Translations under genes and position numbers: made by a program
Shown: positions 1-64,000 of the stretch, piece by piece
Layout of the letters: each line of letters starts with the position of its first letter
Numbering within the stretch: position 1 is the stretch's first letter
NCBI GenBank assembly: GCA_905182865.1
Contig: CAJJCY010000002.1
Span: 131,040-195,039, forward strand
Length of the DNA stretch: 64,000 bases
Origin: an uncultured SAR324 cluster bacterium
Lineage (GTDB): Bacteria > SAR324 > NAC60-12
Direction: 5' to 3'
The notes under the pieces: model-generated
Databases searched by the model: none
What the model was told of the DNA's origin: nothing
The model's input: the letters and a program-made list of their open reading frames with translations, nothing else

Positions 1-447
1 CACATAAGGATCATCACATGAACCTATTTTTACTCTGTTATTGCGTGAATCCTGGATAAAATAAACTGCCCAAGCCAAATCTCCAAGACGCTGCTGACGC
101 ATCTTTCTTTCACTGCTCTTTGCATCTATGCAGTTTTTGCAGGTTGACGTTTTGCCATCATGTGAATGTGAAGACATGTAGAATTCCCTCAATGATTTTA
201 TTGTTCCACATCCTTCACAGCTCTTTTCCAGCAAATTCATTTGAGACAACCTTCTTTCCGTTTCATTGGGAGCTTGCCGAACCTGTGCCCGGACATTGGA
301 ACATTTACGACAAAACGAAGCCAGTCTGTCCTGACATCGTCCTGGAGGGAAAAATTCCGGCGAACGTGGAAATTCCCCCCGGCACATGCTGCATAAACGG
401 GTATATTGTTCAGGACCAAATAATTCTTCTTGAATAGCTGACCTCAT
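1..447 (-). CDS. partial ORF (C-terminus beyond window edge): two CxxC...CxxC zinc-ribbon repeats followed by the start of a GIY-YIG / T5orf172-like motif
   Basis: Hand translation of the minus strand from ATG 447-445 gives 149 sense codons down to position 1 (MRSAIQEELFGPEQYTRLCSMCRGEF..CRKCSN..CEGCGT..CKNCID..LAWAVYFIQDSRNNRVKIGSCDDPYV). No tta/cta/tca triplet occurs in that frame on the plus strand. It is absent from the supplied ORF track because it runs off the edge. The VYFIQ...VKIG pattern resembles the first strands of GIY-YIG-type nucleases. Confidence 0.45.
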   Translation of the reverse strand, partial: MRSAIQEELFGPEQYTRLCSMCRGEFPRSPEFFPPGRCQDRLASFCRKCSNVRAQVRQAPNETERRLSQMNLLEKSCEGCGTIKSLREFYMSSHSHDGKTSTCKNCIDAKSSERKMRQQRLGDLAWAVYFIQDSRNNRVKIGSCDDPYV

Positions 448-726
448 AGTTTCATTCCTTTGCTGTTTCACTTTGTAAAATGGGCATATAAATATTTTTC
501 TACAATCATAAGATTGCTAATGAATTTCCACTTTTCTGTTATAATAAATAGCAGATTACACAAAATGGTCAATTTCTGAATGCAAAAACTGCCGTGATAG
601 TATAAGCTTTCCAAAAAGCTTGCCATCCATAAAAACAATTTAGCTGCTTTTATCTGCAGCATACAGTTTTACATTTATTGAAAATATTTACATTTTACAA
701 AAACACATACATTCAGCAACAACAAT

Positions 727-1712
727 TTGAATTTATTGACCGTTAATAATTTAACTGTTCGTACAGAACACCAATCTGGTCCAATTAATATTTTGGACAA
801 CCTGAATTTCAAACTTGAAAGAGGCAAAAGCTTGGGAGTAGTTGGAGAATCCGGTTGCGGAAAATCGACTGCTGGCCTTGCATCATGGGTATTAGTCCGG
901 TTAGATATGACCGCGAATGGCGGAGTCTGTGGTTCGGTAATAACTTGCTGAATCTACCTGAAAAGGAATTATGTAAAATCAGGGGGAACCGTATCAGTAT
1001 GGTTTTTCAGGAGCCAATGTCGGCACTAAATCCAGTCCAGCCAATTGGATTCCAGGTAGCAGAAAGTTTGATTCTGCACAAAAATTTATCCCGACATCAG
1101 GCACAGCGACAGGCTTCAAAGGTATTGGACCGCGTCGGCTTACCTGCCAAAAAAATTTCGCGATCACTTTATCCACATCAGCTTTCCGGAGGACAAAGAC
1201 AGAGGGTAGTGATTGCGATAGCTATGGTATGTGAACCGGAATTGATTATTGCAGACGAACCTACAACTGCACTGGATGTCACGATTCAGGAACAAATACT
1301 GGCTTTGATTTCTGAATTGGTTATTGAGGAAAACATGACACTGATGCTGATAACACACGATTTAGGTGTTGTTGCAGAAAATACTGATCAAATGCTGGTA
1401 ATGTACGCAGGACGGATTGTAGAGAAAGGTCCAACAAATAAAGTGTTTGAACATTTAGTACATCCATACACACGCGGACTTTTTGCATCAATTCCTGACA
1501 CAGAGAAGTCTGCTAATGATCTTAGCCGTCATCCCAAAAATAGAAGGTTGTCAACAATTCCCGGACGTGTTCCGGAATTCTGGGAACGGACCAAAGGCTG
1601 TTCTTTTGCAGACCGCTGTTCACGGGCACAGGCAAAATGTTTTTCAGAGCTTCCAGATGAAACCCGGATAAGTAACGGACATTCCGTAGCCTGTTTTTTC
1701 CCCTGGGAGTAA
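727..1712 (+). CDS. oligopeptide/dipeptide ABC transporter ATP-binding protein (DppD/OppD-like), frame-disrupted
   Basis: ORFs 727-951 (Walker A GESGCGKST) and 855-1712 (LSGGQRQR signature, Walker B IIADEPTTALD, oligopeptide-type C-terminal extension) are two frames of one gene. The offset is 128 nt, so this is a frameshift, located near 880-890 (..STAGLA|IMGISPV..). TTG start. Confidence 0.85.
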
Positions 1713-1717
1713 AACGT

Positions 1718-2756
1718 ATGAAACAGGAACAGAATGCAAATACTTTGCTCCAAATCCGCGAACTAGTGAGGGAGTATATCCTGCCACGCCAGCATATTTT
1801 TATTCCTCCAAAACGCTTCCGTGCACTTGATGGAGTGAGTTTGTCACTAAATTACGGTGAAAGTTTTGGCATTGTGGGCGAGTCCGGTTGCGGTAAATCT
1901 ACTTTGGCCAGAACTGTATTAGCACTTGAATCTCCTCAGTCCGGAGAAGTTTGTTTTCAAGGTAGTTGCTGCTAATAAAAAAGAAGTGGCGAGGCAGTTG
2001 CGAAAAACTGTACAAATGGTTTTTCAAGATCCATACGGCTCGTTGGATCCCCGCCATACAGTAAGTCAAATAGTATCTGAGCCCCTTACATTGCTGGGAG
2101 AAGTAACACTGAAAATACAGCAACAGCAGGTTGCTGAATCCCTTGAAAACGTTGGACTTTCGCCTGCAGACGCGGACAAATTTCCGCATGAGTTTTCCGG
2201 AGGACAGCGCCAGAGAATTGCAATTGCCCGTGCTTTAATTACTCGTCCGTCACTGATTGTGGCGGATGAACCGGTATCGGCTTTGGATGTGTCAGTTCAG
2301 GCTCAAGTATTGAATTTGATGATGGAACTACAAGAAGAATTTGGTTTGTCTTATCTTTTTATTAGTCATGACCTGAGTATCGTTCGTCACATGACTACAA
2401 ATGTGGCTGTGATGTATGCAGGAAGAATTGTAGAAACAGGTCCAACGGAAACCGTGTTTAATCATGCTCAACATCCATACACTAGTGCTCTGCTTGAAGC
2501 AGTTCCACGTCCTGACCCGTCAAGGAAACGCACAGGACGTTTAAAAAAAACAGCGGCAACCCAACTTTTTCCCGAAACTGAAGGAGGATGCGCCTATGCT
2601 TCCCGTTGTCCGCATGTAGAGGGAAAATGCAGAGAAAAATCACCGTCACTTTTAAATCTGAATAATAGTTCGGCATTGGAATCTGACAATAATCCTGCTG
2701 AAATTGTTCATAAAGTTGCCTGTTACAAACCCTTAGATTCTGTTGTTACAGTTTGA
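1718..2756 (+). CDS. oligopeptide/dipeptide ABC transporter ATP-binding protein (DppF/OppF-like), frame-disrupted
   Basis: ORF 1718-1975 carries Walker A GESGCGKST. ORF 1926-2756 carries FSGGQRQRIAIARAL, Walker B IVADEPVSALD and a Cys-containing C-terminal tail. The frames differ by 1, with the shift at about 1930-1975. A GGAG RBS precedes ATG 1718. Confidence 0.85.
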
Positions 2757-2789
2757 AACACTATTAACACTTAAACCAAATAACCATAA

Positions 2790-3668
2790 ATGTCAGATTC
2801 AAAGTTTTGCAGTTTTTTGTGTAGACAATCAGGAGAACCTCTTGCTGGAACTGCCCCATTTGCAGAGCATTTTGTTTTTATTTCCTGGCCAAAAAAATAC
2901 TGGGAATACGAAGCTCTGGAATCCAAAGGCGGATTTCCAACTGGACTAAAACAATGGATGAAAGAAAAAAGTAAAATTAGTGGAAAAATTAGTATCCGTT
3001 TAGCAAGTCAGGCAAAGCTCAAAAATGACAAAGTAGAATTATTTATCTATCCCGGAAAATGGTATTATTCAAACGTTTTGCCCAAAGAAATACCAGAAGT
3101 TTTAGAGTCACATTTTCAGCATTACAAAACTTCCGATTTTTCCTGTAAAAAGATTGAGCGGGGCCAGATTTTTATTTGTACCCATGGGAGGCATGATAAA
3201 TGCTGTGCCAAGTTTGGACAGAAACTTGCTGATCAGATGCAATATCATGTTCAAAAGCAAAATTCTTCTGTTGAAGTTTGGGAGAGCAGTCACCTTGGAG
3301 GGCATCGTTTTGCAGCAACAATGATTGATTTTCCAAGCGGACGAGTATATGGCCGTATGACTCCGGATGAGATTCCAAGGTTTTTAGAGAGTCGAAAACA
3401 AGGACAAGTTTATGGTTCAGCTTATCGGGGTTCAATTTTTTTGCCTGAACTGGAACAAGTTGCTGAAGCTCATGTTCAGCATTATTGCAGTGTTCAGAAA
3501 TTGGATTGCCAGGTGAAAATAAAAAAACTGGAAAAATTAAGTGAAGATAAATTTAGTTGTACTGCAGCATTTGAGATTAATAAACGTTCCGCTGTATCGC
3601 AAAATAATATCCCGGATGAATTAGCATTTTCTTTTAAGTTTAAAGATTTGATAGCCATCTGGATGTGA
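2790..3668 (+). CDS. sucrase/ferredoxin-like (thioredoxin-like [2Fe-2S]) family protein
   Basis: 292-aa ORF with the family motif ICTHGRHDKCCAKFG and a downstream SHLGGHRFA. Confidence 0.6.
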   Translation: MSDSKFCSFLCRQSGEPLAGTAPFAEHFVFISWPKKYWEYEALESKGGFPTGLKQWMKEKSKISGKISIRLASQAKLKNDKVELFIYPGKWYYSNVLPKEIPEVLESHFQHYKTSDFSCKKIERGQIFICTHGRHDKCCAKFGQKLADQMQYHVQKQNSSVEVWESSHLGGHRFAATMIDFPSGRVYGRMTPDEIPRFLESRKQGQVYGSAYRGSIFLPELEQVAEAHVQHYCSVQKLDCQVKIKKLEKLSEDKFSCTAAFEINKRSAVSQNNIPDELAFSFKFKDLIAIWM

Positions 3669-3751
3669 TGCCTTGAAGAACCGCAACTGAGAAAATGCTG
3701 GGAACTGGAGTTACCCCTTTCCTTCTAAAAAATTTATTAAATGGAGTAAAA

Positions 3752-4297
3752 ATGGTAGACGAAGAAGTTCAGGAAGATCAGGAAAACGTGGAAATTGAAG
3801 CAACTGAAACCGAGAATAGAGACAGTCCTGATGACGATATGGATTCGTTGATGAATGAGTTAGAGCAGCAGAAAACAAGCCCTGAAGGTACAGGAGGCAG
3901 CGGTGACCTTAGTTCCTTAATAACGGAAAAAGCAGATTCAACAGAGGAAAATATCGACGAAATGCTTGACTCAGCTATAGACACCACCTCGTCCATGGAT
4001 GATACACCGGTTGAAGAAGGTGTTGACCTAAAACTTTTACAGAAAATGCCTTTAACAATGACCCTTGAAGTGGGACGTGCAAAAATGACCATTAACGACC
4101 TCCTTTCACTAGGACAGGGCTCCGTACTTGAATTGCACCGTTTAGTTGGTGAAAGCCTGGATTTATTTGCCAACGGGAAGTTGATTGCTCAAGGTGAAGT
4201 TGTAATTGTCAATGAAAAGTTTGGTACAAAATTAACGAATATTATTTCTCCTGAAGAGCGGATCAAACAAATGGATGGTATGGATAAAACAAATTAG
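3752..4297 (+). CDS. fliN: FliN/SpoA-domain protein (flagellar motor switch / type III secretion C-ring family) with acidic disordered N-terminus
   Basis: The C-terminal ~80 aa (LTMTLEVGRAKMTINDLLSLGQGSVLELHRLVGESLDLFANGKLIAQGEVVIVNEKFGTKLTNI) matches the SpoA/FliN fold pattern. I prefer ATG 3752 (GGAG 8 nt upstream) over the track start at 3695. There are no other flagellar genes nearby. Confidence 0.65.
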   Translation: MVDEEVQEDQENVEIEATETENRDSPDDDMDSLMNELEQQKTSPEGTGGSGDLSSLITEKADSTEENIDEMLDSAIDTTSSMDDTPVEEGVDLKLLQKMPLTMTLEVGRAKMTINDLLSLGQGSVLELHRLVGESLDLFANGKLIAQGEVVIVNEKFGTKLTNIISPEERIKQMDGMDKTN

Positions 4298-4378
4298 TAG
4301 CCGACAACAGGACTTTTTTTCTAAGAAACAACCATCAAGTGCTGCCTTCAGTCTGGTGATTTAATTCTCATAATCCAA

Positions 4379-5431
4379 ATGCCCTCTCACGATTGGAAGC
4401 TCAGTTCATACGACTATAAGCTTCCTCAATCCCTCATTGCCCAGCATCCTGCACCAAAACGTGAACAGTCACGGATGCTTTTTCTAGAACGTAAAAGCGG
4501 AAAAATTTCAAACCGCAACTTTACTGAAATTGTTTCACTGCTCCCTGAATCCTCCTGCCTTGTTATCAACAACACTAAAGTCCTGCCTGCCCGGCTTCCC
4601 GGAAAACGTCAAACCGGCGGAAAAATTGAAGCCCTACTGATTGAGGAAAATAACAATGGAGACTGGAGCGCAATCGTCCGAAAAGCTGGACGAATTAAAC
4701 AGGGTGAGCGTCTTGAATTTTGTGATGGAAAACTTTTGGCAAAAGCAAAAGAACGGCTGGAAGAGGGAAAATGGCTTTTGGAGTTTGAGGAAACAGAACG
4801 TTTGAAAGAGCGATTGGAAGATGTTGGTCTGCCGCCGCTGCCACCTTACATAGAACGTCGGCAAGCGAGTGATTTGCAAAATACAAAAGATCGAGAACGT
4901 TACCAAACCTGTTTTGCTACCGAACTAGGCGCAATTGCAGCACCCACTGCCGGCTTACACTTTACGCCTGAAATTTTAACAGAAATTAGAAATCGTGGAA
5001 TCGAAATTTTGGAGGTAACTCTACATGTCGGATTGGGAACCTTTTCCTCAATTGATCAAGAAGATATTCGAAAACACAAAATGCATGCGGAATTTTTTTC
5101 AGTTTCTTCTCAAACACTACGTCAACTACAAGTCTACCAAAACAATAACAAACAGATGATCAATGTCGGCACAACTTCTGTGAGGGTCCTGGAAACCTTA
5201 GCTCGTCAGAATTTTAAAGAAAGCTCTGGTTGGACAGACATTTTTATTTATCCCCCCTGCAAATTCACAATGACGGATGGGCTTCTCACAAATTTTCACC
5301 TTCCCAAATCAACATTGATGCTGTTAGTTTCAGCATTTTGTGGCCGCGAATTTTTATTAAGTTCCTATCAGCATGCCGTAGCCGAAAAATACCGTTTTTT
5401 CAGCTATGGAGACTGCATGTTGATTTTGTGA
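4379..5431 (+). CDS. queA: S-adenosylmethionine:tRNA ribosyltransferase-isomerase
   Basis: 350 aa. The N-terminus (SSYDYKLPQSLIAQHPAPKREQSRML) and the C-terminus (TNFHLPKSTLMLLVSAF..YRFFSYGDCMLI) are typical QueA. Confidence 0.9.
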   Translation: MPSHDWKLSSYDYKLPQSLIAQHPAPKREQSRMLFLERKSGKISNRNFTEIVSLLPESSCLVINNTKVLPARLPGKRQTGGKIEALLIEENNNGDWSAIVRKAGRIKQGERLEFCDGKLLAKAKERLEEGKWLLEFEETERLKERLEDVGLPPLPPYIERRQASDLQNTKDRERYQTCFATELGAIAAPTAGLHFTPEILTEIRNRGIEILEVTLHVGLGTFSSIDQEDIRKHKMHAEFFSVSSQTLRQLQVYQNNNKQMINVGTTSVRVLETLARQNFKESSGWTDIFIYPPCKFTMTDGLLTNFHLPKSTLMLLVSAFCGREFLLSSYQHAVAEKYRFFSYGDCMLIL

Positions 5432-5478
5432 TTATTATCCTACAAATTAGATGAACTCGTAAATATTCGTAAAACAAT

Positions 5479-5654
5479 GTCATATTGAGCGAAGCGAGAA
5501 ATTTTGTATAAGCTCCAACATTAATATCATTAAGATTTCTACCTCCGGTCAAAATGATTACAGACCTTAACACCCTCTGGATTATTCTATTTTTTACATT
5601 TCCAGATTGCTGATTTAGGTGCTGGGTGGATTACAGACTTTTGATGAAACCATC
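5479..5654. repeat. composite palindromic intergenic repeat, copy A (hairpin module + tail module)
   Basis: Inverted arms are gtcatattgagcgaagcgagaaatt (5479-5503) and agatttctacctccggtcaaaatgat (5533-5558). They are followed by ctctggatt...ttgctgatttaggtgctgggtggattacagacttttgatgaaaccatc (5575-5654). The tail module is about 80% identical to 35331-35400. Confidence 0.75.
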
Positions 5655-5677
5655 AAAATAAAAAATATTATTTAATG

Positions 5678-6286
5678 TTAAGTATCGCTTTCAAGTTGTC
5701 TTTTGTAGTATTGAGAATATTTTGGTAAATCATCCTCAATTTCATAATAATCTGATTTGTCATCAACAAAAATATGTTCAACAGTTTTTAGACCTTTTGA
5801 AGAATCCAACATCCCTGCAGCAATGCTGATATTACTGCCGGCTAAACGTTCAAAAAAAATACTGGCACCACATTCCTGACAAAACCCCCGTCTTGCTTCT
5901 TTTGAGGAGCTAAACCATTTCAGTCCAACATCATTAACAAGCTGAAATTTATTTTTTTCCACAGACGTATAGGCTGCAAAATTTCCATGAGTATGGAGAC
6001 ACTGCCCACAATGACAATTGATAACCGGACGTAATTCACCCGTCAGCTTAAATTTAACGGCACCGCACAAACATCCGCCATGCATTGAATTCTCTTTTTT
6101 AATTTCTTGTTGCAGTTCTTCTGACAAATCATCTTTTACTTGATTATCACGACGATCTGCTTTTGAATATACTTTGCCAGACGGTTTAACCTTTTCAGCA
6201 AAGCGACTCTTCATTTTTTCGCTGTAATCCGCTCCCAATGCGGGAGTATGTTTTTTTGATTTTGGCATATGTCTCCTTTGAGCCAA
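5678..6286 (-). CDS. GFA / CENP-V family (glutathione-dependent formaldehyde-activating-like) zinc protein with basic N-terminal extension
   Basis: Cys pattern GGCLCGAVKF...NCHCGQC...GFCQECGASIFF is typical of the GFA domain. The true start may be an internal Met (the MHGGC region). Confidence 0.65.
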   Translation of the reverse strand: MAQRRHMPKSKKHTPALGADYSEKMKSRFAEKVKPSGKVYSKADRRDNQVKDDLSEELQQEIKKENSMHGGCLCGAVKFKLTGELRPVINCHCGQCLHTHGNFAAYTSVEKNKFQLVNDVGLKWFSSSKEARRGFCQECGASIFFERLAGSNISIAAGMLDSSKGLKTVEHIFVDDKSDYYEIEDDLPKYSQYYKRQLESDT

Positions 6287-6310
6287 GTTTAACTTTTTGG
6301 TTTTAAAACC

Positions 6311-8395
6311 TCAACCATCAATTGAGTGTCCCCTCAAAACTTGTACTGAAAAACCCTCAAGCCACGCAATTCCTCCAACCGGCGAGACGAATTCAGCAGG
6401 TTCCTTTTCGGTATCAATCAGAACGTTCCAGGCTATTTCTTCAGGCTGATTAAATTTAACCGGTTTATCAAAACAATTTATCAAAATACGCATTGCCTGG
6501 TCTGGCCAACCAGGATTTGTTACTTCAAAGTGTAGTGTCCTTACATAAGGTGCAAACTCCTCCGGTTCACCTGAGGTATTAAACCATTTATATTTACTTT
6601 TTTCTGAAAATAAAAATGGAGCGTGCTGTTTGCGAAAGGCAATCATACGCCGAGTAAAATCTAAAAGCACGGAGTTTTGTTCTGTCAAATTCCAGTCCAT
6701 CCAGGTTAAAGCTGAGTCATGACAATAAGCGTTGTTGTTGCCCTGTTGTGTCCTCCCGAATTCATCACCACCCAACAGCATGGGAATTCCGTTGGAAAGC
6801 TGAAGCAGGCAATGAAACATGCGTAACTTCCTGAAGCGCAATGAAAGTATTTTAGGATCATCAGTTACTCCTTCAGTTCCGCAGTTGTCCGAAAAATCAG
6901 CACTGTGCCCATCCCGGTTTTCTTCTCCGTTCACCTCGTTGTGTTTTTCGCTGTATGAAACTAGATCCATCAAAGTCATACCATCATGAGAAGTAACAAA
7001 GTTTAGACTCCGCTTTCTGCCTTTTTCTACTGAACCAAAAATATTTGGACTGCCCAGAATTGACTCTTTAAGCCCTTCCATCATGCCTTCATCTCCACGT
7101 ACAGCACGACGAACTTTGTCACGGAATTGATCGTTCCATTCTGTCCAATCTGCAAACTCAGCTGCTTTTCCCAGTTCGTAAGCACCTGCAGCATCCCATG
7201 GTTCAGAAATCAGTTTAATATTTTTCAGGGATGGTTCATGTCTTAATTCCCAGAGTAACTGTGGAAAATCCATAATGTTTCCAGCAGAATCCCGATTTAG
7301 AATTGAAGCAAGGTCAAACCGAAAACCGTCCACACCCATAACGTGTGACCAGTAAATGAGACAGTCACGAATCATTCGTCTGGTTGTTGGATGAGCACAA
7401 TTCAAAGTATTTCCACATCCGGAATAATTTTTGTAGCTTTCGTCCTTTTCCCGCAAATACCACTGATCCGGCGCCAGCAACTTAAAATGATCTGCATAAC
7501 CATTATCTCCAAATTCCGCAGTATGATTAAAAACGACATCCAGCCATATTTCCAGGTCAGCTTCATGGAATTTGTCAACCATCGCTTTAAATTCTTGAAC
7601 TGGATTTACCACATCTGACGCATAACTTTGTTTTGGTGCAAAAAACAAAAGCGGTGAGTAACCCCAACAGTTTAGGACAGTATGCTCAATTTCTGCATCA
7701 GAAATAATCTTCTCGTTTTCATCAAAATCAAAAACTGGCAAAAGCTCAATTGCAGTCACACCAAGTGCTTTTAAATACGGAATACATTCAACAAGTCCCT
7801 GATATGTCCCGGATTGTGAAGATCCAGAAACTGAGATTGATGGGCTGTTGGTCATGCCACGGACGTGGCACTCGTAAATGACACTCTGCTCCAGGGGGTG
7901 ATGAGGGTGGTGTGGACGGGAAGCAATTAATTCTTCTGTCGGTGTTTCCTGACGTAGAACTGGCAACCGGCGCATTCCATGAAAAACCTTACTTTTGGGA
8001 CGGGAAATAACACTGAGCCGAAAATCCTCCTCATCCATAACAAATCCAATTGGTCTCCCCCAATGCTCACCACCTAAGCTTTCCCTGGCAAATGGATCAA
8101 AAACAAATTTTGTGTTGCCATCCTTTTCTTGAAGCTGAATCAGGTAAACCATGTGTTCTTCTTCAGAGCCCGAAAATTCAGCTTCCCAGCCCCATACATC
8201 ACCAAACTGATACGATGTGTCCAACTGGACATCGGACAGCAAGGCCTGATTTTCTTCAAGTTGCGGAAAGGAATGTGGGTAAAACAAATAGCGGATGCTG
8301 ACAACATGCTCAGCAATCAATCCGAATTGAAACGAATTTCCACGCCAATGCCCTCCCATAGAAGGATTTGGCAAAGGTCGAATTGACTGAAACAT
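6311..8395 (-). CDS. glgX: glycogen debranching enzyme / isoamylase (GH13)
   Basis: 694 aa with GH13 catalytic blocks (GVDGFRFDLASIL, ISEPWD, FVTSHDG) and a GlgX-type N-terminal domain. Confidence 0.85.
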   Translation of the reverse strand: MFQSIRPLPNPSMGGHWRGNSFQFGLIAEHVVSIRYLFYPHSFPQLEENQALLSDVQLDTSYQFGDVWGWEAEFSGSEEEHMVYLIQLQEKDGNTKFVFDPFARESLGGEHWGRPIGFVMDEEDFRLSVISRPKSKVFHGMRRLPVLRQETPTEELIASRPHHPHHPLEQSVIYECHVRGMTNSPSISVSGSSQSGTYQGLVECIPYLKALGVTAIELLPVFDFDENEKIISDAEIEHTVLNCWGYSPLLFFAPKQSYASDVVNPVQEFKAMVDKFHEADLEIWLDVVFNHTAEFGDNGYADHFKLLAPDQWYLREKDESYKNYSGCGNTLNCAHPTTRRMIRDCLIYWSHVMGVDGFRFDLASILNRDSAGNIMDFPQLLWELRHEPSLKNIKLISEPWDAAGAYELGKAAEFADWTEWNDQFRDKVRRAVRGDEGMMEGLKESILGSPNIFGSVEKGRKRSLNFVTSHDGMTLMDLVSYSEKHNEVNGEENRDGHSADFSDNCGTEGVTDDPKILSLRFRKLRMFHCLLQLSNGIPMLLGGDEFGRTQQGNNNAYCHDSALTWMDWNLTEQNSVLLDFTRRMIAFRKQHAPFLFSEKSKYKWFNTSGEPEEFAPYVRTLHFEVTNPGWPDQAMRILINCFDKPVKFNQPEEIAWNVLIDTEKEPAEFVSPVGGIAWLEGFSVQVLRGHSIDG

Positions 8396-8421
8396 TGGCT
8401 GAATTAAAAAACAGGATGGAA

Positions 8422-9215
8422 TTAATGGCCGGCAGCAGCAAATAAATTCTGCATAGCGTCTTTCACTCCCGGGGCTGCAACTAAGACTGGATTGCCTGTG
8501 AGTAAACCATCATTGGCCAGAAAATCATTTGTCCAACCACCGGTTTCACGAACCATAGCGATACCTGCCAGACAATCCCATGAATTAATTTGAAATTCAT
8601 AAACCCCAATGTAACGTCCGGCAGCTACGTATGCTAACATCAAAGCTGCAGATCCAACGTCGTGAAATACACCACCATTATTAAACAAATAATCGAAGGC
8701 TTTTTGGGTTGCAACAATAGAACTTTTTGGTGAATATCCCATCCCGACAATTCCATCGGCAAGTGAAGTAGCCTTACTCGGTTTCATTGGTTTACCGTTT
8801 AAGGTAGCACCAGTACCACGCTGAGATGCAAACAATTCGTCAGTACACGGTGCGTAAATCAAACCTATCTCAATTTGGTCCTTAACTACAAAAGCAATCG
8901 ATACACACCAGGATGACAAACCATTTAGAAAACAGCTTGTTCCATCAATAGGATCAACTAACCCAGATACCTTCTGCATCCAAATTTGTGGTTCCCTTTT
9001 TCACCTAAAAAACCATCTTCCGGAAATAAAGTCTGCAGACGTTCACGAATCATTTTTTCAACTTCACGGTCTGCTTTGCTTACCAAGTCCTGAGGTCCTT
9101 TTTTTTCCGTCTTCAGACTATCAAGTTTTCTATACCACTGAAGAGCATAAAGACCTGCGTCACGGACCAACACCTGAACTGCATGAAAACGATTTTGTAT
9201 CGATTCTTCTTTCAT
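8422..9215 (-). CDS. inositol monophosphatase family protein (SuhB-like), frame-disrupted
   Basis: ORF 8958-9215 (..SKADREVEKMIRERL..FPEDGFLGEKG) and ORF 8422-8979 (LVDPIDGTSCFLNG..WDCLAGIAMVRETGG) are the N- and C-halves of an IMPase. The frames differ by 2, with the shift just upstream of the DPIDGT motif (about 8960-8980). Confidence 0.8.
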
Positions 9216-9229
9216 AATTTACTTACTCA

Positions 9230-9327
9230 CAAAAAGTCTGAAATCCATATTTGTCATTTCGACAATAGGGAGAAATCTTTATTATAGTGGACTCTCGTAC
9301 AAGATTTCTCTCTTCACTCTAAATGAC
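9230..9327. repeat. palindromic intergenic repeat, copy C (hairpin module with abutting inverted tail fragment)
   Basis: Arms are gtcatttcgacaatagggagaaatct (9253-9278) and agatttctctcttcactctaaatgac (9302-9327). The flank caaaaagtctgaaatcca (9230-9247) is the reverse complement of the tggattTCagactttttg tail seen in copies A and B. Confidence 0.7.
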
Positions 9328-9752
9328 ATAGTTTTTGGATTTATTTAGAAAGCGCAATAATTAATTTAAAAATATATTTTCTTTTAAATAGTCTGATTGC
9401 AGAGTGCCTTGTTTGTAAAAATCTTGCAAGCTGAAGGCTTGATGAATTTAATCTGGTACAGGACAAATCACTCGATAATGAGCAATATTTATGTTCTAAT
9501 TTTTAAGAGCTTTGTTGAACCCTTTATTGCTGTCTGGTATAGGATTTGCATAGACTGTGCCAACTTGGTAGTTCTTAGTAAGATACTGATATTATTACTG
9601 TAAATTTTCTATCTGAAAGTTTATCCGCCCCGAGGTGGTCATAATATCTCTCAAATACGTTCGGAACGACACAATAAAACTCTTGACTGTCTAGTAAACC
9701 TGTAAAACATTGTTATTAAATTATCCCAAATTTAAAATCCTGTCTTCATGCT

Positions 9753-11336
9753 GTGACAAAAATGTTCCAAAGTTTACGCCATAAAATTATTCTGGTTGCA
9801 GCAGTTTGTGCATCAATAACCTTGTTAGGTTTTGTTGCCCTGTACTGGCTTACATTGGAACAGCATCAGTCTTTGGACAGACACCGTGATCTCCCTGCAG
9901 TTTCCCTTAAGTGGTTTTCTCTGAATAATGCAGTCCATAAAGCCTCACTGGCACAAAAGGCCTGGATCGACAGTGGATATTTAAAGTTTCTCAAAGAACG
10001 CGACCTTACATGGAAAGTTGATATTCATCCGGCCTTTAAGCAACTCAACCTGCTTTACAAAAAAGTACGTGTCTGGGAAGGAGAACGATCAGTTGAGAGA
10101 CGCGTTTTTTATGATTTGCGGTTGATGATTTTATCCCTTGAAAATCTGCAAAAAAATACAAGCGATCCGGAACAAAAACTTACTCAGGAAGATGCACAGA
10201 TTATCTGGACAGACAAGGAGTCGCCTTTGGTACAAAACATCAGCAGTCAGGTAGAAATCTTGATTCGCTGGCAAACCGATTTTGCGCGTCAGCAGGAATC
10301 TGAATTGCGGCAAGGTTTGTCAGGACTTGGAATCTGGATCTGGGTCGTTGCTTCTGTTGTTTTGCTTCTGGTTTTGGGATTAGCCGTTTTTTTTGCAAAC
10401 CGGATCACTGCTCCACTTAGAAAATTACGGGGTGCTGCCCATCAGTTAATCCAGGATCAGTTCCACAAGCCTGCTGAAAAATCGATTGAAGTCGAGGGTA
10501 AACCAGATAGGTTTACTGAAAACAAGGATGAAGTTAAAACGTTGACAGAAGTTTTTCAAAAAATGGAGTCCGTCATCCGTGAACGTACTGAATTACTGGA
10601 ATCCTCAAATCGTCAGCTTGATCAAGCCAGCCGAGCCAAAGGTATGTACCTCACCAACATGTCTCATGAGTTGCGTACTCCGCTTAATGCTATAATCGGC
10701 TTTGCGGAAGTCTTGCTTGAATCAGCAAAAGAGGAACCACTTTCGGATTATCAGATTGACAGACTTAGTAGAATTTTAAAAAGCGGGCAACATCTTTTGG
10801 AACTGATTAATTCATTGCTCAATCTATCCAAAATAGAAGCAGGCCAGATGCAAATATTTAATTCAGAGTTTCAGTTGGAAAATTTGCTGCAGGAAGTGAT
10901 GGGATCGCTGGAACCACTTCTACAGGAAAAATCTCTTAAGCATGAACTCGTTTTTCACTCTGACACACCAATTAAGCTTTATTCTGATTCCGGAAAGGTC
11001 CGGCAGGTACTGATTAATCTTCTGGGAAATGCCATTAAATTTACTGAATCCGGGGGTCATATCAAAGTCAGTAGCATTCATGATGTAAATGGAGTTTCAA
11101 TTGAAATTCAGGACACAGGTTGCGGAATTACCGTAGATCAGCAGCAGCAAATATTTGAAGTCTTCCATCAAGTCAACTCATCCGGAACACTCAAGGGGAC
11201 AGGTCTTGGACTTGCACTCGTGCAAAGTTTAATGAAATTGCTTGGAGGTTCAGTTTCATTAAAAAGCAACTACGGTAAGGGGAGTACGTTTACGCTGTAC
11301 TTACCAGCATCCAGCAGACTTAGACATGAATCCTGA
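9753..11336 (+). CDS. sensor histidine kinase (membrane-anchored, HAMP + HisKA + HATPase_c)
   Basis: H-box MSHELRTPLNAIIGF, N-box LINLLGNAIKFT, G-boxes DTGCGI and GTGLGLALV. Two hydrophobic segments bracket a ~170-aa extracytoplasmic region. No adjacent response regulator. Confidence 0.85.
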   Translation: MTKMFQSLRHKIILVAAVCASITLLGFVALYWLTLEQHQSLDRHRDLPAVSLKWFSLNNAVHKASLAQKAWIDSGYLKFLKERDLTWKVDIHPAFKQLNLLYKKVRVWEGERSVERRVFYDLRLMILSLENLQKNTSDPEQKLTQEDAQIIWTDKESPLVQNISSQVEILIRWQTDFARQQESELRQGLSGLGIWIWVVASVVLLLVLGLAVFFANRITAPLRKLRGAAHQLIQDQFHKPAEKSIEVEGKPDRFTENKDEVKTLTEVFQKMESVIRERTELLESSNRQLDQASRAKGMYLTNMSHELRTPLNAIIGFAEVLLESAKEEPLSDYQIDRLSRILKSGQHLLELINSLLNLSKIEAGQMQIFNSEFQLENLLQEVMGSLEPLLQEKSLKHELVFHSDTPIKLYSDSGKVRQVLINLLGNAIKFTESGGHIKVSSIHDVNGVSIEIQDTGCGITVDQQQQIFEVFHQVNSSGTLKGTGLGLALVQSLMKLLGGSVSLKSNYGKGSTFTLYLPASSRLRHES

Positions 11337-11351
11337 AACTTATATTACTAC

Positions 11352-12252
11352 TTGAATAATTTTATTAAATCTCAGAATACCGAAGCACAAATTGGAATCG
11401 GATATGCCCTGTTGGCTTTTAGCGCATGGGGCTTTATTCCCATTTACTGGAAATTACTCAACACTGTTCCATCCATGGAAATATTAACCCACCGCATGGT
11501 TTGGTCGGTGTTTTTTCTATTAGGTCTATTGGCGGTACAGAAACGTTTAGGAGAATTCCGTGAATTATTTCATTCTCCAAAATATATTCTTTATGTTGCT
11601 TGGAACTGCTACACTGTTAGGAGGTAACTGGTTTGTTTACATTTATGGAGTGAACACAAATCAGGTAATTGAAACAAGTTTAGGTTATTTCATCAGTCCA
11701 CTACTGGTAATCCTGTTGGGTGCTGTCTTTTTGAGAGAACGTTTAAATATTTGGCAAGTAGTTGCGGTGGGTTTTGCTGCTTTAGGAGTCTTGAATTTTA
11801 TATGGAATTTTGGTTCACTACCATGGATTGCACTTTCTTTAGCATTCACCTTTTCTTTTTACGGATTATTCCGTAAAATGATTCCTGTTAAACCTTTGGT
11901 AGGACTCTTGATGGAAACAGCTCTACTTGCACCTCTGGCAGCTGTTTTAATAGCGTTTTGGGAAGTTGATGGAACTGGACATTTTGGAACTACATGGATG
12001 ACGGATTTTTTATTATTTGGTGGAGGTGTTGTAACTTCGCTGCCACTATTGTGGTTCATCAATGCAGGCAAACGTCTTCGTTATTCAACTATAGGTTTTA
12101 TTCAATATTTGACTCCATCTATCCAACTCTTAATTGGTGTGTATCTTTACCATGAACCTTTCACGCCAACTCACAGCATCACGTTTGGACTGATTTGGGC
12201 CGGTTTGGTGATATTTTCAATCAATTCTCTATTCGTACAGAGTCCTTCATAA
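11352..12252 (+). CDS. rarD: EamA/RarD family permease, frame-disrupted
   Basis: ORF 11352-11627 (GIGYALLAFSAWGFIPIYWKLL) and ORF 11560-12252 are consecutive parts of a 10-TM EamA protein. The frames differ by 1, with the shift at about 11570-11625. Confidence 0.75.
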
Positions 12253-12261
12253 ATTAATGCT

Positions 12262-12441
12262 ATGAAAATATTTTATTTTGAACTAATTGGACTGATTTGT
12301 TTCTTCATTTCGGGGATTTTTTTTATTGTGGCAGGCATCCGCAGCGGAGATTATCTTTCCACTATTGGAAGTATAGTTTGGACCTTTGCCTGTGTACTCT
12401 GGCTGTTTCCGGTACTCTCCAGGAGGAATACTGAACGTTAG
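12262..12441 (+). CDS. possible small two-TM membrane protein (59 aa)
   Basis: Hand-translated ATG 12262 to TAG 12439-12441: MKIFYFELIGLICFFISGIFFIVAGIRSGDYLSTIGSIVWTFACVLWLFPVLSRRNTER. It falls below the ORF-track cut-off. It has two hydrophobic helices but no homology evidence. Confidence 0.3.
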   Translation: MKIFYFELIGLICFFISGIFFIVAGIRSGDYLSTIGSIVWTFACVLWLFPVLSRRNTER

Positions 12442-12470
12442 AGAGTCCCTTCACAGGCTGTTTTTCACTC

Positions 12471-13814
12471 TTACTTGTTTTCCAGGTATGATTCCATGGA
12501 ATCATCCATAGCTTCCAGCCAGGGAGTATGATGGACTGGCTGCATATTCCCGGTAATCAAGGAGCGGTAGGCATGGTTCCGGAAACCCATAATGTCCTCA
12601 TGCTTTTGGTGTTCCCATTCCATGAAGGTCTTATTTACTCCCTCCACATCAAAACTCGGATAGTCCGTTTCGGAGATTAACTCTTTCACATAATCTCCCT
12701 GGAACCAGATCATCTGTTCATCGTTCTCAAGTTTTTCTTCCCGCTCTCTCCAGGCCTGACTGTGGCTTCTCATCTCCTCTTTTGAGGGCAAATTGATGCG
12801 TCCCAGCATGTAATCTCTTGTGTACCAGGCCTGTGCGTCAAACATGTTAAAAGTGTAGAACTGATCCTGCATTCCTAGGAACATCAGTTTTGGATTGTCT
12901 TCCCAAAATACACCTTTATAGAGGTTCAAAGGCCAGAGGCGGTTATCCGTTTTCAAGCGCAGACTATCCGGAAGAAAAGGGAAGTAATGCAGATAGCCCG
13001 TACACATAATGATCGCGTCAATCTCCTTACTTGAGCCATCCTTAAAGGTACATGTATTTTTATCAACCTTCTTCAGCAGAGGGACTTCTTCCCAGTTATC
13101 CGGCCAGTGAAATCCCATCGGACCGGTTCGATAACTGCAGGTAATGGACTTTGCACCATATTTATAACATTGGGAACCGATGTCTTCTGCAGAATAACTG
13201 GTGCCGATGAGCAAGAGATTTTTTCCCTTAAATTCAAGGGCATCCCGAAAGTCATGTGCGTGTAGCACACGACCGTTGAAAGTTTCTATTCCATCAAAAC
13301 TTGGCACATTCGGCGTAGTAAAATGCCCTGAAGCCACCACCACATTATCAAATTCCTCAGAGTAAACAGTGTCGTCCACTAGATTTTGTGCAGTTAAGGT
13401 AAAGCGGCCTGACTTTACTGAATAATAAACCTCACGGATTGTGGTACGAAAACGGATTTGCTTCCTGACATCGGCTTTTTCAACACGCCCTATGATATAG
13501 TCGAAAAGAACTTCTCGTGGAGGATATGAAGCAATAGTGCGTCCAAAATGTTCTTCAAAGGAGTAATCCGCAAATTCCAAACACTCCTTTGGGCCGTTTG
13601 ACCACAGATAGCGGTACATGCTGGAATGAACCGGTTCTGCATATTCATCAAGTCCGGTACGCCAGGTATAATTCCACAGTCCCCCCCAGTCTTCCTGCCG
13701 TTCAAAACATACAATTTCCGGAACTTCAGCGCCTTTTTCTGCAGCCGATTGAAAAGACCTTAATTGTGCTAAACCGCTGGGTCCCGCACCAATAACTGCA
13801 ACTCGCTTATTCAT
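12471..13814 (-). CDS. tmm: trimethylamine monooxygenase (bacterial flavin-containing monooxygenase)
   Basis: 447 aa. FAD site GAGPSG at the N-terminus, FMO motif [16 protein letters not shown] site GTSYSAED. Length and the conserved C-terminal region fit bacterial Tmm. Its position next to an OpuA-type transporter in an island that also carries tdm supports the call. Confidence 0.85.
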
Positions 13815-14135
13815 AACAATTTCTGTTAAGGTTAATGATCGAAATACTTACAATTCTAACTAAATGAATTTAATTTACTACCACACCGCAGAGCAGAGTT
13901 GAATGAAGTGACACTTTTGTGAATTGTGCACCAATTCTCTAATACTAACCTGCTGGCCCCCTGCCAATTATTTTTATTGTTTTGTCTTTCAAGTACATCT
14001 CCGGATTGGCAACCTTTATCACAACTCCCAAAGCTAGAGAATTCCATAGGGCATTCCTGCTACTCCTCTCTCCCAGATAGAATTACATTGAATCGTCCAA
14101 TCCTTCCAGCCACAGAAAAGATTAGAAGGGTAGTT

Positions 14136-16215
14136 TTAGCTAATATCTAAAATTTGTTTTCTTTCGTTTGCCCAAGTTCGTATCACTTGATCAGCGGCCA
14201 AACCAATGAAAGCCACACACAGGCCCAGTGTTAATCCATTGCCTATGCCAATTTTATCGGATAAAGCTTTCAAAATAAATTGTCCAAGATCATCAGTACC
14301 AATCATTGCGCCAATGATGATCATGGATAACGCAAACACGACGGTTTGATTAACGCCCAACGCCATGTGTGGAAAAGACATGGGCAATTCAATTTTTATC
14401 CATCTTTGCAGTCGATTGACACCTGACATTGAGCCCGCATCATGGAGATCTGGTGGCACACTGCGCAGTCCTAACACAGTATAACGGGTAGCAGGAACCG
14501 TGGCATAGACAATAACTGCGATTAATACGGAGGTATCGGTTACGCCAAAAAGCATAATCACGGGAATCAAATATATAAAGGATGGAAAAGTTTGAAACGT
14601 ATCACAAACCAATAAAATGAATTTTGCGGTATACGAATTTTGCGCACATAAAGTTCCCACCGTAACGCCAATAATGGATGACACAATGACTGCAAAGCTC
14701 ATTAAGTACATGCCGTAATTAGAGCCCTATCCCACCATTCTGTAAGTGCAATAAACAGTAAGAATCCACCGACAGTTAGGGCAGTGCGAATACCACCAAC
14801 AATAAATCCTACGCCCATTACCAGGGTAAATGTGGCGGCTACAGGCATGGCCAAAAAAGCAGCTTTAACTGGCATCAATACAGAAAGAATTAACCATTCG
14901 TTAAAGACTTTGAGGGCGAAGAAGTAGGTGTCCCATATCCAGTCAACACCGGACTGCAAGAATATGGCGATGGAAATGCCTTTGTTGTGCGGCACAATGT
15001 AAAGGTAATTGAAACCTTTTGGAAAAATGAATTGACCCACATATGCTAAGCCTAGTGCTATCATGAAAAGTGCTGCAAACACGAGAGAATACTTGTGCTT
15101 CTCGATAAAAGACAGACTGGAAAATAATCCGTTTGTTTGTTTGCCCAAGCAAGAGACATTCGATCTAAAACCACCGCGATCAGCACAATACAAATACCTT
15201 GTTCTATTGCCTGCCCAATTCTGAGCCCATTCAGTGAAAGCAATAAATTGAAACCCAAACCCTTAGCACCAATTAATGATGCTACCACGACCATAGCCAA
15301 ACACTGCATAATCACTTGGTTGACACCAATTAAAATATCTCGACTTGCTGTTGGAATTAATACTTTAGACATCAATTGCCAATTACTACATCCACTCATC
15401 CTGCCTGCTTCAATAACTTCTGGAGACACCCTTTTAAGTCCCAACACTGTCAGACGCACCATCGGGGGGGTGGCAAAAATAATGGTCGCAATAGCACCCG
15501 CATGATCTCCAATTCCAAAAAATACCATCACCGGCACCAAATAAGAAAATTGCGGCACGATCTGCATGACGTTAAGGAAAGGATTCAGTGTTAGTTCGAC
15601 TTTCCGATTTTTGTACGCCCAGATACCCAGAGATAAGCCTAAAATAAAAGAAACTGGCGCTGCGAACAGAACTAATGAGAGCGTTTGCATGGACGGCTCC
15701 CATTGACCGAAAACAGCAATGTATATGGTCGAAAAGCCTGCCAGCATCGCAAGGCCTTTGCCCTGGAGCTTATAGCCTAAAAGGATTGCGCCGCTGGCAA
15801 CTACCGTCCAGGGCAATGCGGGCCAACGGGCCCACTTGTTTTCACTAACAAAATCCCAGCTAGTAAAAATAACGATCGTTTTAACCCCGCCCAAAATAAT
15901 TTCGCGAATTAACCCAATTATAAAAAGGATGCTCGCCGAGATGGCTCTCGTCACTTGTTGTATTAACGGTTTTTCCTCAAATTCTTCAATCTCTGGGTCA
16001 TAGACCTCAATCGGCCACCAATCGAACATCAAGTACTCGGCCGAGTCATTAATCAGGTATGGAAGACCTGCAATCAGTGAAGGGAAACGCCACAAAAAAT
16101 TATTTTCAGAAGGTGTAATAAATTGACATAGTAATAAAAAGACAACTAACAAAAAGATAAATTGTAATAATTTAGAATGTTTTGACGAGTAATCCATAAT
16201 TTTATGATTAATCAT
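14136..16215 (-). pseudogene. OpuA/ProW-type ABC permease locus with two transmembrane permease modules, at least 2 frame disruptions
   Basis: Fragments are 15061-16215, 14702-15193 and 14136-14711. Each module has the binding-protein-dependent permease EAA-type region (..RVSPEVIEAGRMSGCSNWQ.. and ..SVPPDLHDAGSMSGVNRLQ..). The tail of fragment 1 (DYFPVCLLSRSTSILSCLQHFS) looks out of frame relative to the continuing frame (NGLFSSLSFIEKHKYSLVFAALFMIALG). This suggests either one fused double permease or two overlapping genes. Confidence 0.7.
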
Positions 16216-16365
16216 AATTTAACTTTTGAAATACCTGTGAGTGTCAAGTGATTCGTGTAAATAATTTTCTTACCTCATAAATGAACTCCCTTTTCTCTGA
16301 TCCTAAATGGAGTCCTTGAGGTAAAAGATAAAGGGGGTGCCCTATTTTAATTTTACCTTATAAAA

Positions 16366-17556
16366 TTAAAATAGGATATCTCTCATCTGTCTCGATATCA
16401 GGTAAGCTGCCATAACCGACAGCGTACTACTTGCTGCCGCCGCTAACAGAGCTAACGTGTAGTCACCCGTGACATCGTAAAGCAATCCCGCTAACCACGG
16501 CCCAGCCAATCCTGCGAGTCCCCATGCGGTGAACACCCGCCCGTAGATTTGTGATGAGGATTTTTCACCAAAAATTTTAATCACTGCTACAGGATACACA
16601 GCGATGATTGAACCGTAACTAAATCCGACTAACACCAGCGATATTAATAACACAAACGCATTGGAACTGGCAACCGCCACCATTAATACCAGTACAGACA
16701 TCAGCGGTTGCAGGATGAGCAAAGTGCTGATGCGAATTCGATCCGATAATACACCAGCTGCTAGCCCACCTAACATGTTCCCAAGCGCAATCACCATTGC
16801 ACCGCCTATTGCGAGTGCAGCGCTACCACCAGCAGACACCACGATGCCAGTGGCATGGCCAATCACCATTAAACCGGCTAATGCACCACTGCCATAACCC
16901 AGCCACAACAGAAGTTGAATGTTAACGTTGGGCGAGATTATTGATGGTTCACTCGTAATCTCTCGCTTGAAACAAGCTCCAGCTCGATGCAACAATGCCC
17001 AGGCGATAAGTCCCGCAATCAGAAAAATAAAACCAGAAGTAGTCATGGCAACAGCCACACCACCATGTGTCAGACCATAATTAAAAATATATGGCGCAAT
17101 CGTTGCCCCGAAAGCATAAAACGCAGTCACGGTGCCCATCGCTACCCCTCGCTTCTTTGGCATCGCCTGCGCTGATATTTGCAACGCGAAGCCGTATCCT
17201 ACTCCGTTGGCACTACCGAAAATCACGCTGTACCCTAGCACCATCACCCAAAACGTTTGTGATTGTCCCGCAATTATTATCCCGATGGCCGCAACAACAC
17301 AGGTTATCAGCGCAAGCAGAGGTGCCGATACCATTGGATAGATTCGGTGGCCGAGCAAAACACTGATTGTCAAGCAAATAAGCGCACCGGAATAAATCAG
17401 ACTAATTTCCGCACGGCCGGCCTGCAACTGGCTTTCCAGCGGCTGCAAAAAAACTGAAAATGCATGAATAGACCCAAGTACGGTTGTTACTGTAATGCCA
17501 GCAAGCAGTGTCAAAAGAGGTGATGAATTGATTGCCTGTTCCTTCATGACTTTCAA
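16366..17556 (-). CDS. MFS transporter (oxalate/formate-antiporter-like subfamily)
   Basis: Intact 396-aa ORF with about 12 hydrophobic segments and an OFA-like N-terminus (GSIHAFSVFLQPLE). Sampled lines are about 53-58% GC, versus about 33-42% in the flanking ABC genes. Confidence 0.7.
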   Translation of the reverse strand: MKVMKEQAINSSPLLTLLAGITVTTVLGSIHAFSVFLQPLESQLQAGRAEISLIYSGALICLTISVLLGHRIYPMVSAPLLALITCVVAAIGIIIAGQSQTFWVMVLGYSVIFGSANGVGYGFALQISAQAMPKKRGVAMGTVTAFYAFGATIAPYIFNYGLTHGGVAVAMTTSGFIFLIAGLIAWALLHRAGACFKREITSEPSIISPNVNIQLLLWLGYGSGALAGLMVIGHATGIVVSAGGSAALAIGGAMVIALGNMLGGLAAGVLSDRIRISTLLILQPLMSVLVLMVAVASSNAFVLLISLVLVGFSYGSIIAVYPVAVIKIFGEKSSSQIYGRVFTAWGLAGLAGPWLAGLLYDVTGDYTLALLAAAASSTLSVMAAYLISRQMRDILF

Positions 17557-17710
17557 GAGTCCTTATGGCCGCTGCCTTGACACTATTTATAATCTCATCG
17601 ACTTCTTCGAAATTTATTTTTTCATTCATCGCGGCGTAGTTGGAATAGGAAAACATAATGGTCGCTTAGTGGCACTCCCCCTTCTGTTTGAGAGCTGATA
17701 TAAGCTGGAT

Positions 17711-18769
17711 TTATTTAAGAGGTCCTCGACTTCCAAATAATACCTTAATCACGTGTGACCGATGTACTACTCCAACAACTTTGTTATTAGAATCTATAAC
17801 CGCAACTGGTTTTTGTTGATTCAGCACTACTTCCGCAACTGTTTCGATTATTGCGTCTTTAGAGACTTGTAGATCACTTAGCTCCTCTGAGCTATCAATC
17901 GGATCCATCACAGATTCAATTTTAAGTACCTTTTCTCTTGGTACCTCTTTGGTAAATTTTCGAACATACTCAGTGGCAGGATTAAGAACGATGTTGGCGG
18001 GTGTATCTAATTGCTCGATAATCCCCTCTTTCATTATGGCAATACGGTCAGCAAGTCTTAATGCCTCATCAAAATCATGAGTAACAAACAAAATAGTTTT
18101 GTTCAAAACACCCTGTAGCCTCAAAAATTCATCTTGCATTTCTTTACGAATCAGAGGATCTAAAGCCGAAAACGGTTCATCTAAAAACCAAATATCAGGT
18201 TCTACAGCTAATGATCTTGCAATCCCTACACGTTGCTGCTGACCACCAGATAATTGCTCTTGGAAAATAATTTTCTCTTCCTTCAAGACCAACAAGCTTC
18301 ACCATCTCCATAGCTCTTTTGATGCTCATCTTGTTGTACTATTACCTTTCATCTGTAAGGGGAAAGCAATATTTTCTAATACTGTTTTGTGAGGTAATAA
18401 GGCAAAGCTCTGAAAGACCATGCCCATTTTGTTGCGCCGAAGTTCAATAAGCTTTTTATTGCTCATAGCCAACAAGTCTTGACCATCTATATAAATATTC
18501 CCGAAGTAGCGATCCGTTCATCTAGATATACATCGAAGCAGAGTTGATTTGCCTGAGCCCGACAGACCCATGACAACGAGTATTTCACCTTTATACACTT
18601 CAAAGGAGGCGTTGTTCACTCCAACAACGCAGCCAGCATCCTTGAATATTTTAGCATCAACTCGCCCATTGGACTTTAGCAATTTCTTAGCATTCTCACC
18701 AAAAACTTTGTAAACTGAAGCACATTTGATAACGGGTTTGGCCCCATTTTTAATAGCTTGCGAAGTCAT
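17711..18769 (-). pseudogene. glycine betaine/proline-type ABC transporter ATP-binding protein (ProV/OpuAA-like, C-terminal CBS domains), about 4 frame disruptions
   Basis: The N-terminal fragment 18518-18769 has Walker A GLSGSGKST. The C-terminal fragment 17711-18295 has LSGGQQQRVGIARSL, Walker B FLDEPFSALD and a CBS-like tail. Hand translation of 18296-18517 recovers LDERIATSG / NIYIDGQDLLAMSNKKLIELRRNKMGMVFQSFALLPHKTVLENIAFPLQMKG / KRAMEMVKLVGLEGRENNFP, spread over alternating frames as two compensating indel pairs. Confidence 0.8.
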
Positions 18770-18933
18770 TATTTTTTCCTATTGAGCGTCCGAGGCTGTA
18801 TACTTTGTTTTAAGATCAAGCTTACTCAAACAAGTGTGCTTCAATTAATTAGCAAGTCTCATGTGGGAACTAAACCACAACTCAAAGCGTTGGGTCCTGC
18901 AACCCCTTTCAGCGTTGCAGGACGTTTTAAACC

Positions 18934-19878
18934 TTACTCAGTGAAAGGCTTCCAAACATCTTCATGCGCAGCTAGCCATGCTTTTGCAGCATCTTGGTGG
19001 CTCATTTTGTCTATATCAACCAACGCAGCCATTTGGCCAATGTCTGTTGAGGTAAACGAAATTTTGCTGAATGCAGTGTACGCAGCAGGGTGTGTTTTCG
19101 GGAACTTATAGTTAGCGGCTTTCTTCAACCAACCTTTTGGTGAACCACATGCTACCGTCACCACCATCCTCTACTCGACAGCCATCAGAAGTACTCTGGG
19201 AATTCGATAAAGACAAACCTTCAGCATCCGTAAAGTTTGGCGTCCAGTTGAAGATGATAGTACCACGACCTTCTTTTTTTGCAGATTCAAGTTCTGCCCA
19301 TAAGTGCATCAGCGACACCAGCAAACTTAACCATGTATTTATCATCAAGCCTAGACCAGCTCAAACGCTCTGGCATTTGTCGCCATGCCAGCTTTGAGGA
19401 CCTTCTAGCCAACGACCTTTGCCACCAGAATCTGCAGTTGCAAAAACTTCTGGACAGTTTTTCAAAGCTTCCCAATTTGGTAAGCCTGGGCATAGATTGT
19501 CATCAATTACGTATTGAGGAACACCCATTTCTTCAAGGTCATTGCTGCATGGTTACCTGCATCAATAATTCCACCTTTTGCCATTGCATTATAAAATGAT
19601 TCGCCAAAAGTAGACTGCCAGACTTCATGCGATATGGTTACATCTCCATTACGGATAGCCTCATAAACTGCTTGAGTGTCTGCAGGAACATATTCAACAT
19701 TGTTACCCATGCTTTCAAAAATTCCACCAATAACGTAAGCCATTACAACTTGACTTGACCAGTTATGTGTTGGAATTACAATGGGAGAACTGCTGTCAGC
19801 AGCACTAATTGAGCCCGCGCTGAATGCGAGTATGATGCCTGCGACAATGGCACCAACTGTTCTTTTGATTGTATACAT
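18934..19878 (-). pseudogene. OpuAC/ProX-type periplasmic substrate-binding protein (glycine betaine / choline / TMAO class), at least 3 frame disruptions
   Basis: Fragment 19507-19878 has a signal peptide plus SPIVIPTHNWSSQVVMAYVIGGIFESMG. Further pieces lie in ORFs 19287-19493, 19112-19348 and 18934-19167 (..GSPKGWLKKAANYKFPKTHPAAY..MSHQDAAKAWLAAHEDVWKPFTE), each in a different frame. Confidence 0.7.
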
Positions 19879-20164
19879 TTCTTCTCCTTATTACTTAGAT
19901 TTAGATTTAATTAACCATCATCTCAATCAGACGGAAAATTTTTTAACAATTACTAATTACACCTGATCATAGTAAATTATCCTCCTTTAATAAATTAGGT
20001 AACTAAGAAGATTCGGAATTCAAAGAAATCCATGAAATTGCACTGACCCCTCACCCTATTCTACATTAAGAAACTATAAGGATACTCTGCGTACAGTTCT
20101 GCTTTGAACTTTATATATATATATAAATTATGTCAAGGTTTAATTTATTTTTTAAATTTTTTAC

Positions 20165-20193
20165 TTGACACAAATTTTGCATCCCAGTATATT
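20165..20193 (+). promoter_or_regulatory. candidate sigma70-type promoter upstream of amt
   Basis: TTGACA (20165-20170), a 17-nt spacer, then TATATT (20188-20193), preceded by an A/T tract. The sequence TTTACTTGACA..ATTTT..CA is shared with the site upstream of tdm (35485-35516). Confidence 0.4.
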
Positions 20194-20311
20194 TCTTTAA
20201 TTGTAACACAATTCAGTGTTGCATTATAAGAAGCACCGATAGTGATTTTATTCTGTAAGTGGCTTTGAAATAACTTTCTGTGTTTTAACCAAAAAGTAAA
20301 TTGGAGGTTAT

Positions 20312-21637
20312 ATGGGTTATGATATGACTATGGAGATCTCAGCTCTTAACGAAATATTCGTGGAGTTTTATTACTGGATCACTGTGCCTTTAATGTTCCT
20401 GATTCACGTCGGCTTCTGTTTGTACGAAGTCAGCATATCAAGAGCAAAGAATCATATGCATACATTGATGAAGAACGCGATGCTGGTTCCGGTGGTTACG
20501 GTCACGTTTTTCTTATTCGGTTTCTGGATTTGGTTCGCGGGTCAAGGTCCTTTTGGTGATTTCGCCGGCGGAACAACCGGCTTGCCATGGGATGCAACTA
20601 TGGGTGCAAACGTTAAGGATCACATCATGGGTGTATTCTGGGCTGCGTTCCTGCTGTTTTCGTGGACTGCGGCTTCCATTGTTTCTGGTGCAGTGATTGA
20701 ACGTATTCGCACCGGTGCCTTCCTCATTCTGGCTGTTTTAGTTGGTTCCGTAACTTGGATGATTGATGCGGCATGGGGTTGGAGTCCAGCCGGATGGATG
20801 GTTACTGATTGGGGCTATCACGATGCATATGCTTCTGGTGTTATTCATGGCATCTGCGGAGGAGCAGCACTTGGTATCCTGACTGTGTTGGGACCACGCA
20901 TAGGCAAATTTGCTCCCGACGGCACGCCCAGGGACATACCTCCAAATAATCCGTGGTTTGCAGTCATTGGCCTGTTCATCATCTATACAGGTTTCTGGGG
21001 CTTCTATGCGGCCTGCAACTTACCAATTGGTAATGTCAATGGCGTTTGGACAGCCACCACGATTTACGGTACTCCAACAACATTGAGTACAATAACGTTC
21101 AACTTCCTCATGTCCCTTGCGGGTGGCATGCTGGCTGGATACTTTATGTCCAAGGGAGATTCTTTCTGGACCTTTTCCGGAGGACTGGGTGGAATCATTG
21201 CGGCTTCAGCCGGAAATGACCTCTATCATCCACTGCAAGCTTTCCTGATTGGAATTGCTGGGGTTTGCATCGCTTACAAACTCCACTTCTGGGTCGAGCG
21301 CAAGTTCAAGATTGACGATGCCGTTGGTGCCGTTGCGGTACATGGATATGCCGGATCTTTCGGAGTGATAGTTTGTGGATTCATGCTCTGGGGCTACCCT
21401 GCAGTACTTGACGGTTCAGCTACGATTAACCCGTTGGGACAAATCGGCGGCGCGATCATGATGTTTTTTGTGCTGGGCTTCATCCCGACCTTTATCGTCG
21501 CAAAAGTTTTGAATGCCATGGGGATTCTTAGGATTCCACATAAGGTTGAGTTGGCAGGACTGGATTATGTTGAAGAACAAACCAGGGCTGCGGACAGTCA
21601 GGCGATTGTTGATGCAGAATTAGCAGAAGCTAAATAA
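20312..21637 (+). CDS. amt: ammonium/methylammonium transporter (Amt/MEP family)
   Basis: 441 aa with about 11 TM segments and Amt-type conserved blocks (..AVHGYAGSFGVIVCG..). A GGAGG RBS lies 5 nt upstream of the ATG. Confidence 0.85.
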   Translation: MGYDMTMEISALNEIFVEFYYWITVPLMFLIHVGFCLYEVSISRAKNHMHTLMKNAMLVPVVTVTFFLFGFWIWFAGQGPFGDFAGGTTGLPWDATMGANVKDHIMGVFWAAFLLFSWTAASIVSGAVIERIRTGAFLILAVLVGSVTWMIDAAWGWSPAGWMVTDWGYHDAYASGVIHGICGGAALGILTVLGPRIGKFAPDGTPRDIPPNNPWFAVIGLFIIYTGFWGFYAACNLPIGNVNGVWTATTIYGTPTTLSTITFNFLMSLAGGMLAGYFMSKGDSFWTFSGGLGGIIAASAGNDLYHPLQAFLIGIAGVCIAYKLHFWVERKFKIDDAVGAVAVHGYAGSFGVIVCGFMLWGYPAVLDGSATINPLGQIGGAIMMFFVLGFIPTFIVAKVLNAMGILRIPHKVELAGLDYVEEQTRAADSQAIVDAELAEAK

Positions 21638-21659
21638 TTATTCCTTTTATAATCTTTTA

Positions 21660-21851
21660 ATGGAGAATGTTATGAGTACTGGAGTAGAAAGCTGGAGTGC
21701 TGAAAGTTTTGCCGAAATGAGTGCTATGAGTCCTTTTGTCGGTTCAGAAGTAATCCTGACTGCCGTTGTGGCAGTTGTATGGATTGTCTGGCAAATCTGG
21801 CAGATCAAGGCTGAAAATGCCCGCTATGACGAGCAAGAGGCAAAACTGTAG
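21660..21851 (+). CDS. small single-TM protein downstream of amt (63 aa)
   Basis: ORF MENVMSTGVESWSAESFAEMSAMSPFVGSEVILTAVVAVVWIVWQIWQIKAENARYDEQEAKL. It starts 22 nt after amt, shares its GC-rich composition, and has one hydrophobic helix. No recognisable family. Confidence 0.4.
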   Translation: MENVMSTGVESWSAESFAEMSAMSPFVGSEVILTAVVAVVWIVWQIWQIKAENARYDEQEAKL

Positions 21852-21923
21852 GGGAAACCTCCCAAAACAGTTTCAGGAGATTAGATTATCACCTAATCCG
21901 GTGAGAGATTTGAGCTCTACCTG

Positions 21924-21958
21924 AAAAAACGTTGCCGCACCACGTGTGCGGCGACGTT
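21924..21958 (-). terminator. intrinsic terminator between convergent amt and mgs operons
   Basis: On the minus strand: AACGTCGCCGCAC-loop-GTGCGGCAACGTT (13 bp, one mismatch) followed by TTTTTT. On the plus strand the same hairpin is followed by the weaker TTCCTTCCTTCT tract. Confidence 0.7.
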
Positions 21959-22023
21959 CCTTCCTTCTAAAATTTTTCAGAAAAGCATGACGGCATAGGC
22001 GAAGCTTTGCCGCCAATGAAAGT

Positions 22024-23366
22024 TCAGTCGTGGTTTTTTCCAGGAATCCAATCTGTTCCGGAAAGGGGGACTTGCGCCATTGCGGCGGCTTCCACTGTCA
22101 AGGCGACCAAGTCTTCCGGTTCAAGATTGTGGACATGACTTTTCCCGCAAGCACGAGCGATGGTCTGTGCTTCAAGTGTCATCACCTTGAGATAATTCGC
22201 CAATCGCCTACCTGCCAAAACAGGATCAAGCCGTTTAGATAACTCTGGATCTTGAGTGGAAATTCCGGCAGGATCCCGCCCTTCGTGCCAGTCGTCATAA
22301 GCTCCGGCAGTCGTGCCGAGTTTTTGATATTCCTCTTCCAGTTCAGGATCGTTGTCTCCCAACGCCACCAATGCGGCGGTTCCTATAGAAACCGCATCCG
22401 CTCCCAACGCTAAAGCTTTTGCGACATCGGCACCATTCCGGATGCCTCCGGAAACAATCAACTGTACTTTCCGGTGCATTCCCAATTCCTGCAACGCTTT
22501 GACCGCCGGTCTAATGCAGGCAAGCGTCGGTTGGCCGACGTGTTCGATGAACACTTCTTGTGTCGCCGCCGTGCCGCCTTGCATTCCGTCCAGATCACGA
22601 TTGCATCTGCACCGGCTTTAACGGCCAATGTTACATCATAGTAAGGACGTGCACCGGCTACTTTTACATAGATTGGCACTTTCCAACCTGTGATTTCACG
22701 CAGTTCCAATATCTTGATTTCTAGATCATCGGGGCCTGTCCAATCCGGGTGACGACAAGCAGAACGCTGATCGATCCCTTTCGGAAGATTGCGCATGCCA
22801 GCGACACGGTCGGAGATTTTTTGGCCCAACAGCATGCCACCACCACCAGGTTTGGCCCCTTGGCCAACCACGATTTCGATTGCATCCGCTTTTCGCAGAT
22901 CGTCGGGGTTCATTCCATAGCGTGATGGTAGATATTGGTAGACCAGCTTGTTTGAATGCCCACGCTCTTCGGGTGTCATGCCGCCATCACCAGTCGTCGT
23001 TGATGTGCCCGCCATGGATGCACCTCGGCCCAAAGCTTCTTTTGCTGGGCCGGATAGGGCACCAAAAGACATGCCCGCGATGGTGATCGGTATATCCAAG
23101 TGGATCGGGTTAGAGGCGTGAAGCCCACCGATGGTTACGGAGGTGTCGCATTTCTCGCGGTAGCCTTCTAAAGGGTAGCGCGAGATGGAAGCACCCATAA
23201 ACAACAAGTCATCAAAGGATGGAACTTTGCGTTTTGCCCCACCGCCGCGAATATCATAGATACCCGTGGCTGCGGCGCGGCGGATGTCGCTGTTTACATC
23301 AGCGGAGAAGGTCGCAGACTGCCGTGGCGTCGTGTGCGGGATACCTTTATCGTCGTGGCTATTCAT
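22024..23366 (-). CDS. mgsC: N-methylglutamate synthase subunit C-like (glutamate synthase FMN/domain-2 homolog), set 1, frame-disrupted
   Basis: ORF 22458-23366 (..ITIAGMSFGALSGPAKEALGRGASMAGTSTTTGDGG..GQGAKPGGGG..) and ORF 22024-22584 (..VSGGIRNGADVAKALALGADAV..STQDPELSKRLDP) have frames differing by 2, with the shift at about 22585-22600. Confidence 0.8.
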
Positions 23367-23377
23367 TTTCAGTATCC

Positions 23378-24061
23378 TTAATACGCGCCGGCGTTATCGA
23401 CGTCGAAGTTATAGAGCGTGCGGGCAGAGCCGTAGCGCGTGAATTCTTCCGGCTTTGCATCCACTCCAGATTCCGCGATGATTTCTCTCAGGAATTCGAT
23501 GTGCTCAGGCCGCATTTCTTTTTTCGCGCAGTCAGCGCCAAGGGATTTAACTGAGCCGCGTACAAAGAAACGTGCTTCATAACAGCTGTCCCCCAACGCA
23601 TCGCCTGCGTCACCGCACACAACCAGGTTGCCAGATTGGCCCATAAACGCGGACATGTGGCCGATGTTGCCTTGTACGACAATATTCACGCCCTTCATCG
23701 AAATGCCGCAGCGCGAGGATGCGTTGCCTTTGACAACGATCAGCCCACCATGGGCGGTGGCTCCAAGATACTGGCTGGCGTCGCCCTCGATGATAATTTT
23801 CCCGGACATCATGTTTTCGCCAGTCCCCGGACCGGCCGAACCATGAACGTGAATGGTGGCCTGTTTGTTCATGCCGCCACAGTAGTATCCGGTGGATCCT
23901 TTAACGTTCACCTCAAGTGGGGCGTCTAGACCAACGGCTATAGCATGGCTGCCTTTGGGATTGGTTACCTCCCAAACGGTTTGGTTGGTTTCCGTAGATT
24001 GAGCGTTCAGCGTTGAGTTCAACACGCGCAACCCCTGCGCTTCAAGATCGAAACTTTGCAT
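23378..24061 (-). CDS. mgsB: N-methylglutamate synthase subunit B-like (GXGXG-motif GltB C-terminal-domain homolog), set 1
   Basis: 227 aa with repeated beta-helix G-x-G motifs (VKGSTGYYCGG, VHGSAGPGTGE, IEGDASQYLGA, VKGNASSRCG, VQGNIGHMSAFMG, VCGDAGDALGD). Its start codon overlaps the mgsA stop (TAATG at 24059-24063). Confidence 0.8.
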   Translation of the reverse strand: MQSFDLEAQGLRVLNSTLNAQSTETNQTVWEVTNPKGSHAIAVGLDAPLEVNVKGSTGYYCGGMNKQATIHVHGSAGPGTGENMMSGKIIIEGDASQYLGATAHGGLIVVKGNASSRCGISMKGVNIVVQGNIGHMSAFMGQSGNLVVCGDAGDALGDSCYEARFFVRGSVKSLGADCAKKEMRPEHIEFLREIIAESGVDAKPEEFTRYGSARTLYNFDVDNAGAY

Positions 24062-25012
24062 TAGGCGGCTTTCTCTTTTGACGTTGGTGCCTCGTTATGG
24101 CTCCAGAAATATACTGTCGCTGGCTCTGGCTCCCAAACGCGGGCTTTTTCTATGCCCGGCAGGTTCACCAGTGCACGATACTCGGACCCGAAGGCGACGT
24201 ATTGATCGGTTTCGGCCATCACTGCGGGCTTACAGGCAATTGGGTCACGGACGACGCCGAAACCGTCTTTGGTGCCAACAACAAATGTGAAGAACCCGTC
24301 TAAGTCCTCAAGGGCACTTTCCATGGCTTGGCCAAGGGTGGCACCCTCTTGCATACGCCATGTGAGGTAAGCTGCGCCAACTTCAGTGTCGTTCTCGGTT
24401 TCAATGTGAACACCAAGGCGGCGCAAACGGCGGCGCAATGAATTGTGGTTGGATAGCGAACCGTTGTGCACAAGGCACTGATCTGGACCGGTGTTGAAGG
24501 GGTGTGCACCCATTGTTGTTACAGCTGACTTTCCGTTGCCATCCGCGTGTGTCCGATTCCATGTGAGTTCCTGAAGCATGACTTAGGTTGAATTGCTCGT
24601 AGACCGTTTCCGGAGATCCAACTTCCTTGAATATTTCAATCGACTGTCCACTACCGACAATCCGGATTTCAGCCAGAACGTCCGGTGCAGACTGTGAATT
24701 TTTCAACCACCGGACAACTTTATCTTCGTCCGCATCTGTAACGAGAATACAATGTGTACCCACCGTTTTAATAGAAACAGAACACTGCAGCGTTGCAGCC
24801 AATTCAGTTTCCAGCGTTTCCCAAGAGAAATCTGGATCATCGTGCGCTAATGAAAATTTAGTCTGTCCCGACTCTACAGGGTTCCGGTAAATGGCCACTC
24901 CTGCTGAATCCGGACCTCGACTGCTCATTTCCACCAGCATGGGCTGAAACATGCTACCCAGTTGTGACTGCAATTCAGAATTTTTCAAATACAAACCGAC
25001 AATTCCACACAT
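24061..25012 (-). CDS. mgsA: N-methylglutamate synthase subunit A-like (class-II glutamine amidotransferase homolog), set 1, frame-disrupted
   Basis: ORF 24401-25012 begins MCGIVGLY (Ntn Cys). ORF 24061-24579 carries ..HPFNTGPDQCLVHNGSLSNH..DTEV..RDPIACKPAV. The frames differ by 1, with the shift at about 24560-24590. Confidence 0.8.
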
Positions 25013-25014
25013 AC

Positions 25015-25443
25015 CTAATTTTTCTGTTCAAGAGGCTCATTGAGTTCAATCACATAGCCGTCAGGGTCTTTGATGAAGGCCAGAATCCGTGTTCCGTTTT
25101 TCATCGGTGATGGTTCTTTGGTAAATTCCACTCCATGCTGTTTTAAATACTCACTGGTCTCATACACATCCGACACTTTAATAGCCAGATGACCCCAGCC
25201 GTTCCCCTTGACGTAGTCTTCTTCTTCATCCCAATTGTAAGTCAATTCGATATTTGTACCCTCATCCTCACCAATATAGCCTACAAAAGTATTGGTGAAT
25301 CGACCTTCGGGATATTCAGTTTTACGGTGAATTTTCATGCCCAATATTCTTGTGTAAAAATCCAGACTCCGATCCAAATCTTTCACCCGGATCATGGTAT
25401 GATCCAGCCGAAAATCAGGCATGGATAACGTTTTTTCAGTCAT
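25015..25443 (-). CDS. gloA: lactoylglutathione lyase (glyoxalase I, VOC superfamily)
   Basis: 142 aa, alignable by eye with E. coli GloA (HTMIRVKDLDRSLDFYTRILGMK...FVGY...IELTYNW...GHLAIKV...AFIKDPDGYVIEL). Its TAG stop lies 2 nt before the mgsA ATG. Confidence 0.85.
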   Translation of the reverse strand: MTEKTLSMPDFRLDHTMIRVKDLDRSLDFYTRILGMKIHRKTEYPEGRFTNTFVGYIGEDEGTNIELTYNWDEEEDYVKGNGWGHLAIKVSDVYETSEYLKQHGVEFTKEPSPMKNGTRILAFIKDPDGYVIELNEPLEQKN

Positions 25444-25505
25444 TGTTTTTTTCCTTTAGTTAAAGGTTAATGCAACCGTAAAAAGTTTAAAAATACAAGA
25501 ACCTC

Positions 25506-25607
25506 ACCACAGAGGTTTCATAGATATACTAATAAAAACAGCCCTCTGTGTCCTCTGTGGTAAAATAGTTTTTGTGCGTTTTTAGACTTTTTACTACTGC
25601 ATCAAGG
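25506..25607. repeat. palindromic intergenic repeat, variant D
   Basis: Inverted arms accacagagg (25506-25515) and cctctgtggt (25552-25561), followed by the tail ..tgcgtttttagactttttactactgcatcaagg. This resembles the GACTTTTTGA tail of copies A-C. Confidence 0.55.
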
Positions 25608-26729
25608 TTAATTATTCAAACCCGGACGAATGGCATCGGCAACCAATTCCTGAAAACTCCGGACACTGGATTCCCAATACGGAGATAAAAATCCGCCTTG
25701 TCGGGCCGCATCCGAGTGGCGTCCTTCCTGAAGCCGTTCACACATCGCATGATCTTCTTTGTGTACACTTTCCCACAGTCTGCTGATTTTTTCAACCACT
25801 TCAGTGCTTTGATCAGAATCTTTGTGTTGATAAATCACCCGTCTTTGGCAGGTTATCCCTGCGGACACAGGCTGATTGAGATGGACTCCAATTTGATCAG
25901 GATAGTAAACTCCCAGCACAAAGTTCGGAAACAAAGTCAAATACCTCGAACTAACGGACAGTGTTCCTTCCTGCGCTTTCTCCTGTTGCTCCGAAGTCAG
26001 GTCAACTGCACTTCCCAGACAATGTCCGTCACTTACGACATAGTGATCCTCTAACGGCTGATTTGTGGTTTTTTTATGTACAAATTGAACGTGATACGGT
26101 TCAATGAAATTTTCCATCAAGAGTTTCCAGTTTGATTTTATTTCACCAAATTCAATGCTGGCGACCACAACAAAATCATCCAGATCAATTCCTGCTAATT
26201 GTTTTTTCATGGGAGCAATGTGTGACTCGAATGATACCGTGTCACAGTTGAGATTAACAAATATCCAATCATGCCAGATTGCAATTTTGACAGAATGAAG
26301 TCCATGCTCTGTCATATTAAATCCTTCAGGTTGGTGCTCTCTCCCTCCAAAAAAAGGAGTGGCGCAAAGATCACCGTCTAGATTATAGGTCCATGAATGA
26401 TATGGGCAAGATAGCATTGAACCAACATTGCATGCCTCATCAACAATTTTCAGGTTTCTATGGCGGCAGACATTGTGGAATGCGCGGATTTTATTTTTTG
26501 AACTACGGACTAGAATCAATGGTTGTCCTGCCATATCCAAAGGAGTTATGTCACCGACCTGAGCAAGGTCATGCGCGAAACCTGCGAATGTCCAAGATTT
26601 AGCAAAAACAAGCTTTGATTCCAGTTCATAAAAATTTTTACTGGTATAAGCTGCGGAAGGTAAACCATGTTTAACATTCTCGTTTTCATCGAATGCTGAA
26701 AACAACTGTGTCCCCTTTAAATCTGACAT
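25608..26729 (-). CDS. Rieske [2Fe-2S] non-heme-iron oxygenase, alpha subunit (CntA/GbcA/choline-monooxygenase-like size class)
   Basis: 373 aa. Rieske motif CRHRNLKI...CPYHSWTY and mononuclear iron motif NFIEPYHVQFVH. No beta subunit or reductase is adjacent. Confidence 0.8.
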   Translation of the reverse strand: MSDLKGTQLFSAFDENENVKHGLPSAAYTSKNFYELESKLVFAKSWTFAGFAHDLAQVGDITPLDMAGQPLILVRSSKNKIRAFHNVCRHRNLKIVDEACNVGSMLSCPYHSWTYNLDGDLCATPFFGGREHQPEGFNMTEHGLHSVKIAIWHDWIFVNLNCDTVSFESHIAPMKKQLAGIDLDDFVVVASIEFGEIKSNWKLLMENFIEPYHVQFVHKKTTNQPLEDHYVVSDGHCLGSAVDLTSEQQEKAQEGTLSVSSRYLTLFPNFVLGVYYPDQIGVHLNQPVSAGITCQRRVIYQHKDSDQSTEVVEKISRLWESVHKEDHAMCERLQEGRHSDAARQGGFLSPYWESSVRSFQELVADAIRPGLNN

Positions 26730-27043
26730 AAAGCAATTCTCTTTATTTTATGGAAAGTTTAGACTATTGCAAAATATATTTTGACTAATTTAACAAATAC
26801 TATAGAAATATATCATCATTTTTTTGTCAATATAAATTTTTTATTGAGAGAAAGAGAAATTGTCTTTTGCCATTCTGTAACAGATTAAATTTTTACCCCG
26901 TTTTTGGAGCATCACTGTTTCGTCTCAAAAGACATCGATCAATTTGAAATAATGGCTGGCATTGAAATGTTCAAGAATCAATTTATTTTAAAACGTCAGG
27001 CACTTTAACAACATTTTTTTATCAACTCAATAAGGAGAACAGC

Positions 27044-28465
27044 ATGAGCATGATCTATCACGAAAATTTTGTGGACGCACTGCCGGAAATGGCGCGTGTC
27101 AAAGAAGAAAAGAAACGACTTGAAGCAGCCGGAGTCAAATACATTCTGTCGTGCTGGATTGATCTTTTGGGTGTGCCTAAAACGAAACCTGTACCGATCA
27201 GCGATTTTGAATTGTTGTGTATGGGCAAGGGACCTCAGTTTGCGGTTCATTCCATTTCCTTTGTTCCGGAACTCGGCCCGGCGGATTCCGATCAGATTCC
27301 GGTTCCTGATTTGGACAGCCTGATCATATGCCCGTGGGATTCAACCTGTGCCTGGATGTTTGCCGATTTGTGGTGGGAGGGACATCCTTACAACCTTTGT
27401 CCGCGCAGTGCACTCAAACGCATCATTAAGGATACAGCAGATCAGGGTTATGCGGTTATGGCAGGAATTGAACCTGAGTTCATGGTGATGAAGTGGCATG
27501 ATGGGCAGCCTGTCAAAGCATTTGATAATGATCCAAATTCTGGTCAGGGTTTGCGTCCGCGCCGACAGGCTTTCGGTTACGACGTGGAATATTCGATTGA
27601 TTCAATGAGTTTCCTCGGAGAGTTGATTGACATTATTGAAGGGCTGGGATGGAATATACACGATGTTGTGGCAGAGGGTGCATACTCTCAGTTTGAGCTG
27701 GATTTTCATTACACGGATGTTTTACGCATGGCCGACCGCTTTGTTTTTTTGCGTGTTTTGCTCAAGGAAGTGGCCAAACGTCACGGCATGTTTGTTACAT
27801 TTATGCCAAAAACCACCATCGGCGATTGGCGTTCCGGAGCTCATTTGAATACCTCCATGCAGCCGATTGATAAACCGGGGACGAATTTTTTTGAAAGCAA
27901 ATCCGGCGGCTGGTCTGATTCGGTATTTAATGCAATCGGCGGGTTATTGCGACACGGCGGAGCACTGACTGCGATTGCCTGTTCAACGGTCAATTCTTAC
28001 AACGGACTTGTTCCAAGGGTCGGAGGTTTTGAAGGGGGCACTGTAACCTGGGCACCGACTCACATGACTTACGGCTACAACAATCGATCAGCCATGTTAC
28101 GCTTGCCGCAGAGTCGTTTTTGTATTGAAAACCGGGCAGCGGACATGTGTATGAATCCCTACCTCTCACTGGGCTTGACCACCGCCGCAATGACCGAAGG
28201 CATCGTCAACAACTTTTCTCCAGGAGAACCGTTGAACAAGGATTTGTATAGCATGAGTAAAGAAGACCTTGAACGCTCCGGTGCCCAACAACTTCCCCGA
28301 AATTTGCTGGAAGCGATTGAAATTTTGCGAGGTGATGAATTTGCGAGGAAAGTACTTGGTGCTTCAATGATTAATTCGTTTCTCCTCTACAAAACAGACG
28401 AATGGGAACGCTACCACCAAGCCGTCACCGATTGGGAAGTCGAAGAATATTTGAGATTGTACTGA
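27044..28465 (+). CDS. glutamine synthetase-like (gamma-glutamyl-amide synthetase-type) protein, divergent paralog 1, intact
   Basis: 473 aa with the GS catalytic-domain pattern (EPEFMV.., SQFELDF, FMPKTTIGDWRSGAHLNTSM, NSYNGL, NNRSAMLRLP, ENRAADMCMNPYL). The Gly-rich GSG.H.H.S block is atypical (RSGAHLNTS). Confidence 0.75.
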   Translation: MSMIYHENFVDALPEMARVKEEKKRLEAAGVKYILSCWIDLLGVPKTKPVPISDFELLCMGKGPQFAVHSISFVPELGPADSDQIPVPDLDSLIICPWDSTCAWMFADLWWEGHPYNLCPRSALKRIIKDTADQGYAVMAGIEPEFMVMKWHDGQPVKAFDNDPNSGQGLRPRRQAFGYDVEYSIDSMSFLGELIDIIEGLGWNIHDVVAEGAYSQFELDFHYTDVLRMADRFVFLRVLLKEVAKRHGMFVTFMPKTTIGDWRSGAHLNTSMQPIDKPGTNFFESKSGGWSDSVFNAIGGLLRHGGALTAIACSTVNSYNGLVPRVGGFEGGTVTWAPTHMTYGYNNRSAMLRLPQSRFCIENRAADMCMNPYLSLGLTTAAMTEGIVNNFSPGEPLNKDLYSMSKEDLERSGAQQLPRNLLEAIEILRGDEFARKVLGASMINSFLLYKTDEWERYHQAVTDWEVEEYLRLY

Positions 28466-28480
28466 TTTCGATGGGGTATT

Positions 28481-29830
28481 GTGATGAATGTAGAGCAATT
28501 CAGTTTAAAAGGATACGCCGGATACGAAACCAGTTTGTCAGAGCACCCCGATGAGGAACTGACTCAAGTCGGGCCGAAAACTCCTTGTGGAGAATATCTG
28601 CGACGGTTCTGGCATCCGGTTTATCTCACCAATGATCTCTGTGATCTACCTGTTACCCTTAAAATTCTTGGCGAAGAACTGGTTTTGTTTCGAGACCTCT
28701 CCGGAACCTTGGGTCTGGTTCACAAGCGTTGTCCGCATCGGCAGGCTTCTCTGGAATACGGTAAATGTGAGGAACATGGAATCCGTTGTTGTTATCACGG
28801 TTGGCACTTCGACACCGACGGGAAGTTACTTGATGCACCGGGACAACCAGAAAATCTTAGTGATCGTCTGAAACTTCGGATCAAACTGGGTGCCTATCCG
28901 GTCGTTGAATACAAGGGGTTGATTTTCAGCTATATGGGGCCAATCGCGGAAATGCCGGAATTTCCGGTTTTTGATGCGATGGAATTTGAAAAGATGGAAA
29001 TGGTGCCTTATAAAGCTCCATTTCGCTGTAACTGGCTTCAGGTGCAGGATGCCATTCTTGACCCGTTGCACACCAGTTTTCTACATTCCAATATAGGACG
29101 CATGCAGTTCTCCAAGGGTTTTGGCGAAGTCGGGCAAATGGACTTTTTTGAGCGGGATGTCTGGATACTTGGAGTTAATACACGACGTGTTGGAGAAAAC
29201 GTCTGGTTCCGGGTGAATGAACTGGTTCTGCCAAATTTCACACAGGCGGGCAGTGCTTTCGCCGCAGACGGAACTCTGCGTCGTTTGTATGGACGCAGTT
29301 CTTTTACTCGCTGGGTTGTTCCGGTGGACGACGAAAACACGCTGGCACTGGCGTGGGCCAATTTCGGTGAGCGAGGTGATCCTCCCGAATGGAACACGCC
29401 GGAAGGTCCGGAACTCATCGAACAAGGAGAAGTGTTTGACAGGACTTACGAGGAACGCCAACGCTCGCCCGGAGACGCAGAAGCCACCGAAGGCATGGGA
29501 CGGATAACGGTTCACAAAAATGAAAACCTTGTCAGTAGTGACCGGGGAATCGCTTTGATGCGCAAACGCCTGCGGGAGCAAATCCGGGCCGTTCAAAACG
29601 GGAAATCTCCTGCGCGAGCTTCCGTAGCGAATTCTGGTTTGATCCCGACTTACGGTGGAGACACCGTGCTACGGATTCCACTTAAAGGAGATCCGGACGA
29701 ATCACAGACTTTGAGCGAGTTGGCTCATGCGTTTATGGAAATGCAGTATCAAGCTGACGATTTGAACGAGGATGAACGGGTGCGTTTTGTCGGTGAGAAG
29801 CTTACGGAACTGGAAACTAAAACTACATGA
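28481..29830 (+). CDS. Rieske [2Fe-2S] non-heme-iron oxygenase, alpha subunit (second, unrelated paralog)
   Basis: 449 aa. Rieske motif CPHRQASL...CCYHGWHF and iron motif DAILDPLHTSFLHS. It starts 15 nt after the GS-like gene (GTG 28481 or ATG 28484). Confidence 0.8.
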   Translation: MMNVEQFSLKGYAGYETSLSEHPDEELTQVGPKTPCGEYLRRFWHPVYLTNDLCDLPVTLKILGEELVLFRDLSGTLGLVHKRCPHRQASLEYGKCEEHGIRCCYHGWHFDTDGKLLDAPGQPENLSDRLKLRIKLGAYPVVEYKGLIFSYMGPIAEMPEFPVFDAMEFEKMEMVPYKAPFRCNWLQVQDAILDPLHTSFLHSNIGRMQFSKGFGEVGQMDFFERDVWILGVNTRRVGENVWFRVNELVLPNFTQAGSAFAADGTLRRLYGRSSFTRWVVPVDDENTLALAWANFGERGDPPEWNTPEGPELIEQGEVFDRTYEERQRSPGDAEATEGMGRITVHKNENLVSSDRGIALMRKRLREQIRAVQNGKSPARASVANSGLIPTYGGDTVLRIPLKGDPDESQTLSELAHAFMEMQYQADDLNEDERVRFVGEKLTELETKTT

Positions 29831-29878
29831 TAATCCAACAATCCAATCGTAATTTATCTAAAATTTACAAAAATAGGA

Positions 29879-30904
29879 ATGACAAACAATAAACTCCGTA
29901 TTCACATCAAGAACAACCACGCCTCTTCGGGGACTTTCCCACCGACCATTGAAGGCGAGGAAGTTTTCACCATCACCGAGGAAAGGTTTAGGGTCGCTTG
30001 TGAACGCTTTCCCGCAGTCGCGGAGCAGGTGGAGGCGTTTATTGATTGGGACCTGGAGCATTTCGCCGAATCAATGGAAACCGCCGATGTTCTTGTCACA
30101 TGGAATTTACCGACCACAAACCTCGCCAAAGTCGCGCCACAATTGAAACTGATTCATATTATTGGCGCAGGAGTCGAGCATCTCTGCCCGATGGACTGGG
30201 TTCCGGAAGGTGTAAAAGTGGTCAACAACCGGGGAGTTCACGCAGCGAAAGGAGGGGAGTTCGGCTTGATGTCGGTGCTGATGCTCAACAACCGGATTAC
30301 CGCGATTGCCGAAAACCAGCGTCGCGCAAATTGGGAATCGTTGTACTCCAGTCCTGTTGCCAAAAAAACTTTGGTAGTGATCGGGGTTGGAAACATCGGT
30401 GGTGCTGCCGGACAGCAGTGTGCGAGGCTGGGAATGGAAGTCATTGGTATCAGCCGACACGGTAAGCCTGTAGAGGGCTTCAACCAAGTGCTGACTCCGA
30501 AAGCACTGGTGGAGGTGCTGCCCAAGGCTGATTTTGTTTTGATGGCCACGCCCTTGACTCCGGAAACAGAAAACCTGCTTGACCGTCAGAAACAGGCTCT
30601 GATCAAACCCGGAGCGGGGATCATAAACGTCGGTAGATCCGGAACGATGGATTATGAGGCGCTGGTCGAGAATCTCAACCGAGGTCATTTTTCAGGTGCC
30701 ATCATCGACGTGTTTGACCCAGAACCACTTCCAGCCGATTCTCCTTTGTGGACAACTCCGAATTTGCTCGTCACTCCCCACATTTCGGCAGATGACGGCA
30801 ACACTTATGTTGAGATGACTTTGGGTTTGGTTTTCGAAAACCTTGAACGGTATTTAAAAGGACAGGAGTTGAAAAATTTGGTTCGTCCTGAATTAGGTTA
30901 CTGA
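29879..30904 (+). CDS. D-isomer-specific 2-hydroxyacid dehydrogenase family, NAD-binding
   Basis: 341 aa. Rossmann motif VIGVGNIGGAAGQQCARLGMEV, plus the ..NVGRSG..D..AL.. and TPHISA blocks typical of the family. Confidence 0.75.
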   Translation: MTNNKLRIHIKNNHASSGTFPPTIEGEEVFTITEERFRVACERFPAVAEQVEAFIDWDLEHFAESMETADVLVTWNLPTTNLAKVAPQLKLIHIIGAGVEHLCPMDWVPEGVKVVNNRGVHAAKGGEFGLMSVLMLNNRITAIAENQRRANWESLYSSPVAKKTLVVIGVGNIGGAAGQQCARLGMEVIGISRHGKPVEGFNQVLTPKALVEVLPKADFVLMATPLTPETENLLDRQKQALIKPGAGIINVGRSGTMDYEALVENLNRGHFSGAIIDVFDPEPLPADSPLWTTPNLLVTPHISADDGNTYVEMTLGLVFENLERYLKGQELKNLVRPELGY

Positions 30905-31125
30905 GCTTTGAAAACCTTTGACAACTAGTGTTTTGTAAAGAGATTTGTAAAAGAAAAGTAGTTATTTAAATACACTTTCAGGTGTACCCACTTTAGGATA
31001 GATACCCAACATACGCTCTTGTTTCAGGTAACATTTACTTCAACATAGCAAGAATGTAAGGACCTTTCCCTGGCTTACATTACGGTTTACCATGTTTTAT
31101 AATAGCCATATCTTCCCCTTATTGA

Positions 31126-31497
31126 CTAAGTTTTTTTACTATAGAAATAGAACAACGCGGCGAAAACCACCCAGACTCCAGACTCCACAATTTGGGCCAC
31201 TGAAGCCGGTAAGACACCGGTGACCACATGAAAAATATTCATAGCGACAGGCATCAGTGACACCACCATTAAAGTGGAACCGGCCTTGGCCAGATTCTCT
31301 CCCAGCCAACTGGGAAGTTGCCAAACAACAATTGCAAACATAAGCTGAACCATTACCATAAACTGAATGAGCAGACTTGAATCACTGGACAGTTCCAACC
31401 CATAACTCTCCATCATGGCGTCTGTTGCCAGCAGGCTCATTAAGGCAAAGAAAGCGCCGAAACCGGCAAAGATTCTGAATACGAGTTTAAGATTCAT
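31126..31497 (-). CDS. small integral membrane protein (4 predicted TM)
   Basis: 123-aa hydrophobic ORF with no recognisable family. Confidence 0.45.
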   Translation of the reverse strand: MNLKLVFRIFAGFGAFFALMSLLATDAMMESYGLELSSDSSLLIQFMVMVQLMFAIVVWQLPSWLGENLAKAGSTLMVVSLMPVAMNIFHVVTGVLPASVAQIVESGVWVVFAALFYFYSKKT

Positions 31498-31655
31498 TTT
31501 ATTCTCCTTCGTTTGAATTATTGGAACAGGAATGATACAATCTTCACCGGATCTTATCTGACAATCTTCAGCAAAGCTTGTGCCTCCTGAATCAATAATA
31601 CACTCGTTGTGAGGGTGGCTGTCAACTCTTTTTTTAAATGAATTTTAAATAAATT

Positions 31656-32678
31656 TTGGAAACACCACTAAAACATTTTCAACTCGGAAATGTCGAGTTG
31701 CTCTCCGGAAAGATTCTTCCGGATGCGGTGCTGGCCTACAGCACTTACGGAAAATTGAGTCCGGATAAAGACAATGTGGTACTTCTTCCGACCTTCTACA
31801 CAGGAAGCCATATCCGAAACGAAGGATTTTTCGGTGCGGGAAGAGCCGTTGATCCTGCACGGCATTTCGTGATTTCTGTCAATATGTTCGGTAATGGGTT
31901 TTCGTCTTCTCCTAGTAACGCATCTCCTCCGGCAGATGGACAGCGTTTCCCGGAGATCTCACTTTATGACAACATCAGCTGTCAGCACCGTTTATTGACC
32001 GAAAAATTCGGTATTGAACACATACGGCTTGTTGCGGGTTGGTCGATGGCGGGCTGTCAAGCCTATCACTGGGCGGCGCAGTTTCCGGAAATGGTGGAGG
32101 CGATTCTGCCGTTTTGTGCATCAGCCCGGACATCACCCCACAATTTTGTATTTTTGGAAGGCGTGAAAGCCGCACTCACCGCCGATCAAAATTGGCAAAA
32201 CGGACATTATGATTCGCCTCCGGAAGCCGGCTTGAAAGCATTTGCGCGAGTTTACGCCGGTTGGGCTTTTTCACAAACTTTTTACCGTGATGAGTTGTAT
32301 AAAACATTGGGATTTGAAACTCCAGAAGATTTGTTAAAGGATTGGGAAGCAGATCATTTGGAGTGGGATGCGAATAATCTTTTAAGTAAATTACGGACTT
32401 GGCAAACGGCCGATATCAGTGCAAACCCAGTTTACGCAGGAGATTTTCAGCAGGCACTTAAAGCAATTCAAGCCAAAACCATTGTGATTGCCTGCAGTTC
32501 AGACTTGTATTTTCCACCGGAAGATAATGAGATTGAAGTGTGCCAAATGCGAGACGCGGAATTACGAATTTACGATTCGCCTTGGGGACACTGCGTCGCT
32601 TCACCGGGGAACGACCCCCAATTTACCCGTTTTCTTGATTCTGCAATTTCAGAGCTTTTGGAAACGGATTTTTCTTGA
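31656..32678 (+). CDS. alpha/beta hydrolase, homoserine O-acetyltransferase (MetX)-like family
   Basis: 340 aa with a MetX-like N-terminus (LLSGKILPDAVLAYSTYGKLSPDKDNVVLLPTFYTGSH), nucleophile elbow GWSMAG and a late His (SPWGH). TTG start. Confidence 0.65.
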   Translation: METPLKHFQLGNVELLSGKILPDAVLAYSTYGKLSPDKDNVVLLPTFYTGSHIRNEGFFGAGRAVDPARHFVISVNMFGNGFSSSPSNASPPADGQRFPEISLYDNISCQHRLLTEKFGIEHIRLVAGWSMAGCQAYHWAAQFPEMVEAILPFCASARTSPHNFVFLEGVKAALTADQNWQNGHYDSPPEAGLKAFARVYAGWAFSQTFYRDELYKTLGFETPEDLLKDWEADHLEWDANNLLSKLRTWQTADISANPVYAGDFQQALKAIQAKTIVIACSSDLYFPPEDNEIEVCQMRDAELRIYDSPWGHCVASPGNDPQFTRFLDSAISELLETDFS

Positions 32679-32726
32679 TGTTCGTCAAAACGGCATCATA
32701 AATCATCAACAATAAAAGGATTAAAA

Positions 32727-33113
32727 ATGACTAAACCTACTGTTTTCAAACGTGCAGACATTCAACACCGCAAAGACGGTCTTGAAGATGGCGGAACTTA
32801 CATCAAACCCTTGGTGACCGTGAAGAACAGCGAAAGCATGGCTGGTGGAGTGAACTTTTTGAAAAAAGTTTCCATTCCCTGGGATTTAACTTGTGATGAA
32901 ATTATCTATTGCCACGAAGGAAATTTTCGTTTGATGTGTGACGGAGAAGCATACGAACTTGGTCCGGGCGACATGATGCTCGTTCCCAAAGACAATCATA
33001 TTTGCTATGAAACAGATGATGAATGCACTATCTTCTATGCCGCCTATCCGGTGAACTGGAAACAACTGGCTGGTTTGACCGAAGTTCCGGGTATCGATCC
33101 TGAAGATATGTGA
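32727..33113 (+). CDS. cupin-fold protein (EutQ/DUF861-like)
   Basis: 128 aa with a cupin-like pattern (..DEIIYCHEGNFRLMCDGEAYELGPGDMMLVPKDN..). Confidence 0.5.
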   Translation: MTKPTVFKRADIQHRKDGLEDGGTYIKPLVTVKNSESMAGGVNFLKKVSIPWDLTCDEIIYCHEGNFRLMCDGEAYELGPGDMMLVPKDNHICYETDDECTIFYAAYPVNWKQLAGLTEVPGIDPEDM

Positions 33114-33300
33114 CTCAGTAATGGTTGTTTCAGGTGGAGTCACATCCACAACATTCTTATTTTTGTAATCCCAACCTATTTATGTTACATTTTGGGTACT
33201 AGTAATAAAACAAACAGTATTATTTTACTTTTGAAATTGAGGTAAAAAGGGGACGCCCTTCGATACATCTTTTTAACTAACTGAAAAGGAAAGAATCATC

Positions 33301-33792
33301 ATGGGAGAAGACACCTACCGCAGGCCGAGCTGGGACGAATATTTTTTAGGATTGATGGATGAGGTGGGCAAACGCGCAACCTGCGACAGGGGCCGCAGCG
33401 GATGCATCGTGGTCCGGGACAAGCAGATCGTCTGTACGGGCTATGTTGGTTCTCCTCCGGGATTCCCCCATTGTGATGAGGTGGGACATTTGATGAAGAA
33501 GGTCGTGGAGGAGGATGGCACGTCCCGAATGCATTGTGTGAGGACCATTCATGCGGAGCAGAATGCGATCTGTCAGGCCGCCAAAAACGGGATTTCGCTC
33601 AAAGGAGGCACCTTGTACTGCAAGATGGAACCCTGCCGCGTCTGCGCGATGCTGATCATCAGCGTGGGCATCACTAAGGTGATTGCCAAAAAAAAATACC
33701 ATGCAGCTCAAGATACCCGAGACATGTTCCAGCAGGCCAGGGTCGAATTGGTCGTGGTTGAGGATGAAGTAGAGCAGTATTCGGGTCAGTGA
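33301..33792 (+). CDS. dCMP deaminase (CMP/dCMP deaminase zinc-binding family)
   Basis: 163 aa. HAEQNAI and PCRVCAMLI zinc motifs, with a ComEB/dCMP-deaminase-like N-terminus (SWDEYFLGLMDEVGKRATC). The start of the gene is about 57% GC by hand count. Confidence 0.85.
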   Translation: MGEDTYRRPSWDEYFLGLMDEVGKRATCDRGRSGCIVVRDKQIVCTGYVGSPPGFPHCDEVGHLMKKVVEEDGTSRMHCVRTIHAEQNAICQAAKNGISLKGGTLYCKMEPCRVCAMLIISVGITKVIAKKKYHAAQDTRDMFQQARVELVVVEDEVEQYSGQ

Positions 33793-33867
33793 GGTCCTCC
33801 AACCATCTATACACACTATACGGTTTCCACTTGGCTTGAACTGATCTACCTTGCTGCCGGACTAGAG

Positions 33868-35185
33868 TTAATTATTACTTAAACATCCAACGCATTTTGT
33901 CGTTCCCATTCGGAGAAGTGCTGCATATAGCTGTTCCATTCGTTCCATCTTGAGCTTGACATATGAGTCCGCAAACTCAGCGCCAAGGATGTTTCGCATA
34001 GATTTGTTATTCTGGAAGGCACGCAGTGCATCCAGTAAGTTAAGAGGAAGCTTTGGTGCATTTTTAACTTTGTGACCCTCGGCATACATATCAATATCCA
34101 GTCGTTTTCCGGGATCAGTTTTGTTTTCTACGCCCCATAAGCCTGCCCCAATCAGCACTGCCTGCAGCAGATAAGGATTAGCGGCACCATCTGGCAAGCG
34201 CACTTCAAACCGGTCCTGGTCCTGGAACGCGACCATGTGGGTTCGGTTATTTCCAGTCCAAGTCACGGTATTGGGCGCCCAGGTTGCTCCTGAAGTGGTG
34301 CGTGGGGCATTGATACGTTTGATAACTGTTCACTGTTGGATTTGTGATTGCGGCCAAGCTGACGCATGTTTCATGAATGCCACCTATAAAATACACGCCT
34401 CTTGCGACAAAGTCCGCCTATTTATCTCCTGCAGATTCTGGTTTGCCATCTTTTCCAGATCGACATATTGACATGCATGCCCGTTGCCATTGTCAGCTCG
34501 GCAATCGGCTTGGGCATGAAGGTCGCTGTTTTGCCATAGGCTTGTGCCACATTGTGGATGACATATTTAAAGAATACATGTCTATCAGCTGTAGTTAAGC
34601 AATCAGTATAATCCCAGTTCATTTCAAACTGTCCATTCGCGTCTTCGTGATCATTTTGATATGGCCCCCAGCCCATAGTCTCCATGCTGGTCGCAGATTT
34701 CCGAATTACATCATAATCTGCCGCATCAGTGCCTGCTGGTCATAACAGGGTTTGGCTTGAATATCGGCTGAATCCGCGACAGCTGTTCCTTCAGGATTCA
34801 ATATAAAGTATTCACACTCAACCCCGGTTTTCACTTGAAAACCTTTTTCTCCCGCATCAGCAAGTACTTGTTTTAATACAGTGCGGGGACCGTGCGCCAC
34901 AATTTTTCCACCAAGATAAATATCACTGGGCAACCAGCCTACCTCCGGTTTCCATGGTAACTGTATCAGCCTATCGGCGTCAGGAACCCCGAACATGTCT
35001 GAATCTGCAGGGGTCATGTCAAGATGCGCAGCAAAGCCGGCGAAACCAGCACCGTTTTTCTGCATGCCTGCTATCGCAGCAGCAGGAACCAATTTTGACC
35101 TGACTACTCCAAACAAGTCAGTGAAACTAATTAAAAAATATCGTATACCCTTTTCCTTTGCTGTTTCCGCAAGACTGATACTCAT
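33868..35185 (-). pseudogene. gmaS: gamma-glutamylmethylamide synthetase-like GS paralog 2, at least 4 frame disruptions
   Basis: Fragments are 34706-35185 (N-domain ..GIRYFLISFTDLFGVVRSKLVP..GVECEYFIL), 34422-34685 (YQNDHEDANGQFEMNWDY..TATFMPKPIAELT) and 33868-34266 (TWTGNNRTHMV..RFEVRLPDGAANPYLL..). The true C-terminus (EWNSYMQHFSEWERQNALDV) sits in a fourth frame (33879-34094). Confidence 0.75.
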
Positions 35186-35234
35186 TTTTACATCTCTGGT
35201 TATTGATTATTGTCACCTAATAAGCCTAAATAAC

Positions 35235-35400
35235 GTGTTATTTCGAGTAAAGATAAATCTTACACAAACTTCTAAACTTGTATCCTCAAAGTTTATCCAT
35301 TCTGTCGAAATGACACTGCATTTAAAGAGCCTCTGGATTTTTTCATTTCCACTTTGCTGATTCAGGTGCGGGGTGGAATTCGGACTTTTTGAAACGATCC
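35235..35400. repeat. composite palindromic intergenic repeat, copy B
   Basis: Arms are gtgttatttcgagtaaagataaatct (35235-35260) and agtttatccattctgtcgaaatgac (35290-35314). They are followed by ctctggatt..ttgctgattcaggtgcggggtggaattcggactttttgaaacgatcc (35331-35400). The architecture is the same as copy A. Confidence 0.75.
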
Positions 35401-35487
35401 AGTAATAAGTATAAAGAAAATACTCCTCAAAAGTTTACAGCTAGAAAAATGGACAGGCAAGATTTTATTATTTTTGAAATTATTTAC

Positions 35488-35516
35488 TTGACATAAGATT
35501 TTCACTACACGATACT
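35488..35516 (+). promoter_or_regulatory. candidate sigma70-type promoter upstream of tdm (about 240-nt leader)
   Basis: TTGACA (35488-35493), a 17-nt spacer, then GATACT (35511-35516). It shares TTTACTTGACA with the amt promoter candidate. Confidence 0.4.
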
Positions 35517-35753
35517 TACCTCTTTTAGAACAAATGCTTATTACAATTAATTAATTTAATAGTTATTCCCCACAGGTAAACTGGTAAATTAAATTTCAGC
35601 CAACTACCTTTCGGGGTGGATTTAACCTACTCATTTATATTTAAATCCCTATCTCTTAGAGTGTTGCTGGCGACAACATTTTATTGTATTGTCATTGATA
35701 CTTAAACATTCTGAGTTTTATCCTCGTTAGTTTAAAACACAATTTAATTAAGC

Positions 35754-38108
35754 ATGGAATTAACTAATACATCAACTTCACGCCTTTTGGAACCTGGCTT
35801 GCGGAGCTTTCTCCCATATGGGATGGAACGCTATCAAGTTCCAGCTATGGGCACAATAGTCGTCACTTTAACTCCAGAAGACAGCTTGACCATTAGAGAT
35901 CCGGAAGGACGCCAATGCGGTGAACTTGTGGTTTTCGGTGAAGGCGGCCGTGAAGATGCTGAGTCACTTGGAACCAAAGCCTCCAAAGAAGCTTCCGGAC
36001 TGAAAAGTATCCTCAGCCAAAAATCAGTAAGCGCCAACAAAGTTACCGCTACACTTAAAAGAGGCGGACTGAATATCGGTAAAATGAAAGCCGTTCCGCT
36101 CTTTTCGAAAGACTCCCTTCCGGATGAAGAAGTTACGTTCCGGGCAAGCCGCGAGCTCACCTGTGTAATTGCCTCACTGGGCGAAAACATGATCGTAGAA
36201 GAACAAAATCCTCCGACTGATTTGGTGGCCTTTGTACAACGTGCCAATCCTGAAAACGTACCGACTCCCGATTTACCGGAACCACTCGCTGATCCACGCT
36301 TGGAAATCCGCATTCATAACAGTACCGCCAATGCTTATGAAATCAAAGCAGGAGAGTATTTTCAAATTTTGGATGTCGCCGGACGGCAGTGTTCCGATTT
36401 TCAAGCATTCAAGACCAGTCAATTGGACAAAGGGATTGAGAGTTGTATTGAGATGACAAGTACCCGTTCGCTGAATATGACTTCGTGTCCAAAGCCGGGC
36501 TTGCATTCAAAATTTTTCGATCAGGAAATGCAACCGTTGGTCGAAGTGATACAGGATACTGTGGGACAGCATGATACGTTTGGTCTGGCTTGCGCCCCAA
36601 AATATTATGATGATATGGGATATTTTGGCCACATCAGTTGCTCCGAAAATTTCAATACTAATCTGGAGCATTACGGAGTTCAAGCACGGGAAGGTTGGCC
36701 TGCTATCAATTTTTTCTTTAACACAGGAGTGGATGATCATCATGCAATGTATTCGGATGAGTCATATTCACGTCCTGGAGACTACATTTTATTGAAAGCC
36801 TTAACGGACATTGTTTGCGTGTCTTCTGCTTGTCCAGACGATACTACTTCGGCAAACGGCTGGAATCCTACCGATATTCACGTCCGGGTTTATCCGGCCA
36901 AAAATCTTTTCTCTAAAGCCATAGCAACTAGAATGACTCCCGAATCCGATGCTAAAATGACCCAAGAAACTGCCTTTCATAGCCGGACTTCCGCACTGAC
37001 TCGGAATTTCGTTGAGTACAATGGATATTGGCTTCCGACCTGTTATACCAATGGTGGAGCACAAGAAGAATATTACGCCTGCCGCGAAAAAGCGGTGGTG
37101 ATGGATTTATCACCACTCCGAAAATTTGAAATTCTCGGACCGGATGCAGAGCTTTTGATGCAGTGGGTACTCACTCGAAATGTAAGAAAACTCGCAGTTG
37201 GACAAGTCGTTTACTCTTCCATGTGCTACCCGCACGGTGGGATGATGGACGACGGAACTTTACTGCGTATTTCTCAAGACAACTTCCGTTGGGTGGGTGG
37301 AAGTGACTACGGTGGAGAGTGGATGCGACAACAGGCAAAAGAAAAAGGCTACAAAGTTTGGGTCAAATCCTCAACCGATCAATTGCACAACATTGCAGTT
37401 CAAGGTCCCAAAAGCCGTGATATTCTCAAAAAAATTATCTGGACTCCAGAGCATCAGCCAAAAGTGGAAGAAGTCAACTGGTTCCGTTTTACCATCGGCC
37501 GCATAGGAGACCTCAACGGAGTTCCAGTGATGATTTCCCGCACCGGATATACAGGGGAATTGGGATATGAAGTCTGGTGTCATCCTAATGACGCCCCTGC
37601 AGTTTGGGACGCGGTTTGGGAAGAAGGACAGGAGCACGGCCTAAAACCGCTTGGACTGGACGCGCTGGACCTTGTGCGTATTGAATCGGGTTTGGTTTTT
37701 GCCAGTTATGAGTTCTCTGACCAAACTGATCCGTTTGAAGCAGGGGTTGGTTTTACTGTACCACTCAAAACCAAGGAGGATGATTTTGTAGGTAAAGAAG
37801 CACTGATCCGCCGTAAAGCCAGTCCGCAGAAACAACTCGTAGGTTTGGAATTGGACGGACACGAAATTGGAGCTCACGGCGATTGTGTTCACACTTCCGG
37901 CGGGCGTGCTCAGGTTGGCATAATTACCAGCGGAATGCGTTCACCACTTCTGAAGAAAAACATCGCGTTATGCAGGATGGATGTAGCACATGCAGAACTG
38001 GGTACGAAAGTGGAAGTTGGGAAACTGGACGGACACCAAAAGCGTATTCCGGCACAGGTGGTGAAATTTCCGTTTTATGATCCGGAAAAACTTAAACCTA
38101 GATCTTGA
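35754..38108 (+). CDS. tdm: trimethylamine N-oxide demethylase (DUF1989 N-terminal domain + GcvT-type tetrahydrofolate-binding aminomethyltransferase domain)
   Basis: Intact 784-aa ORF. The C-terminal ~370 aa show a GcvT pattern (VVMDLSPLRKFEILGPDA..ISRTGYTGELGYEVW..GLDALDLVRIESGL..). The large N-terminal domain and overall length match the Tdm architecture characterised in Methylocella, Ruegeria and SAR11. Confidence 0.8.
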   Translation: MELTNTSTSRLLEPGLRSFLPYGMERYQVPAMGTIVVTLTPEDSLTIRDPEGRQCGELVVFGEGGREDAESLGTKASKEASGLKSILSQKSVSANKVTATLKRGGLNIGKMKAVPLFSKDSLPDEEVTFRASRELTCVIASLGENMIVEEQNPPTDLVAFVQRANPENVPTPDLPEPLADPRLEIRIHNSTANAYEIKAGEYFQILDVAGRQCSDFQAFKTSQLDKGIESCIEMTSTRSLNMTSCPKPGLHSKFFDQEMQPLVEVIQDTVGQHDTFGLACAPKYYDDMGYFGHISCSENFNTNLEHYGVQAREGWPAINFFFNTGVDDHHAMYSDESYSRPGDYILLKALTDIVCVSSACPDDTTSANGWNPTDIHVRVYPAKNLFSKAIATRMTPESDAKMTQETAFHSRTSALTRNFVEYNGYWLPTCYTNGGAQEEYYACREKAVVMDLSPLRKFEILGPDAELLMQWVLTRNVRKLAVGQVVYSSMCYPHGGMMDDGTLLRISQDNFRWVGGSDYGGEWMRQQAKEKGYKVWVKSSTDQLHNIAVQGPKSRDILKKIIWTPEHQPKVEEVNWFRFTIGRIGDLNGVPVMISRTGYTGELGYEVWCHPNDAPAVWDAVWEEGQEHGLKPLGLDALDLVRIESGLVFASYEFSDQTDPFEAGVGFTVPLKTKEDDFVGKEALIRRKASPQKQLVGLELDGHEIGAHGDCVHTSGGRAQVGIITSGMRSPLLKKNIALCRMDVAHAELGTKVEVGKLDGHQKRIPAQVVKFPFYDPEKLKPRS

Positions 38109-38272
38109 CTTCTTGGAAAGTTTGCAGTAAATTTGATCATTTTTTAAAATGCTGGGTTATGAAAAACTTAAAGAAGTTTAATCAGGATGGCAGTAAATAT
38201 TTTTTTTGCTGCCTTAATTTTCCGATCTTGAATTTTCAAGTTCGGATATAAATATTACTTCGAGGAGAAGAT

Positions 38273-39740
38273 ATGACAGACTTAGAAGCACACGTTAACG
38301 CCGAGGGGCGAGACAAGTTGGTTAAACAGGTACGTGAGAAAATAAACGAACTTGGAGTCACCTATATTTACTATCAATTCATTTCCGTTACCGGCAGAAT
38401 CGTCGGCAAAGGTATTCCTGCCGATCATTGGGAGCGAACAGCCGAAAGAGGCTTCCAACTCGTGTATGGTTCCACTGCAAACTTGTTTGTTGATAGACAC
38501 GGCGATTATATCGGTTACGGGCCAGAATCATCAGAGTTAGTCGGAATCCCTGATCCAGAGACTTTTTGCCAATTGCCTTGGGACAAGCGAGTTGCACGTG
38601 TATTCTGCACTTGTTTCCGAAACCGTGAAGAAAGCCAGAATCCAGGAGGACATCTGACATCTGACTGCCGTGGCAATCTACGCATCATTCACAACGAATT
38701 TCAGGAAAAACACGGTTTAGACATGCGTGTTGGAACAGAACCGGAAATGATGTGGCTCAAACGAGGAGAAGACGGGAACCCGAACGGAGGAGTTACCAAA
38801 CCGAACTGTTATCACATTGATCAGTTTGAGGAACTTCGCCCGACATTTATGAAAGTCATCGAATACTCTCAGGCTATGGGTCTGGATATTATTCAAGGTG
38901 ATCACGAAGACGCACCGGGACAGTTGGAACTTAATACAATGTTTGACGACGTCCTCCGCAACGCAGACCGCTTAACGCTTACACCATAATCAGGGATTTG
39001 ACTTATCAGATTGTAGTTTGATCCTAATTTTATGTCAAAACCGTTTATGACACGTTTCAGCTTCAGGTTGTCATCACAACATGTCGCTCTGGAGAGGTGG
39101 GAAAGAGTCTGTTAATGACCTTCACAATACTAAACTTCCTGGAATGGAGGGAGCGTTTACTTACCTTTCCGGTGGTGAAAACACTTTTATGCCGGATCCA
39201 TCGATTGATAAGCGAAAGCCAGGACCAGTTGGCTTGCAGTGTATCGGTGGAGTGATGAAACACCTTGACGCTTTAACTTCCATTGGTTCCTCTACAGTGA
39301 ATTCGTATCGCCGTTTATGGGATACAGGTTTTTGGGCTCCGGTCTTTGCAGACTGGGGATATCAGAACCGCACCTGTGCCTTAAGGATTTCTGCTCCAGG
39401 ACGTTTTGAGTATCGATCTGTAGATTCGATGGTCAATCCATACTTGATGGGAGGTGCTCTGTTAAAAGCCTTCGATGACGGCATAACTAACGATCTTGAT
39501 CCCGGAGAAGCCGAAGAGCGCAACATTTATGAAGCGATAGATGCTGGTAAGCAAGTAAAGAAATTACCGATGACTCTTGGAGATGCTTTACAAAAGTTGG
39601 CGGATGACGAGGTCATAAAATCTTCGATGCCGGATGAGATGTACAAAGTTTTCCAGCATTATAAAAATGATGAATGGGAGCGTTTCAATCATACAGTTAC
39701 AGACTGGGATCTGGAAACATATCTTGACTGTTTGCCCTGA
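38273..39740 (+). pseudogene. gmaS: gamma-glutamylmethylamide synthetase-like GS paralog 3, burst of disruptions in mid-gene
   Basis: ORF 38273-38989 (..GTEPEMMWLK..DHEDAPGQLELNTMFDD..ADRLTL) and ORF 39081-39740 (MSLW..NSYRRL..NRTCALRISAPGRFEYRSVDSMVNPYL..). The 51 nt between RLT and FMSKPFM hold three same-frame stops (38987, 38999, 39014). A 1-nt shift at about 39050 precedes HVSASGCHHNMSLW. Confidence 0.75.
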
Positions 39741-39846
39741 TCGAGAGCTAAAGTAGAACTCAACAGGATATGGGTGAGCTGAAAAGTTTGCCCACATATT
39801 TGACATAAATACAAGAATATTATCAATCACAAAGAGAAGGAATAAA

Positions 39847-40782
39847 ATGTGTGGAATAGCAGGAATTATCCGCCGGGGTGATCCCGGAAACATAGGGGAG
39901 GAGATGACTTCCATGCTCAGATCCTTGAAACATCGTGGACCTGATTCCACCGGATTTGCCGTTTACGGTCTACCCGAAAAAGATCAGTACGTGATGCGCT
40001 TCAAGGTTGCTGAACAGGAAGACATCGGCAAAGGTTTTGATATTCATGAGCAAATAAAGGACCGGAGAGCTACTGTAAACAGTCGTCTCAAGGAACTTGG
40101 TGTTGAAATATTGTCGGAAGAGGAAGCTACGGATTATGCGTTTCGCTACACTCTACGATATGACGGTGACTTGCGCAGAATGGCGGATTATATTGAAGAC
40201 ATAGATGACGCTGAAATCATGTCATTGGGGGAAGGATTGGAGTTGATAAAGGACTTGGGAGATGCTGATGTTGTTTCCGAACAGTACGGTCTTGGCAACT
40301 TTAACGGGAGCCATGCCATCGGTCACACACGGATGGCAACTGAATCCGATGTCGATATTCGCTCTGCACATCCGTACTGGGCATATCCATTCAACGACGT
40401 TTCCGTTGTGCACAATGGACAGTTGACTAACTACTGGAAGTGGCGCAGAACGATGGAACATCGTGGACACAGATTTATGTCACATTGTGATTCAGAATTG
40501 ATTGCTGTTTATCTTGCTGACAAAATGGATAATAATATTGGTCTGGAAGAAGCAATGACTGATTCGCTGGATGAACTGGATGGTGTTTTTACTTATGTGG
40601 TTGCGACTTCAGACAAGTTGGGAATGGCCAAAGACGTTATGGCTGCTAAGCCTATGGTTATCTATGAGAGTGATGACTTTATCGCGTTGGCTTCTGAAGA
40701 AGTTTCAATCCGTAAAATCTTCGATCACGATATTGACACATTTGACCCCTATGAAGGAGAGGTGAGAGTATGGGAACTGTAG
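39847..40782 (+). CDS. mgsA: class-II glutamine amidotransferase-like subunit (MgsA-like / split glutamate synthase domain 1), set 2, intact
   Basis: 311 aa starting MCGIAGI, with ..GHTRMATES..VVHNGQLTNY..CDSE..AAKPMV. Confidence 0.8.
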   Translation: MCGIAGIIRRGDPGNIGEEMTSMLRSLKHRGPDSTGFAVYGLPEKDQYVMRFKVAEQEDIGKGFDIHEQIKDRRATVNSRLKELGVEILSEEEATDYAFRYTLRYDGDLRRMADYIEDIDDAEIMSLGEGLELIKDLGDADVVSEQYGLGNFNGSHAIGHTRMATESDVDIRSAHPYWAYPFNDVSVVHNGQLTNYWKWRRTMEHRGHRFMSHCDSELIAVYLADKMDNNIGLEEAMTDSLDELDGVFTYVVATSDKLGMAKDVMAAKPMVIYESDDFIALASEEVSIRKIFDHDIDTFDPYEGEVRVWEL

Positions 40783-41608
40783 ATAAATCTTTTGAAGCTG
40801 GTTTACACACGGAACAACTCCGTGGACGGACGCAGCAGACTTTTTTTTCGGCAACTGAAGAAGAAAACTTCACTTATCCCTACAATGCGTTTGAGGTTGA
40901 TCGCGCTAAAAAGGGGGAGTTTGATGCCCAGGACCTGGAAACTTCCGAAATAAATTTAAAAATTCGCTCACTGATGGAGGAGGGGTGCGGGCACATAGTG
41001 GTCAAGAATCCTCGCGCCAAGCATTCAATCGGTGTTGGTATACTAAATCGTCTGACCCTTGACTTTGAAGGTAGTCTCGGCTATTTCGGCTGTGGTTTGA
41101 TTGACGGACCGAACATCCATATTTCAGGTAGGGTGGGTTGGTCTTTCGGTGAGAACATGATGGCGGGAACAGTTGTTATTGAAAAGAATGCTGGTTCAAC
41201 ATTCGGGGCCGCGATCCGTGGAGGAGACCTTGTCTGCAAAGGCGACGTCGGTTCACGTACCGGAATTGACATGAAAGGTGGAACCATCATTGTTGGTGGT
41301 AGACAGGCGCGTTTTCTGGATTCATGATGCAGCGTGGACGTATGCTGATTCTAGGTGACGCCGGTGCCAATTTAGGCGATTCAATGTATGACGGCACAAT
41401 CTATGTCGGAGGTAAAATAGCTTCTCTGGGTGTAGACGCGGTTCCGGGTGAGATGACAGATCTGGAAGCAGACTGGATTGAACGTAAGCTTGAGCTCTAT
41501 GGAATGAAAGCGCCCAAAGGTGTGAAGAATTTGCAGAAGATTGTCGCCGGAAAGCAACTTTGGAATTACGATAACTTAGAACCGCATGAAAAGAAGATTA
41601 TACTTTAA
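40770..41608 (+). CDS. mgsB: GXGXG-motif subunit (MgsB-like / GltB C-terminal-domain homolog), set 2, frame-disrupted
   Basis: ORF 40770-41327 (..VKNPRAKHSIGVG..FEGSLGYFGCG..ISGRVGWSFGE..IEKNAGSTFGA..CKGDVGSRTG..) and ORF 41324-41608 (..ILGDAGANLGDSMYDGTIYVGG..) have frames differing by 2, with the shift at about 41300-41330. The gene overlaps the mgsA2 end by 13 nt. Confidence 0.8.
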
Positions 41609-41668
41609 GTTTAACATATTTGGAAACGGGCAGATCCGTATTCTTTAATTTTCAAGCAGAGAAAAACA

Positions 41669-43000
41669 ATGGCTAGAAACAAATCTATCCTCGGTAAGAG
41701 CTTCATTTTTAAACCCGAGGTAATCGATGACATACATATCAAGTCAGAATTGGGACGCTACAGGATGCGTGGTTTCTCACTTTTCAAAAAAATTCCTACT
41801 TGGGATGACTTGACCTTCCTGCCGGGAACGTTGACGCGTTTCGTAATTGAAGGATACAGGGAAAAATGTCTAACAAAAACGATTATTGGCCCCAAAGCTA
41901 AGCGGCCTCTGGAACTGGATATTCCAGTCTATATTACAGGTATGAGCTTTGGAGCTCTAAGTTATGAGGCAAAGACTGCTTTGGCAAGAGGTGCAACAAT
42001 GGCTGGAAGTGCTACATGTTCTGGTGAAGGTGGAATGATTCCTGATGAACGTCGTTATTCATCAAAGTGGCTATACCAGTGTATTCAGTCACGTTACGGT
42101 TTTAACCCACATCACTTGAGACTTGCGGATTGTTGTGAATTTTTTATTGGGCAGGGTTGTAAGGTTGGTTTAGGTGGACACCTAATGGGTCAAAAAGTTA
42201 CCGATCAGGTTGCTGAAATGAGATCACTACCATCTGGTATTGATCAAAGATCTCCAGCAAGACATCCTGACTGGCTCGGTCCAGATGATTTGTCCTTAAA
42301 AATAAAAGAAATCCGGGAAGCGACTGACAGTCAAATTCCGATTCAGCTCAAGCTGGGTGCAGCACGTGTCTATGATGATGTTCGTATGGCACTCAAGACA
42401 AATCCTGACAGCATCTACATTGACGGTATGGAAGGTGGCACTGGCGCCGGACCTCATTTAGCAACTGAAGAAACTGGAGTTCCTGGAATAGCTGCCATAC
42501 GACAGGCACGAAAGGCTTTTGATGATTTGGGCTTGTCCGGAGAAATTTCATTGGTTTATGCCGGAGGCATCCGCAACGGTGCGGATGTAGCGAAAGCACT
42601 AGCTTTGGGAGCTGACGCGGTAGCGATAGGCTTTTCTGCTATGATGGCCTTGAACTGTAACAAAGATATTCCTGAAGCTAACTTTGAAAAAGAGATGGGT
42701 GTTAAAGCTGGTGACTGTTATCACTGTCATACTGGTCGCTGCCCAGTAGGTGTTGCAACTCAGGATCCAGAATTACGAAAACGGCTTGATCCTGACGAAG
42801 CGGCGGAGCGTGTATACAACTTTCTACACTGCTTGACCATCGAAGCCCAAATGTTCGCACGTGCCTGCGGAAAAACGGACGTCCATTCTCTGGAACCGGA
42901 AGATCTTGCGGCACTGACTATGGAAGCTTCGGCTTTGGCACAGGTTCCGTTGGCAGGTTCACAACATACTGTGGGCCGACCGGACATGACACGTTACTGA
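41669..43000 (+). CDS. mgsC: FMN-binding glutamate-synthase-domain-2 subunit (MgsC-like), set 2, intact, retains a three-Cys cluster motif
   Basis: 443 aa with ..ITGMSFGALSYEAKTALARGATMAGSATCSGEGG..GQGCKVGLGG..YAGGIRNGADVAKALALGADAV.. and GDCYHCHTGRCPVGVATQDPELRKRLDP (Cys350/353/358, nt 42716-42742). Confidence 0.8.
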   Translation: MARNKSILGKSFIFKPEVIDDIHIKSELGRYRMRGFSLFKKIPTWDDLTFLPGTLTRFVIEGYREKCLTKTIIGPKAKRPLELDIPVYITGMSFGALSYEAKTALARGATMAGSATCSGEGGMIPDERRYSSKWLYQCIQSRYGFNPHHLRLADCCEFFIGQGCKVGLGGHLMGQKVTDQVAEMRSLPSGIDQRSPARHPDWLGPDDLSLKIKEIREATDSQIPIQLKLGAARVYDDVRMALKTNPDSIYIDGMEGGTGAGPHLATEETGVPGIAAIRQARKAFDDLGLSGEISLVYAGGIRNGADVAKALALGADAVAIGFSAMMALNCNKDIPEANFEKEMGVKAGDCYHCHTGRCPVGVATQDPELRKRLDPDEAAERVYNFLHCLTIEAQMFARACGKTDVHSLEPEDLAALTMEASALAQVPLAGSQHTVGRPDMTRY

Positions 43001-43097
43001 ATATTTATTGAATAAGATCGAACTGATATAATAGTAAATGATCAATTCTTTCTGCAAAAATATTAAAATTTGAACTCCTTCTATAATAAGGTAAAAT

Positions 43098-43475
43098 ATG
43101 AGTAAAATAGATGAACTCGTTCCTGAAGATTTAGGAACGAACCGGGAAAAGGAGATTGGCCAGCACATCGGCTACCGCTATGATGTAAACCTAGTTCCTG
43201 ACCTTAAATTTATAACTCCCTTTTTGCAAAAATATATTGACAAAATGGGCTGGAAAGATCTTAACTGGCTGGAAGACGTCCACTTGGGTTACGAGGAGGA
43301 TCGTGCTGCCGTATTTGATAGAAATTCCAACGGCTGGGTAACAGTACCAGAAGAAATGGAACTGCCAGATAACCAACAGGACCGTGACATGATCGCGCGT
43401 GAATTATTAATCAAATTCCAGATGTCAAAACGCCATCCAATGGTTGTTTTAAGAGACAACTACGGTAAATTCTAG
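43098..43475 (+). CDS. hypothetical protein (125 aa)
   Basis: ORF 98 nt downstream of mgsC2 on the same strand. Hydrophilic, with no recognisable motif. Confidence 0.4.
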   Translation: MSKIDELVPEDLGTNREKEIGQHIGYRYDVNLVPDLKFITPFLQKYIDKMGWKDLNWLEDVHLGYEEDRAAVFDRNSNGWVTVPEEMELPDNQQDRDMIARELLIKFQMSKRHPMVVLRDNYGKF

Positions 43476-43608
43476 ACAATTCAGAAGATTGATCTTAATT
43501 TTCAGACAGCCAGCCATAGTATAAATCCGGATGCTGCTTATTTACCAGACCAAAATCTGCTCAAATTTTGAAAAAGGGAACTCGGTTGAATGAATTTAAA
43601 GAATTATT

Positions 43609-44205
43609 TTAGATCGAGGCGGGGTCAGCACTTGCTTCAGACCAATCTGGCTCAAAACCTAGAACCTTGACTTCAGGTGAAAGATAAGGATTGAAAAGCA
43701 GATTGTGCCAGTAAGTAAACTCATACCCCTGTTTATCTTTTGAAAACTCTCCAATACTGCATGGAATGTTAAAACTTTGCCGTTGGTAGTCGAACTCCAG
43801 CACACATCGTTCATTCTTTTGCAGTGTCTTTGCTATTCTGGAATCATTTGAAAAAAGACCGCTCATCAGGCCGCTAAAATCCTCAATATGCTGATAGAAA
43901 GTAGATGAAAGCAACTGCATCGCTTTTTTGTATCTTTCCTGCGGGTCATGGGTCTTTTGTGACATGAAACGGAATTGATGGATACTTTCCAAGGGCTGAG
44001 CCGGAACAAGCAACAACGTTAAAGCTGAAGACACCTCTTCTCCATTTTCCATAAAAACATTCGGTCTCATACCGGATGTGGGCCGCCCCTCACCATTTCG
44101 CATTGCATACTGCCGTACCCTGCACTGCCAGCCTATAAAATGATTTTGAATCGGCAGTCGTTCATATTTCTGGTTGGAGTCACTTTCTATAGTTTCTGTT
44201 TCCAT
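43609..44205 (-). CDS. hypothetical protein (198 aa), downstream partner of the FAD oxidoreductase
   Basis: ORF beginning 46 nt downstream of the oxidoreductase gene on the same strand. No recognisable motif. Confidence 0.45.
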   Translation of the reverse strand: METETIESDSNQKYERLPIQNHFIGWQCRVRQYAMRNGEGRPTSGMRPNVFMENGEEVSSALTLLLVPAQPLESIHQFRFMSQKTHDPQERYKKAMQLLSSTFYQHIEDFSGLMSGLFSNDSRIAKTLQKNERCVLEFDYQRQSFNIPCSIGEFSKDKQGYEFTYWHNLLFNPYLSPEVKVLGFEPDWSEASADPASI

Positions 44206-44251
44206 AAAAATATTTGCACTTTCTCTTTAATTTAGTGGAAAGAGAATCAGA

Positions 44252-45574
44252 TTAACTCCAAGGGAAAGGACTTTTTGAGACAGGATGAAGTTTGCCCTCC
44301 TCAAAACGTGAAAAACTAAACGGCTCCAGTAGTTTACTTTTTTCACCCATAATTGTCCCAGCAACAAGTTTACCTACTCCGAGCATTTTGTAGCCGTGAT
44401 TTGAATCCGCAATCACATAGCAGTTTTCGTGATATTCATCAAATACGGGAAAACTGTCTGGAGCAAGTGCACCCAATCCTCCTGAAGGTTCTCCACGGTA
44501 AAGATCTCTTTTACCTTCAAAACGTTTCTGGCAGAATGCTAAGGCGGCACACCACATGTCAACAAAGTCTTTGCCTACCACAAAGTCTGGAGATTCTGGA
44601 CCATAGGGATCAAGACTGAAATCTTCTCCTGTTGTGTCCACAATATATGGAGCTGCTCCTCCCTGTACTCCATCAAAGCTGAAATCTGGCTTGTAATAAA
44701 TACCCCACATTTTATCGGTAATCAAGCGTCCGTCTATATCTGAATAAAGCGGAGCATCAGTATCAACGTGAATCACTGGCGGGCTATTGCCATCGTTGGT
44801 TTTGAGCATATTTGGATCAACACCAAGTGTTCCTTCCTGGAGACAGTAGTAGCGCCACATTTCTACATTGTCATGAACAGTATCGCCATCCTTTACTTTG
44901 ATTGTCTTTGGAAGTCCTAACATATCCCAGAAGGTATTTATCCATGGACCAACCCCGACTACTACATAATCAGTTTTGATAGTTCCACGATTTGTGACTA
45001 CTGCAGATATTGCTTTAAAGCAAGATCCAGCGTATTTAGAAATTTCTAAACGTTTTCACTCACTTTCAGCTTTTGCCGCAAGACCTTGCATAGCTTTCTT
45101 ATTGTTGGAAAAGCCACCCTTTTTTTCATGTAAAACTGAGGTTATACCTTTTGCCTGCCAGTCATCAAATAAGCCACGCATATATTTCATAGAATCCGCA
45201 GCACCCTCGATAAACTCAGAAGGGTAGCCAATTGCCTTCTGTTGTTCGTAGATCGTGGCAATATTAGCCTGCATAACTTCCGGACTTATTTGCATGTAAC
45301 CAACCGCGTGATAACTGTAAGCTTTTGGGTCACTCTCCCATACATCAACGCTGTGCGACATCAATTCACGCATCGCAGGTTGGAAATAATTGTTGCGAAC
45401 AACTCCACAAGCAATTCCGGACGCGCCTGCTGCTATCCCTGATTTGTCTATTACCAGAATATCTTTACCACTTCCGAGACCTCGATTTTTCAATTCAAGT
45501 GCTAAATGGTAAGCAGTGCTAAGACCATGAATTCCTGCGCCAATTATCAGGTATTTTGTAGAACTAGCTAACAT
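44252..45574 (-). CDS. FAD-dependent oxidoreductase (DAO / sarcosine-oxidase-beta-like family) interrupted by a single in-frame TGA
   Basis: The N-terminal dinucleotide motif is YLIIGAGIHGLSTAYHLA. ORFs 45056-45574 and 44252-44923 are in the same frame (a span of 1323 nt, or 441 codons). Hand translation of 44924-45055 is open (KRLEISKYAGSCFKAISAVVTNRGTIKTDYVVVGVGPWINTFWD). The only interruption is the TGA at 45056-45058. Confidence 0.75.
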
Positions 45575-46156
45575 ATGATTAACCTTCTAAAGACTGTTAA
45601 GATGAAATGAAACAAAACTAAATTAATATAGGATGATTAATTTTGAATTATTGCATTTTAAAGAACAAGTTCTATTAACGTTTTAATCAGTAAACTGTTA
45701 TTTATTCACAGCTTTTCTGCTCCTCCCAAGACAGAGGACCGCGTTAACTTAAGGAGCACACGTAAAAATGGTATCTTCCATATCGTTCTTGGTTCAGTTG
45801 TCTGGGATCAACCTCTTCCAAAGCTTTTAATGCTGATTTCTCATCTGCATCTAAATATGTGTTATCAGCCAGTTCCATTTCTAGAGTGATAATAACTCCA
45901 TAAGGATTTCACCCACACTTGGTAATCTGAAAATTTTGTCTGGGAGAGGTGTTGGCGGAAGAGCACTGCGCAGAGTTGTACCTGCATTTATGAACAGCTC
46001 TATTATTGTGGCAGAATAATGAGGTTATACTGAATTCCGTTGGAAATCCCTAAGAACTAAAGGCAAAAAACCTGACAGTAGCGAAATACAAAGAAAGGTT
46101 AAAAGAATTATTTCCAATTGTGAAATTTAACTGAATACGGACTTTATGTCACAATT

Positions 46157-47712
46157 TCAGAAAGAATAACGAGCCTCAAAGAAAATACGGTCGTTTTCAT
46201 TTAAACTCTGGAAATAATCATTTCCTCCAGGCTGATAGAGCATCGCACCCCCGGTGACTGAAAACGCGTCCATCACATCATATTCGAGAGACATGCGGTT
46301 AAGTCCACCGTCCTGACCACTTTTGCCGATCATCATCCCGAACAAGTTCAGGTGCATGGTCTGGTTAATGTAATCTTGCATAAAACTGACTGTGGTGGCA
46401 ATTCTATCTTCCAGTTGAGAGTCAGGTGATTCTTCCAATTTTATATCAAAATCATTAAGGTGCTGTACTCCAAATTCAAGTGTCAGTGAAGTGTCGCTCC
46501 ATCCAGAATACTCTGAACCCACTAGAACATCAGTCCGTGAAAAAAGTTTATCTGTCACTAGCGCAAATTCCATCCCCTGCAATTTTGCAGCTTCCGCTTT
46601 CCAGAGGAAATTTCCGGAAGGAATACTAAGAGTCGCTCCGCCCATTGTTAAACGGCTGTGTCGCTGCTCAAGTGTTGGTACAGCTCCTATTCCTGGAATG
46701 ATAGTTACTTTGGTAATTTTAATATGGGGCGTATCGTCGAAATACTGCGCCCAATGTAAAGACGCATCCCAACCGCTGAATGATCCAAAAACAGCCAAAC
46801 CGTATTCAGTATTTTCCGTAGAACTTTCCGGAATAACTTCATTTATTTTCTGAGTGACGGATTAAAATCGCTGCCAATAGGTGCGGATTTGTTGAATTTT
46901 ATTTCATGTACAGCGACTGCTTCCAGTTTTAAATCACCGATGTAGTAGTCAAGTTTTGTCATGGCAATCGGCAGTCGGACGTCTTCCAGATCCGTCATCC
47001 CGAATTCCCGGCTGTCTGTGGGATTGAGCACATCCACGACACGCAAACTGTTTGCGACTCCCCAGGCCACAATCTGCTTTCCGAGTTTGATATCCAAACT
47101 TCCAAACGGACTGCCTTCCAAATAAATTTCCCGAAGTTCAACTTCCTTTTCCAACTCATTCAGCACTTCCTCCGAAAAAGTTTCTCTGTCTTTCATGCCG
47201 TAAGCTAAATCGTAAAATGCTTTTCCAGAAATCCGTGTTTTCCAGTTTTCACCGAGTTTTGCGTCCCACGTTAAGGAAAAGTAAGGCCGGAGTTTGGTCA
47301 TACCGCTCCAATCTGCTTGTGTCTTGTCGGCAGGCGCGTCTTTTGCGTAACTGTAACTTGTGCTCAATCCGTGCACTTCCGGACAAAGTTACTCCAAGGC
47401 TCTGCTTCCAGCTTTCCTCTTCACCGTAGCAGTCTCAGTTTCTTCTTCAGGTATAGGTTTTCGTTCGCTCTCGTCATCAAATCCTGAAAGCGCTTCATCT
47501 TCATCTGAACCTTCATCATCAAATCCGGACAACACATCTTCCAATCCATCGTCTTCTGAAGTCTCCTGTGCCAATATCACATCCGGAATTCCGAGGACAA
47601 AGATCAAAACAAAAAAATAGGGTATTATGAAGAACACCAATCCCGAAAAAGAATTCGGATCTACCCTTTCAAACTTTGAAATTTTAAAACTTTGAAACTC
47701 GGTCATTATCAT
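46157..47712 (-). pseudogene. predicted outer-membrane beta-barrel protein (DUF1302-like), one in-frame TAA plus one frameshift
   Basis: Fragments are 47389-47712 (signal anchor plus an acidic GFDDE repeat region), 46843-47376 and 46157-46798 (ending ..FFEARYSF, a typical barrel terminal Phe). The first two fragments share a frame and are separated by the TAA at 47389-47391. The last junction is a frameshift at about 46800-46850. Confidence 0.5.
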
Positions 47713-48536
47713 AAACCTTTCTCAAGCCTACGTATTGAGAACAAATCCTCATTCACTTCATCCTGATTAAAGTGTATATTTTTTTGTTTCATGATGGTTT
47801 TATGCAGGATTTTTTTGCCGGATTTTGTGGTCACATGCATTTCGGTTGAAACCCATATTCCATCAATTTTATCTAACTTGCGAACATCCAGATACTTGTT
47901 GCGCTTCTTTTTGTGAACCCAGCGTACTCCTCGAATCATGACATAATTATCCTGACGTATGAAAACCACGGACTTGCTGTAACCGCTTTTCTTTGCTTCA
48001 GCTTTGGTTTTTGGAACAGCCTTGATTTGCCAGACTTTTTGCCCCTTGACCTCTGTTTCTTTCATCAAAGTATAATCATATAGGTCTAGGTCGGGAGAAG
48101 TCATATCGGAATAATTCAAATCGGACCCCATAAAACTGCCGCTTTTGTCTCCTGCTGCAATGCGTTTTGTTTTACGCAGTGCCGGAAGAAAAAGCCACTG
48201 GTCATCATCCTTACCGGATTCATCATAATCAAAAGTCAGAAATCCGGTATTTCTGACGTCTGCAGGAGAGAGGAAAAACATTAAGCTCAGAGATTTTTTT
48301 CCTTTCTCAAGTCCAAAAGTTTTAAGTTTTCGGACACGTTTTTTCCCTTTTTTATTTATTAAAATCATTTCCATTTCAGTAATTGAGCGGTCACCTGTGT
48401 CACGGGCATTGACTTTTTCCATGATTTCACGACCAGTGAGGGCCATAACTTTTTTCGGCAGAACAAATACACCCGAAAAAAGAGTTGCGAAAATTGAAAT
48501 ACTGATGATATTTGATACTAATTTATTAAATTTCAT
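47709..48536 (-). CDS. LolA-like outer-membrane lipoprotein-sorting family protein
   Basis: 275 aa with a signal peptide and the pattern ..GREIMEKVNARDTGDRSITEMEMILINKKGKKRVRKLKTF..FLSPADVRNTGFLTFDY..DDQWLFLPALRKTKRIA..GSFMGSDLNYSDM.. . Its stop overlaps the start of the downstream barrel gene (ATGA). Confidence 0.6.
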   Translation of the reverse strand: MKFNKLVSNIISISIFATLFSGVFVLPKKVMALTGREIMEKVNARDTGDRSITEMEMILINKKGKKRVRKLKTFGLEKGKKSLSLMFFLSPADVRNTGFLTFDYDESGKDDDQWLFLPALRKTKRIAAGDKSGSFMGSDLNYSDMTSPDLDLYDYTLMKETEVKGQKVWQIKAVPKTKAEAKKSGYSKSVVFIRQDNYVMIRGVRWVHKKKRNKYLDVRKLDKIDGIWVSTEMHVTTKSGKKILHKTIMKQKNIHFNQDEVNEDLFSIRRLEKGL

Positions 48537-48941
48537 GGTGTCTCCTTTTAATTGTCAGTAGTCTTATTCAGGTAAATCAAAGTCATCTATGCCGGAGCTA
48601 ACATTATATCGGCCAGTAAAGCCATGATGATTGTGAATTTTGTAATTAAACCAAATTAATTTAAATTTTTCAAGGTTGCCTGTGTGTATACGAAAAATCC
48701 AATTGACAAGGCAACCGTGGTGAACAACATTGCACCTCCTGATGTGTGAAGCGTGTTTGTAAATGCTTCAGAAACATTCCAGGAATCGTGAAAATAGCGC
48801 CAAAAATTGTGCAGAAAATGCACCGTATCACTTTAGGATGGTGAAGATCTGTATGCCAGTTTAATAATATTTTAATGCTTGAATAGATACTTGGAAGGTG
48901 GGGGGACACAAGTTTCCCCCCTTAGATAAGGTTAGGTTTGT

Positions 48942-49355
48942 TTATTCACCACCTTTCGGTTTACGTAAGATATAATATACAACACTGAAAACGAGGAAAA
49001 CTATTCCTCCAATGGTCTGTCTTGAAAAGGCAGCTGGTTCCATCCCTTCCGGCCAAGTTAATAATCTAGCTGCCAAAACACCGTGAAGTCCATAGAGTAG
49101 CCAGGCAATAGCAAAATAGGTCATGGCTTTCTCAACGTTTTCTTCAGTTACAGTTGCCCTGATGTGCCAACCAAGAATAGCAACTACCCAGGCGGAGACA
49201 CCGAACAGCATTATAGTACTCATAACAACCGGATTAACAAATTCTTCCGGCGTACCATAGGTGCTCATAATGCTTCCTGGAGCAAAAATAGCCCAAATTC
49301 CATAAATAACTGAAATAACAATCGTAAACATCATCAGGTTCTTTTGAGTATTCAT
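48942..49355 (-). CDS. small integral membrane protein (4 predicted TM)
   Basis: 137-aa hydrophobic ORF with no recognisable family. Confidence 0.45.
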   Translation of the reverse strand: MNTQKNLMMFTIVISVIYGIWAIFAPGSIMSTYGTPEEFVNPVVMSTIMLFGVSAWVVAILGWHIRATVTEENVEKAMTYFAIAWLLYGLHGVLAARLLTWPEGMEPAAFSRQTIGGIVFLVFSVVYYILRKPKGGE

Positions 49356-49483
49356 AAGCCTCCTTTATTTTTGATAAAAGTATTAATGATTAATGATAGA
49401 AGCCGTCAACTTTTTTGTCGGTTTTTAAGTATCTGAAAGGGGCCGATCTACTAGACCGACCGCTTACAGTAAATTCACAGAAT

Positions 49484-49810
49484 TCAGGAACCAGGTGGGC
49501 TGTAATCCACTGAGCCAGCTCCTTTTATGGCCTCAAGGCCTTCTTCGGCCGTCATCAGGACGGTGGTCTGGATTTTTGAAATTGCTCCTCCCGAAGCAGT
49601 AGCAATTAGTGCAGACGCTGCACTTACGTTATCCGGACCCTGCAGAATCAGGCAAAGGTCAAACTCGCCAAACGAGTAGTATCCCGAAAGGAATTTAATT
49701 CCTTTCGAGGCAAACATCTTCCCTACCTGCTCAATCCTGTTCTGAGGATTCTTGATCTGGGCTGCCCATGAACCGGACGAGTATGATGCCTGAACTAAAT
49801 AATGCGCCAT
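49484..49810 (-). CDS. GYD-domain protein
   Basis: 108 aa. The MAHYLVQASYS..GIKFLSGYYSFGEFDLCLI pattern is typical of the GYD family. A GGAGG RBS lies upstream. Confidence 0.6.
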   Translation of the reverse strand: MAHYLVQASYSSGSWAAQIKNPQNRIEQVGKMFASKGIKFLSGYYSFGEFDLCLILQGPDNVSAASALIATASGGAISKIQTTVLMTAEEGLEAIKGAGSVDYSPPGS

Positions 49811-49844
49811 ATTACCTCCTTTATTAGTTAAGAGAGAAATAAAC

Positions 49845-49906
49845 GAAAGCCACTGAGTTCATACCTCACAGACAAGTGTCAGATTAAGGTATCGCTGACG
49901 GCTTTC
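49845..49906 (-). promoter_or_regulatory. 62-nt nested hairpin between the gld-like ABC operon and the GYD gene (possible terminator or leader)
   Basis: The outer helix is GAAAGCC/GGCTTTC (49845-49851 / 49900-49906). The inner helix is ATACCT/AGGTAT (49861-49866 / 49887-49892). On the minus strand it is followed by GTTTATTTCTCTCTT and ends 34 nt before the GYD ATG. Confidence 0.3.
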
Positions 49907-50030
49907 ATGGGAGATCTACCACAGCATTTCAGCTATGAAAGATAGTTAGCGGTGTATTATAGACCTGAAATTTAACTAGTCAAGAAAAAATTTTAAATTC
50001 ACTTATAACCAGTAATTCAACCACAATATT

Positions 50031-50069
50031 CTGGATTCCTGGCAAAGCTATGCTTTGTCCGGAATGACA
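50031..50069. repeat. short palindromic repeat CTGGATTCC...CCGGAATGACA, copy 1
   Basis: The sequence is ctggattcctggcaaagctatgctttgtccggaatgaca. It folds as ATTCC-t-GGCAAAGC / GCTTTGtCC-GGAAT, about 13 bp with bulges. A related copy lies at 60027-60064. Confidence 0.6.
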
Positions 50070-50106
50070 ATTATGCTTTTTCTATGAAATAGCTAGAAGA
50101 TACAAA

Positions 50107-52017
50107 CTAGCGTATGGTTTTACGCCGCCGTCTTGTGCGGAGTCGGTAAACAATCAGACCTATTATTCCGACGATTAGTGGTACGAGCAGCATGTTCAGC
50201 AGGAGCAATCCCTGCCCCAGCCGCTCGATATCCTGTCGCAAAATTTTGCGGACTTCCCGCAACTTTCGGCGTGCCTGCCTTTCCTCTTCCCTGAACTTCT
50301 CAATTTCAATCTGAACTTCCGGAGGCAAAATAACTTCTGACTGTCCTTGTTCACCAGCAGATTCGAGCAGACTATTCAAACGCTGCTGTACTTCCTCCAA
50401 CTGAGAAAGAAGCAGTTTTTCTTCAGTTTGATGGCGAAGTTGAGCCTGTCGCTGCATGGCCAGTAAACGATTGAAAGGCCTTGAAAAACGTCCCCGTGAA
50501 CGAATGCTCATTAGCGCTTCATTGCCCGAAAGATGTTCGGCGGCATTGAGCATTAGATTCAGATTGTCATTTCTCGGCTGGATGATTGTTTGACCGAGAA
50601 AATTAAGTTTTTGTACAGAAAACTGATCGGAGAGAAAATCAACATCACTGAAAAGCAAAATTGAATTTAGCTCTGCGGCTTCAAGCAAATGTGGATGCTT
50701 CAGCGGTGTTTCTTCTTCACTTTCTTCACCAGCTGCAGATGCTTCAGGATTCTTTTTTTCTTTGACCGGTTGGCCATTCGGGAAAGCACTTGAAAATATA
50801 CCGGTTGTTATTGCCATTACTGCTTTCGCCTCACCATCCACTTTCATATCTCTAGACAATTGATCCGGAGCCGCAAACCTTAATTGGAAAGCATCGATCA
50901 AACCGCTTTTAGCTGATAATGAAAGCAAAGGTGTAAATTCGGTTTTACTGTCAGCAGCTTTTTTTAAGGAACCTGCCTCTACGAAAAGCAAATTTTCCAG
51001 CTGGGCTGTGATTGGATGTTTTTGATCCAGCGAATCGGAGCGGAAAGTCATCCACATTGGAAAGCTCATCACACCCTGCCCAGTATTGACTTGAGTAGCA
51101 TACAGACGGTCTCCAACTACTTTTGCTACATCGTAGTCTACACCCCACTGTTTGAGTAGTTCCGGAAGATCGCTGGAAAGTTGCGGCTGCTGACCAAACT
51201 GATTTGCAGGCGATGTCATATCAATTCGTGCATTTGGGTCCAGCATTACTACGAGCCGCCCTCCACGCAACACGTATTGATCGACTGCATATCTCAAACG
51301 CGAATTGAAACTACGAGGGTGCAGGACAATCAACAGGTTGATATCATCAGGAATCTCTTCTATTGTCAAAGCCAGGTTTTCAACTGTTACTGATTTTTCC
51401 AACTCATTGAGAAAAACCCATTTTTGTGCTGGAGGCTGCCCTGGAATCATTGACCTTCCTCCCTGAAGATTCAAGACACTCAGCAGGCCAACCTTGGAAG
51501 TTGAGGGGGAACCGACTTTTTGAATGGCCTGGGAAATATCATATTCTAAAAGATTTTCCCGACGCTGATCAAAATATGGTAGTAGCATTTCCTGATCCAG
51601 CATGGAAATCACTGCTCCAAAATATACCGTGTTTCCAGAAGGCAGAGTAATGGGTTTGATTCCATATTTTTGTGCCCACTCCTCTTCATCAGTATCTGGT
51701 TTTGGATCCAAAATTTTCAGAACTACCATACTCTTTGAAAGTGCAACATATTCTTCAAGCAGTTCCTGTACACGTTGTGCATAAATTTTGAAGTTTGGAG
51801 GCAGTTCAGAATTGTTTCTGGAATAGTAAAAATTGATCCTGACTGGATCAGTCAAACCTGCCAGTATCTTCTTGGAACCTTCTGAAATTGTGTAAAGGCG
51901 CTCCTCTGTTAGATCATAACGTAACGGTAAAAAGTGAGCCATCAAATTTACTGTCACTAGACAAATCAACAGCAGCAAAACACTGCCCCAGGTACTGGGT
52001 AACGAAACTTTCTTCAT
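50107..52017 (-). CDS. GldG-like auxiliary component of an ABC-2 transport system
   Basis: 636 aa with an N-terminal TM, then RYDLTEERLYTISEGSKKILAGLTDPVRINFYYS (a GldG/ABC_transp_aux pattern), then a C-terminal coiled region and TM anchor. Confidence 0.75.
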   Translation of the reverse strand: MKKVSLPSTWGSVLLLLICLVTVNLMAHFLPLRYDLTEERLYTISEGSKKILAGLTDPVRINFYYSRNNSELPPNFKIYAQRVQELLEEYVALSKSMVVLKILDPKPDTDEEEWAQKYGIKPITLPSGNTVYFGAVISMLDQEMLLPYFDQRRENLLEYDISQAIQKVGSPSTSKVGLLSVLNLQGGRSMIPGQPPAQKWVFLNELEKSVTVENLALTIEEIPDDINLLIVLHPRSFNSRLRYAVDQYVLRGGRLVVMLDPNARIDMTSPANQFGQQPQLSSDLPELLKQWGVDYDVAKVVGDRLYATQVNTGQGVMSFPMWMTFRSDSLDQKHPITAQLENLLFVEAGSLKKAADSKTEFTPLLSLSAKSGLIDAFQLRFAAPDQLSRDMKVDGEAKAVMAITTGIFSSAFPNGQPVKEKKNPEASAAGEESEEETPLKHPHLLEAAELNSILLFSDVDFLSDQFSVQKLNFLGQTIIQPRNDNLNLMLNAAEHLSGNEALMSIRSRGRFSRPFNRLLAMQRQAQLRHQTEEKLLLSQLEEVQQRLNSLLESAGEQGQSEVILPPEVQIEIEKFREEERQARRKLREVRKILRQDIERLGQGLLLLNMLLVPLIVGIIGLIVYRLRTRRRRKTIR

Positions 52018-52085
52018 TATCTTTTATAGTACAAAGTTCATTTAAGCAGATTTTAGGTTAATAATAAATTGAGTTCTCTGTTAAA

Positions 52086-52826
52086 TCAGGATGCTTTGTG
52101 CGACTCAAGAACAACAACATTCAACATCAACATAATGACAATAATAGATACAAAATAAATTATATCCCTGAGATCAATCACTCCTCTGCGAATCGCTTCA
52201 TAGTGTGTGGTGAAACTAAACTGGCTGACGAAATCACTGATCCAGACAGGAAAAACCGAATTTAATGTGTCACCTAAAACACCCCATCCTAACAAAACCA
52301 GCACCAGACAAATGTTAACGCTCAGAATAAAACTGATTACCTGATTTTTTGTCAGAGCAGAGGTGCAGCTGGCAATAGCAAGGTAGGAACCCGCCATCAA
52401 AAAGCTGCCTAAATATCCGGTAATGATTGGTCCATTATCCGGACTTCCCAAAAAATAAACTGTCAAAACCATTGGAAAAGTGAGCATCAAAGCAATTCCA
52501 ATAAAAACCCATGCTGCAAAAAACTTTGCAAAGACAGTAGTTGTAAGTCTTACAGGAAAAGTGAGTAGCAACTCTGCAGTTCCAGAACGACGTTCCTCTG
52601 ACCAGAGACGCATACCGACTGCAGGAATCAGAAATAAATAAAGCCAGGGATGGAAGAGGAAAAAGATTTCAAGACTTGCCTGCTGCGAGTCGTAAAAATT
52701 TCCAAGAAAAAAAGTGCAACCTGCATTTGCTGCCAAAAAAATAATGATGAAAACATAGGCCACCGGCGAACGAAAGTATGCCAGTAGTTCCCGTTTGAAT
52801 ATTGGATAAAATCCGTTCATAGACAA
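52086..52826 (-). CDS. ABC-2 type transporter permease (GldF-like)
   Basis: 246 aa with 6 hydrophobic segments. The N-terminus FKRELLAYFRSPVAYVFIIIFL is typical of ABC-2 permeases. Confidence 0.75.
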   Translation of the reverse strand: MSMNGFYPIFKRELLAYFRSPVAYVFIIIFLAANAGCTFFLGNFYDSQQASLEIFFLFHPWLYLFLIPAVGMRLWSEERRSGTAELLLTFPVRLTTTVFAKFFAAWVFIGIALMLTFPMVLTVYFLGSPDNGPIITGYLGSFLMAGSYLAIASCTSALTKNQVISFILSVNICLVLVLLGWGVLGDTLNSVFPVWISDFVSQFSFTTHYEAIRRGVIDLRDIIYFVSIIVIMLMLNVVVLESHKAS

Positions 52827-52883
52827 TCTTTTAGATTTCAGTTTCTGTTGTAAGTAAAATGACAGGTTGTCAGCCTTCAGTTG

Positions 52884-53821
52884 TTAGTCATTGGTCGTAA
52901 GATCTCTAAAGACTTCTTCCATTCGCCCTCGATCTACTACAAACTGCTCAATAGGTATCTTTTTTGAGAACAAATAATGTTCAAGCTGACGCGTAATGGA
53001 TTCTTTATTTTGTGGGAACAAACGCATAGTAACCAGTCCCTGACGTTTCTCCAGGAAGATGTTCAACAGAATAAACAAAATCGAGTTTATTAAAATCATT
53101 CATCAAGGGGATATGATCCTCCGCGTTCACACTAACTGTAACGGAGTTACGGTAAAGAGATTGAGACATTAGTTCATCAGGTGTTCCATAGCCCACAACC
53201 CGACCTTCTGAAATGATCATGGCACGTGTACAGACAGCATCAACCTCTTCTAAAATATGTGTAGAAATCAAAATAGTTCTGTCTTCACTCATATTTTTGA
53301 TTAAGGTACGTACCTCATGTTTTTGATTTGGATCAAGGCCATCAGTCGGCTCATCAAGAATTAGAACAGGTGGATCGTGAATTAATGCTTGTGCCAAACT
53401 TGTACGCTGCCGAAAGCCCTTTGAAAGAGTTTCTATCATTTGATTTTCGACTTCTCTAAGTGAAGTCATATCGACCACGATGCTAACCCGTCTTTTTAAC
53501 TCTTTTCCACTGAATCCCCGAATTTCTGCAACAAAACTAAGAAACTCTCCAACCAGCATTTCGTCATAAGAAGGAGCACTTTCAGGAAGGTATCCGATTT
53601 GGTTGCGAACCTCCAGTGGATTTTCCAAAATGCTGAAACCACAAATTTCTGCTGTACCCGAGCTTGGTGGAATGAAACAGGTCAGCATTTTCATGGTTGT
53701 CGATTTACCTGCTCCGTTTGGACCAAGGAAACCTAAGACTTCACCCTTCTGAACTTCAAATGAAACTTGATCGACTGCCAGGAAGTTGTTAAAATTTTTG
53801 CTCAGTGATGAACTCAATCAT
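52884..53821 (-). CDS. ABC transporter ATP-binding protein (GldA-like), frame-disrupted at both ends
   Basis: The main ORF 53005-53817 has Walker A GPNGAGKSTT, signature LSKGFRQR and Walker B LILDEPTDGLD. The true ATG is probably 53821 (MIE..), one frame off. The C-terminal ~40 aa lie in ORF 52884-53099, in a different frame. Confidence 0.8.
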
Positions 53822-53955
53822 AAAAACTGTACTTAAATTTCTAGCTATTTTGAGATATATAAAAAATGAATTTTATATCTTAATTAAAATTGTATCAAGA
53901 CAAAACACATAACTCAACTCTGTCTATTGGGTAACAATCGAAGTCAGGAAAGAAA

Positions 53956-54765
53956 ATGAGAAGTAAGAAGAAGAATCCTCAATTTTTGCAATCACCAGAT
54001 ACTGGTAAGCAACACATGCTCAATCCAGAGTTGGAAGGAAATTCATTTTTTTGGGATGGTGGAAAAATCGGAGTACTTCTGCTGCACGGTCTCACTGCAA
54101 CCACTGCAGAGGTACGACCCCTGGCAAAACAATTCCATGATGCTGGATTTACTGTTTCAGGAGTCCTGCTTCCAGGTCATGGAACAACACCGGAAAATCT
54201 GAATGAGACTTCACGCACAGAATGGCTTGGAGCCAGTGAAAAAGCATATTTAGAATTAAAGGAAAAATGTTCAAACATATTTGTGGGAGGAGAATCAGCT
54301 GGAGCTTTACTTGCTCTTCACTTAGCCAGTGAACATCCTGAAATAAAAGGTCTTTTACTTTATGCGCCGGCCATGCGATTGGCTTCCTCTTTCCTCCAAA
54401 AACTTATTATGGTCATAGCCTCACCTTTTGTTTTTGCCATCCCAAAGAAAACAGAAAAGAACAGGGATCAAATGCCATGGCAGGGTTACAAAGTCAATCC
54501 CTTAAAAGCAGTGGTTCAACTTTTGAAATTACAGTCAGAAACTAAGCTCCGTCTGTTTAGAATATATCAACCTATTTTGATTATTCAGGCAAATTTGGAT
54601 CAAACTGTAGATTTAAATAGCGGTGACATTATTTTACAAGGAGTTCAATCTGCAGTCCGTGAATCTCACTGGATGGAACAATCAAGACATGTAGTCATTC
54701 TCGACAGGGAGCTTAAAGATGTAGCGGATATTTCATTAGAGTTTTTAGATAAATTAATCCAATAA
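53956..54765 (+). CDS. alpha/beta hydrolase (carboxylesterase-like)
   Basis: 269 aa with an HG oxyanion region (LLLHGLTAT) and nucleophile elbow GESAGA. Confidence 0.7.
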   Translation: MRSKKKNPQFLQSPDTGKQHMLNPELEGNSFFWDGGKIGVLLLHGLTATTAEVRPLAKQFHDAGFTVSGVLLPGHGTTPENLNETSRTEWLGASEKAYLELKEKCSNIFVGGESAGALLALHLASEHPEIKGLLLYAPAMRLASSFLQKLIMVIASPFVFAIPKKTEKNRDQMPWQGYKVNPLKAVVQLLKLQSETKLRLFRIYQPILIIQANLDQTVDLNSGDIILQGVQSAVRESHWMEQSRHVVILDRELKDVADISLEFLDKLIQ

Positions 54766-54893
54766 GCGAAAACCGTTTTCTATATAGTTCTCAGTCTTTG
54801 AACATTTTTTCTTGAGGCCACTCTTGGATGTGTTAAACTGTGCAGCATAGAAAAATAAATTCAATTTACAGATCAATCAGCCCATAGATAATT

Positions 54894-56921
54894 ATGCCAG
54901 CAGACAAATATAAAAACATAATAGAAGTGGCCCGACAAAGGGCAATGGAGCATCCGGACAGAAACTGTGTTATTTTCCTTGAAGATGGAGAGAAACCGGT
55001 TGTCGGCAGCGGAACTTCAGGTTCCATGACTTACCAGGAAAATGACCGCGCTGCTCGTCAGGTTGCTGGAGCACTGCAAAAACGTGGAATTAAACAAGGT
55101 GAGCGAGTGCTCGTTATCCTTCCCAACAGCCTGGAGTTTGTCAAAGTTTTTTACGGCTGTTTGTATGCAGGAATTCTTGCAGTTCCCATGTCAGAACCAG
55201 CAGGACCGCAAAACATGGCTGCCTATCTGGAAACGTTTTTACCGACTTTAAAAGTCAGTAAACCAAGCTTGCTGGTTGCAACAACATTGATGGTGGATTT
55301 TTTACGTAACCAGTTGCCTCCGGAACTGCAAAAAGTTTTTGCGGAACTTACAATTGCGTCTGCAGAAGAAATTCTTGCAGAAAAGGATGGCGAATATTCT
55401 CAACCCGAAATTAATTCTACAGACACTGCATATTTACAGTTCACTTCCGGAAGTACAGGAACTCCTAAAGGCATCATGATTGGGCACAGTAATTTGATGT
55501 CAAATTTGGAAGAAGCCCGCAAATTTATGCAGCTGAAAGAGGGAAACGGAACCGTGGTCTGGCTGCCGCTCTTTCACGATTTTGGTTTAGCCGCGGGAAT
55601 GATGGGGGCACTTTATTCTGGAGGGTTCGTGGTTTTGATGACACCTGCACATTTCATCCGGAAGCCCCTGCGTTGGCTCAATGCGATGTCAAAGTACAAG
55701 TGCGCACACAGCTACGTTCCACCATTTGCCCTCGATTTATGTATGAAAAAAATATCGAATGACGAACTTGCTCAACTCGATTTATCCTGCATGGTTTCTG
55801 TAACAGACGGCTCTGAGCCGGTTCATTATTTACCAACCAAAAAATTTAATGAGCGTTTTGCAAAATGTGGCTTGAAGCCGGATGTAATCCGTCCCGGATT
55901 TGGTATGGCGGAAATAGTGATCATGTTTTCGGGCAGTAAAACGGGTCTGCATGGACTTTGCGTTGATCGGCATGTTTTGGAAACAGAAGGACGGGTTAAA
56001 TTACTGGAAGAGAATGCTGCGGAAACAGACAAAAAGATGCTTGTCAATTTGGGTTCTCAAATGGACGGTCACGAAATTGTTATCAAAGGTGCAGAAAACC
56101 AGCTACTTCCGGAAGGAGAAGTAGGAGAGCTGATGGTAAGCGGCCCCTCTGTTGCCCAGGGATATTATGAAAACAAACAGGCTACTGAAGAAATTTTTCT
56201 GCAAAAAATTAAAGGCAAAGAACAACCATTTCTGGCAACCGGCGATACAGCACTGCTCTGGAAGGGGAACCTTTATTTTGCGGGCAGAATCAAAGACATC
56301 ATCATTATTCGCGGACGTAATTATTATCCGCATGACATCGAACTAGTGCTTTCAAGAGTAGAAGAATTACGGCCGGGATGCTTGATGGCTTATGCTTCAG
56401 GAGTAGAAAATGAGTCGGAGCATTTAGCGGTTGCTGTGGAAGTTCGTGCTGATTTAATTAAAGACATGGATGTTTTCCGTAAATATGTTTTGAATTCCAT
56501 TGATCAGCAAATCATTGAAATCGTCGGTAAACATTTTCAGATCACACCAAGTGAACGCCTGTATTTGGAACCTGGTACTATTGCCAAAACTTCCAGTGGA
56601 AAAATAAAACACCTACGAAACCGTAAAACTTTTGCAGAAGAGCATTTTGATGGACTTTTAGAGCGGCTAGTAAGTTCACAGGACGAGGAAGATACAGAAA
56701 CTGACGAAACAAAACCTTCATTGAAAAATGAGATTGTTGCACTCTTTAAAAAAGTTGTTTCTCTGGAACCGGATTTGGATCAGCCGATTTTGGATTGTGG
56801 TGCAGACTCGGTGGTGATTGTTGAGTTTATAGACCAGATTGAGACAAAATATTCACAGAGTTTTGAAGTTGAAGATAATACCAGCCTGCATGATATTATC
56901 GGACAGATTAAATCTAGTTAG
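54894..56921 (+). CDS. fatty acyl-AMP ligase (FAAL) fused to a C-terminal acyl carrier domain
   Basis: 675 aa with AMP-binding motifs (YLQFTSGSTGTPKGIM, GDTAL..GRIKDIIIIRGRNYYPHDIE). The last ~80 aa contain a phosphopantetheine-site-like GADSV. Confidence 0.75.
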   Translation: MPADKYKNIIEVARQRAMEHPDRNCVIFLEDGEKPVVGSGTSGSMTYQENDRAARQVAGALQKRGIKQGERVLVILPNSLEFVKVFYGCLYAGILAVPMSEPAGPQNMAAYLETFLPTLKVSKPSLLVATTLMVDFLRNQLPPELQKVFAELTIASAEEILAEKDGEYSQPEINSTDTAYLQFTSGSTGTPKGIMIGHSNLMSNLEEARKFMQLKEGNGTVVWLPLFHDFGLAAGMMGALYSGGFVVLMTPAHFIRKPLRWLNAMSKYKCAHSYVPPFALDLCMKKISNDELAQLDLSCMVSVTDGSEPVHYLPTKKFNERFAKCGLKPDVIRPGFGMAEIVIMFSGSKTGLHGLCVDRHVLETEGRVKLLEENAAETDKKMLVNLGSQMDGHEIVIKGAENQLLPEGEVGELMVSGPSVAQGYYENKQATEEIFLQKIKGKEQPFLATGDTALLWKGNLYFAGRIKDIIIIRGRNYYPHDIELVLSRVEELRPGCLMAYASGVENESEHLAVAVEVRADLIKDMDVFRKYVLNSIDQQIIEIVGKHFQITPSERLYLEPGTIAKTSSGKIKHLRNRKTFAEEHFDGLLERLVSSQDEEDTETDETKPSLKNEIVALFKKVVSLEPDLDQPILDCGADSVVIVEFIDQIETKYSQSFEVEDNTSLHDIIGQIKSS

Positions 56922-56935
56922 AATATATATTTTTG

Positions 56936-57791
56936 TTAAGTATTTTTCAAACTTTCCACAATCTTAAACTCAAATGCTCTGTCATGACTCAGGCTTGGAA
57001 TTCGATTTCGTGCAGAGTTAACCTCTTCCAGATTAATATTTACATTGATAAATCCTGAATCTGCTCCTCCATCAGCAAGTATTTCACCCCAGGGATTGAT
57101 GATCAATGAATGACCATAGATTTCACCGCCTCCCTCAACCCACGGACCCAGTGTGCCAGTGAGCCAAGTCCAGTCAGTCAATTGCACGAGCACGATTTAA
57201 AATATGCCAATGGGCTTCACCAGTTTTTTTTGTAAATGCTGCAGGAACAAACAATATCTCTGCGCCTGATTGTGATAAATCACGATAAAGATGTGGGAAA
57301 CGTAAATCGTAACAGATTGTCTGTCCGAAGCATCCTAAAGGCGTTTGGCAAATTACGGCTGTCTGACCGCCATGAACAGTGGCACTTTCACGATATGATT
57401 CCTTTTCCGACAGTGTTATGTCAAACAAATGAATTTTGTCGTAGCGACTGATGATGTTCCCACAATCATCAATAATAAAACTGCGATTCAAAAACTTTTC
57501 CGCAGGACCTTTTATAGCAATTGAACCAATAAGCAGATATTTTTTCCGGGTTTTTGCAAAGTCCATGAGACCTTTTAAAACTGGATGAGACTCCTCAGCT
57601 TCAAATGGAGGAGCAAATGCAGAACCTTCAGTTTTCAACCCACCACAATATTCCGGTAGCGTAATAATTTCCGCTCCAGCTTCAATCGCCTCTTCTGCAA
57701 GTGCAATTGCTTCATCAAGAGCTGATTGAAAATCTGGTCTTGGACGGGTTTGAAGACAGGCAATATTGATCTGTCTTTTCGAATTAATCAT
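56936..57791 (-). CDS. carbon-nitrogen hydrolase (nitrilase superfamily, omega-amidase-like), frame-disrupted
   Basis: ORF 57174-57791 holds the catalytic Glu (LPEY), Lys (KIHLFD) and Cys (ICYDLRFP). The C-terminal part lies in ORF 56936-57193. The frames differ by 1. Confidence 0.8.
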
Positions 57792-58771
57792 GCTGAATTG
57801 CTTTCAGTAAAATTTTGATAATCATCCGGAAAGGGTGCCTTGAATTCCAGCCATTCTCCGGAAACAGGATGTTCAAATCCCAAAATTTCTGCGTGCAAAG
57901 CCTGACGCTTAAAATTTGTAAGCGTCTGACTTAATTCTGTGGAAATCCCTGAAAGCTGCTTAAGAGGCGATTTACCATATTTCGGATCACCAATTACCGG
58001 ATGACCAATCGAAGTCAAGTGCACCCGAATTTGATGGGTACGACCTGTTTCCAGGCGACAGGCAAGTAATGTGGAAAATTCAAACCGTCGCAAAACACGC
58101 CAGTGCGTTACTGCAGATTTTCCTTTATCCCTGCCGCTTTCCTCAGGATTATCGTTTTCAACAATTGACATATCTTTGCGACGCACCGGATGACGCCTCA
58201 TAGCCGCGTTGACGACTCCATGTTCTTTTTCCGCAACACCCCAAACCAAGCATTGATACTGCCGCTTGACTGAATGCTGCTTAAACTGATTTGATAAATG
58301 CAGATGAGCATCATCGCTTTTTGCAACCACCAAGACTCCGGAGGTATCTTTGTCGATCCGGTGTACAATTCCGGGACGCATAATTCCTCCGATTCCGGAA
58401 AGATCCTGACAATGATGAATTAAGAAATTAACCAGAGTTCCGGAAGCATGTCCGGCAGAAGGGTGAACCACAACTCCTGAGGCTTTGTTGATAACGATTA
58501 AATGTTCGTCTTCATATAAAATATCAAGAACTCCCTTTTCCGGAAGAACTTCCGTTGATTCCGGCGGAGGAATTGTAACTGAAATTTCCTGTCCTGCACG
58601 TACCCTCCGCGAAGGGGCCAATTCCGGTTTTCCGTTTAGTAAAACATTACCGGATTTTATAAGCCGCTGTGCCTGTGCACGTGAAACTATTTCATCCAAC
58701 GCTGTCAACAACTGATCTACCCTCTTTCCTGTTTCACTTTCTTGGACAGAGCGTGTGATGGAAGCAGTCAT
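57788..58771 (-). CDS. rluD: 23S rRNA pseudouridine synthase, RluA family (RluD-like, N-terminal S4 domain)
   Basis: 327 aa with catalytic motif HRIDKDTSGVLVVAK and a downstream GRTHQIRVH. Confidence 0.85.
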   Translation of the reverse strand: MTASITRSVQESETGKRVDQLLTALDEIVSRAQAQRLIKSGNVLLNGKPELAPSRRVRAGQEISVTIPPPESTEVLPEKGVLDILYEDEHLIVINKASGVVVHPSAGHASGTLVNFLIHHCQDLSGIGGIMRPGIVHRIDKDTSGVLVVAKSDDAHLHLSNQFKQHSVKRQYQCLVWGVAEKEHGVVNAAMRRHPVRRKDMSIVENDNPEESGRDKGKSAVTHWRVLRRFEFSTLLACRLETGRTHQIRVHLTSIGHPVIGDPKYGKSPLKQLSGISTELSQTLTNFKRQALHAEILGFEHPVSGEWLEFKAPFPDDYQNFTESNSA

Positions 58772-59915
58772 AACAACATACTCTCCGCTAAGAGATTCAA
58801 GGATCGGTCTAAGTCTTCCATGGATTGGGCGTAGCTGATCCGGACAAAACCTTCCGCTCCAAGGCCAAAATCCCGTCCGGGTGCAATAGCAACACCAGTT
58901 TTTTCCAGCACTTCATGACAAAGATCCAGAGAAATTTTTCGGAATCGCGATACTTGTAAAGCACATAAAACGCACCTGTTGGAGTATATCCCAGATCCAT
59001 TCCAAGTTCGTGCATGCGATCCAAAACAAACAGTCGTCTACGATTAAATTCCGTTTTCATACTTTCACAGTAAGCTACACTTTTACGCAAAACGGATATT
59101 CCTGCTTCCTGTACAAACTCTGTTGCAGAAATCATCAGGTTTTGATGCAGACGATCAGCCGCAGACATCCATTCCAGGGGAGTAATCATGTAGCCCAGGC
59201 GCCATCCAGTCATGGCGTAAGATTTAGAAAAACCATGAATTGCCACCGTTTGGGGCGAATAACTTAAAAAGCTGCACGGCGGATCCTCAAAACTCAAATC
59301 CGCATATATTTCGTCAGAAATTACCGGAATATCCAATTCGGCGATGGCCTTCATCACTTCGGAAGAAAAGACCACACCGGTAGGATTCATTGGTGAATTT
59401 ATGAGTATGGCTCTGGTTTTAGGTGTCACTCTTTTTTTAAGATCATCAACATTCAACTGAAAACCATCTTCGTGTCTCAACTTAACCATAACAGGCTCTG
59501 AACCAGCCAGTCGTACTACATTTTCGTAACAGGCATAACAAGGATCAGTGAGAATGACTTGGCTTCCGGGTGGAGCAAGTATTCGAATTGCCAAATAAAG
59601 CAAAAGCGATGACCCATTTGAAACAAGAACTTGTTCCGGAAGAATTTTGACTCCGTAATCATTTGCGTATTTTTTTACAATTTCGTTTCGCAACTCCTCC
59701 AGGCCTTGAGAAAAAGTATATCCGGCATCATTAATTTTCATACTTTTTTTGACAGATTCTGTTGCTGCCGGAGGTGCAGTAAAATCAGGCTCACCAAATT
59801 CAAGATGTATGATATCTCGACCTTGGGCTTCAAGTGCCTGTGCTTTGGCAAAAATCTCCATTGCCAGAAATGAATCGATGGAGTCAAGGTGTGACGTTTG
59901 AGAGGTACTGATCAT
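58768..59915 (-). CDS. pyridoxal-phosphate aminotransferase class I/II (aspartate aminotransferase-like), C-terminal frameshift
   Basis: ORF 58809-59915 has SKSYAMTGWRLGY (the PLP lysine). After about 58935 the conserved tail (SLDLCHEVLEKTGVAIAPGRDFGLGAEGFVRISYAQSMEDL..) is read one frame off. It ends at a TGA overlapping the rluD ATG (58768-58771). Confidence 0.85.
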
Positions 59916-60026
59916 ATTTTAGCAGTTATGTTGTGTGATCGTTATTGAGAGTTAAAGTGCTTTAAAAAAGTTTTCTTTGTCTTCCTGGACTTGACTCGAA
60001 ATCCAGCAGACTTACAACGGTTTCCA

Positions 60027-60064
60027 CTGGATTCCGAGCCTCCACTTCTCTGCCCGGAATGACA
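60027..60064. repeat. short repeat CTGGATTCC...CCGGAATGACA, copy 2 (degenerate core)
   Basis: The sequence ctggattccgagcctccacttctctgcccggaatgaca shares both termini with 50031-50069. Confidence 0.5.
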
Positions 60065-60097
60065 CTGGATAAGATCCAATTTCTGTTTTATTAGTGC

Positions 60098-61228
60098 CTA
60101 ATTTTTGATTGATGTACGTTTTTTCTCACCAAGTTTAAAGCGTTTTGCACCATCAAGGTATTTCAAACCTTCTTCATAAGTGTCTGGTAAAATGACCGGA
60201 ATCAGTTGTAGTTTCCCGGAATCATCCAGGGCATTAAAGGTAAAGTAGCATACATTAGTGAGCTGTGTCTCTCCGGATTTTGGTCGAATGACCTCTGTGA
60301 CAACTTCAACCATCAATGATTTATCAACAGTGTAAACAACTGTTCCTGTAAACGAAATAATTGAACCAATTTCAACCGGCTTGTAGAAATACATGTGATC
60401 CATGCTGACAAACTGCGGCCTTTTTCTACAGAAAAGATAAGTAATATTCCAAGCCAGTTCAAAAGCCTCCCGCATCAGGTAGCCACCAAAAATATTGTTA
60501 TGTACATTGCGGGACTGTGGGTGCATCAACAATGTGGACTGACGAATTGAGTCCTTCATGGATACACCTTTTATTTCACTATTCTTGATCAGTAAAAACA
60601 GATCATGCAGAACATGGCTTTCATCTGCAGTAGGTGTGTTATGAAGATAACTTGTTTGCGCTATTGCTCGTCGTTCCTGCTGACGCTGCTCTCCCTGCTT
60701 AAAACGCCGTTGCTCGTTCTTGTTCACTGGTTCAAGTGAATTCACCGGCTCAGCTTTTCCTTCACTCCGGGCAACCATAATAAAATACGCACGAGCTACT
60801 CTTACCCATGATTTACCTTCTTTAGACGAAATACGAACTCCAACTTCCAGTGAACTGCGTCCCACCCAGTTGATGCTGGAAAGCAGCTGCAGATCACGAT
60901 CACTGCGCAATTCGCCTAATAAATCAATGCGATCACATGCAGCTGTGACTATAGTCATACCTCGTTCCCAACCTTCTGTGTGTTTGTAGGCAACTTCTCC
61001 TGCAATCAGATCCAAATCTTCCAGCATTTTTCCCAGGCGCAATCCTCCAAAAAAATTAATATAACGGTCACGCAGTTCCAAATCTGTACTGAAAGGCAAA
61101 ATCTTTTCAAATGCAGAATCCGTTACTTTAGATGTTACTAGAGGCTTATTAGATACTTCAGTAAGTTTTACCCTGGATGGCGAAACCTGTTCTCCAACTG
61201 GAATATCAGACATAATCAATATCAGCAA
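60098..61228 (-). CDS. acyl-CoA thioesterase, tandem hotdog-fold
   Basis: 376 aa with two hotdog-like halves (..GGLRLGKMLEDLDLIAGEVAY.. and ..IFGGYLMREAFELAWNITYLF..). The true start is possibly MSDIP (about 61210). Confidence 0.6.
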   Translation of the reverse strand: MLILIMSDIPVGEQVSPSRVKLTEVSNKPLVTSKVTDSAFEKILPFSTDLELRDRYINFFGGLRLGKMLEDLDLIAGEVAYKHTEGWERGMTIVTAACDRIDLLGELRSDRDLQLLSSINWVGRSSLEVGVRISSKEGKSWVRVARAYFIMVARSEGKAEPVNSLEPVNKNEQRRFKQGEQRQQERRAIAQTSYLHNTPTADESHVLHDLFLLIKNSEIKGVSMKDSIRQSTLLMHPQSRNVHNNIFGGYLMREAFELAWNITYLFCRKRPQFVSMDHMYFYKPVEIGSIISFTGTVVYTVDKSLMVEVVTEVIRPKSGETQLTNVCYFTFNALDDSGKLQLIPVILPDTYEEGLKYLDGAKRFKLGEKKRTSIKN

Positions 61229-61267
61229 TCAAGGAAAAAGTAGGGTTGATAATTTTATTCAAAAGTT

Positions 61268-61954
61268 TTAATTTTTTACAGGAATATCCATTGCACAGCG
61301 GAAACCAATTTGAAAAGAACGTGTCCATTCTACAAAAGCATAACGTTTTGCGGACCGTAAACCCTCTGGAGTGCCGGCTCCGTGAAGTCCTCCCCATGCA
61401 CCGCCTCTTACTACGCGAAGCGGATATTCTTCATTTTCCGGAACATTCAGATCATTGGAATTATCGGATTGACGAACGGAGGCAAAATAATTAGGTTTGT
61501 AATAATTTTGAACCCATTCCATAACGTTGCCATACAAGTCGTGCAGTCCCCAGTTGTTTGCCTTTTTGCTGCTCACAGTTTTTGCTCCCCAAAGACCTTT
61601 ATCTACTGTGTTTGTTTTCAGCCAGGCGTAGGTTTCTAGTAATGAAATATTGTCCCCAAAACTATACTTCCCCTCACTTCCTGCACGAGCCGCATATTCC
61701 CACTCTGATTCTGTAGGCAATCTAAATTCTGGCAATACCGGCTGTTTAATTTTTCTTAAGAAAGCATTCATCATTTGTGTTCTCCATTTAGTAAATGCAG
61801 TAGCTTGTTTCCAGTTAATTCCAACTTGCTGTAATCTGCATTTGTCACCTCATGCTGGTCAAGATAAAAACTTTTCACGAAAACCAAATGATCCGGATTC
61901 ATTTCTCAAAGATCACTGCATCTAATTTCGATCCGTCAGTTCAATAAAGACCAT
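61268..61954 (-). pseudogene. formylglycine-generating-enzyme (FGE-sulfatase/SUMF1) domain protein, N-terminal part shredded by at least 3 frame changes
   Basis: ORF 61268-61774 holds the conserved C-terminal part (RLPTESEWEYAARAGS..NNWGLHDLYGNVMEW..VVRGGAWG). Hand translation upstream recovers EMVFIE.., KLDAVIFEK, MNPDHLVFVKSFYLDQHEVTNADYSK and VGINWKQATAFTKW in four alternating frames. Confidence 0.65.
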
Positions 61955-61984
61955 TTCATCAGGAAGATTCGTTCTTTAACCGTT

Positions 61985-62803
61985 TCAATCATCTATAAAG
62001 ATACGATGATTATCCTCATATGAATTTCCTTTTCTGCAAGGCAGATCTTGAGTAATTTGAGGAAATAAAAGACTAGGAAGCTGAGTGTCATTTTGAGTAG
62101 GAATAAGTGAACTGTTTTGCTCGAATTTTTGCGCAATCTTTTCTTCAAACCCATTTTCCAACTGTGCATTTTTTTCAAGATCATTTTCTATTGTACTCTC
62201 CATTCCAACTACTGTTTGCCAAAGCAGGTCTCCACTCTTCAAATCATAAAGTTCCAAACTGACTGAGAGCAAACCGTCTTTTGTCTGGTGAGTTCCCGTA
62301 AGCAACCAGTCAGCGTTCGTAAGTTTTGCTATATCTTCTGTAAGTGGATCATGCTTTATTTCAGGGAAAGTACTCCTCCATTCTAAACGCAGGTAAACTA
62401 TTTCAAAATAAGGAACTACTTGATCAGTCAGTTTTTTATAAAGAGAATCTGCAAGTTTTTCTTCAAGCAAATCGGTCTGCGTGTCCCTCTCCTGAGTCTC
62501 ATGATTAAAGATATCAATCACAGTAATTACCACTCTCTTTTTACTTCCAAGAACTCGTGCTGCAATATTATCCATAGTTATTTCCAGCTTGGAATCAAAA
62601 TTAGCAACTAATTGATCCTGGGTTTGAACTGCATTAACGACTTCAGGAAAGGCTATAAAAAGAAAGATAATAGAATGAAAAACAACAGAAAAAGTGGATT
62701 GAGATATTATTTTTACCAGCCACAATTCTTTTTTGCATTTTTCATTTATATTTTGAATAATCTGCAAAATTACTATTTTTATTTGCCTTTTATTATGTGT
62801 CAT
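61985..62803 (-). CDS. hypothetical signal-anchored protein (about 272 aa)
   Basis: I prefer the start at ATG 62803, which overlaps the gltX TGA (ATGA). A hydrophobic anchor (FSVVFHSIIFLFIAF) is followed by a soluble domain with no recognisable motif. It lies immediately upstream of the FGE-domain gene. Confidence 0.45.
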   Translation of the reverse strand: MTHNKRQIKIVILQIIQNINEKCKKELWLVKIISQSTFSVVFHSIIFLFIAFPEVVNAVQTQDQLVANFDSKLEITMDNIAARVLGSKKRVVITVIDIFNHETQERDTQTDLLEEKLADSLYKKLTDQVVPYFEIVYLRLEWRSTFPEIKHDPLTEDIAKLTNADWLLTGTHQTKDGLLSVSLELYDLKSGDLLWQTVVGMESTIENDLEKNAQLENGFEEKIAQKFEQNSSLIPTQNDTQLPSLLFPQITQDLPCRKGNSYEDNHRIFIDD

Positions 62804-64000
62804 AATTCCTGAGCTTGCCTTGCCAGGTGCAAACATTTTTCCTTCCCAAAAAAATCTACCATGAGCTTTAAATCCGGACCTTGAGCTTCGAGAGTAATTG
62901 CGTAACGCAAAGGTAGCCACAGGTCTTTGCCCTTGATCATTGTCTCTTGTTGAATATTTTCCACAACACTAGCAAAGTTTTCTTCGGTCAATTTATCAAT
63001 TGATTCCAACTGCTTGATAAAAATAGAAAGCACATTTTTTGAGGTATCCTTCCGCAGGAGGTTTTTTACTTCCGGATCAGTTGCTACCGGATTATTGTCA
63101 AAAAATAATGAGAGACGATCACCAATTTCTGACAGCGTCACCAAGCGGGGCTGCAGAATTTTTATTGCTTTCCTGAGCAGGATTTCATCCTCGCCGGCAT
63201 AAGTCGTTTCTGCTAAGAATGGAAGCAGTCGCTGGTGGAAATCTTCCAGATTTAAATTTTGGATATATTGCTGATTCATCCAGTTAAGTTTTTCCCGATC
63301 AAAAACTGCTCCGGATTTGTTAACACGTCCAAAACTGAATTCTTCCAGCAGTTCAGAAAGTGAGAACAACTCCTGATCCTGTGCAGGTGACCAGCCTAGC
63401 AAAGAAACAAAATTGACCAGTGCTTCCGGAAGATACCCTTGAGTACGGAAGTCTTCCACAGCAACATCACCTTGACGTTTACTGAGTTTGGATTTGTCAG
63501 GATTAAGAATTAAAGGCAAGTGTGCAAACCGGGGAGGATCCCAGCCCAGAAAACGATACAGAAGCAAATGTTTTGGAAATGAAGAAAGCCATTCTTCACC
63601 TCGTACAACATGCGTTATATTCATCAAGTGGTCGTCAACTACCACAGCCAGGTGATATGTTGGGAAGCCGTCGCTTTTGACTAAAACCTGGTCTTCAGTT
63701 TGACTGGTTTCAATTGATACACTACCCCTGATTAAATCATCAAGCACAAGTGTTTCCGGAATTTCAGGTACTTTCATCCTTACAACATGCTGATCACCCT
63801 CACCCAGCCGTCTACTTACTTCCGCCTTTGACAGGCGCCTACAAAATCCATCATAACGGGTAGTCTCTCCCTTCGCACGTTGTCCTGCTTTAAGTTTTTC
63901 CAATCGTTCCGCAGAGCAAAAACAATGATATGCATTTTCGTCATCAAGTAATTTCTGGACATGGCGACTGTATATTTCAATGCGCTCTGATTGACGATAA
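62800..64000 (-). CDS. gltX: glutamate--tRNA ligase (partial; N-terminus beyond window edge)
   Basis: ..DGFPTYHLAVVVDDHLMNITHVVRGEEWLSSFPKHLLLY..PLILNPDKSKLSKRQGDV (KMSKS-type loop). The frame stays open upstream of the track start to position 64000 (YRQSERIEIYSRHVQKLLDDENAYHCFCSAERLEKL). Confidence 0.9.
   Translation of the reverse strand, partial: YRQSERIEIYSRHVQKLLDDENAYHCFCSAERLEKLKAGQRAKGETTRYDGFCRRLSKAEVSRRLGEGDQHVVRMKVPEIPETLVLDDLIRGSVSIETSQTEDQVLVKSDGFPTYHLAVVVDDHLMNITHVVRGEEWLSSFPKHLLLYRFLGWDPPRFAHLPLILNPDKSKLSKRQGDVAVEDFRTQGYLPEALVNFVSLLGWSPAQDQELFSLSELLEEFSFGRVNKSGAVFDREKLNWMNQQYIQNLNLEDFHQRLLPFLAETTYAGEDEILLRKAIKILQPRLVTLSEIGDRLSLFFDNNPVATDPEVKNLLRKDTSKNVLSIFIKQLESIDKLTEENFASVVENIQQETMIKGKDLWLPLRYAITLEAQGPDLKLMVDFFGKEKCLHLARQAQEL

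Follow-up and report, generated by a model that had tools for sequence, protein, structure and literature searches.

Two sets of genes for split glutamate-synthase-like enzymes, each in the order A-B-C, lie within a 64-kb stretch of DNA from a deep-sea SAR324 bacterium (the whole stretch analysed, hereafter the window). They differ at the positions of the cluster ligands of glutamate synthase (GltS), where the C subunit of set 2 (C2) has Cys and that of set 1 (C1) has D/Y/W/D. From these sequences we propose that set 1 encodes the canonical N-methylglutamate (NMG) synthase and set 2 a glutamate-linked amine enzyme that depends on a cluster and possibly acts on dimethylamine; taken together with the view that the frame breaks in the region are most likely assembly errors, we give this reading an even chance of being right. 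Pfam assigned GATase_6/7, GXGXG and Glu_synthase, in that order, to both sets at the sites where the initial annotation had placed them. The features on the side of set 1 are as follows.

12471..13814, minus strand: probable trimethylamine monooxygenase (Tmm), 447 aa, the name resting on gene context alone
20312..21637, plus strand: Amt-family (methyl)ammonium transporter (PF00909, 2.3e-57), also present beside set 1 in related genomes
22024..23366, minus strand: set 1 C subunit (MgsC/GlxD type), PF01645 in two pieces, two frames with a break near 22582-22601
22249-22365, minus strand: Cys-less motif of set 1 C, with D at 22354-22356, Y at 22297-22299, W at 22288-22290 and D at 22273-22275
23378..24061, minus strand: set 1 B subunit (GXGXG), unbroken, 227 aa (PF01493, 9.9e-14)
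24061..25012, minus strand: set 1 A subunit, class II amidotransferase with N-terminal MCGI (PF13522/PF13537; compared with related genomes), three frames with breaks at 24549-24568 and 24514-24533
25015..25443, minus strand: gene of the glyoxalase family (PF00903, 8.4e-29), lying 2 nt upstream of set 1 A
33868..35185, minus strand: true GmaS/GlnT orthologue, in at least five frame pieces here, 435 aa in related genomes

The C subunit of set 1 shared 84% identity with R. etli GlxD and with Aminobacter MgsC and 84-86% with MgsC of Ponticoccus (Roseobacter), and all of these proteins carry D/Y/W/D at the four positions. It was placed with support of 99/97 in the GlxD/MgsC clade from NMG-pathway clusters, and intact orthologues were present in 9 genomes of the same genus. 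Among the reference genes, glxBCD-glnT of R. etli lies beside soxBDAG, and those of Aminobacter are arranged as mgsABC-glnT-mgdABCD. In the related genomes G003, G011 and G017 set 1 is immediately preceded by GmaS (435 aa); the intact orthologue scored 648.7 bits on TIGR03105 (cut-off 469.6) and matched PDB 7CQL at 3.5e-185. With this identity and this partner in relatives, the earlier assignment of set 1 to a non-redox NMG-synthase type stands: set 1, which has no cluster Cys, is MgsABC (alias GlxBCD), the canonical NMG synthase and partner of GmaS, with predicted activity.

The supposed coupling of set 1 to gloA and a Rieske gene is specific to this genome. Both neighbours lie in a stretch of about 9 kb (25015-33800), beginning with the glyoxalase gene, that is missing in related genomes (synteny, loci L018-L020). 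This stretch and the fragmented GmaS set the present set 1 apart from its relatives, and set 1 is a mosaic here. The Tmm candidate shared 65% identity over 449 aa with an NAD(P)/FAD oxidoreductase adjoining dmmDABC on Ponticoccus p-SCP4.

Set 2 (subunits A2, B2 and C2) and the genes around it comprise the following.

35754..38108, plus strand: Tdm, TMAO demethylase (DUF1989 + GcvT by Pfam), intact, 784 aa, 57% identical to annotated Ponticoccus tdm
38273..39740, plus strand: GS490, glutamine synthetase (GS)-like ligase (Pfam Gln-synt_C), at least three frame breaks at 38980-39090, intact with 488-490 aa in G011 and G017
39847..40782, plus strand: set 2 A subunit of 311 aa, unbroken, a class II amidotransferase with MCGI (PF13522/PF13537)
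40770..41608, plus strand: set 2 B subunit (GXGXG; PF01493), 279 aa in related genomes, here split between two frames at 41295-41311
41669..43000, plus strand: set 2 C subunit, intact, 443 aa (PF01645, 9.5e-92)
42656-42658, 42716-42718, 42725-42727 and 42740-42742, plus strand: Cys330, Cys350, Cys353 and Cys358 of set 2 C (alignment to GltS structures, column table)
43098..43475, plus strand: orf125, conserved unknown protein after set 2 C (tblastn homologues beside C2)
43609..44205, minus strand: orf198, conserved unknown module protein (ORF clustering)
44252..45574, minus strand: DAO444, SoxB-like FAD amine oxidoreductase (PF01266; 86% identical to the G011 orthologue)

Both motif strings that had been quoted for the C subunits were exact: GDCYHCHTGRCPVGVATQDPELRKRLDP lies in the open reading frame 41669-43000 (set 2 C) and AYDDWHEGRDPAGISTQDPELSKRLDP in 22024-22584 (set 1 C). 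The initial annotation counted three Cys in set 2, of which Cys353 and Cys358 match GltS ligands; the real total is four, Cys350 ('GDC') being an extra residue that is not a ligand homologue by alignment and the third ligand being the unlisted Cys330 ('ALNC'), which precedes a 19-residue insertion. Cys330, Cys353 and Cys358 align with the Azospirillum GltS ligands Cys1102, Cys1108 and Cys1113, with a spacing of C-x19-C-x2-C-x4-C in set 2 as against C-x5-C-x4-C in GltS. Set 1 has D, W and D at these three positions, which are Cys in GltB and in all sampled homologues except the C1 clade and one other protein. Of 120 cluster representatives, 119 retain all four Cys, as do 78 of 80 genome loci, and set 2 C has three further clade-specific cysteines (Cys117, Cys138 and Cys164). 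In an AlphaFold2 model of C2, built to see whether the Cys converge beside FMN, mean pLDDT was 52, and below 50 in the motif region (residues 322-375). Protein identity between the sets was 35% for A, 38% for B and 54% for C, against an earlier by-eye estimate of roughly 40-50%; GC content was 0.51-0.54 in set 1 and 0.45-0.47 in set 2, and set 2 B is about 50 residues longer than the canonical B subunit. The set 2 enzyme is distinct from that of set 1 and probably binds a cluster.

In the tree of C subunits, which held no named archaeal sequence and did not directly place MgsC of Methyloversatilis, Methylobacterium or Methylocella, set 2 C formed its own clade (100/100), sister to MgsC and 50-54% identical to the canonical C subunit. 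The two are joined in an insertion-bearing clade (98/98), to both halves of which the 19-residue insertion is common. The Cys-less clade (99/97) is nested within lineages that bear Cys and has the four-Cys protein P0257 as sister (100/99); the loss of Cys in the C1 clade is derived on this tree. Identity within the set 2 clade was 87-96% across more than 580 species genomes; this sister family is very conserved and uncharacterised. An archaeal-type split glutamate synthase, as had been suggested for set 2, was rejected, as in this tree C2 clusters with MgsC, apart from the insertion-free four-Cys proteins (C-x2-C-x2-C-x4-C) P0266, P0267, P0288 and P0312. On the GltB model (NF008730, cut-off 1047 bits), set 2 C scored 132.5 and the pieces of set 1 C 71 and 37.5.

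The fixed module to which set 2 belongs unites the DAO-family flavoprotein DAO444, the 490-aa ligase GS490, A2B2C2, orf125 and orf198, and a GntR regulator usually accompanies it. We compared 80 loci, drawn from Alpha-, Beta- and Gammaproteobacteria, Acidobacteria and SAR324, and nearly all have GS490-A2-B2-C2-orf125. By tblastn, orf125 lay beside C2 in nearly all of these loci (52 by ORF clustering) and DAO444 occurred in about 45; orf198 occurred in 34 by ORF clustering. Common companions were DAO444, orf198, the GntR regulator, Tdm, Amt and MgdABCD. No Pfam or NCBIfam match was obtained for orf125, and no family match for orf198. DAO444, which has a brief out-of-frame stretch between two compensating breaks near 44923-45056, scored 71.7 bits on TIGR01373 (soxB), far under the cut-off. 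GS490 had been described as a GmaS-like gene that set 2 follows, and was rejected as a GmaS orthologue, with 290.9 bits on TIGR03105 (below the cut-off of 469.6) and a match to 7CQL of only 1.6e-45; the true GmaS belongs with set 1. Scores of GS490 on GlnA models were nearly equal to those on GlnT models. In sum, the sets and motifs of the initial annotation were borne out, apart from the frame breaks and the fourth Cys that it missed, and its interpretation held for the Cys split and failed for the archaeal GltS, GmaS and gloA/Rieske proposals.

Tmm, Tdm, GmaS and set 1 all occur in the present genome, in which no DmmA, DmmB or DmmC was found. Among 88 SAR324 genomes, Tdm was present in 12, C2 in 10 of these 12, and true DmmC in none. 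Among 151 genomes sampled from the order of Arenicellales G088, 77 carried Tdm and C2, 3 Tdm only, 12 C2 only and 1 DmmC, all such counts being taken over related genomes, which are not independent samples. C2 was thus present in 77 of 80 Tdm carriers of that order, the two genes often lying more than 200 kb apart. One genome (G122) carries DmmC and C2, 13 kb apart. Of 72,556 plasmids, 126 carried Tdm, 147 DmmC, 247 the C1 type and none the C2 type. Co-occurrence with Tdm would equally suit a methylamine enzyme. Why SAR11 and the marine Gamma- and Deltaproteobacteria have no dmmDABC has been raised in the literature as an open question (PMC5520151). As set 2 travels with the TMAO demethylase in bacteria without a known dimethylamine enzyme, it is a candidate for the missing dimethylamine step, and if our reading is true it supplies the step that is absent in Dmm-free tdm carriers.

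We propose the following chemistry. For set 1, GmaS would make gamma-glutamylmethylamide, which subunit A would hydrolyse; C1 with FMN would then run a closed redox cycle in which glutamate gives bound 2-oxoglutarate, ammonia is swapped for methylamine and the product is re-reduced, such that turnover would need no external electrons. The D/Y/W/D of the C1 clade in place of all four ancestral cluster Cys is consistent with this. For set 2, GS490 and ATP would gamma-glutamylate a small amine, A2 would free the amine into the complex, and C2 would reductively add it to 2-oxoglutarate with electrons arriving via the cluster, plausibly from DAO444, which would oxidatively demethylate the product of C2. 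The substrate would most likely be dimethylamine from the adjacent Tdm, in bacteria without a dimethylamine monooxygenase, with methylamine as the alternative.

That alternative can be put in full: the module would be a second, self-contained methylamine pathway in which the Cys are structural or hold an idle cluster and dimethylamine is no substrate. We consider this possible but rather unlikely, and the same applies to its steps, whereby GS490 would make gamma-glutamylmethylamide, A2B2C2 would make NMG and DAO444 would oxidise it. Equal subunit composition, the 54% identity to MgsC and the common insertion all fit such a pathway, as do the JGI annotation of many set 2 members as methylamine-glutamate N-methyltransferase subunit C and the position of MgdABCD next to the module in several loci. 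Furthermore, no other MgsC-like gene is present in G088, nor in 32 of the 89 genomes of its order that carry C2, yet the genomes checked have GmaS and Sox/Mgd (5 of 5 whole genomes with set 2 also have true GmaS and SoxD); there, A2B2C2 may simply be the NMG synthase. However, a second pathway would be redundant where the module adjoins a complete canonical set (SAR324 and loci L028, L039, L086 and L095). About 99% of members retain the four Cys whatever their phylum, whereas the canonical clade lost all of them, and active-site loops are changed (GQGCKVGLGGH vs GQGAKPGGGGM, TCSGEGG vs TTTGDGG). The module also tracks tdm and the absence of Dmm.

It is improbable, in our judgement, that set 2 and GS490 form a true GS-GOGAT pair, with glutamine made from amine-derived ammonia and A2B2C2 acting as a split ferredoxin-type glutamate synthase. 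The amidotransferase, GXGXG and FMN domains and the three GltS ligand Cys are all present, an Amt transporter is often adjacent, and GS490 scores only slightly lower on GlnA than on GlnT models. On the tree, however, the sister of C2 is MgsC, neither GltB nor the stand-alone four-Cys proteins that lack the insertion; the central domain of GltS is missing, and gltB is already present in the genome. The module further includes a demethylase-like flavoprotein and two unknown proteins and tracks tdm, not general nitrogen assimilation.

The frame breaks bear on whether either set could function here. If they are genuine, GmaS, GS490, subunits A and C of set 1 and subunit B of set 2 would be decaying pseudogenes and neither set would be functional in this genome; we regard this as quite unlikely, though least so for GmaS. 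Consistent with decay, at least 12 breaks fall within about 15 kb of the island, concentrated in GmaS (at least five within 1.3 kb) and GS490 (at least three), whereas no break occurs in Tdm, A2, C2, Amt or Tmm; the stretch of about 9 kb between GmaS and set 1 is likewise peculiar to this genome. Against it, the essential rpoC is split into at least five frame pieces and gltB into three in this assembly of 5 contigs (marker completeness 86.5%). Premature stops inside the frames and large deletions are absent. Between breaks the residues stay 60-96% identical to those of unbroken orthologues, and each broken gene has an intact orthologue in related genomes. Because rpoC and gltB are also broken, assembly error is the most likely source of the breaks in both sets.

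Among known systems, the NMG synthase MgsABC/GlxBCD with GmaS (GlnT) is found in Aminobacter, Rhizobium etli, Paracoccus aminophilus pAMI6, Roseobacters, Methyloversatilis universalis FAM5 and SAR11_1313-1316. Set 1 resembles it in subunits and their order, C identity (84%), D/Y/W/D and the GmaS neighbour of related genomes. Set 2 shares the three-subunit layout, the insertion, the N-terminal Cys of A and a GS-like ligase upstream, but differs in its own clade at 50-54% identity, its four cluster Cys and three clade-specific ones, the longer B (about 50 residues), a ligase that is not a GmaS orthologue, and orf125 in nearly all loci, usually with DAO444 and orf198. To the GltB FMN domain with its [3Fe-4S] cluster (PDB 1EA0, 2VDC, 7MFM and 1OFD), set 2 C aligned at 1.5e-32 to 7e-28, with Cys at the Cys1102/1108/1113 positions and the amidotransferase and GXGXG domains provided by subunits A and B. 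Unlike GltB, set 2 consists of three proteins with no central domain, has the insertion and fourth Cys between ligands 1 and 2, and has no beta subunit or ferredoxin gene adjacent; set 1 lacks every ligand. DmmDABC (Ruegeria pomeroyi, Methylocella silvestris and Paracoccus aminophilus) occupies an equal slot in the pathway, after Tdm and before the methylamine enzymes, and complements the module in its distribution. DmmABC is a DUF3445 / PDR-VanB oxygenase with no relation to set 2 in sequence or mechanism, whereas the module would be glutamate-linked and ATP-dependent.

The window, part of a SAR324 genome of 3.23 Mb in 5 contigs, holds two three-gene sets on opposite strands, together with a stretch of other genes next to the first.

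Gene sets and neighbouring stretch in the window
25012 to 22024, minus strand: set 1, namely A1 (class II amidotransferase), B1 (GXGXG protein, 227 aa) and C1 (PF01645 FMN subunit)
25015-33800: glyoxalase, Rieske/ring-hydroxylating alpha subunit, 473-aa GS-like gene, second Rieske protein, 2-hydroxyacid dehydrogenase, alpha/beta hydrolase, cupin and deaminase
39847 to 43000, plus strand: set 2, namely A2 (311 aa), B2 and C2 (443 aa), of the same types as in set 1

The initial annotation had read a motif string with three Cys in C2 and one without Cys in C1; both are exact in the window sequence. Identity between the sets is 35% for A, 38% for B and 54% for C, and GC is 0.51-0.54 in set 1 and 0.45-0.47 in set 2.

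C1 shared 84% identity with GlxD from Rhizobium etli (locus glxA-glxB-glxC-glxD-glnT beside soxBDAG), 84% with MgsC of Aminobacter sp. MDW-2 (mgsABC-glnT-mgdABCD) and 84-86% with MgsC of the Roseobacter Ponticoccus, which has tdm and dmmDABC on the same plasmid. All four share the Cys-less motif AGAYDDW[HQ]EG[RK]DPAGI[ST]TQD, and D/Y/W/D is kept in 118 of 120 SAR324 C1 representatives. Three related SAR324 genomes have a 435-aa ligase immediately before set 1; it scores 648.7 bits against TIGR03105 (cut-off 469.6) and matches the solved gamma-glutamylmethylamide synthetase (GmaS) 7CQL at 3.5e-185. Set 1 is thus, with high confidence, an ordinary, canonical N-methylglutamate (NMG) synthase.

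Set 2 stands after a GmaS-like gene and tdm, a position that would suit the canonical mgsABC. This reading was ruled out by the C2 identities and the ligase scores. At least 582 species genomes contain C2 homologues with 87-96% identity (Thalassospiraceae, Dongiaceae, Arenicellales, Acidiferrobacteraceae, Burkholderiaceae, Acidobacteria and sponge symbionts), and no match above 60% identity was found for C2 among 72,556 plasmids. GS490, the 490-aa ligase before set 2, scored 290.9 bits with TIGR03105, under the cut-off, and matched 7CQL only at 1.6e-45. Set 2 therefore appears to belong to a sister family of NMG synthase in which the cluster site is kept and strongly conserved, and we hold this and the assignment of set 1 jointly as very probable. 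Its substrate loop is altered, and it has its own ligase and flavoprotein together with two new small proteins.

In a HMMER alignment, Cys330, Cys353 and Cys358 of C2 fall on Cys1102, Cys1108 and Cys1113 of Azospirillum GltS (1EA0; chain numbering verified by counting along the alignment), which we take to be the [3Fe-4S] ligands. The segment between Cys330 and Cys353 contains an insertion of 19 residues that ends in Cys350, the fourth Cys of the site. Across the alignment columns of 41 homologues, a table showed Cys at positions 330, 353 and 358 in GltB and all stand-alone relatives except the C1 clade, which has D, W/F and D, and one other protein; Cys at position 350 was restricted to 'four-Cys' types. 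All four were present in 119 of 120 C2 cluster representatives and at 78 of 80 genome loci. The same table revealed three further cysteines that are restricted to the C2 clade and invariant in it, Cys117, Cys138 and Cys164 (loops TCSGEGG, YQCIQ and GQGCKVG); possible roles are a second metal or redox site, or a reshaped substrate pocket. In GltS, these loops have their counterparts in the GEGG and QGAKPGEGG segments. For C2 an AlphaFold2 model, built from a shallow alignment, was too low in confidence to judge the cysteine geometry.

C1 shares the insertion of C2. In a maximum-likelihood tree the insertion-bearing proteins formed one group (support 98/98) with the C2 clade inside it (100/100), and the Cys-less proteins were a single nested clade (99/97) whose sister, the protein P0257, has four Cys (100/99). 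By this topology the canonical NMG synthase is the derived lineage, which lost the iron-sulfur site, and did so a single time. Pollock and Hersh, in work now classic, are reported to have found that the FMN of NMG synthase cycles internally, and the loss of an electron-entry cluster fits such a cycle.

The same genome contains a third stand-alone PF01645 gene (G000:C4:722463-723503; frame of 547 aa), which carries C-x5-C-x4-C-P, the classical motif (ALGCIQARKCNSNLCPVG), and is unrelated to either set. Related SAR324 genomes carry further MgsC-like paralogues (G003:C282:15789-17033, G004:C58:30912-32147, G021:C3:10926-15141 and G038:C176:3836-5122), one SAR324 type sharing 47-48% identity with both sets and a second type 56-61%, and members of the order of the Arenicellales genome G088 commonly have a 479-aa type (54-56% identity). 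Some lineages therefore have more than two family members per genome.

Gene order in the window and related genomes runs Amt, then C1-B1-A1-GmaS on one strand, and Tdm (TMAO demethylase), GS490, A2-B2-C2 and the small ORF orf125 on the other; the small ORF orf198 and the DAO-family flavoprotein DAO444 come next. The roughly 9-kb stretch at 25015-33800, whose glyoxalase gene ends 2 nt ahead of the A1 start, separates A1 from GmaS in this genome only; the two genes are adjacent in the related SAR324 genomes G003, G011 and G017. Across 80 loci, including other phyla, the core GS490-A2-B2-C2-orf125 was nearly invariant, and DAO444, orf198, a GntR regulator, Tdm, Amt with a small membrane ORF, and MgdABCD recurred around it. 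The canonical set was also present at several of these loci. Neither orf125 nor orf198 matched a family in Pfam or NCBIfam.

Many of these genes are broken in frame: A1 lies in three frames (breaks at about 24549-24568 and 24514-24533), C1 in two (about 22582-22601) and B2 in two (41295-41311), with at least three breaks in GS490 and at least five in the GmaS gene (33868-35185). We read the breaks as most likely assembly indel errors, because this assembly also splits the essential rpoC into at least five frame pieces and gltB into three (G000:C3:246228-250275 and C3:852808-857278), marker completeness is only 86.5% despite 5 contigs, and every frame-broken gene has intact orthologues in related genomes. 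Indels in this assembly occur in patchy clusters. An in-frame stop in DAO444 (44923-45056) was considered as a selenocysteine codon and rejected, since it lies in a 14-residue out-of-frame stretch bounded by two compensating indels.

The GC of set 1 (54%) could suggest a recent foreign gene. As stated this was ruled out, because 9 genomes of the genus have the set conserved. Within C1, the C-terminal 185 residues share 93-96% identity with other SAR324, whereas the N-terminal 258 residues show 78-79% identity to other SAR324 versus 82-86% to Alphaproteobacteria, and B1 shows 59-62% to SAR324 relatives versus 68-75% to Alphaproteobacteria. Judged by these identities, the copy at 22024-25012 is a mosaic; its switch falls near the C1 frame break, and could thus reflect a recombination event with a foreign mgs cluster or a chimeric assembly.

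Why SAR11 and marine Gamma- and Deltaproteobacteria lack dmmDABC, which encodes dimethylamine (DMA) monooxygenase, is a puzzle raised in the literature (PMC5520151). Lidbury et al. (2017) called this gap a 'metabolic bottleneck' for dimethylamine, which feeds the formation of marine aerosols. The present genome has trimethylamine monooxygenase (Tmm), Tdm, GmaS and set 1; DmmA, DmmB and DmmC were not found in it. As related genomes are non-independent samples, the following counts describe a pattern and are not statistical tests: among 88 SAR324 genomes Tdm occurred in 12, C2 in 14, both in 10 and true DmmC in none, and among 151 sampled genomes of the order of G088, 77 had Tdm and C2, 3 Tdm only, 12 C2 only and 59 neither. 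DmmC was found once in these 151 genomes, at 58% identity, so the query works. In that genome (G122:C9:1371403-1404513) the distance from DmmC is 13 kb to C2 and about 16 kb to tdm, which places both candidate dimethylamine systems in one island. In many complete genomes of this order tdm and C2 are hundreds of kilobases apart. Five whole genomes with C2 all had true GmaS and SoxD, and DmmC was not found in them. Plasmids gave the reversed picture: of the 72,556, 126 carry Tdm, 147 DmmC and 247 the C1 type, and none carries the C2 type.

In the simplest mechanism, GS490 would carry out ATP-dependent gamma-glutamylation of a small amine, A2 and B2 would release and channel the amine, C2 would couple it reductively to 2-oxoglutarate, fed by the cluster, and DAO444 would perform oxidative N-demethylation. 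We favour dimethylamine as substrate, though only tentatively, because in its distribution the module tracks tdm and takes the place of dmm. A broader proposal, which we consider rather doubtful, is that the module might be the missing dimethylamine route in Tdm carriers without DmmDABC (SAR324, Arenicellales and sponge symbionts). On this proposal GS490 would form gamma-glutamyl-dimethylamide, A2B2C2 would convert dimethylamine and 2-oxoglutarate to N,N-dimethylglutamate with electrons via the Fe-S cluster, and DAO444, with orf125 and orf198, would demethylate this product to NMG and return the electrons. Against a dimethylamine role, one third of the C2 genomes in G088's order lack any other MgsC-like gene, although GmaS is present in those checked; formation of NMG from methylamine may therefore be an additional, or the only, reaction of A2B2C2. 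A literature search returned nothing relevant on metabolism of gamma-glutamyl-dimethylamide or N,N-dimethylglutamate, or on iron-sulfur in NMG synthase. The dimethylamine route can be tested directly, as cultured carriers (Dongia sedimenti and Virgifigura deserti) have a defined gene set.

Annotation pipelines name both families alike ('FMN-binding glutamate synthase family protein' or 'mgsC'), and marine surveys that count mgs or gmaS may therefore mix two enzymes. With members in more than 580 species genomes, the Cys-bearing family is very widespread; it is also unusually conserved across phyla (87-96% identity) and tied to tdm exactly where dimethylamine monooxygenase is absent. The NMG synthase of textbooks is the derived member, without the ancestral iron-sulfur site. 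If the dimethylamine route is correct, it would provide a redox-balanced, oxygen-independent alternative to DMA monooxygenase.

Follow-up and report, generated by a model that had tools for sequence, protein, structure and literature searches.

Gene content of the locus

The window, the 64,000-nucleotide stretch of SAR324 DNA analysed here, contains four consecutive ORFs at 25608-26729 (-), 27044-28465 (+), 28481-29830 (+, GTG start) and 29879-30904 (+), separated in order by spacers of 314, 15 and 48 nt. ORF calls and Pfam searches reproduce exactly the genes, gaps and domains that a first-pass annotation had given for this cluster. The borders proposed there (25608-30904) are too narrow, and the conserved unit covers approximately positions 22024-35185 of the window, with the following features:

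22024..23366, - strand: mgsC', FMN glutamate-synthase-like subunit of an N-methylglutamate-synthase-type enzyme (Pfam Glu_synthase)
23378..24061, - strand: mgsB', GXGXG subunit (Pfam GXGXG; counterpart in contig L002 64% identical to MgsB of operon L094)
24061..25012, - strand: mgsA', class-II amidotransferase subunit (Pfam GATase_6/7)
25015..25443, - strand: glyoxalase I (lactoylglutathione lyase; TIGR00068, plant GLXI in the PDB)
25608..26729, - strand: Rieske 1, alpha-only group-V (Va-like) Rieske non-haem-iron oxygenase (Pfam Rieske and Ring_hydroxyl_A)
26862..27005, + strand: relic of an Lrp/AsnC regulator, C-terminal 48 aa (tblastn with the L010 regulator)
27044..28465, + strand: GSL, predicted GS-family ATP-dependent glutamate-amine ligase of a new clade (Pfam Gln-synt_C, 277 bits)
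28481..29830, + strand: Rieske 2, alpha-only phthalate-family Rieske oxygenase (Pfam Rieske and LigXa_C)
29879..30904, + strand: D-isomer-specific 2-hydroxyacid dehydrogenase, HADH (Pfam 2-Hacid_dh_C, 1.6e-47)
31126..31497, - strand: small hydrophobic ORF of 123 aa (no match in Pfam or NCBIfam)
31656..32678, + strand: MetX-like alpha/beta hydrolase, candidate gamma-glutamyl-amide hydrolase or thioesterase (NCBIfam PRK07581)
32727..33113, + strand: EutQ-like cupin (Pfam EutQ, 9e-18; PDB EutQ 4axo/2pyt, 2e-11)
33868..35185, - strand: true GmaS (gamma-glutamylmethylamide synthetase) in three broken ORFs (orthologue in L002 intact, 435 aa)

The 314-nt spacer had been taken for a divergent intergenic region. 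It holds the regulator relic, which is 73% identical to the regulator of locus L010 (tblastn E-value 2e-16) and recurs in L002, a near-identical contig. The small hydrophobic ORF was seen in the window and in near-identical contigs only, and is probably lineage-specific and outside the conserved system. As the first-pass annotation had reported, no beta subunit, ferredoxin or reductase was found in a non-exhaustive scan of the window ORFs; since both Rieske proteins come from alpha-only families, no beta subunit is expected. On one side of the cluster the window carries tmm and fragments of a glycine-betaine-type (OpuAC) ABC transporter, and on the other side tdm-GS3-mgsABC. No dmm genes were seen in the window.

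Conservation of the cluster

The conserved core of the cluster consists of GSL followed by the MetX-like hydrolase, a gene absent from the earlier description, and is usually preceded by an Lrp/AsnC regulator, a complete copy of which adjoins the ligase in 41 other loci. In most lineages this core is accompanied by two portable pairs. One couples a CntA/choline-monooxygenase-like Rieske oxygenase to a true glyoxalase I, the other a phthalate-family Rieske oxygenase to a D-2-hydroxyacid dehydrogenase. A further frequent member is the EutQ-like cupin, located immediately after the hydrolase in 17 of the 18 loci that have both.

The pairing of ligase and Rieske genes was evaluated in 51 well-flanked loci (flanks of at least 6 kb), with Rieske genes counted up to 8 kb from GSL. 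The pairing is conserved across phyla, with at least one Rieske gene in 38 of the 51 loci. Within the same set the hydrolase is present in 41 loci, Rieske 1 in 31, the Lrp regulator in 27, glyoxalase I (GloA) in 20 and Rieske 2 with the dehydrogenase in 19. The genes form compact single-strand operons at L086 and L094-L098, and cultured hosts carry the cluster at L092 and L093. The insert between ligase and hydrolase differs and can be Rieske 2-HADH, an ABC transporter or mgsABC-gmaS. Transporters beside or inside the cluster likewise vary by lineage, being either of carboxylate type (TctABC, TAXI-TRAP, DctPQM) or a Tau/Ssu-like ABC system. In most loci no reductase is encoded nearby.

The ligase and its hydrolase

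GSL forms its own clade, sister to GmaS, with 32-34% identity to GmaS. The best 80 of 538 confirmed genome matches, drawn from SAR324, Gamma- and Alphaproteobacteria, are at least 71% identical, and in a plasmid collection identity falls from 64% to 39% with nothing between. The protein scores below both NCBIfam cut-offs, for GlnA and for GmaS (TIGR03105). Against solved structures it matches GmaS at 1e-65 and the GS chain of 8wwu, which we take to be NpaA1, at 3e-36. The atypical Gly-rich block noticed at first pass is confirmed as FMPKTTIGDWRSGAHLNTSM, for which the family consensus is FMPKPTxGDWRSGAH.

The metal and ATP/glutamate residues are retained and the amine pocket is altered. Ala67 occupies the column of GS Asp50' and Trp336 that of the flap residue Glu327, while Asp177, Gln175 and Asn188 of GmaS are replaced by Val209, Asp207 and Asp220. 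GSL thus has neither the ammonia residues of glutamine synthetase nor the catalytic Asp177 of GmaS, and its residues mark it as neither an ammonia enzyme nor a GmaS. The amine-pocket strand (HDVVAEGAY) carries a V-A-E motif like that of PuuA (DGAVAEASP). An Arg-rich loop initially hinted at an anionic substrate, a weak clue, since the corresponding loop in E. coli GlnA is partly similar.

The hydrolase is the most conserved neighbour of the ligase and adjoins it in 63 of the 71 loci in which it occurs. It scores 454 bits on PRK07581 (cut-off 332), and conservation across 70 sequences is 97% or higher at Ser130, His312 and Asp283/Asp290. The nearest PDB entries are 5d6o and 5e4y (6e-62), which are acetyl esterases rather than amidases. 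To our knowledge, a hydrolase partner is present in every known gamma-glutamylation pathway.

The two Rieske modules

The nearest PDB entries to Rieske 1 are CntA (phmmer 1e-28), aligned over nearly its full length, and Stc2. Among 121 family members Cys88/His90/Cys108/His111, the bridging Glu210 and His213/His218/Asp326 are invariant. At the column of CntA Tyr203 Rieske 1 has Phe208, and the family has 119 Phe and 2 Tyr; an aromatic residue at this position marks clade Va, whose members cleave C-N bonds or hydroxylate (PMC7948474). Rieske 1 thus carries the group-Va signature, although its relation to CntA and GbcA is distant: neither the Cys pair of CntA nor the rest of its pocket is conserved, and the score on the GbcA model is 156 bits against a cut-off of 670. 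An in-frame mosaic patch lies inside the gene (26278-26426) and leaves every conserved column intact. One JGI source labels the family 'choline monooxygenase'. Since the group-Va signature is one for cationic (methyl)ammonium substrates, Rieske 1 is unlikely to act on the neutral nitrogen of a gamma-glutamyl amide. Judged by these residues, it would most likely act on the amine before the glutamate is attached or after it has been removed, or else on a second, free amino group.

Its constant partner is glyoxalase I, which adjoins it in all 30 loci that have glyoxalase I, scores 150.3 bits on TIGR00068 (equivalog cut-off 120) and matches plant GLXI in the PDB at 1e-57. We know of no description of such a pairing for any group V Rieske enzyme.

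Rieske 2 carries the motifs CPH...CCYH and DPLHTSFLH, and among PDB structures it is closest to phthalate and isophthalate dioxygenases (4e-43 to 8e-39). The D-2-hydroxyacid dehydrogenase is its constant partner (adjoining in 27 of 28 loci) and shows GVGNIG and an Arg/Glu/His pattern; its score reaches no NCBIfam equivalog cut-off. This pair also occurs without the ligase, at L103, so the modules may serve several pathways.

Methylamine genes and frame disruptions

The mgsC'B'A' and GmaS genes of the window are orthologous to genes embedded in the Thiotrichales operon L094. The L002 counterpart of mgsC' is 79% identical to mgsC of L094 and 52% to the second mgsC of the window, and that of mgsA' is 52% identical to MgsA of L094 and 31% to the second copy in the window. 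GmaS of L002 scores 649 bits on TIGR03105 (cut-off 469.6) and shares 63% identity and 16 of 16 functional residues with the crystallised RhGmaS. The link between cluster and mgs genes proposed at first pass recurs: three lineages (SAR324, Thiotrichales and Poriferihabitaceae) have a GmaS-type ligase and mgsABC within the GSL cluster or next to it, and at L077 a canonical NMG cluster adjoins it. At the majority of GSL loci, no mgs gene lies closer than 10 kb.

Several of these neighbouring genes are broken, and the breaks are real in the window sequence. The mgsC' gene is split into ORFs 22024-22584 and 22458-23366 by a frame change near 22593, and mgsA' into 24061-24579 and 24401-25012 by a break near 24550; in L002-L004 the two are intact, at 442 aa and 299-305 aa, respectively. 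Comparison with three independent contigs, whose DNA matches the aligned cluster region at 97.5-97.9% identity and in which the same genes are intact, places the breaks where segments at least 98% identical at the protein level meet segments about 60-79% identical. The break sites are recombination or assembly-chimera junctions. The argument that the four ORFs stand intact among pseudogenes is weak, because breaks at mosaic junctions that are absent from near-identical contigs give no evidence of selective retention.

Alternative explanations

The first-pass annotation had favoured DMA or another methylated amine or osmolyte, glutamylated and then hydroxylated or N-demethylated. In the form considered here, GSL would glutamylate DMA or another simple methylated amine and a Rieske enzyme would N-demethylate the amide to gamma-glutamylmethylamide and formaldehyde. 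This route would feed MgsABC and offer an alternative to DmmDABC, which is missing from many marine taxa (PMC5520151). The position of the cluster between tmm/OpuAC-type fragments and tdm-GS3-mgsABC, in a window with no dmm genes seen, agrees with such a substrate, as do the recurrent gmaS/mgs genes, the sister relation of GSL to GmaS, the Val in place of the base Asp177, which could fit a second methyl group, and the existence of N-demethylases in both Rieske families. The reading is nevertheless distinctly unlikely. C1 products leave no role for glyoxalase I and the D-2-hydroxyacid dehydrogenase, while an organic anion, not DMA, is the kind of substrate suggested by the Lrp/AsnC regulator and by transporters of the TctABC, TAXI-TRAP, DctPQM and Tau/Ssu-like types. 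Only 3 of 87 surveyed loci have an mgsC homologue within 8 kb (the Thiotrichales loci, found later, are a further lineage), and the signature of Rieske 1 is that of Va (C-N cleavage, cation-binding) and not of Vb (demethylase). We also know of no GS-family enzyme that uses a secondary amine. A similarly low probability applies to a CntA-like C-N lyase formed by Rieske 1 and glyoxalase I, which would split a quaternary or methylated alpha-aminoketone (3-dehydrocarnitine and trimethylaminoacetone are examples) into TMA or a methylamine and a 2-oxoaldehyde, with ligase and hydrolase only capturing the amine or a side product. It would fit CntA as the best solved relative, the conserved aromatic residue of clade Va, the constant glyoxalase partner, the TMA/TMAO/MMA genes in the window and a CaiB-family CoA-transferase adjoining the cluster in L101/L102. 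Against these stand the low identity to CntA, the divergent pocket with its missing Cys pair and the lack of a carnitine dehydrogenase or CntB-type reductase nearby, and the ligase-hydrolase pair as the conserved core would be left unexplained.

It is also unlikely, if less so, that there is no single pathway and that the locus is an island of independent co-travelling organic-nitrogen modules (ligase-hydrolase, Rieske 1-GloA, Rieske 2-dehydrogenase and gmaS-mgs). The many combinations and orders, the 13 of 51 well-flanked loci in which ligase and hydrolase stand without either Rieske gene, the Rieske 2-dehydrogenase pair without a ligase and the differing inserts would all suit such an island. 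However, SAR324, Alpha- and Gammaproteobacteria repeatedly bring the same four or five families together, often in tight same-strand operons with very short gaps and one Lrp regulator, and the fact that modules are inserted between the ligase and its hydrolase speaks for common regulation. An aniline-dioxygenase-type system for aromatic amines (AtdA1-A5/NpaA1-A5), the analogy drawn at first pass, can hardly apply. A GS-like ligase does adjoin Rieske oxygenases, and the nearest structures to Rieske 2 act on aromatic acids, but the GAT-like AtdA2, small oxygenase subunit and AtdA5 reductase of the aniline-dioxygenase set (PMC11335346) are all missing. Ring-cleavage genes are also absent, the ligase is far closer to GmaS than to the 8wwu chain, and the cluster is carried by marine oligotrophs and symbionts of sponges.

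Relation to known systems and proposed pathway

The Puu (PuuA-D, putrescine), Ipu (IpuC/D/F, isopropylamine) and GlnA4 ethanolamine systems likewise combine a GS-family ligase, an oxidising enzyme and a hydrolase, and follow the same logic of tagging the amine, oxidising it and removing the glutamate. The GSL cluster differs in that two Rieske oxygenases replace the FAD oxidase, P450 or dehydrogenases, the hydrolase is MetX-like and not of the class-I amidotransferase-like PuuD/IpuF type, and glyoxalase I, a D-2-hydroxyacid dehydrogenase and a cupin are added; GSL itself is only 25% identical to PuuA. With GmaS of the N-methylglutamate pathway (GmaS, MgsABC, MgdABCD) it shares the loss of Asp50' and the flap Glu, but it lacks Asp177, strictly conserved in GmaS, as well as Gln175 and Asn188, and mgd genes are absent from the window and from L094. 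Like the group V enzymes (CntA, choline monooxygenase, OxyBAC; GbcA/BmoA, Stc2), Rieske 1 is alpha-only with all metal ligands and the bridging Glu, yet no CntB/GbcB reductase adjoins it. The aniline and 1-naphthylamine dioxygenases also have a GS-like ligase beside Rieske genes, but their ligase and oxygenases belong to other subfamilies.

The preferred reading, given roughly even odds (about 0.5), is that the window genes belong to a widely conserved cluster that serves to break down a small amine and scavenge its nitrogen, the amine probably bearing a carboxylate (amino-acid-like) group. GSL would use ATP to join the gamma-carboxyl of glutamate to the amine, as PuuA, IpuC and AtdA1 do. The Rieske oxygenases would break C-N bonds by hydroxylating either the carbon beside the nitrogen or one in the side chain; their electrons would come from a reductase encoded outside the locus or, at some loci, from a Rieske-type ferredoxin. 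Glyoxalase I would convert a 2-oxoaldehyde product to a D-2-hydroxyacyl-glutathione and on to a D-2-hydroxy acid, and the dehydrogenase would receive the other product, a 2-oxo or 2-hydroxy acid. The MetX-like hydrolase would take off the glutamyl group or, alternatively, cut the glutathione thioester. Where present, GmaS and MgsABC could assimilate the methylamine freed or turn the gamma-glutamyl amide into an N-alkylglutamate. Several observations weigh against this reading: the 13 well-flanked loci that have the ligase but neither Rieske gene close by, the Rieske 2-dehydrogenase pair that occurs with no ligase, the lack of a neighbouring reductase gene in most loci, the esterase relatives of the hydrolase and the variation of transporter types among lineages.

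Because GSL is a distinct clade that has neither the ammonia residues of glutamine synthetase nor Asp177 of GmaS, and Rieske genes recur near it, a catabolic pathway of gamma-glutamylation plus oxygenation is plausible. This part of the first-pass proposal is supported, also by the hydrolase partner. The methylated-amine substrate is not supported, and attack by Rieske 1 on the amide nitrogen is unlikely. The pathway is apparently new to the literature, as full-text searches found no paper on the GSL cluster. Most likely, the cluster, shared by marine bacteria that include SAR324 and sponge symbionts, serves to obtain nitrogen and carbon from a small amine, which is tagged with glutamate and oxidised.

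Conserved gene cluster and its distribution

The cluster is centred on a glutamine synthetase-like ligase (GSL) that is accompanied by two Rieske oxygenases and a dehydrogenase. The first-pass annotation described these four genes as ORFs separated by gaps of 314, 15 and 48 nt, and an ORF check bears this layout out. Pfam domains and neighbouring features are as follows:

25015-25443, minus strand: glyoxalase (GloA)
25608-26729, minus strand: Rieske 1, Pfam Rieske and Ring_hydroxyl_A domains
26862-27005: 48-aa relic of an Lrp/AsnC regulator
27044-28465, plus strand: ligase (GSL), Pfam Gln-synt_C domain
28481-29830, plus strand: Rieske 2, Pfam Rieske and LigXa_C domains
29879-30904, plus strand: dehydrogenase, Pfam 2-Hacid_dh_C domain
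31656-32678, plus strand: MetX-like alpha/beta hydrolase
32727-33113, plus strand: EutQ-like cupin
33301-33792: dCMP-deaminase-like gene (ComEB type)
33868-35185: gmaS, encoding gamma-glutamylmethylamide synthetase (GmaS), broken in the window

None of the four ORFs (Rieske 1, ligase, Rieske 2 and dehydrogenase) reaches an NCBIfam equivalog cut-off. Only the relic remains of the regulator, and because the same relic is present in the near-identical contig L002, the deletion is real. The deaminase-like gene separating the cupin from gmaS is confined to this lineage and probably has an unrelated housekeeping role.

Relatives of the ligase were retrieved from species-representative genomes with two ligase-specific peptide motifs. 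In these genomes 538 stretches encode a relative, the best 80 of the 538 being at least 71% identical. The family spans SAR324, Thiotrichales, sponge-symbiont Gammaproteobacteria, Rhodospirillales and Roseobacters, and it is abundant in ocean metagenomes, with hundreds of members in single 90% clusters. Neighbouring genes were then counted by tblastn of the window's proteins and de novo ORF clustering at the 51 loci with at least 6 kb on both sides, counts that rest on analyst-chosen tblastn thresholds, one genome per species and the best 80 loci only. Within 8 kb of the ligase, the hydrolase is present at 41 of the 51 loci, Rieske 1 at 31, the Lrp/AsnC regulator at 27, the glyoxalase at 20, Rieske 2 with the dehydrogenase at 19 and the cupin at 12. 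At least one Rieske gene is found at 38 of 51, so the pairing of a GS-like protein with a Rieske oxygenase is conserved elsewhere. Strict adjacency holds for ligase and hydrolase at 63/71 loci, Rieske 1 and glyoxalase at 30/30, Rieske 2 and dehydrogenase at 27/28, and hydrolase and cupin at 17/18.

The arrangement varies among hosts. Locus L086 carries Rieske 1, GloA, a Rieske-type ferredoxin, Rieske 2, dehydrogenase, ligase, hydrolase and cupin all on one strand. Directly upstream of its Rieske 1, at 2173-5490, are genes for a fused B12-dependent mutase (IcmF-like: B12-binding, MeaB and MM_CoA_mutase) and a MerR regulator, a pair seen in five related sponge-symbiont-type genomes (L086, L028, L043, L045 and L058). 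Two cultured Roseobacter-group strains, Leisingera thetidis BMJM1 (pBMJM1_1) and Alisedimentitalea scapharcae KCTC 42119, bear the cluster on plasmids, with 64-66% ligase identity; in the Leisingera strain, an inserted Tau/Ssu-like ABC transporter separates the ligase from the hydrolase. Locus L103 (10001-13549) has the Rieske 2-dehydrogenase pair but not the ligase, and an FMN-dependent alpha-hydroxyacid dehydrogenase adjoins the pair, which suggests that the two enzymes produce or use up a 2-hydroxy acid by themselves.

No description of this gene combination was found in the literature. The homarine operon homABCDER (PMC13236597) is ruled out as a counterpart, its genes belonging to other families (FAD/HomB/peptidase/ALDH).

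Integrity of the region

The window coincides with part of an 883-kb metagenome contig (ENA ERZ1699694). A ligase protein identical to that of the window is also encoded on contigs of several other samples, and the nearest genomes are SAR324 MAGs with 85-97% protein identity. Over the aligned cluster region, the DNA of three near-identical contigs (L002-L004) is 97.5-97.9% identical to the window, and genes broken in the window are intact there: mgsC encodes 442 aa and mgsA 299-305 aa, and L002 also encodes a 435-aa GS and an OpuAC binding protein. Differences from these contigs are clustered in patches whose flanks are at least 98% identical. Two segments, 22593-24561 (~2 kb) and 33946-34718, have only ~60-79% protein identity to L002-L004, and the frame changes sit exactly at their junctions. 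The first segment shows ~69% DNA identity to contigs that are otherwise 97-98% identical; the window is GC-rich at 22-24 kb (54% vs ~42% in the flanks). A third mosaic patch, 26278-26426 in Rieske 1, is in frame and keeps all conserved family columns.

The frame disruptions are thus junctions of recombination with a divergent donor or of chimeric assembly (long-read consensus), and they carry no information on selective retention of the four ORFs. The earlier argument that these genes stand intact amid a decaying region therefore fails. A promoter and terminator scan of 24900-33900 gave no clear signal, with 19 and 12 sites against 12.6 and 9.8 expected from shuffles.

Ligase placement and pocket

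The nearest solved relatives of GSL are two GmaS structures (1e-65), followed by archaeal and Gram-positive GS (about 1e-51 to 1e-60). Matches to PDB 8wwu (3e-36) and 4hpp (5e-16), which we take to be NpaA1 and PA5508, respectively, are weaker. A neighbour-joining tree places GSL as sister to the GmaS clade, to which it is 32-34% identical. It scores 270.8 bits on the GlnA model TIGR00653 (cut-off 429) and 356 bits on the GmaS model TIGR03105 (cut-off 469.6). The pocket residues compare as follows:

Correspondence of GS and GmaS functional residues in GSL
GS Asp50' (ammonium-binding): Ala67, missing as in GmaS
GS Glu327 (flap base): Trp336, missing as in GmaS
GmaS Lys30', Tyr147, Glu179, Glu186: Lys48, Tyr179, Glu211, Glu218, kept (including metal Glu residues)
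GmaS Arg312 and Arg317 columns: Arg, kept
GmaS Asp177 (catalytic base): Val209, replaced
GmaS Gln175: Asp207, replaced
GmaS Asn188: Asp220, replaced
GmaS His237: Asn269, replaced

Metal, ATP and glutamate residues are conserved in the alignment, and the replacements at Val209, Asp207 and Asp220 occur in all five GSL sequences aligned. Asp177 is described as "strictly conserved in all GmaS", with Gln175 and Asn188 as pocket residues (PMC7948447). Ala67 and Trp336 together with the low TIGR00653 score rule out GlnA, and the three replacements with the TIGR03105 score rule out GmaS, which leaves the GS-like protein on its own branch.

The pocket strand of GSL (HDVVAEGAY) is closer to that of PuuA (DGAVAEASP) than to that of GmaS (QNDHEDAN), which hints at an amine larger than methylamine. 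Clade-specific features are a GDWRSGAH block, a flap that exceeds the GmaS flap by three residues and has a conserved Glu330, and the loop GLRPRRQAFGY. The Arg-rich RPRRQ stretch was considered as proof of an anionic substrate and downgraded: E. coli GlnA has a similar loop (HRPAVKGGY), so the partial likeness makes it weak evidence on substrate charge.

Rieske oxygenases and partner enzymes

Rieske 1 is an alpha-only oxygenase whose closest structures are CntA and Stc2. Among 121 sequences Cys88/His90/Cys108/His111, His213/His218/Asp326 and the bridging Glu210 are invariant, and Phe208, in the CntA-203 column, is Phe in 119 and Tyr in two. An aromatic residue at CntA Tyr203 marks clade Va, which binds a cationic quaternary nitrogen and oxidises the neighbouring carbon, whereas Vb demethylases have Asn (PMC7948474). 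Rieske 1 has the full set of clade Va (CntA/CMO/OxyBAC) features: CxH/CxxH, 2-His-1-Asp, bridging Glu and the aromatic residue. On the GbcA model it scores 156 bits (cut-off 670). The CntA Phe258, Asn270, Tyr295, Tyr315 and Phe319 columns hold Ser, a gap, Arg, Leu and Val, in a C-terminal alignment that is uncertain. From this signature, Rieske 1 seems more like an enzyme that binds a cation and cleaves a C-N bond than like an amide demethylase. Rieske 2 belongs to the alpha-only phthalate family, with phthalate and isophthalate dioxygenases as nearest structures. No reductase lies near Rieske 1, and neither mgd nor reductase genes were found among the window ORFs scanned, in a scan not exhaustive for small redox partners.

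The glyoxalase passes the equivalog cut-off of TIGR00068 (150.3 bits, cut-off 120) and matches glyoxalase I in the PDB at 1e-57; a 2-oxoaldehyde is therefore the probable product associated with Rieske 1. The dehydrogenase has the 2-Hacid_dh_C domain, GxGxxG and the Arg/Glu/His pattern, with a best equivalog score of 190.8 bits (cut-off 400). The two would fit stereochemically, the glyoxalase products being D-2-hydroxy acids and the dehydrogenase putatively D-specific. The hydrolase falls in NCBIfam PRK07581, with a Ser/Asp/His triad conserved to at least 97% across 70 sequences. Its nearest structures, 5d6o and 5e4y, are deposited as "homoserine O-acetyltransferase" and are presumably acetyl esterases of MekB/CgHle type.

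Oxygenases placed between or around a conserved core of ligase and hydrolase fit the gamma-glutamylation logic of the Puu, Ipu and Atd systems, but the enzyme families differ at every step except the ligase superfamily. Those systems co-encode a class-I amidotransferase-fold gamma-glutamyl-amide hydrolase (PuuD/IpuF/AtdA2), which the GSL cluster lacks; its constant partner is instead the MetX-like hydrolase, a candidate for the same job. The analogy with aniline dioxygenase (AtdA1/TdnQ) drawn earlier does not hold. AtdA1-A5 comprises alpha and beta oxygenase subunits together with a reductase and a GAT-like protein (PMC11335346), and neither the window nor the inspected loci contain an alpha-beta subunit pair, the reductase or the GAT-like protein; this composition rules the type out.

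Link to methylamine assimilation

In an abundant Thiotrichales lineage (L094-L098) the cluster forms two divergent units, dehydrogenase<-Rieske 2 and Rieske 1-GloA-cupin-Lrp-ligase-MgsA-MgsB-MgsC-GS(437 aa)-hydrolase, where MgsABC is an N-methylglutamate-synthase-type enzyme. The Thiotrichales MgsC shares 79% identity with the L002 counterpart of the first mgsC in the window (22024-23366) and 50% with the window's second copy. For the 437-aa GS and the GS that the window has in broken form at 33868-35185, identity is 62%. GS of this type score 649-674 bits on TIGR03105 (649 for the window's, scored as the L002 protein) and are 63-65% identical to crystallised RhGmaS, with 16/16 functional residues the same; this GS is therefore a true GmaS. 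At locus L077 a third-type GS comes after the ligase-hydrolase pair, and then mgsABC and a gene of DAO type (mgdA-like). Three lineages thus share the association with methylamine assimilation, and the conserved unit in the window spans about 22024-35185. An mgsC homologue lies within 8 kb of the ligase at only 3 of 87 surveyed loci, a count that excludes the later-found Thiotrichales loci.

The cluster sits inside a methylated-amine island (12471-21637 and 35754-43000), in which no dmm or mgd genes were seen:

12471-13814: Tmm-like flavin monooxygenase
about 14136-19878: glycine-betaine-type (OpuAC) ABC transporter fragments
16366-17556: MFS gene
20312-21637: AmtB
35754-38108: Tdm (DUF1989 and GCV_T)
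38273-39740: third GS, frame change near 39050
39847-43000: second mgsABC, mgsB frame-shifted near 41303

The third-type GS (38273-39740 here, 13384-14889 in L077) is only 28% identical to crystallised GmaS and keeps the GmaS pocket (Gln175, Asp177, Glu179, Glu186, Asn188, Lys30' and Trp300). Judged by these residues, it seems to represent a second and divergent type of GmaS; its setting in L077 is a canonical gmaS-mgsABC-mgd-like cluster.

Candidate substrates

The favoured substrate is an amino-acid-like amine, possibly N-methylated. The first-pass annotation had instead proposed that dimethylamine (DMA) or another methylated amine is gamma-glutamylated and oxygenated to feed the mgs module, for which the methylated-amine context of the window and the known dmm gap (PMC5520151) speak. 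Such a substrate leaves glyoxalase I, the D-2-hydroxyacid dehydrogenase, the Lrp regulator and the anion transporters unexplained, and the Rieske 1 signature does not look like that of an amide demethylase. DMA or another secondary methylamine accordingly has a low probability. The transporters beside the cluster vary by lineage and are mostly for organic anions: TctABC (L104), TAXI-TRAP (L101/L102), DctPQM and, in a cultured host, a Tau/Ssu-like ABC system (L092). The solute-binding protein of the Leisingera operon was set aside as a substrate clue, having weak Ssu/Tau-family similarity and one PDB match (E 0.004).

A broader proposal, which we consider quite improbable, is that the cluster serves as a general route for secondary N-methyl amines, including DMA, sarcosine-like N-methyl amino acids and N-methylated polyamine fragments. 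GSL would glutamylate the secondary amine, and a Rieske oxygenase would take off the non-methyl substituent as a carbonyl compound, either a 2-oxoaldehyde passed to glyoxalase I or a 2-oxo acid passed to the dehydrogenase. The leftover gamma-glutamylmethylamide would then go to MgsABC. If true, this route would supply the missing step from DMA to MMA in marine bacteria without dmmDABC.

Neighbouring genes or chemistry also brought up polyamines, guanidino acids, carnitine, aminoacetone, 5-aminolevulinate, beta-alanine and sarcosine as substrates. None is adopted, because the clue genes are inconsistent across lineages: L087 has a PotD-like SBP and a gene of the histone-deacetylase family (Pfam Hist_deacetyl), L088 one resembling creatinase, L101 one resembling CaiB, and L090, L092 and L093 have agmatinase- or arginase-family genes. 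An arginase/agmatinase-family ureohydrolase adjoins the cluster in the cultured hosts L092 (1488-2453) and L093 (within 3192-11044, where an arginine-deiminase-family gene also adjoins it), and in L090 (18222-19274) the distance from such a gene to the ligase is about 7 kb. Upstream in the pathway, the amine might come from a guanidino compound.

Implications

Neither the ligase family nor its partners have a characterised member, and we know of no earlier case of a quaternary-amine-type Rieske oxygenase coupled to glyoxalase I. The activity and substrate of the cluster enzymes are what we infer here. The plasmid-borne cluster in two cultured Roseobacter-group strains makes genetics feasible, and the recurrent link to methylamine assimilation makes methylated-amine handling in Dmm-lacking bacteria directly testable. 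With the substrate identified, the marine dissolved-organic-nitrogen cycle would gain a further route and the glutamine-synthetase family a new specificity.
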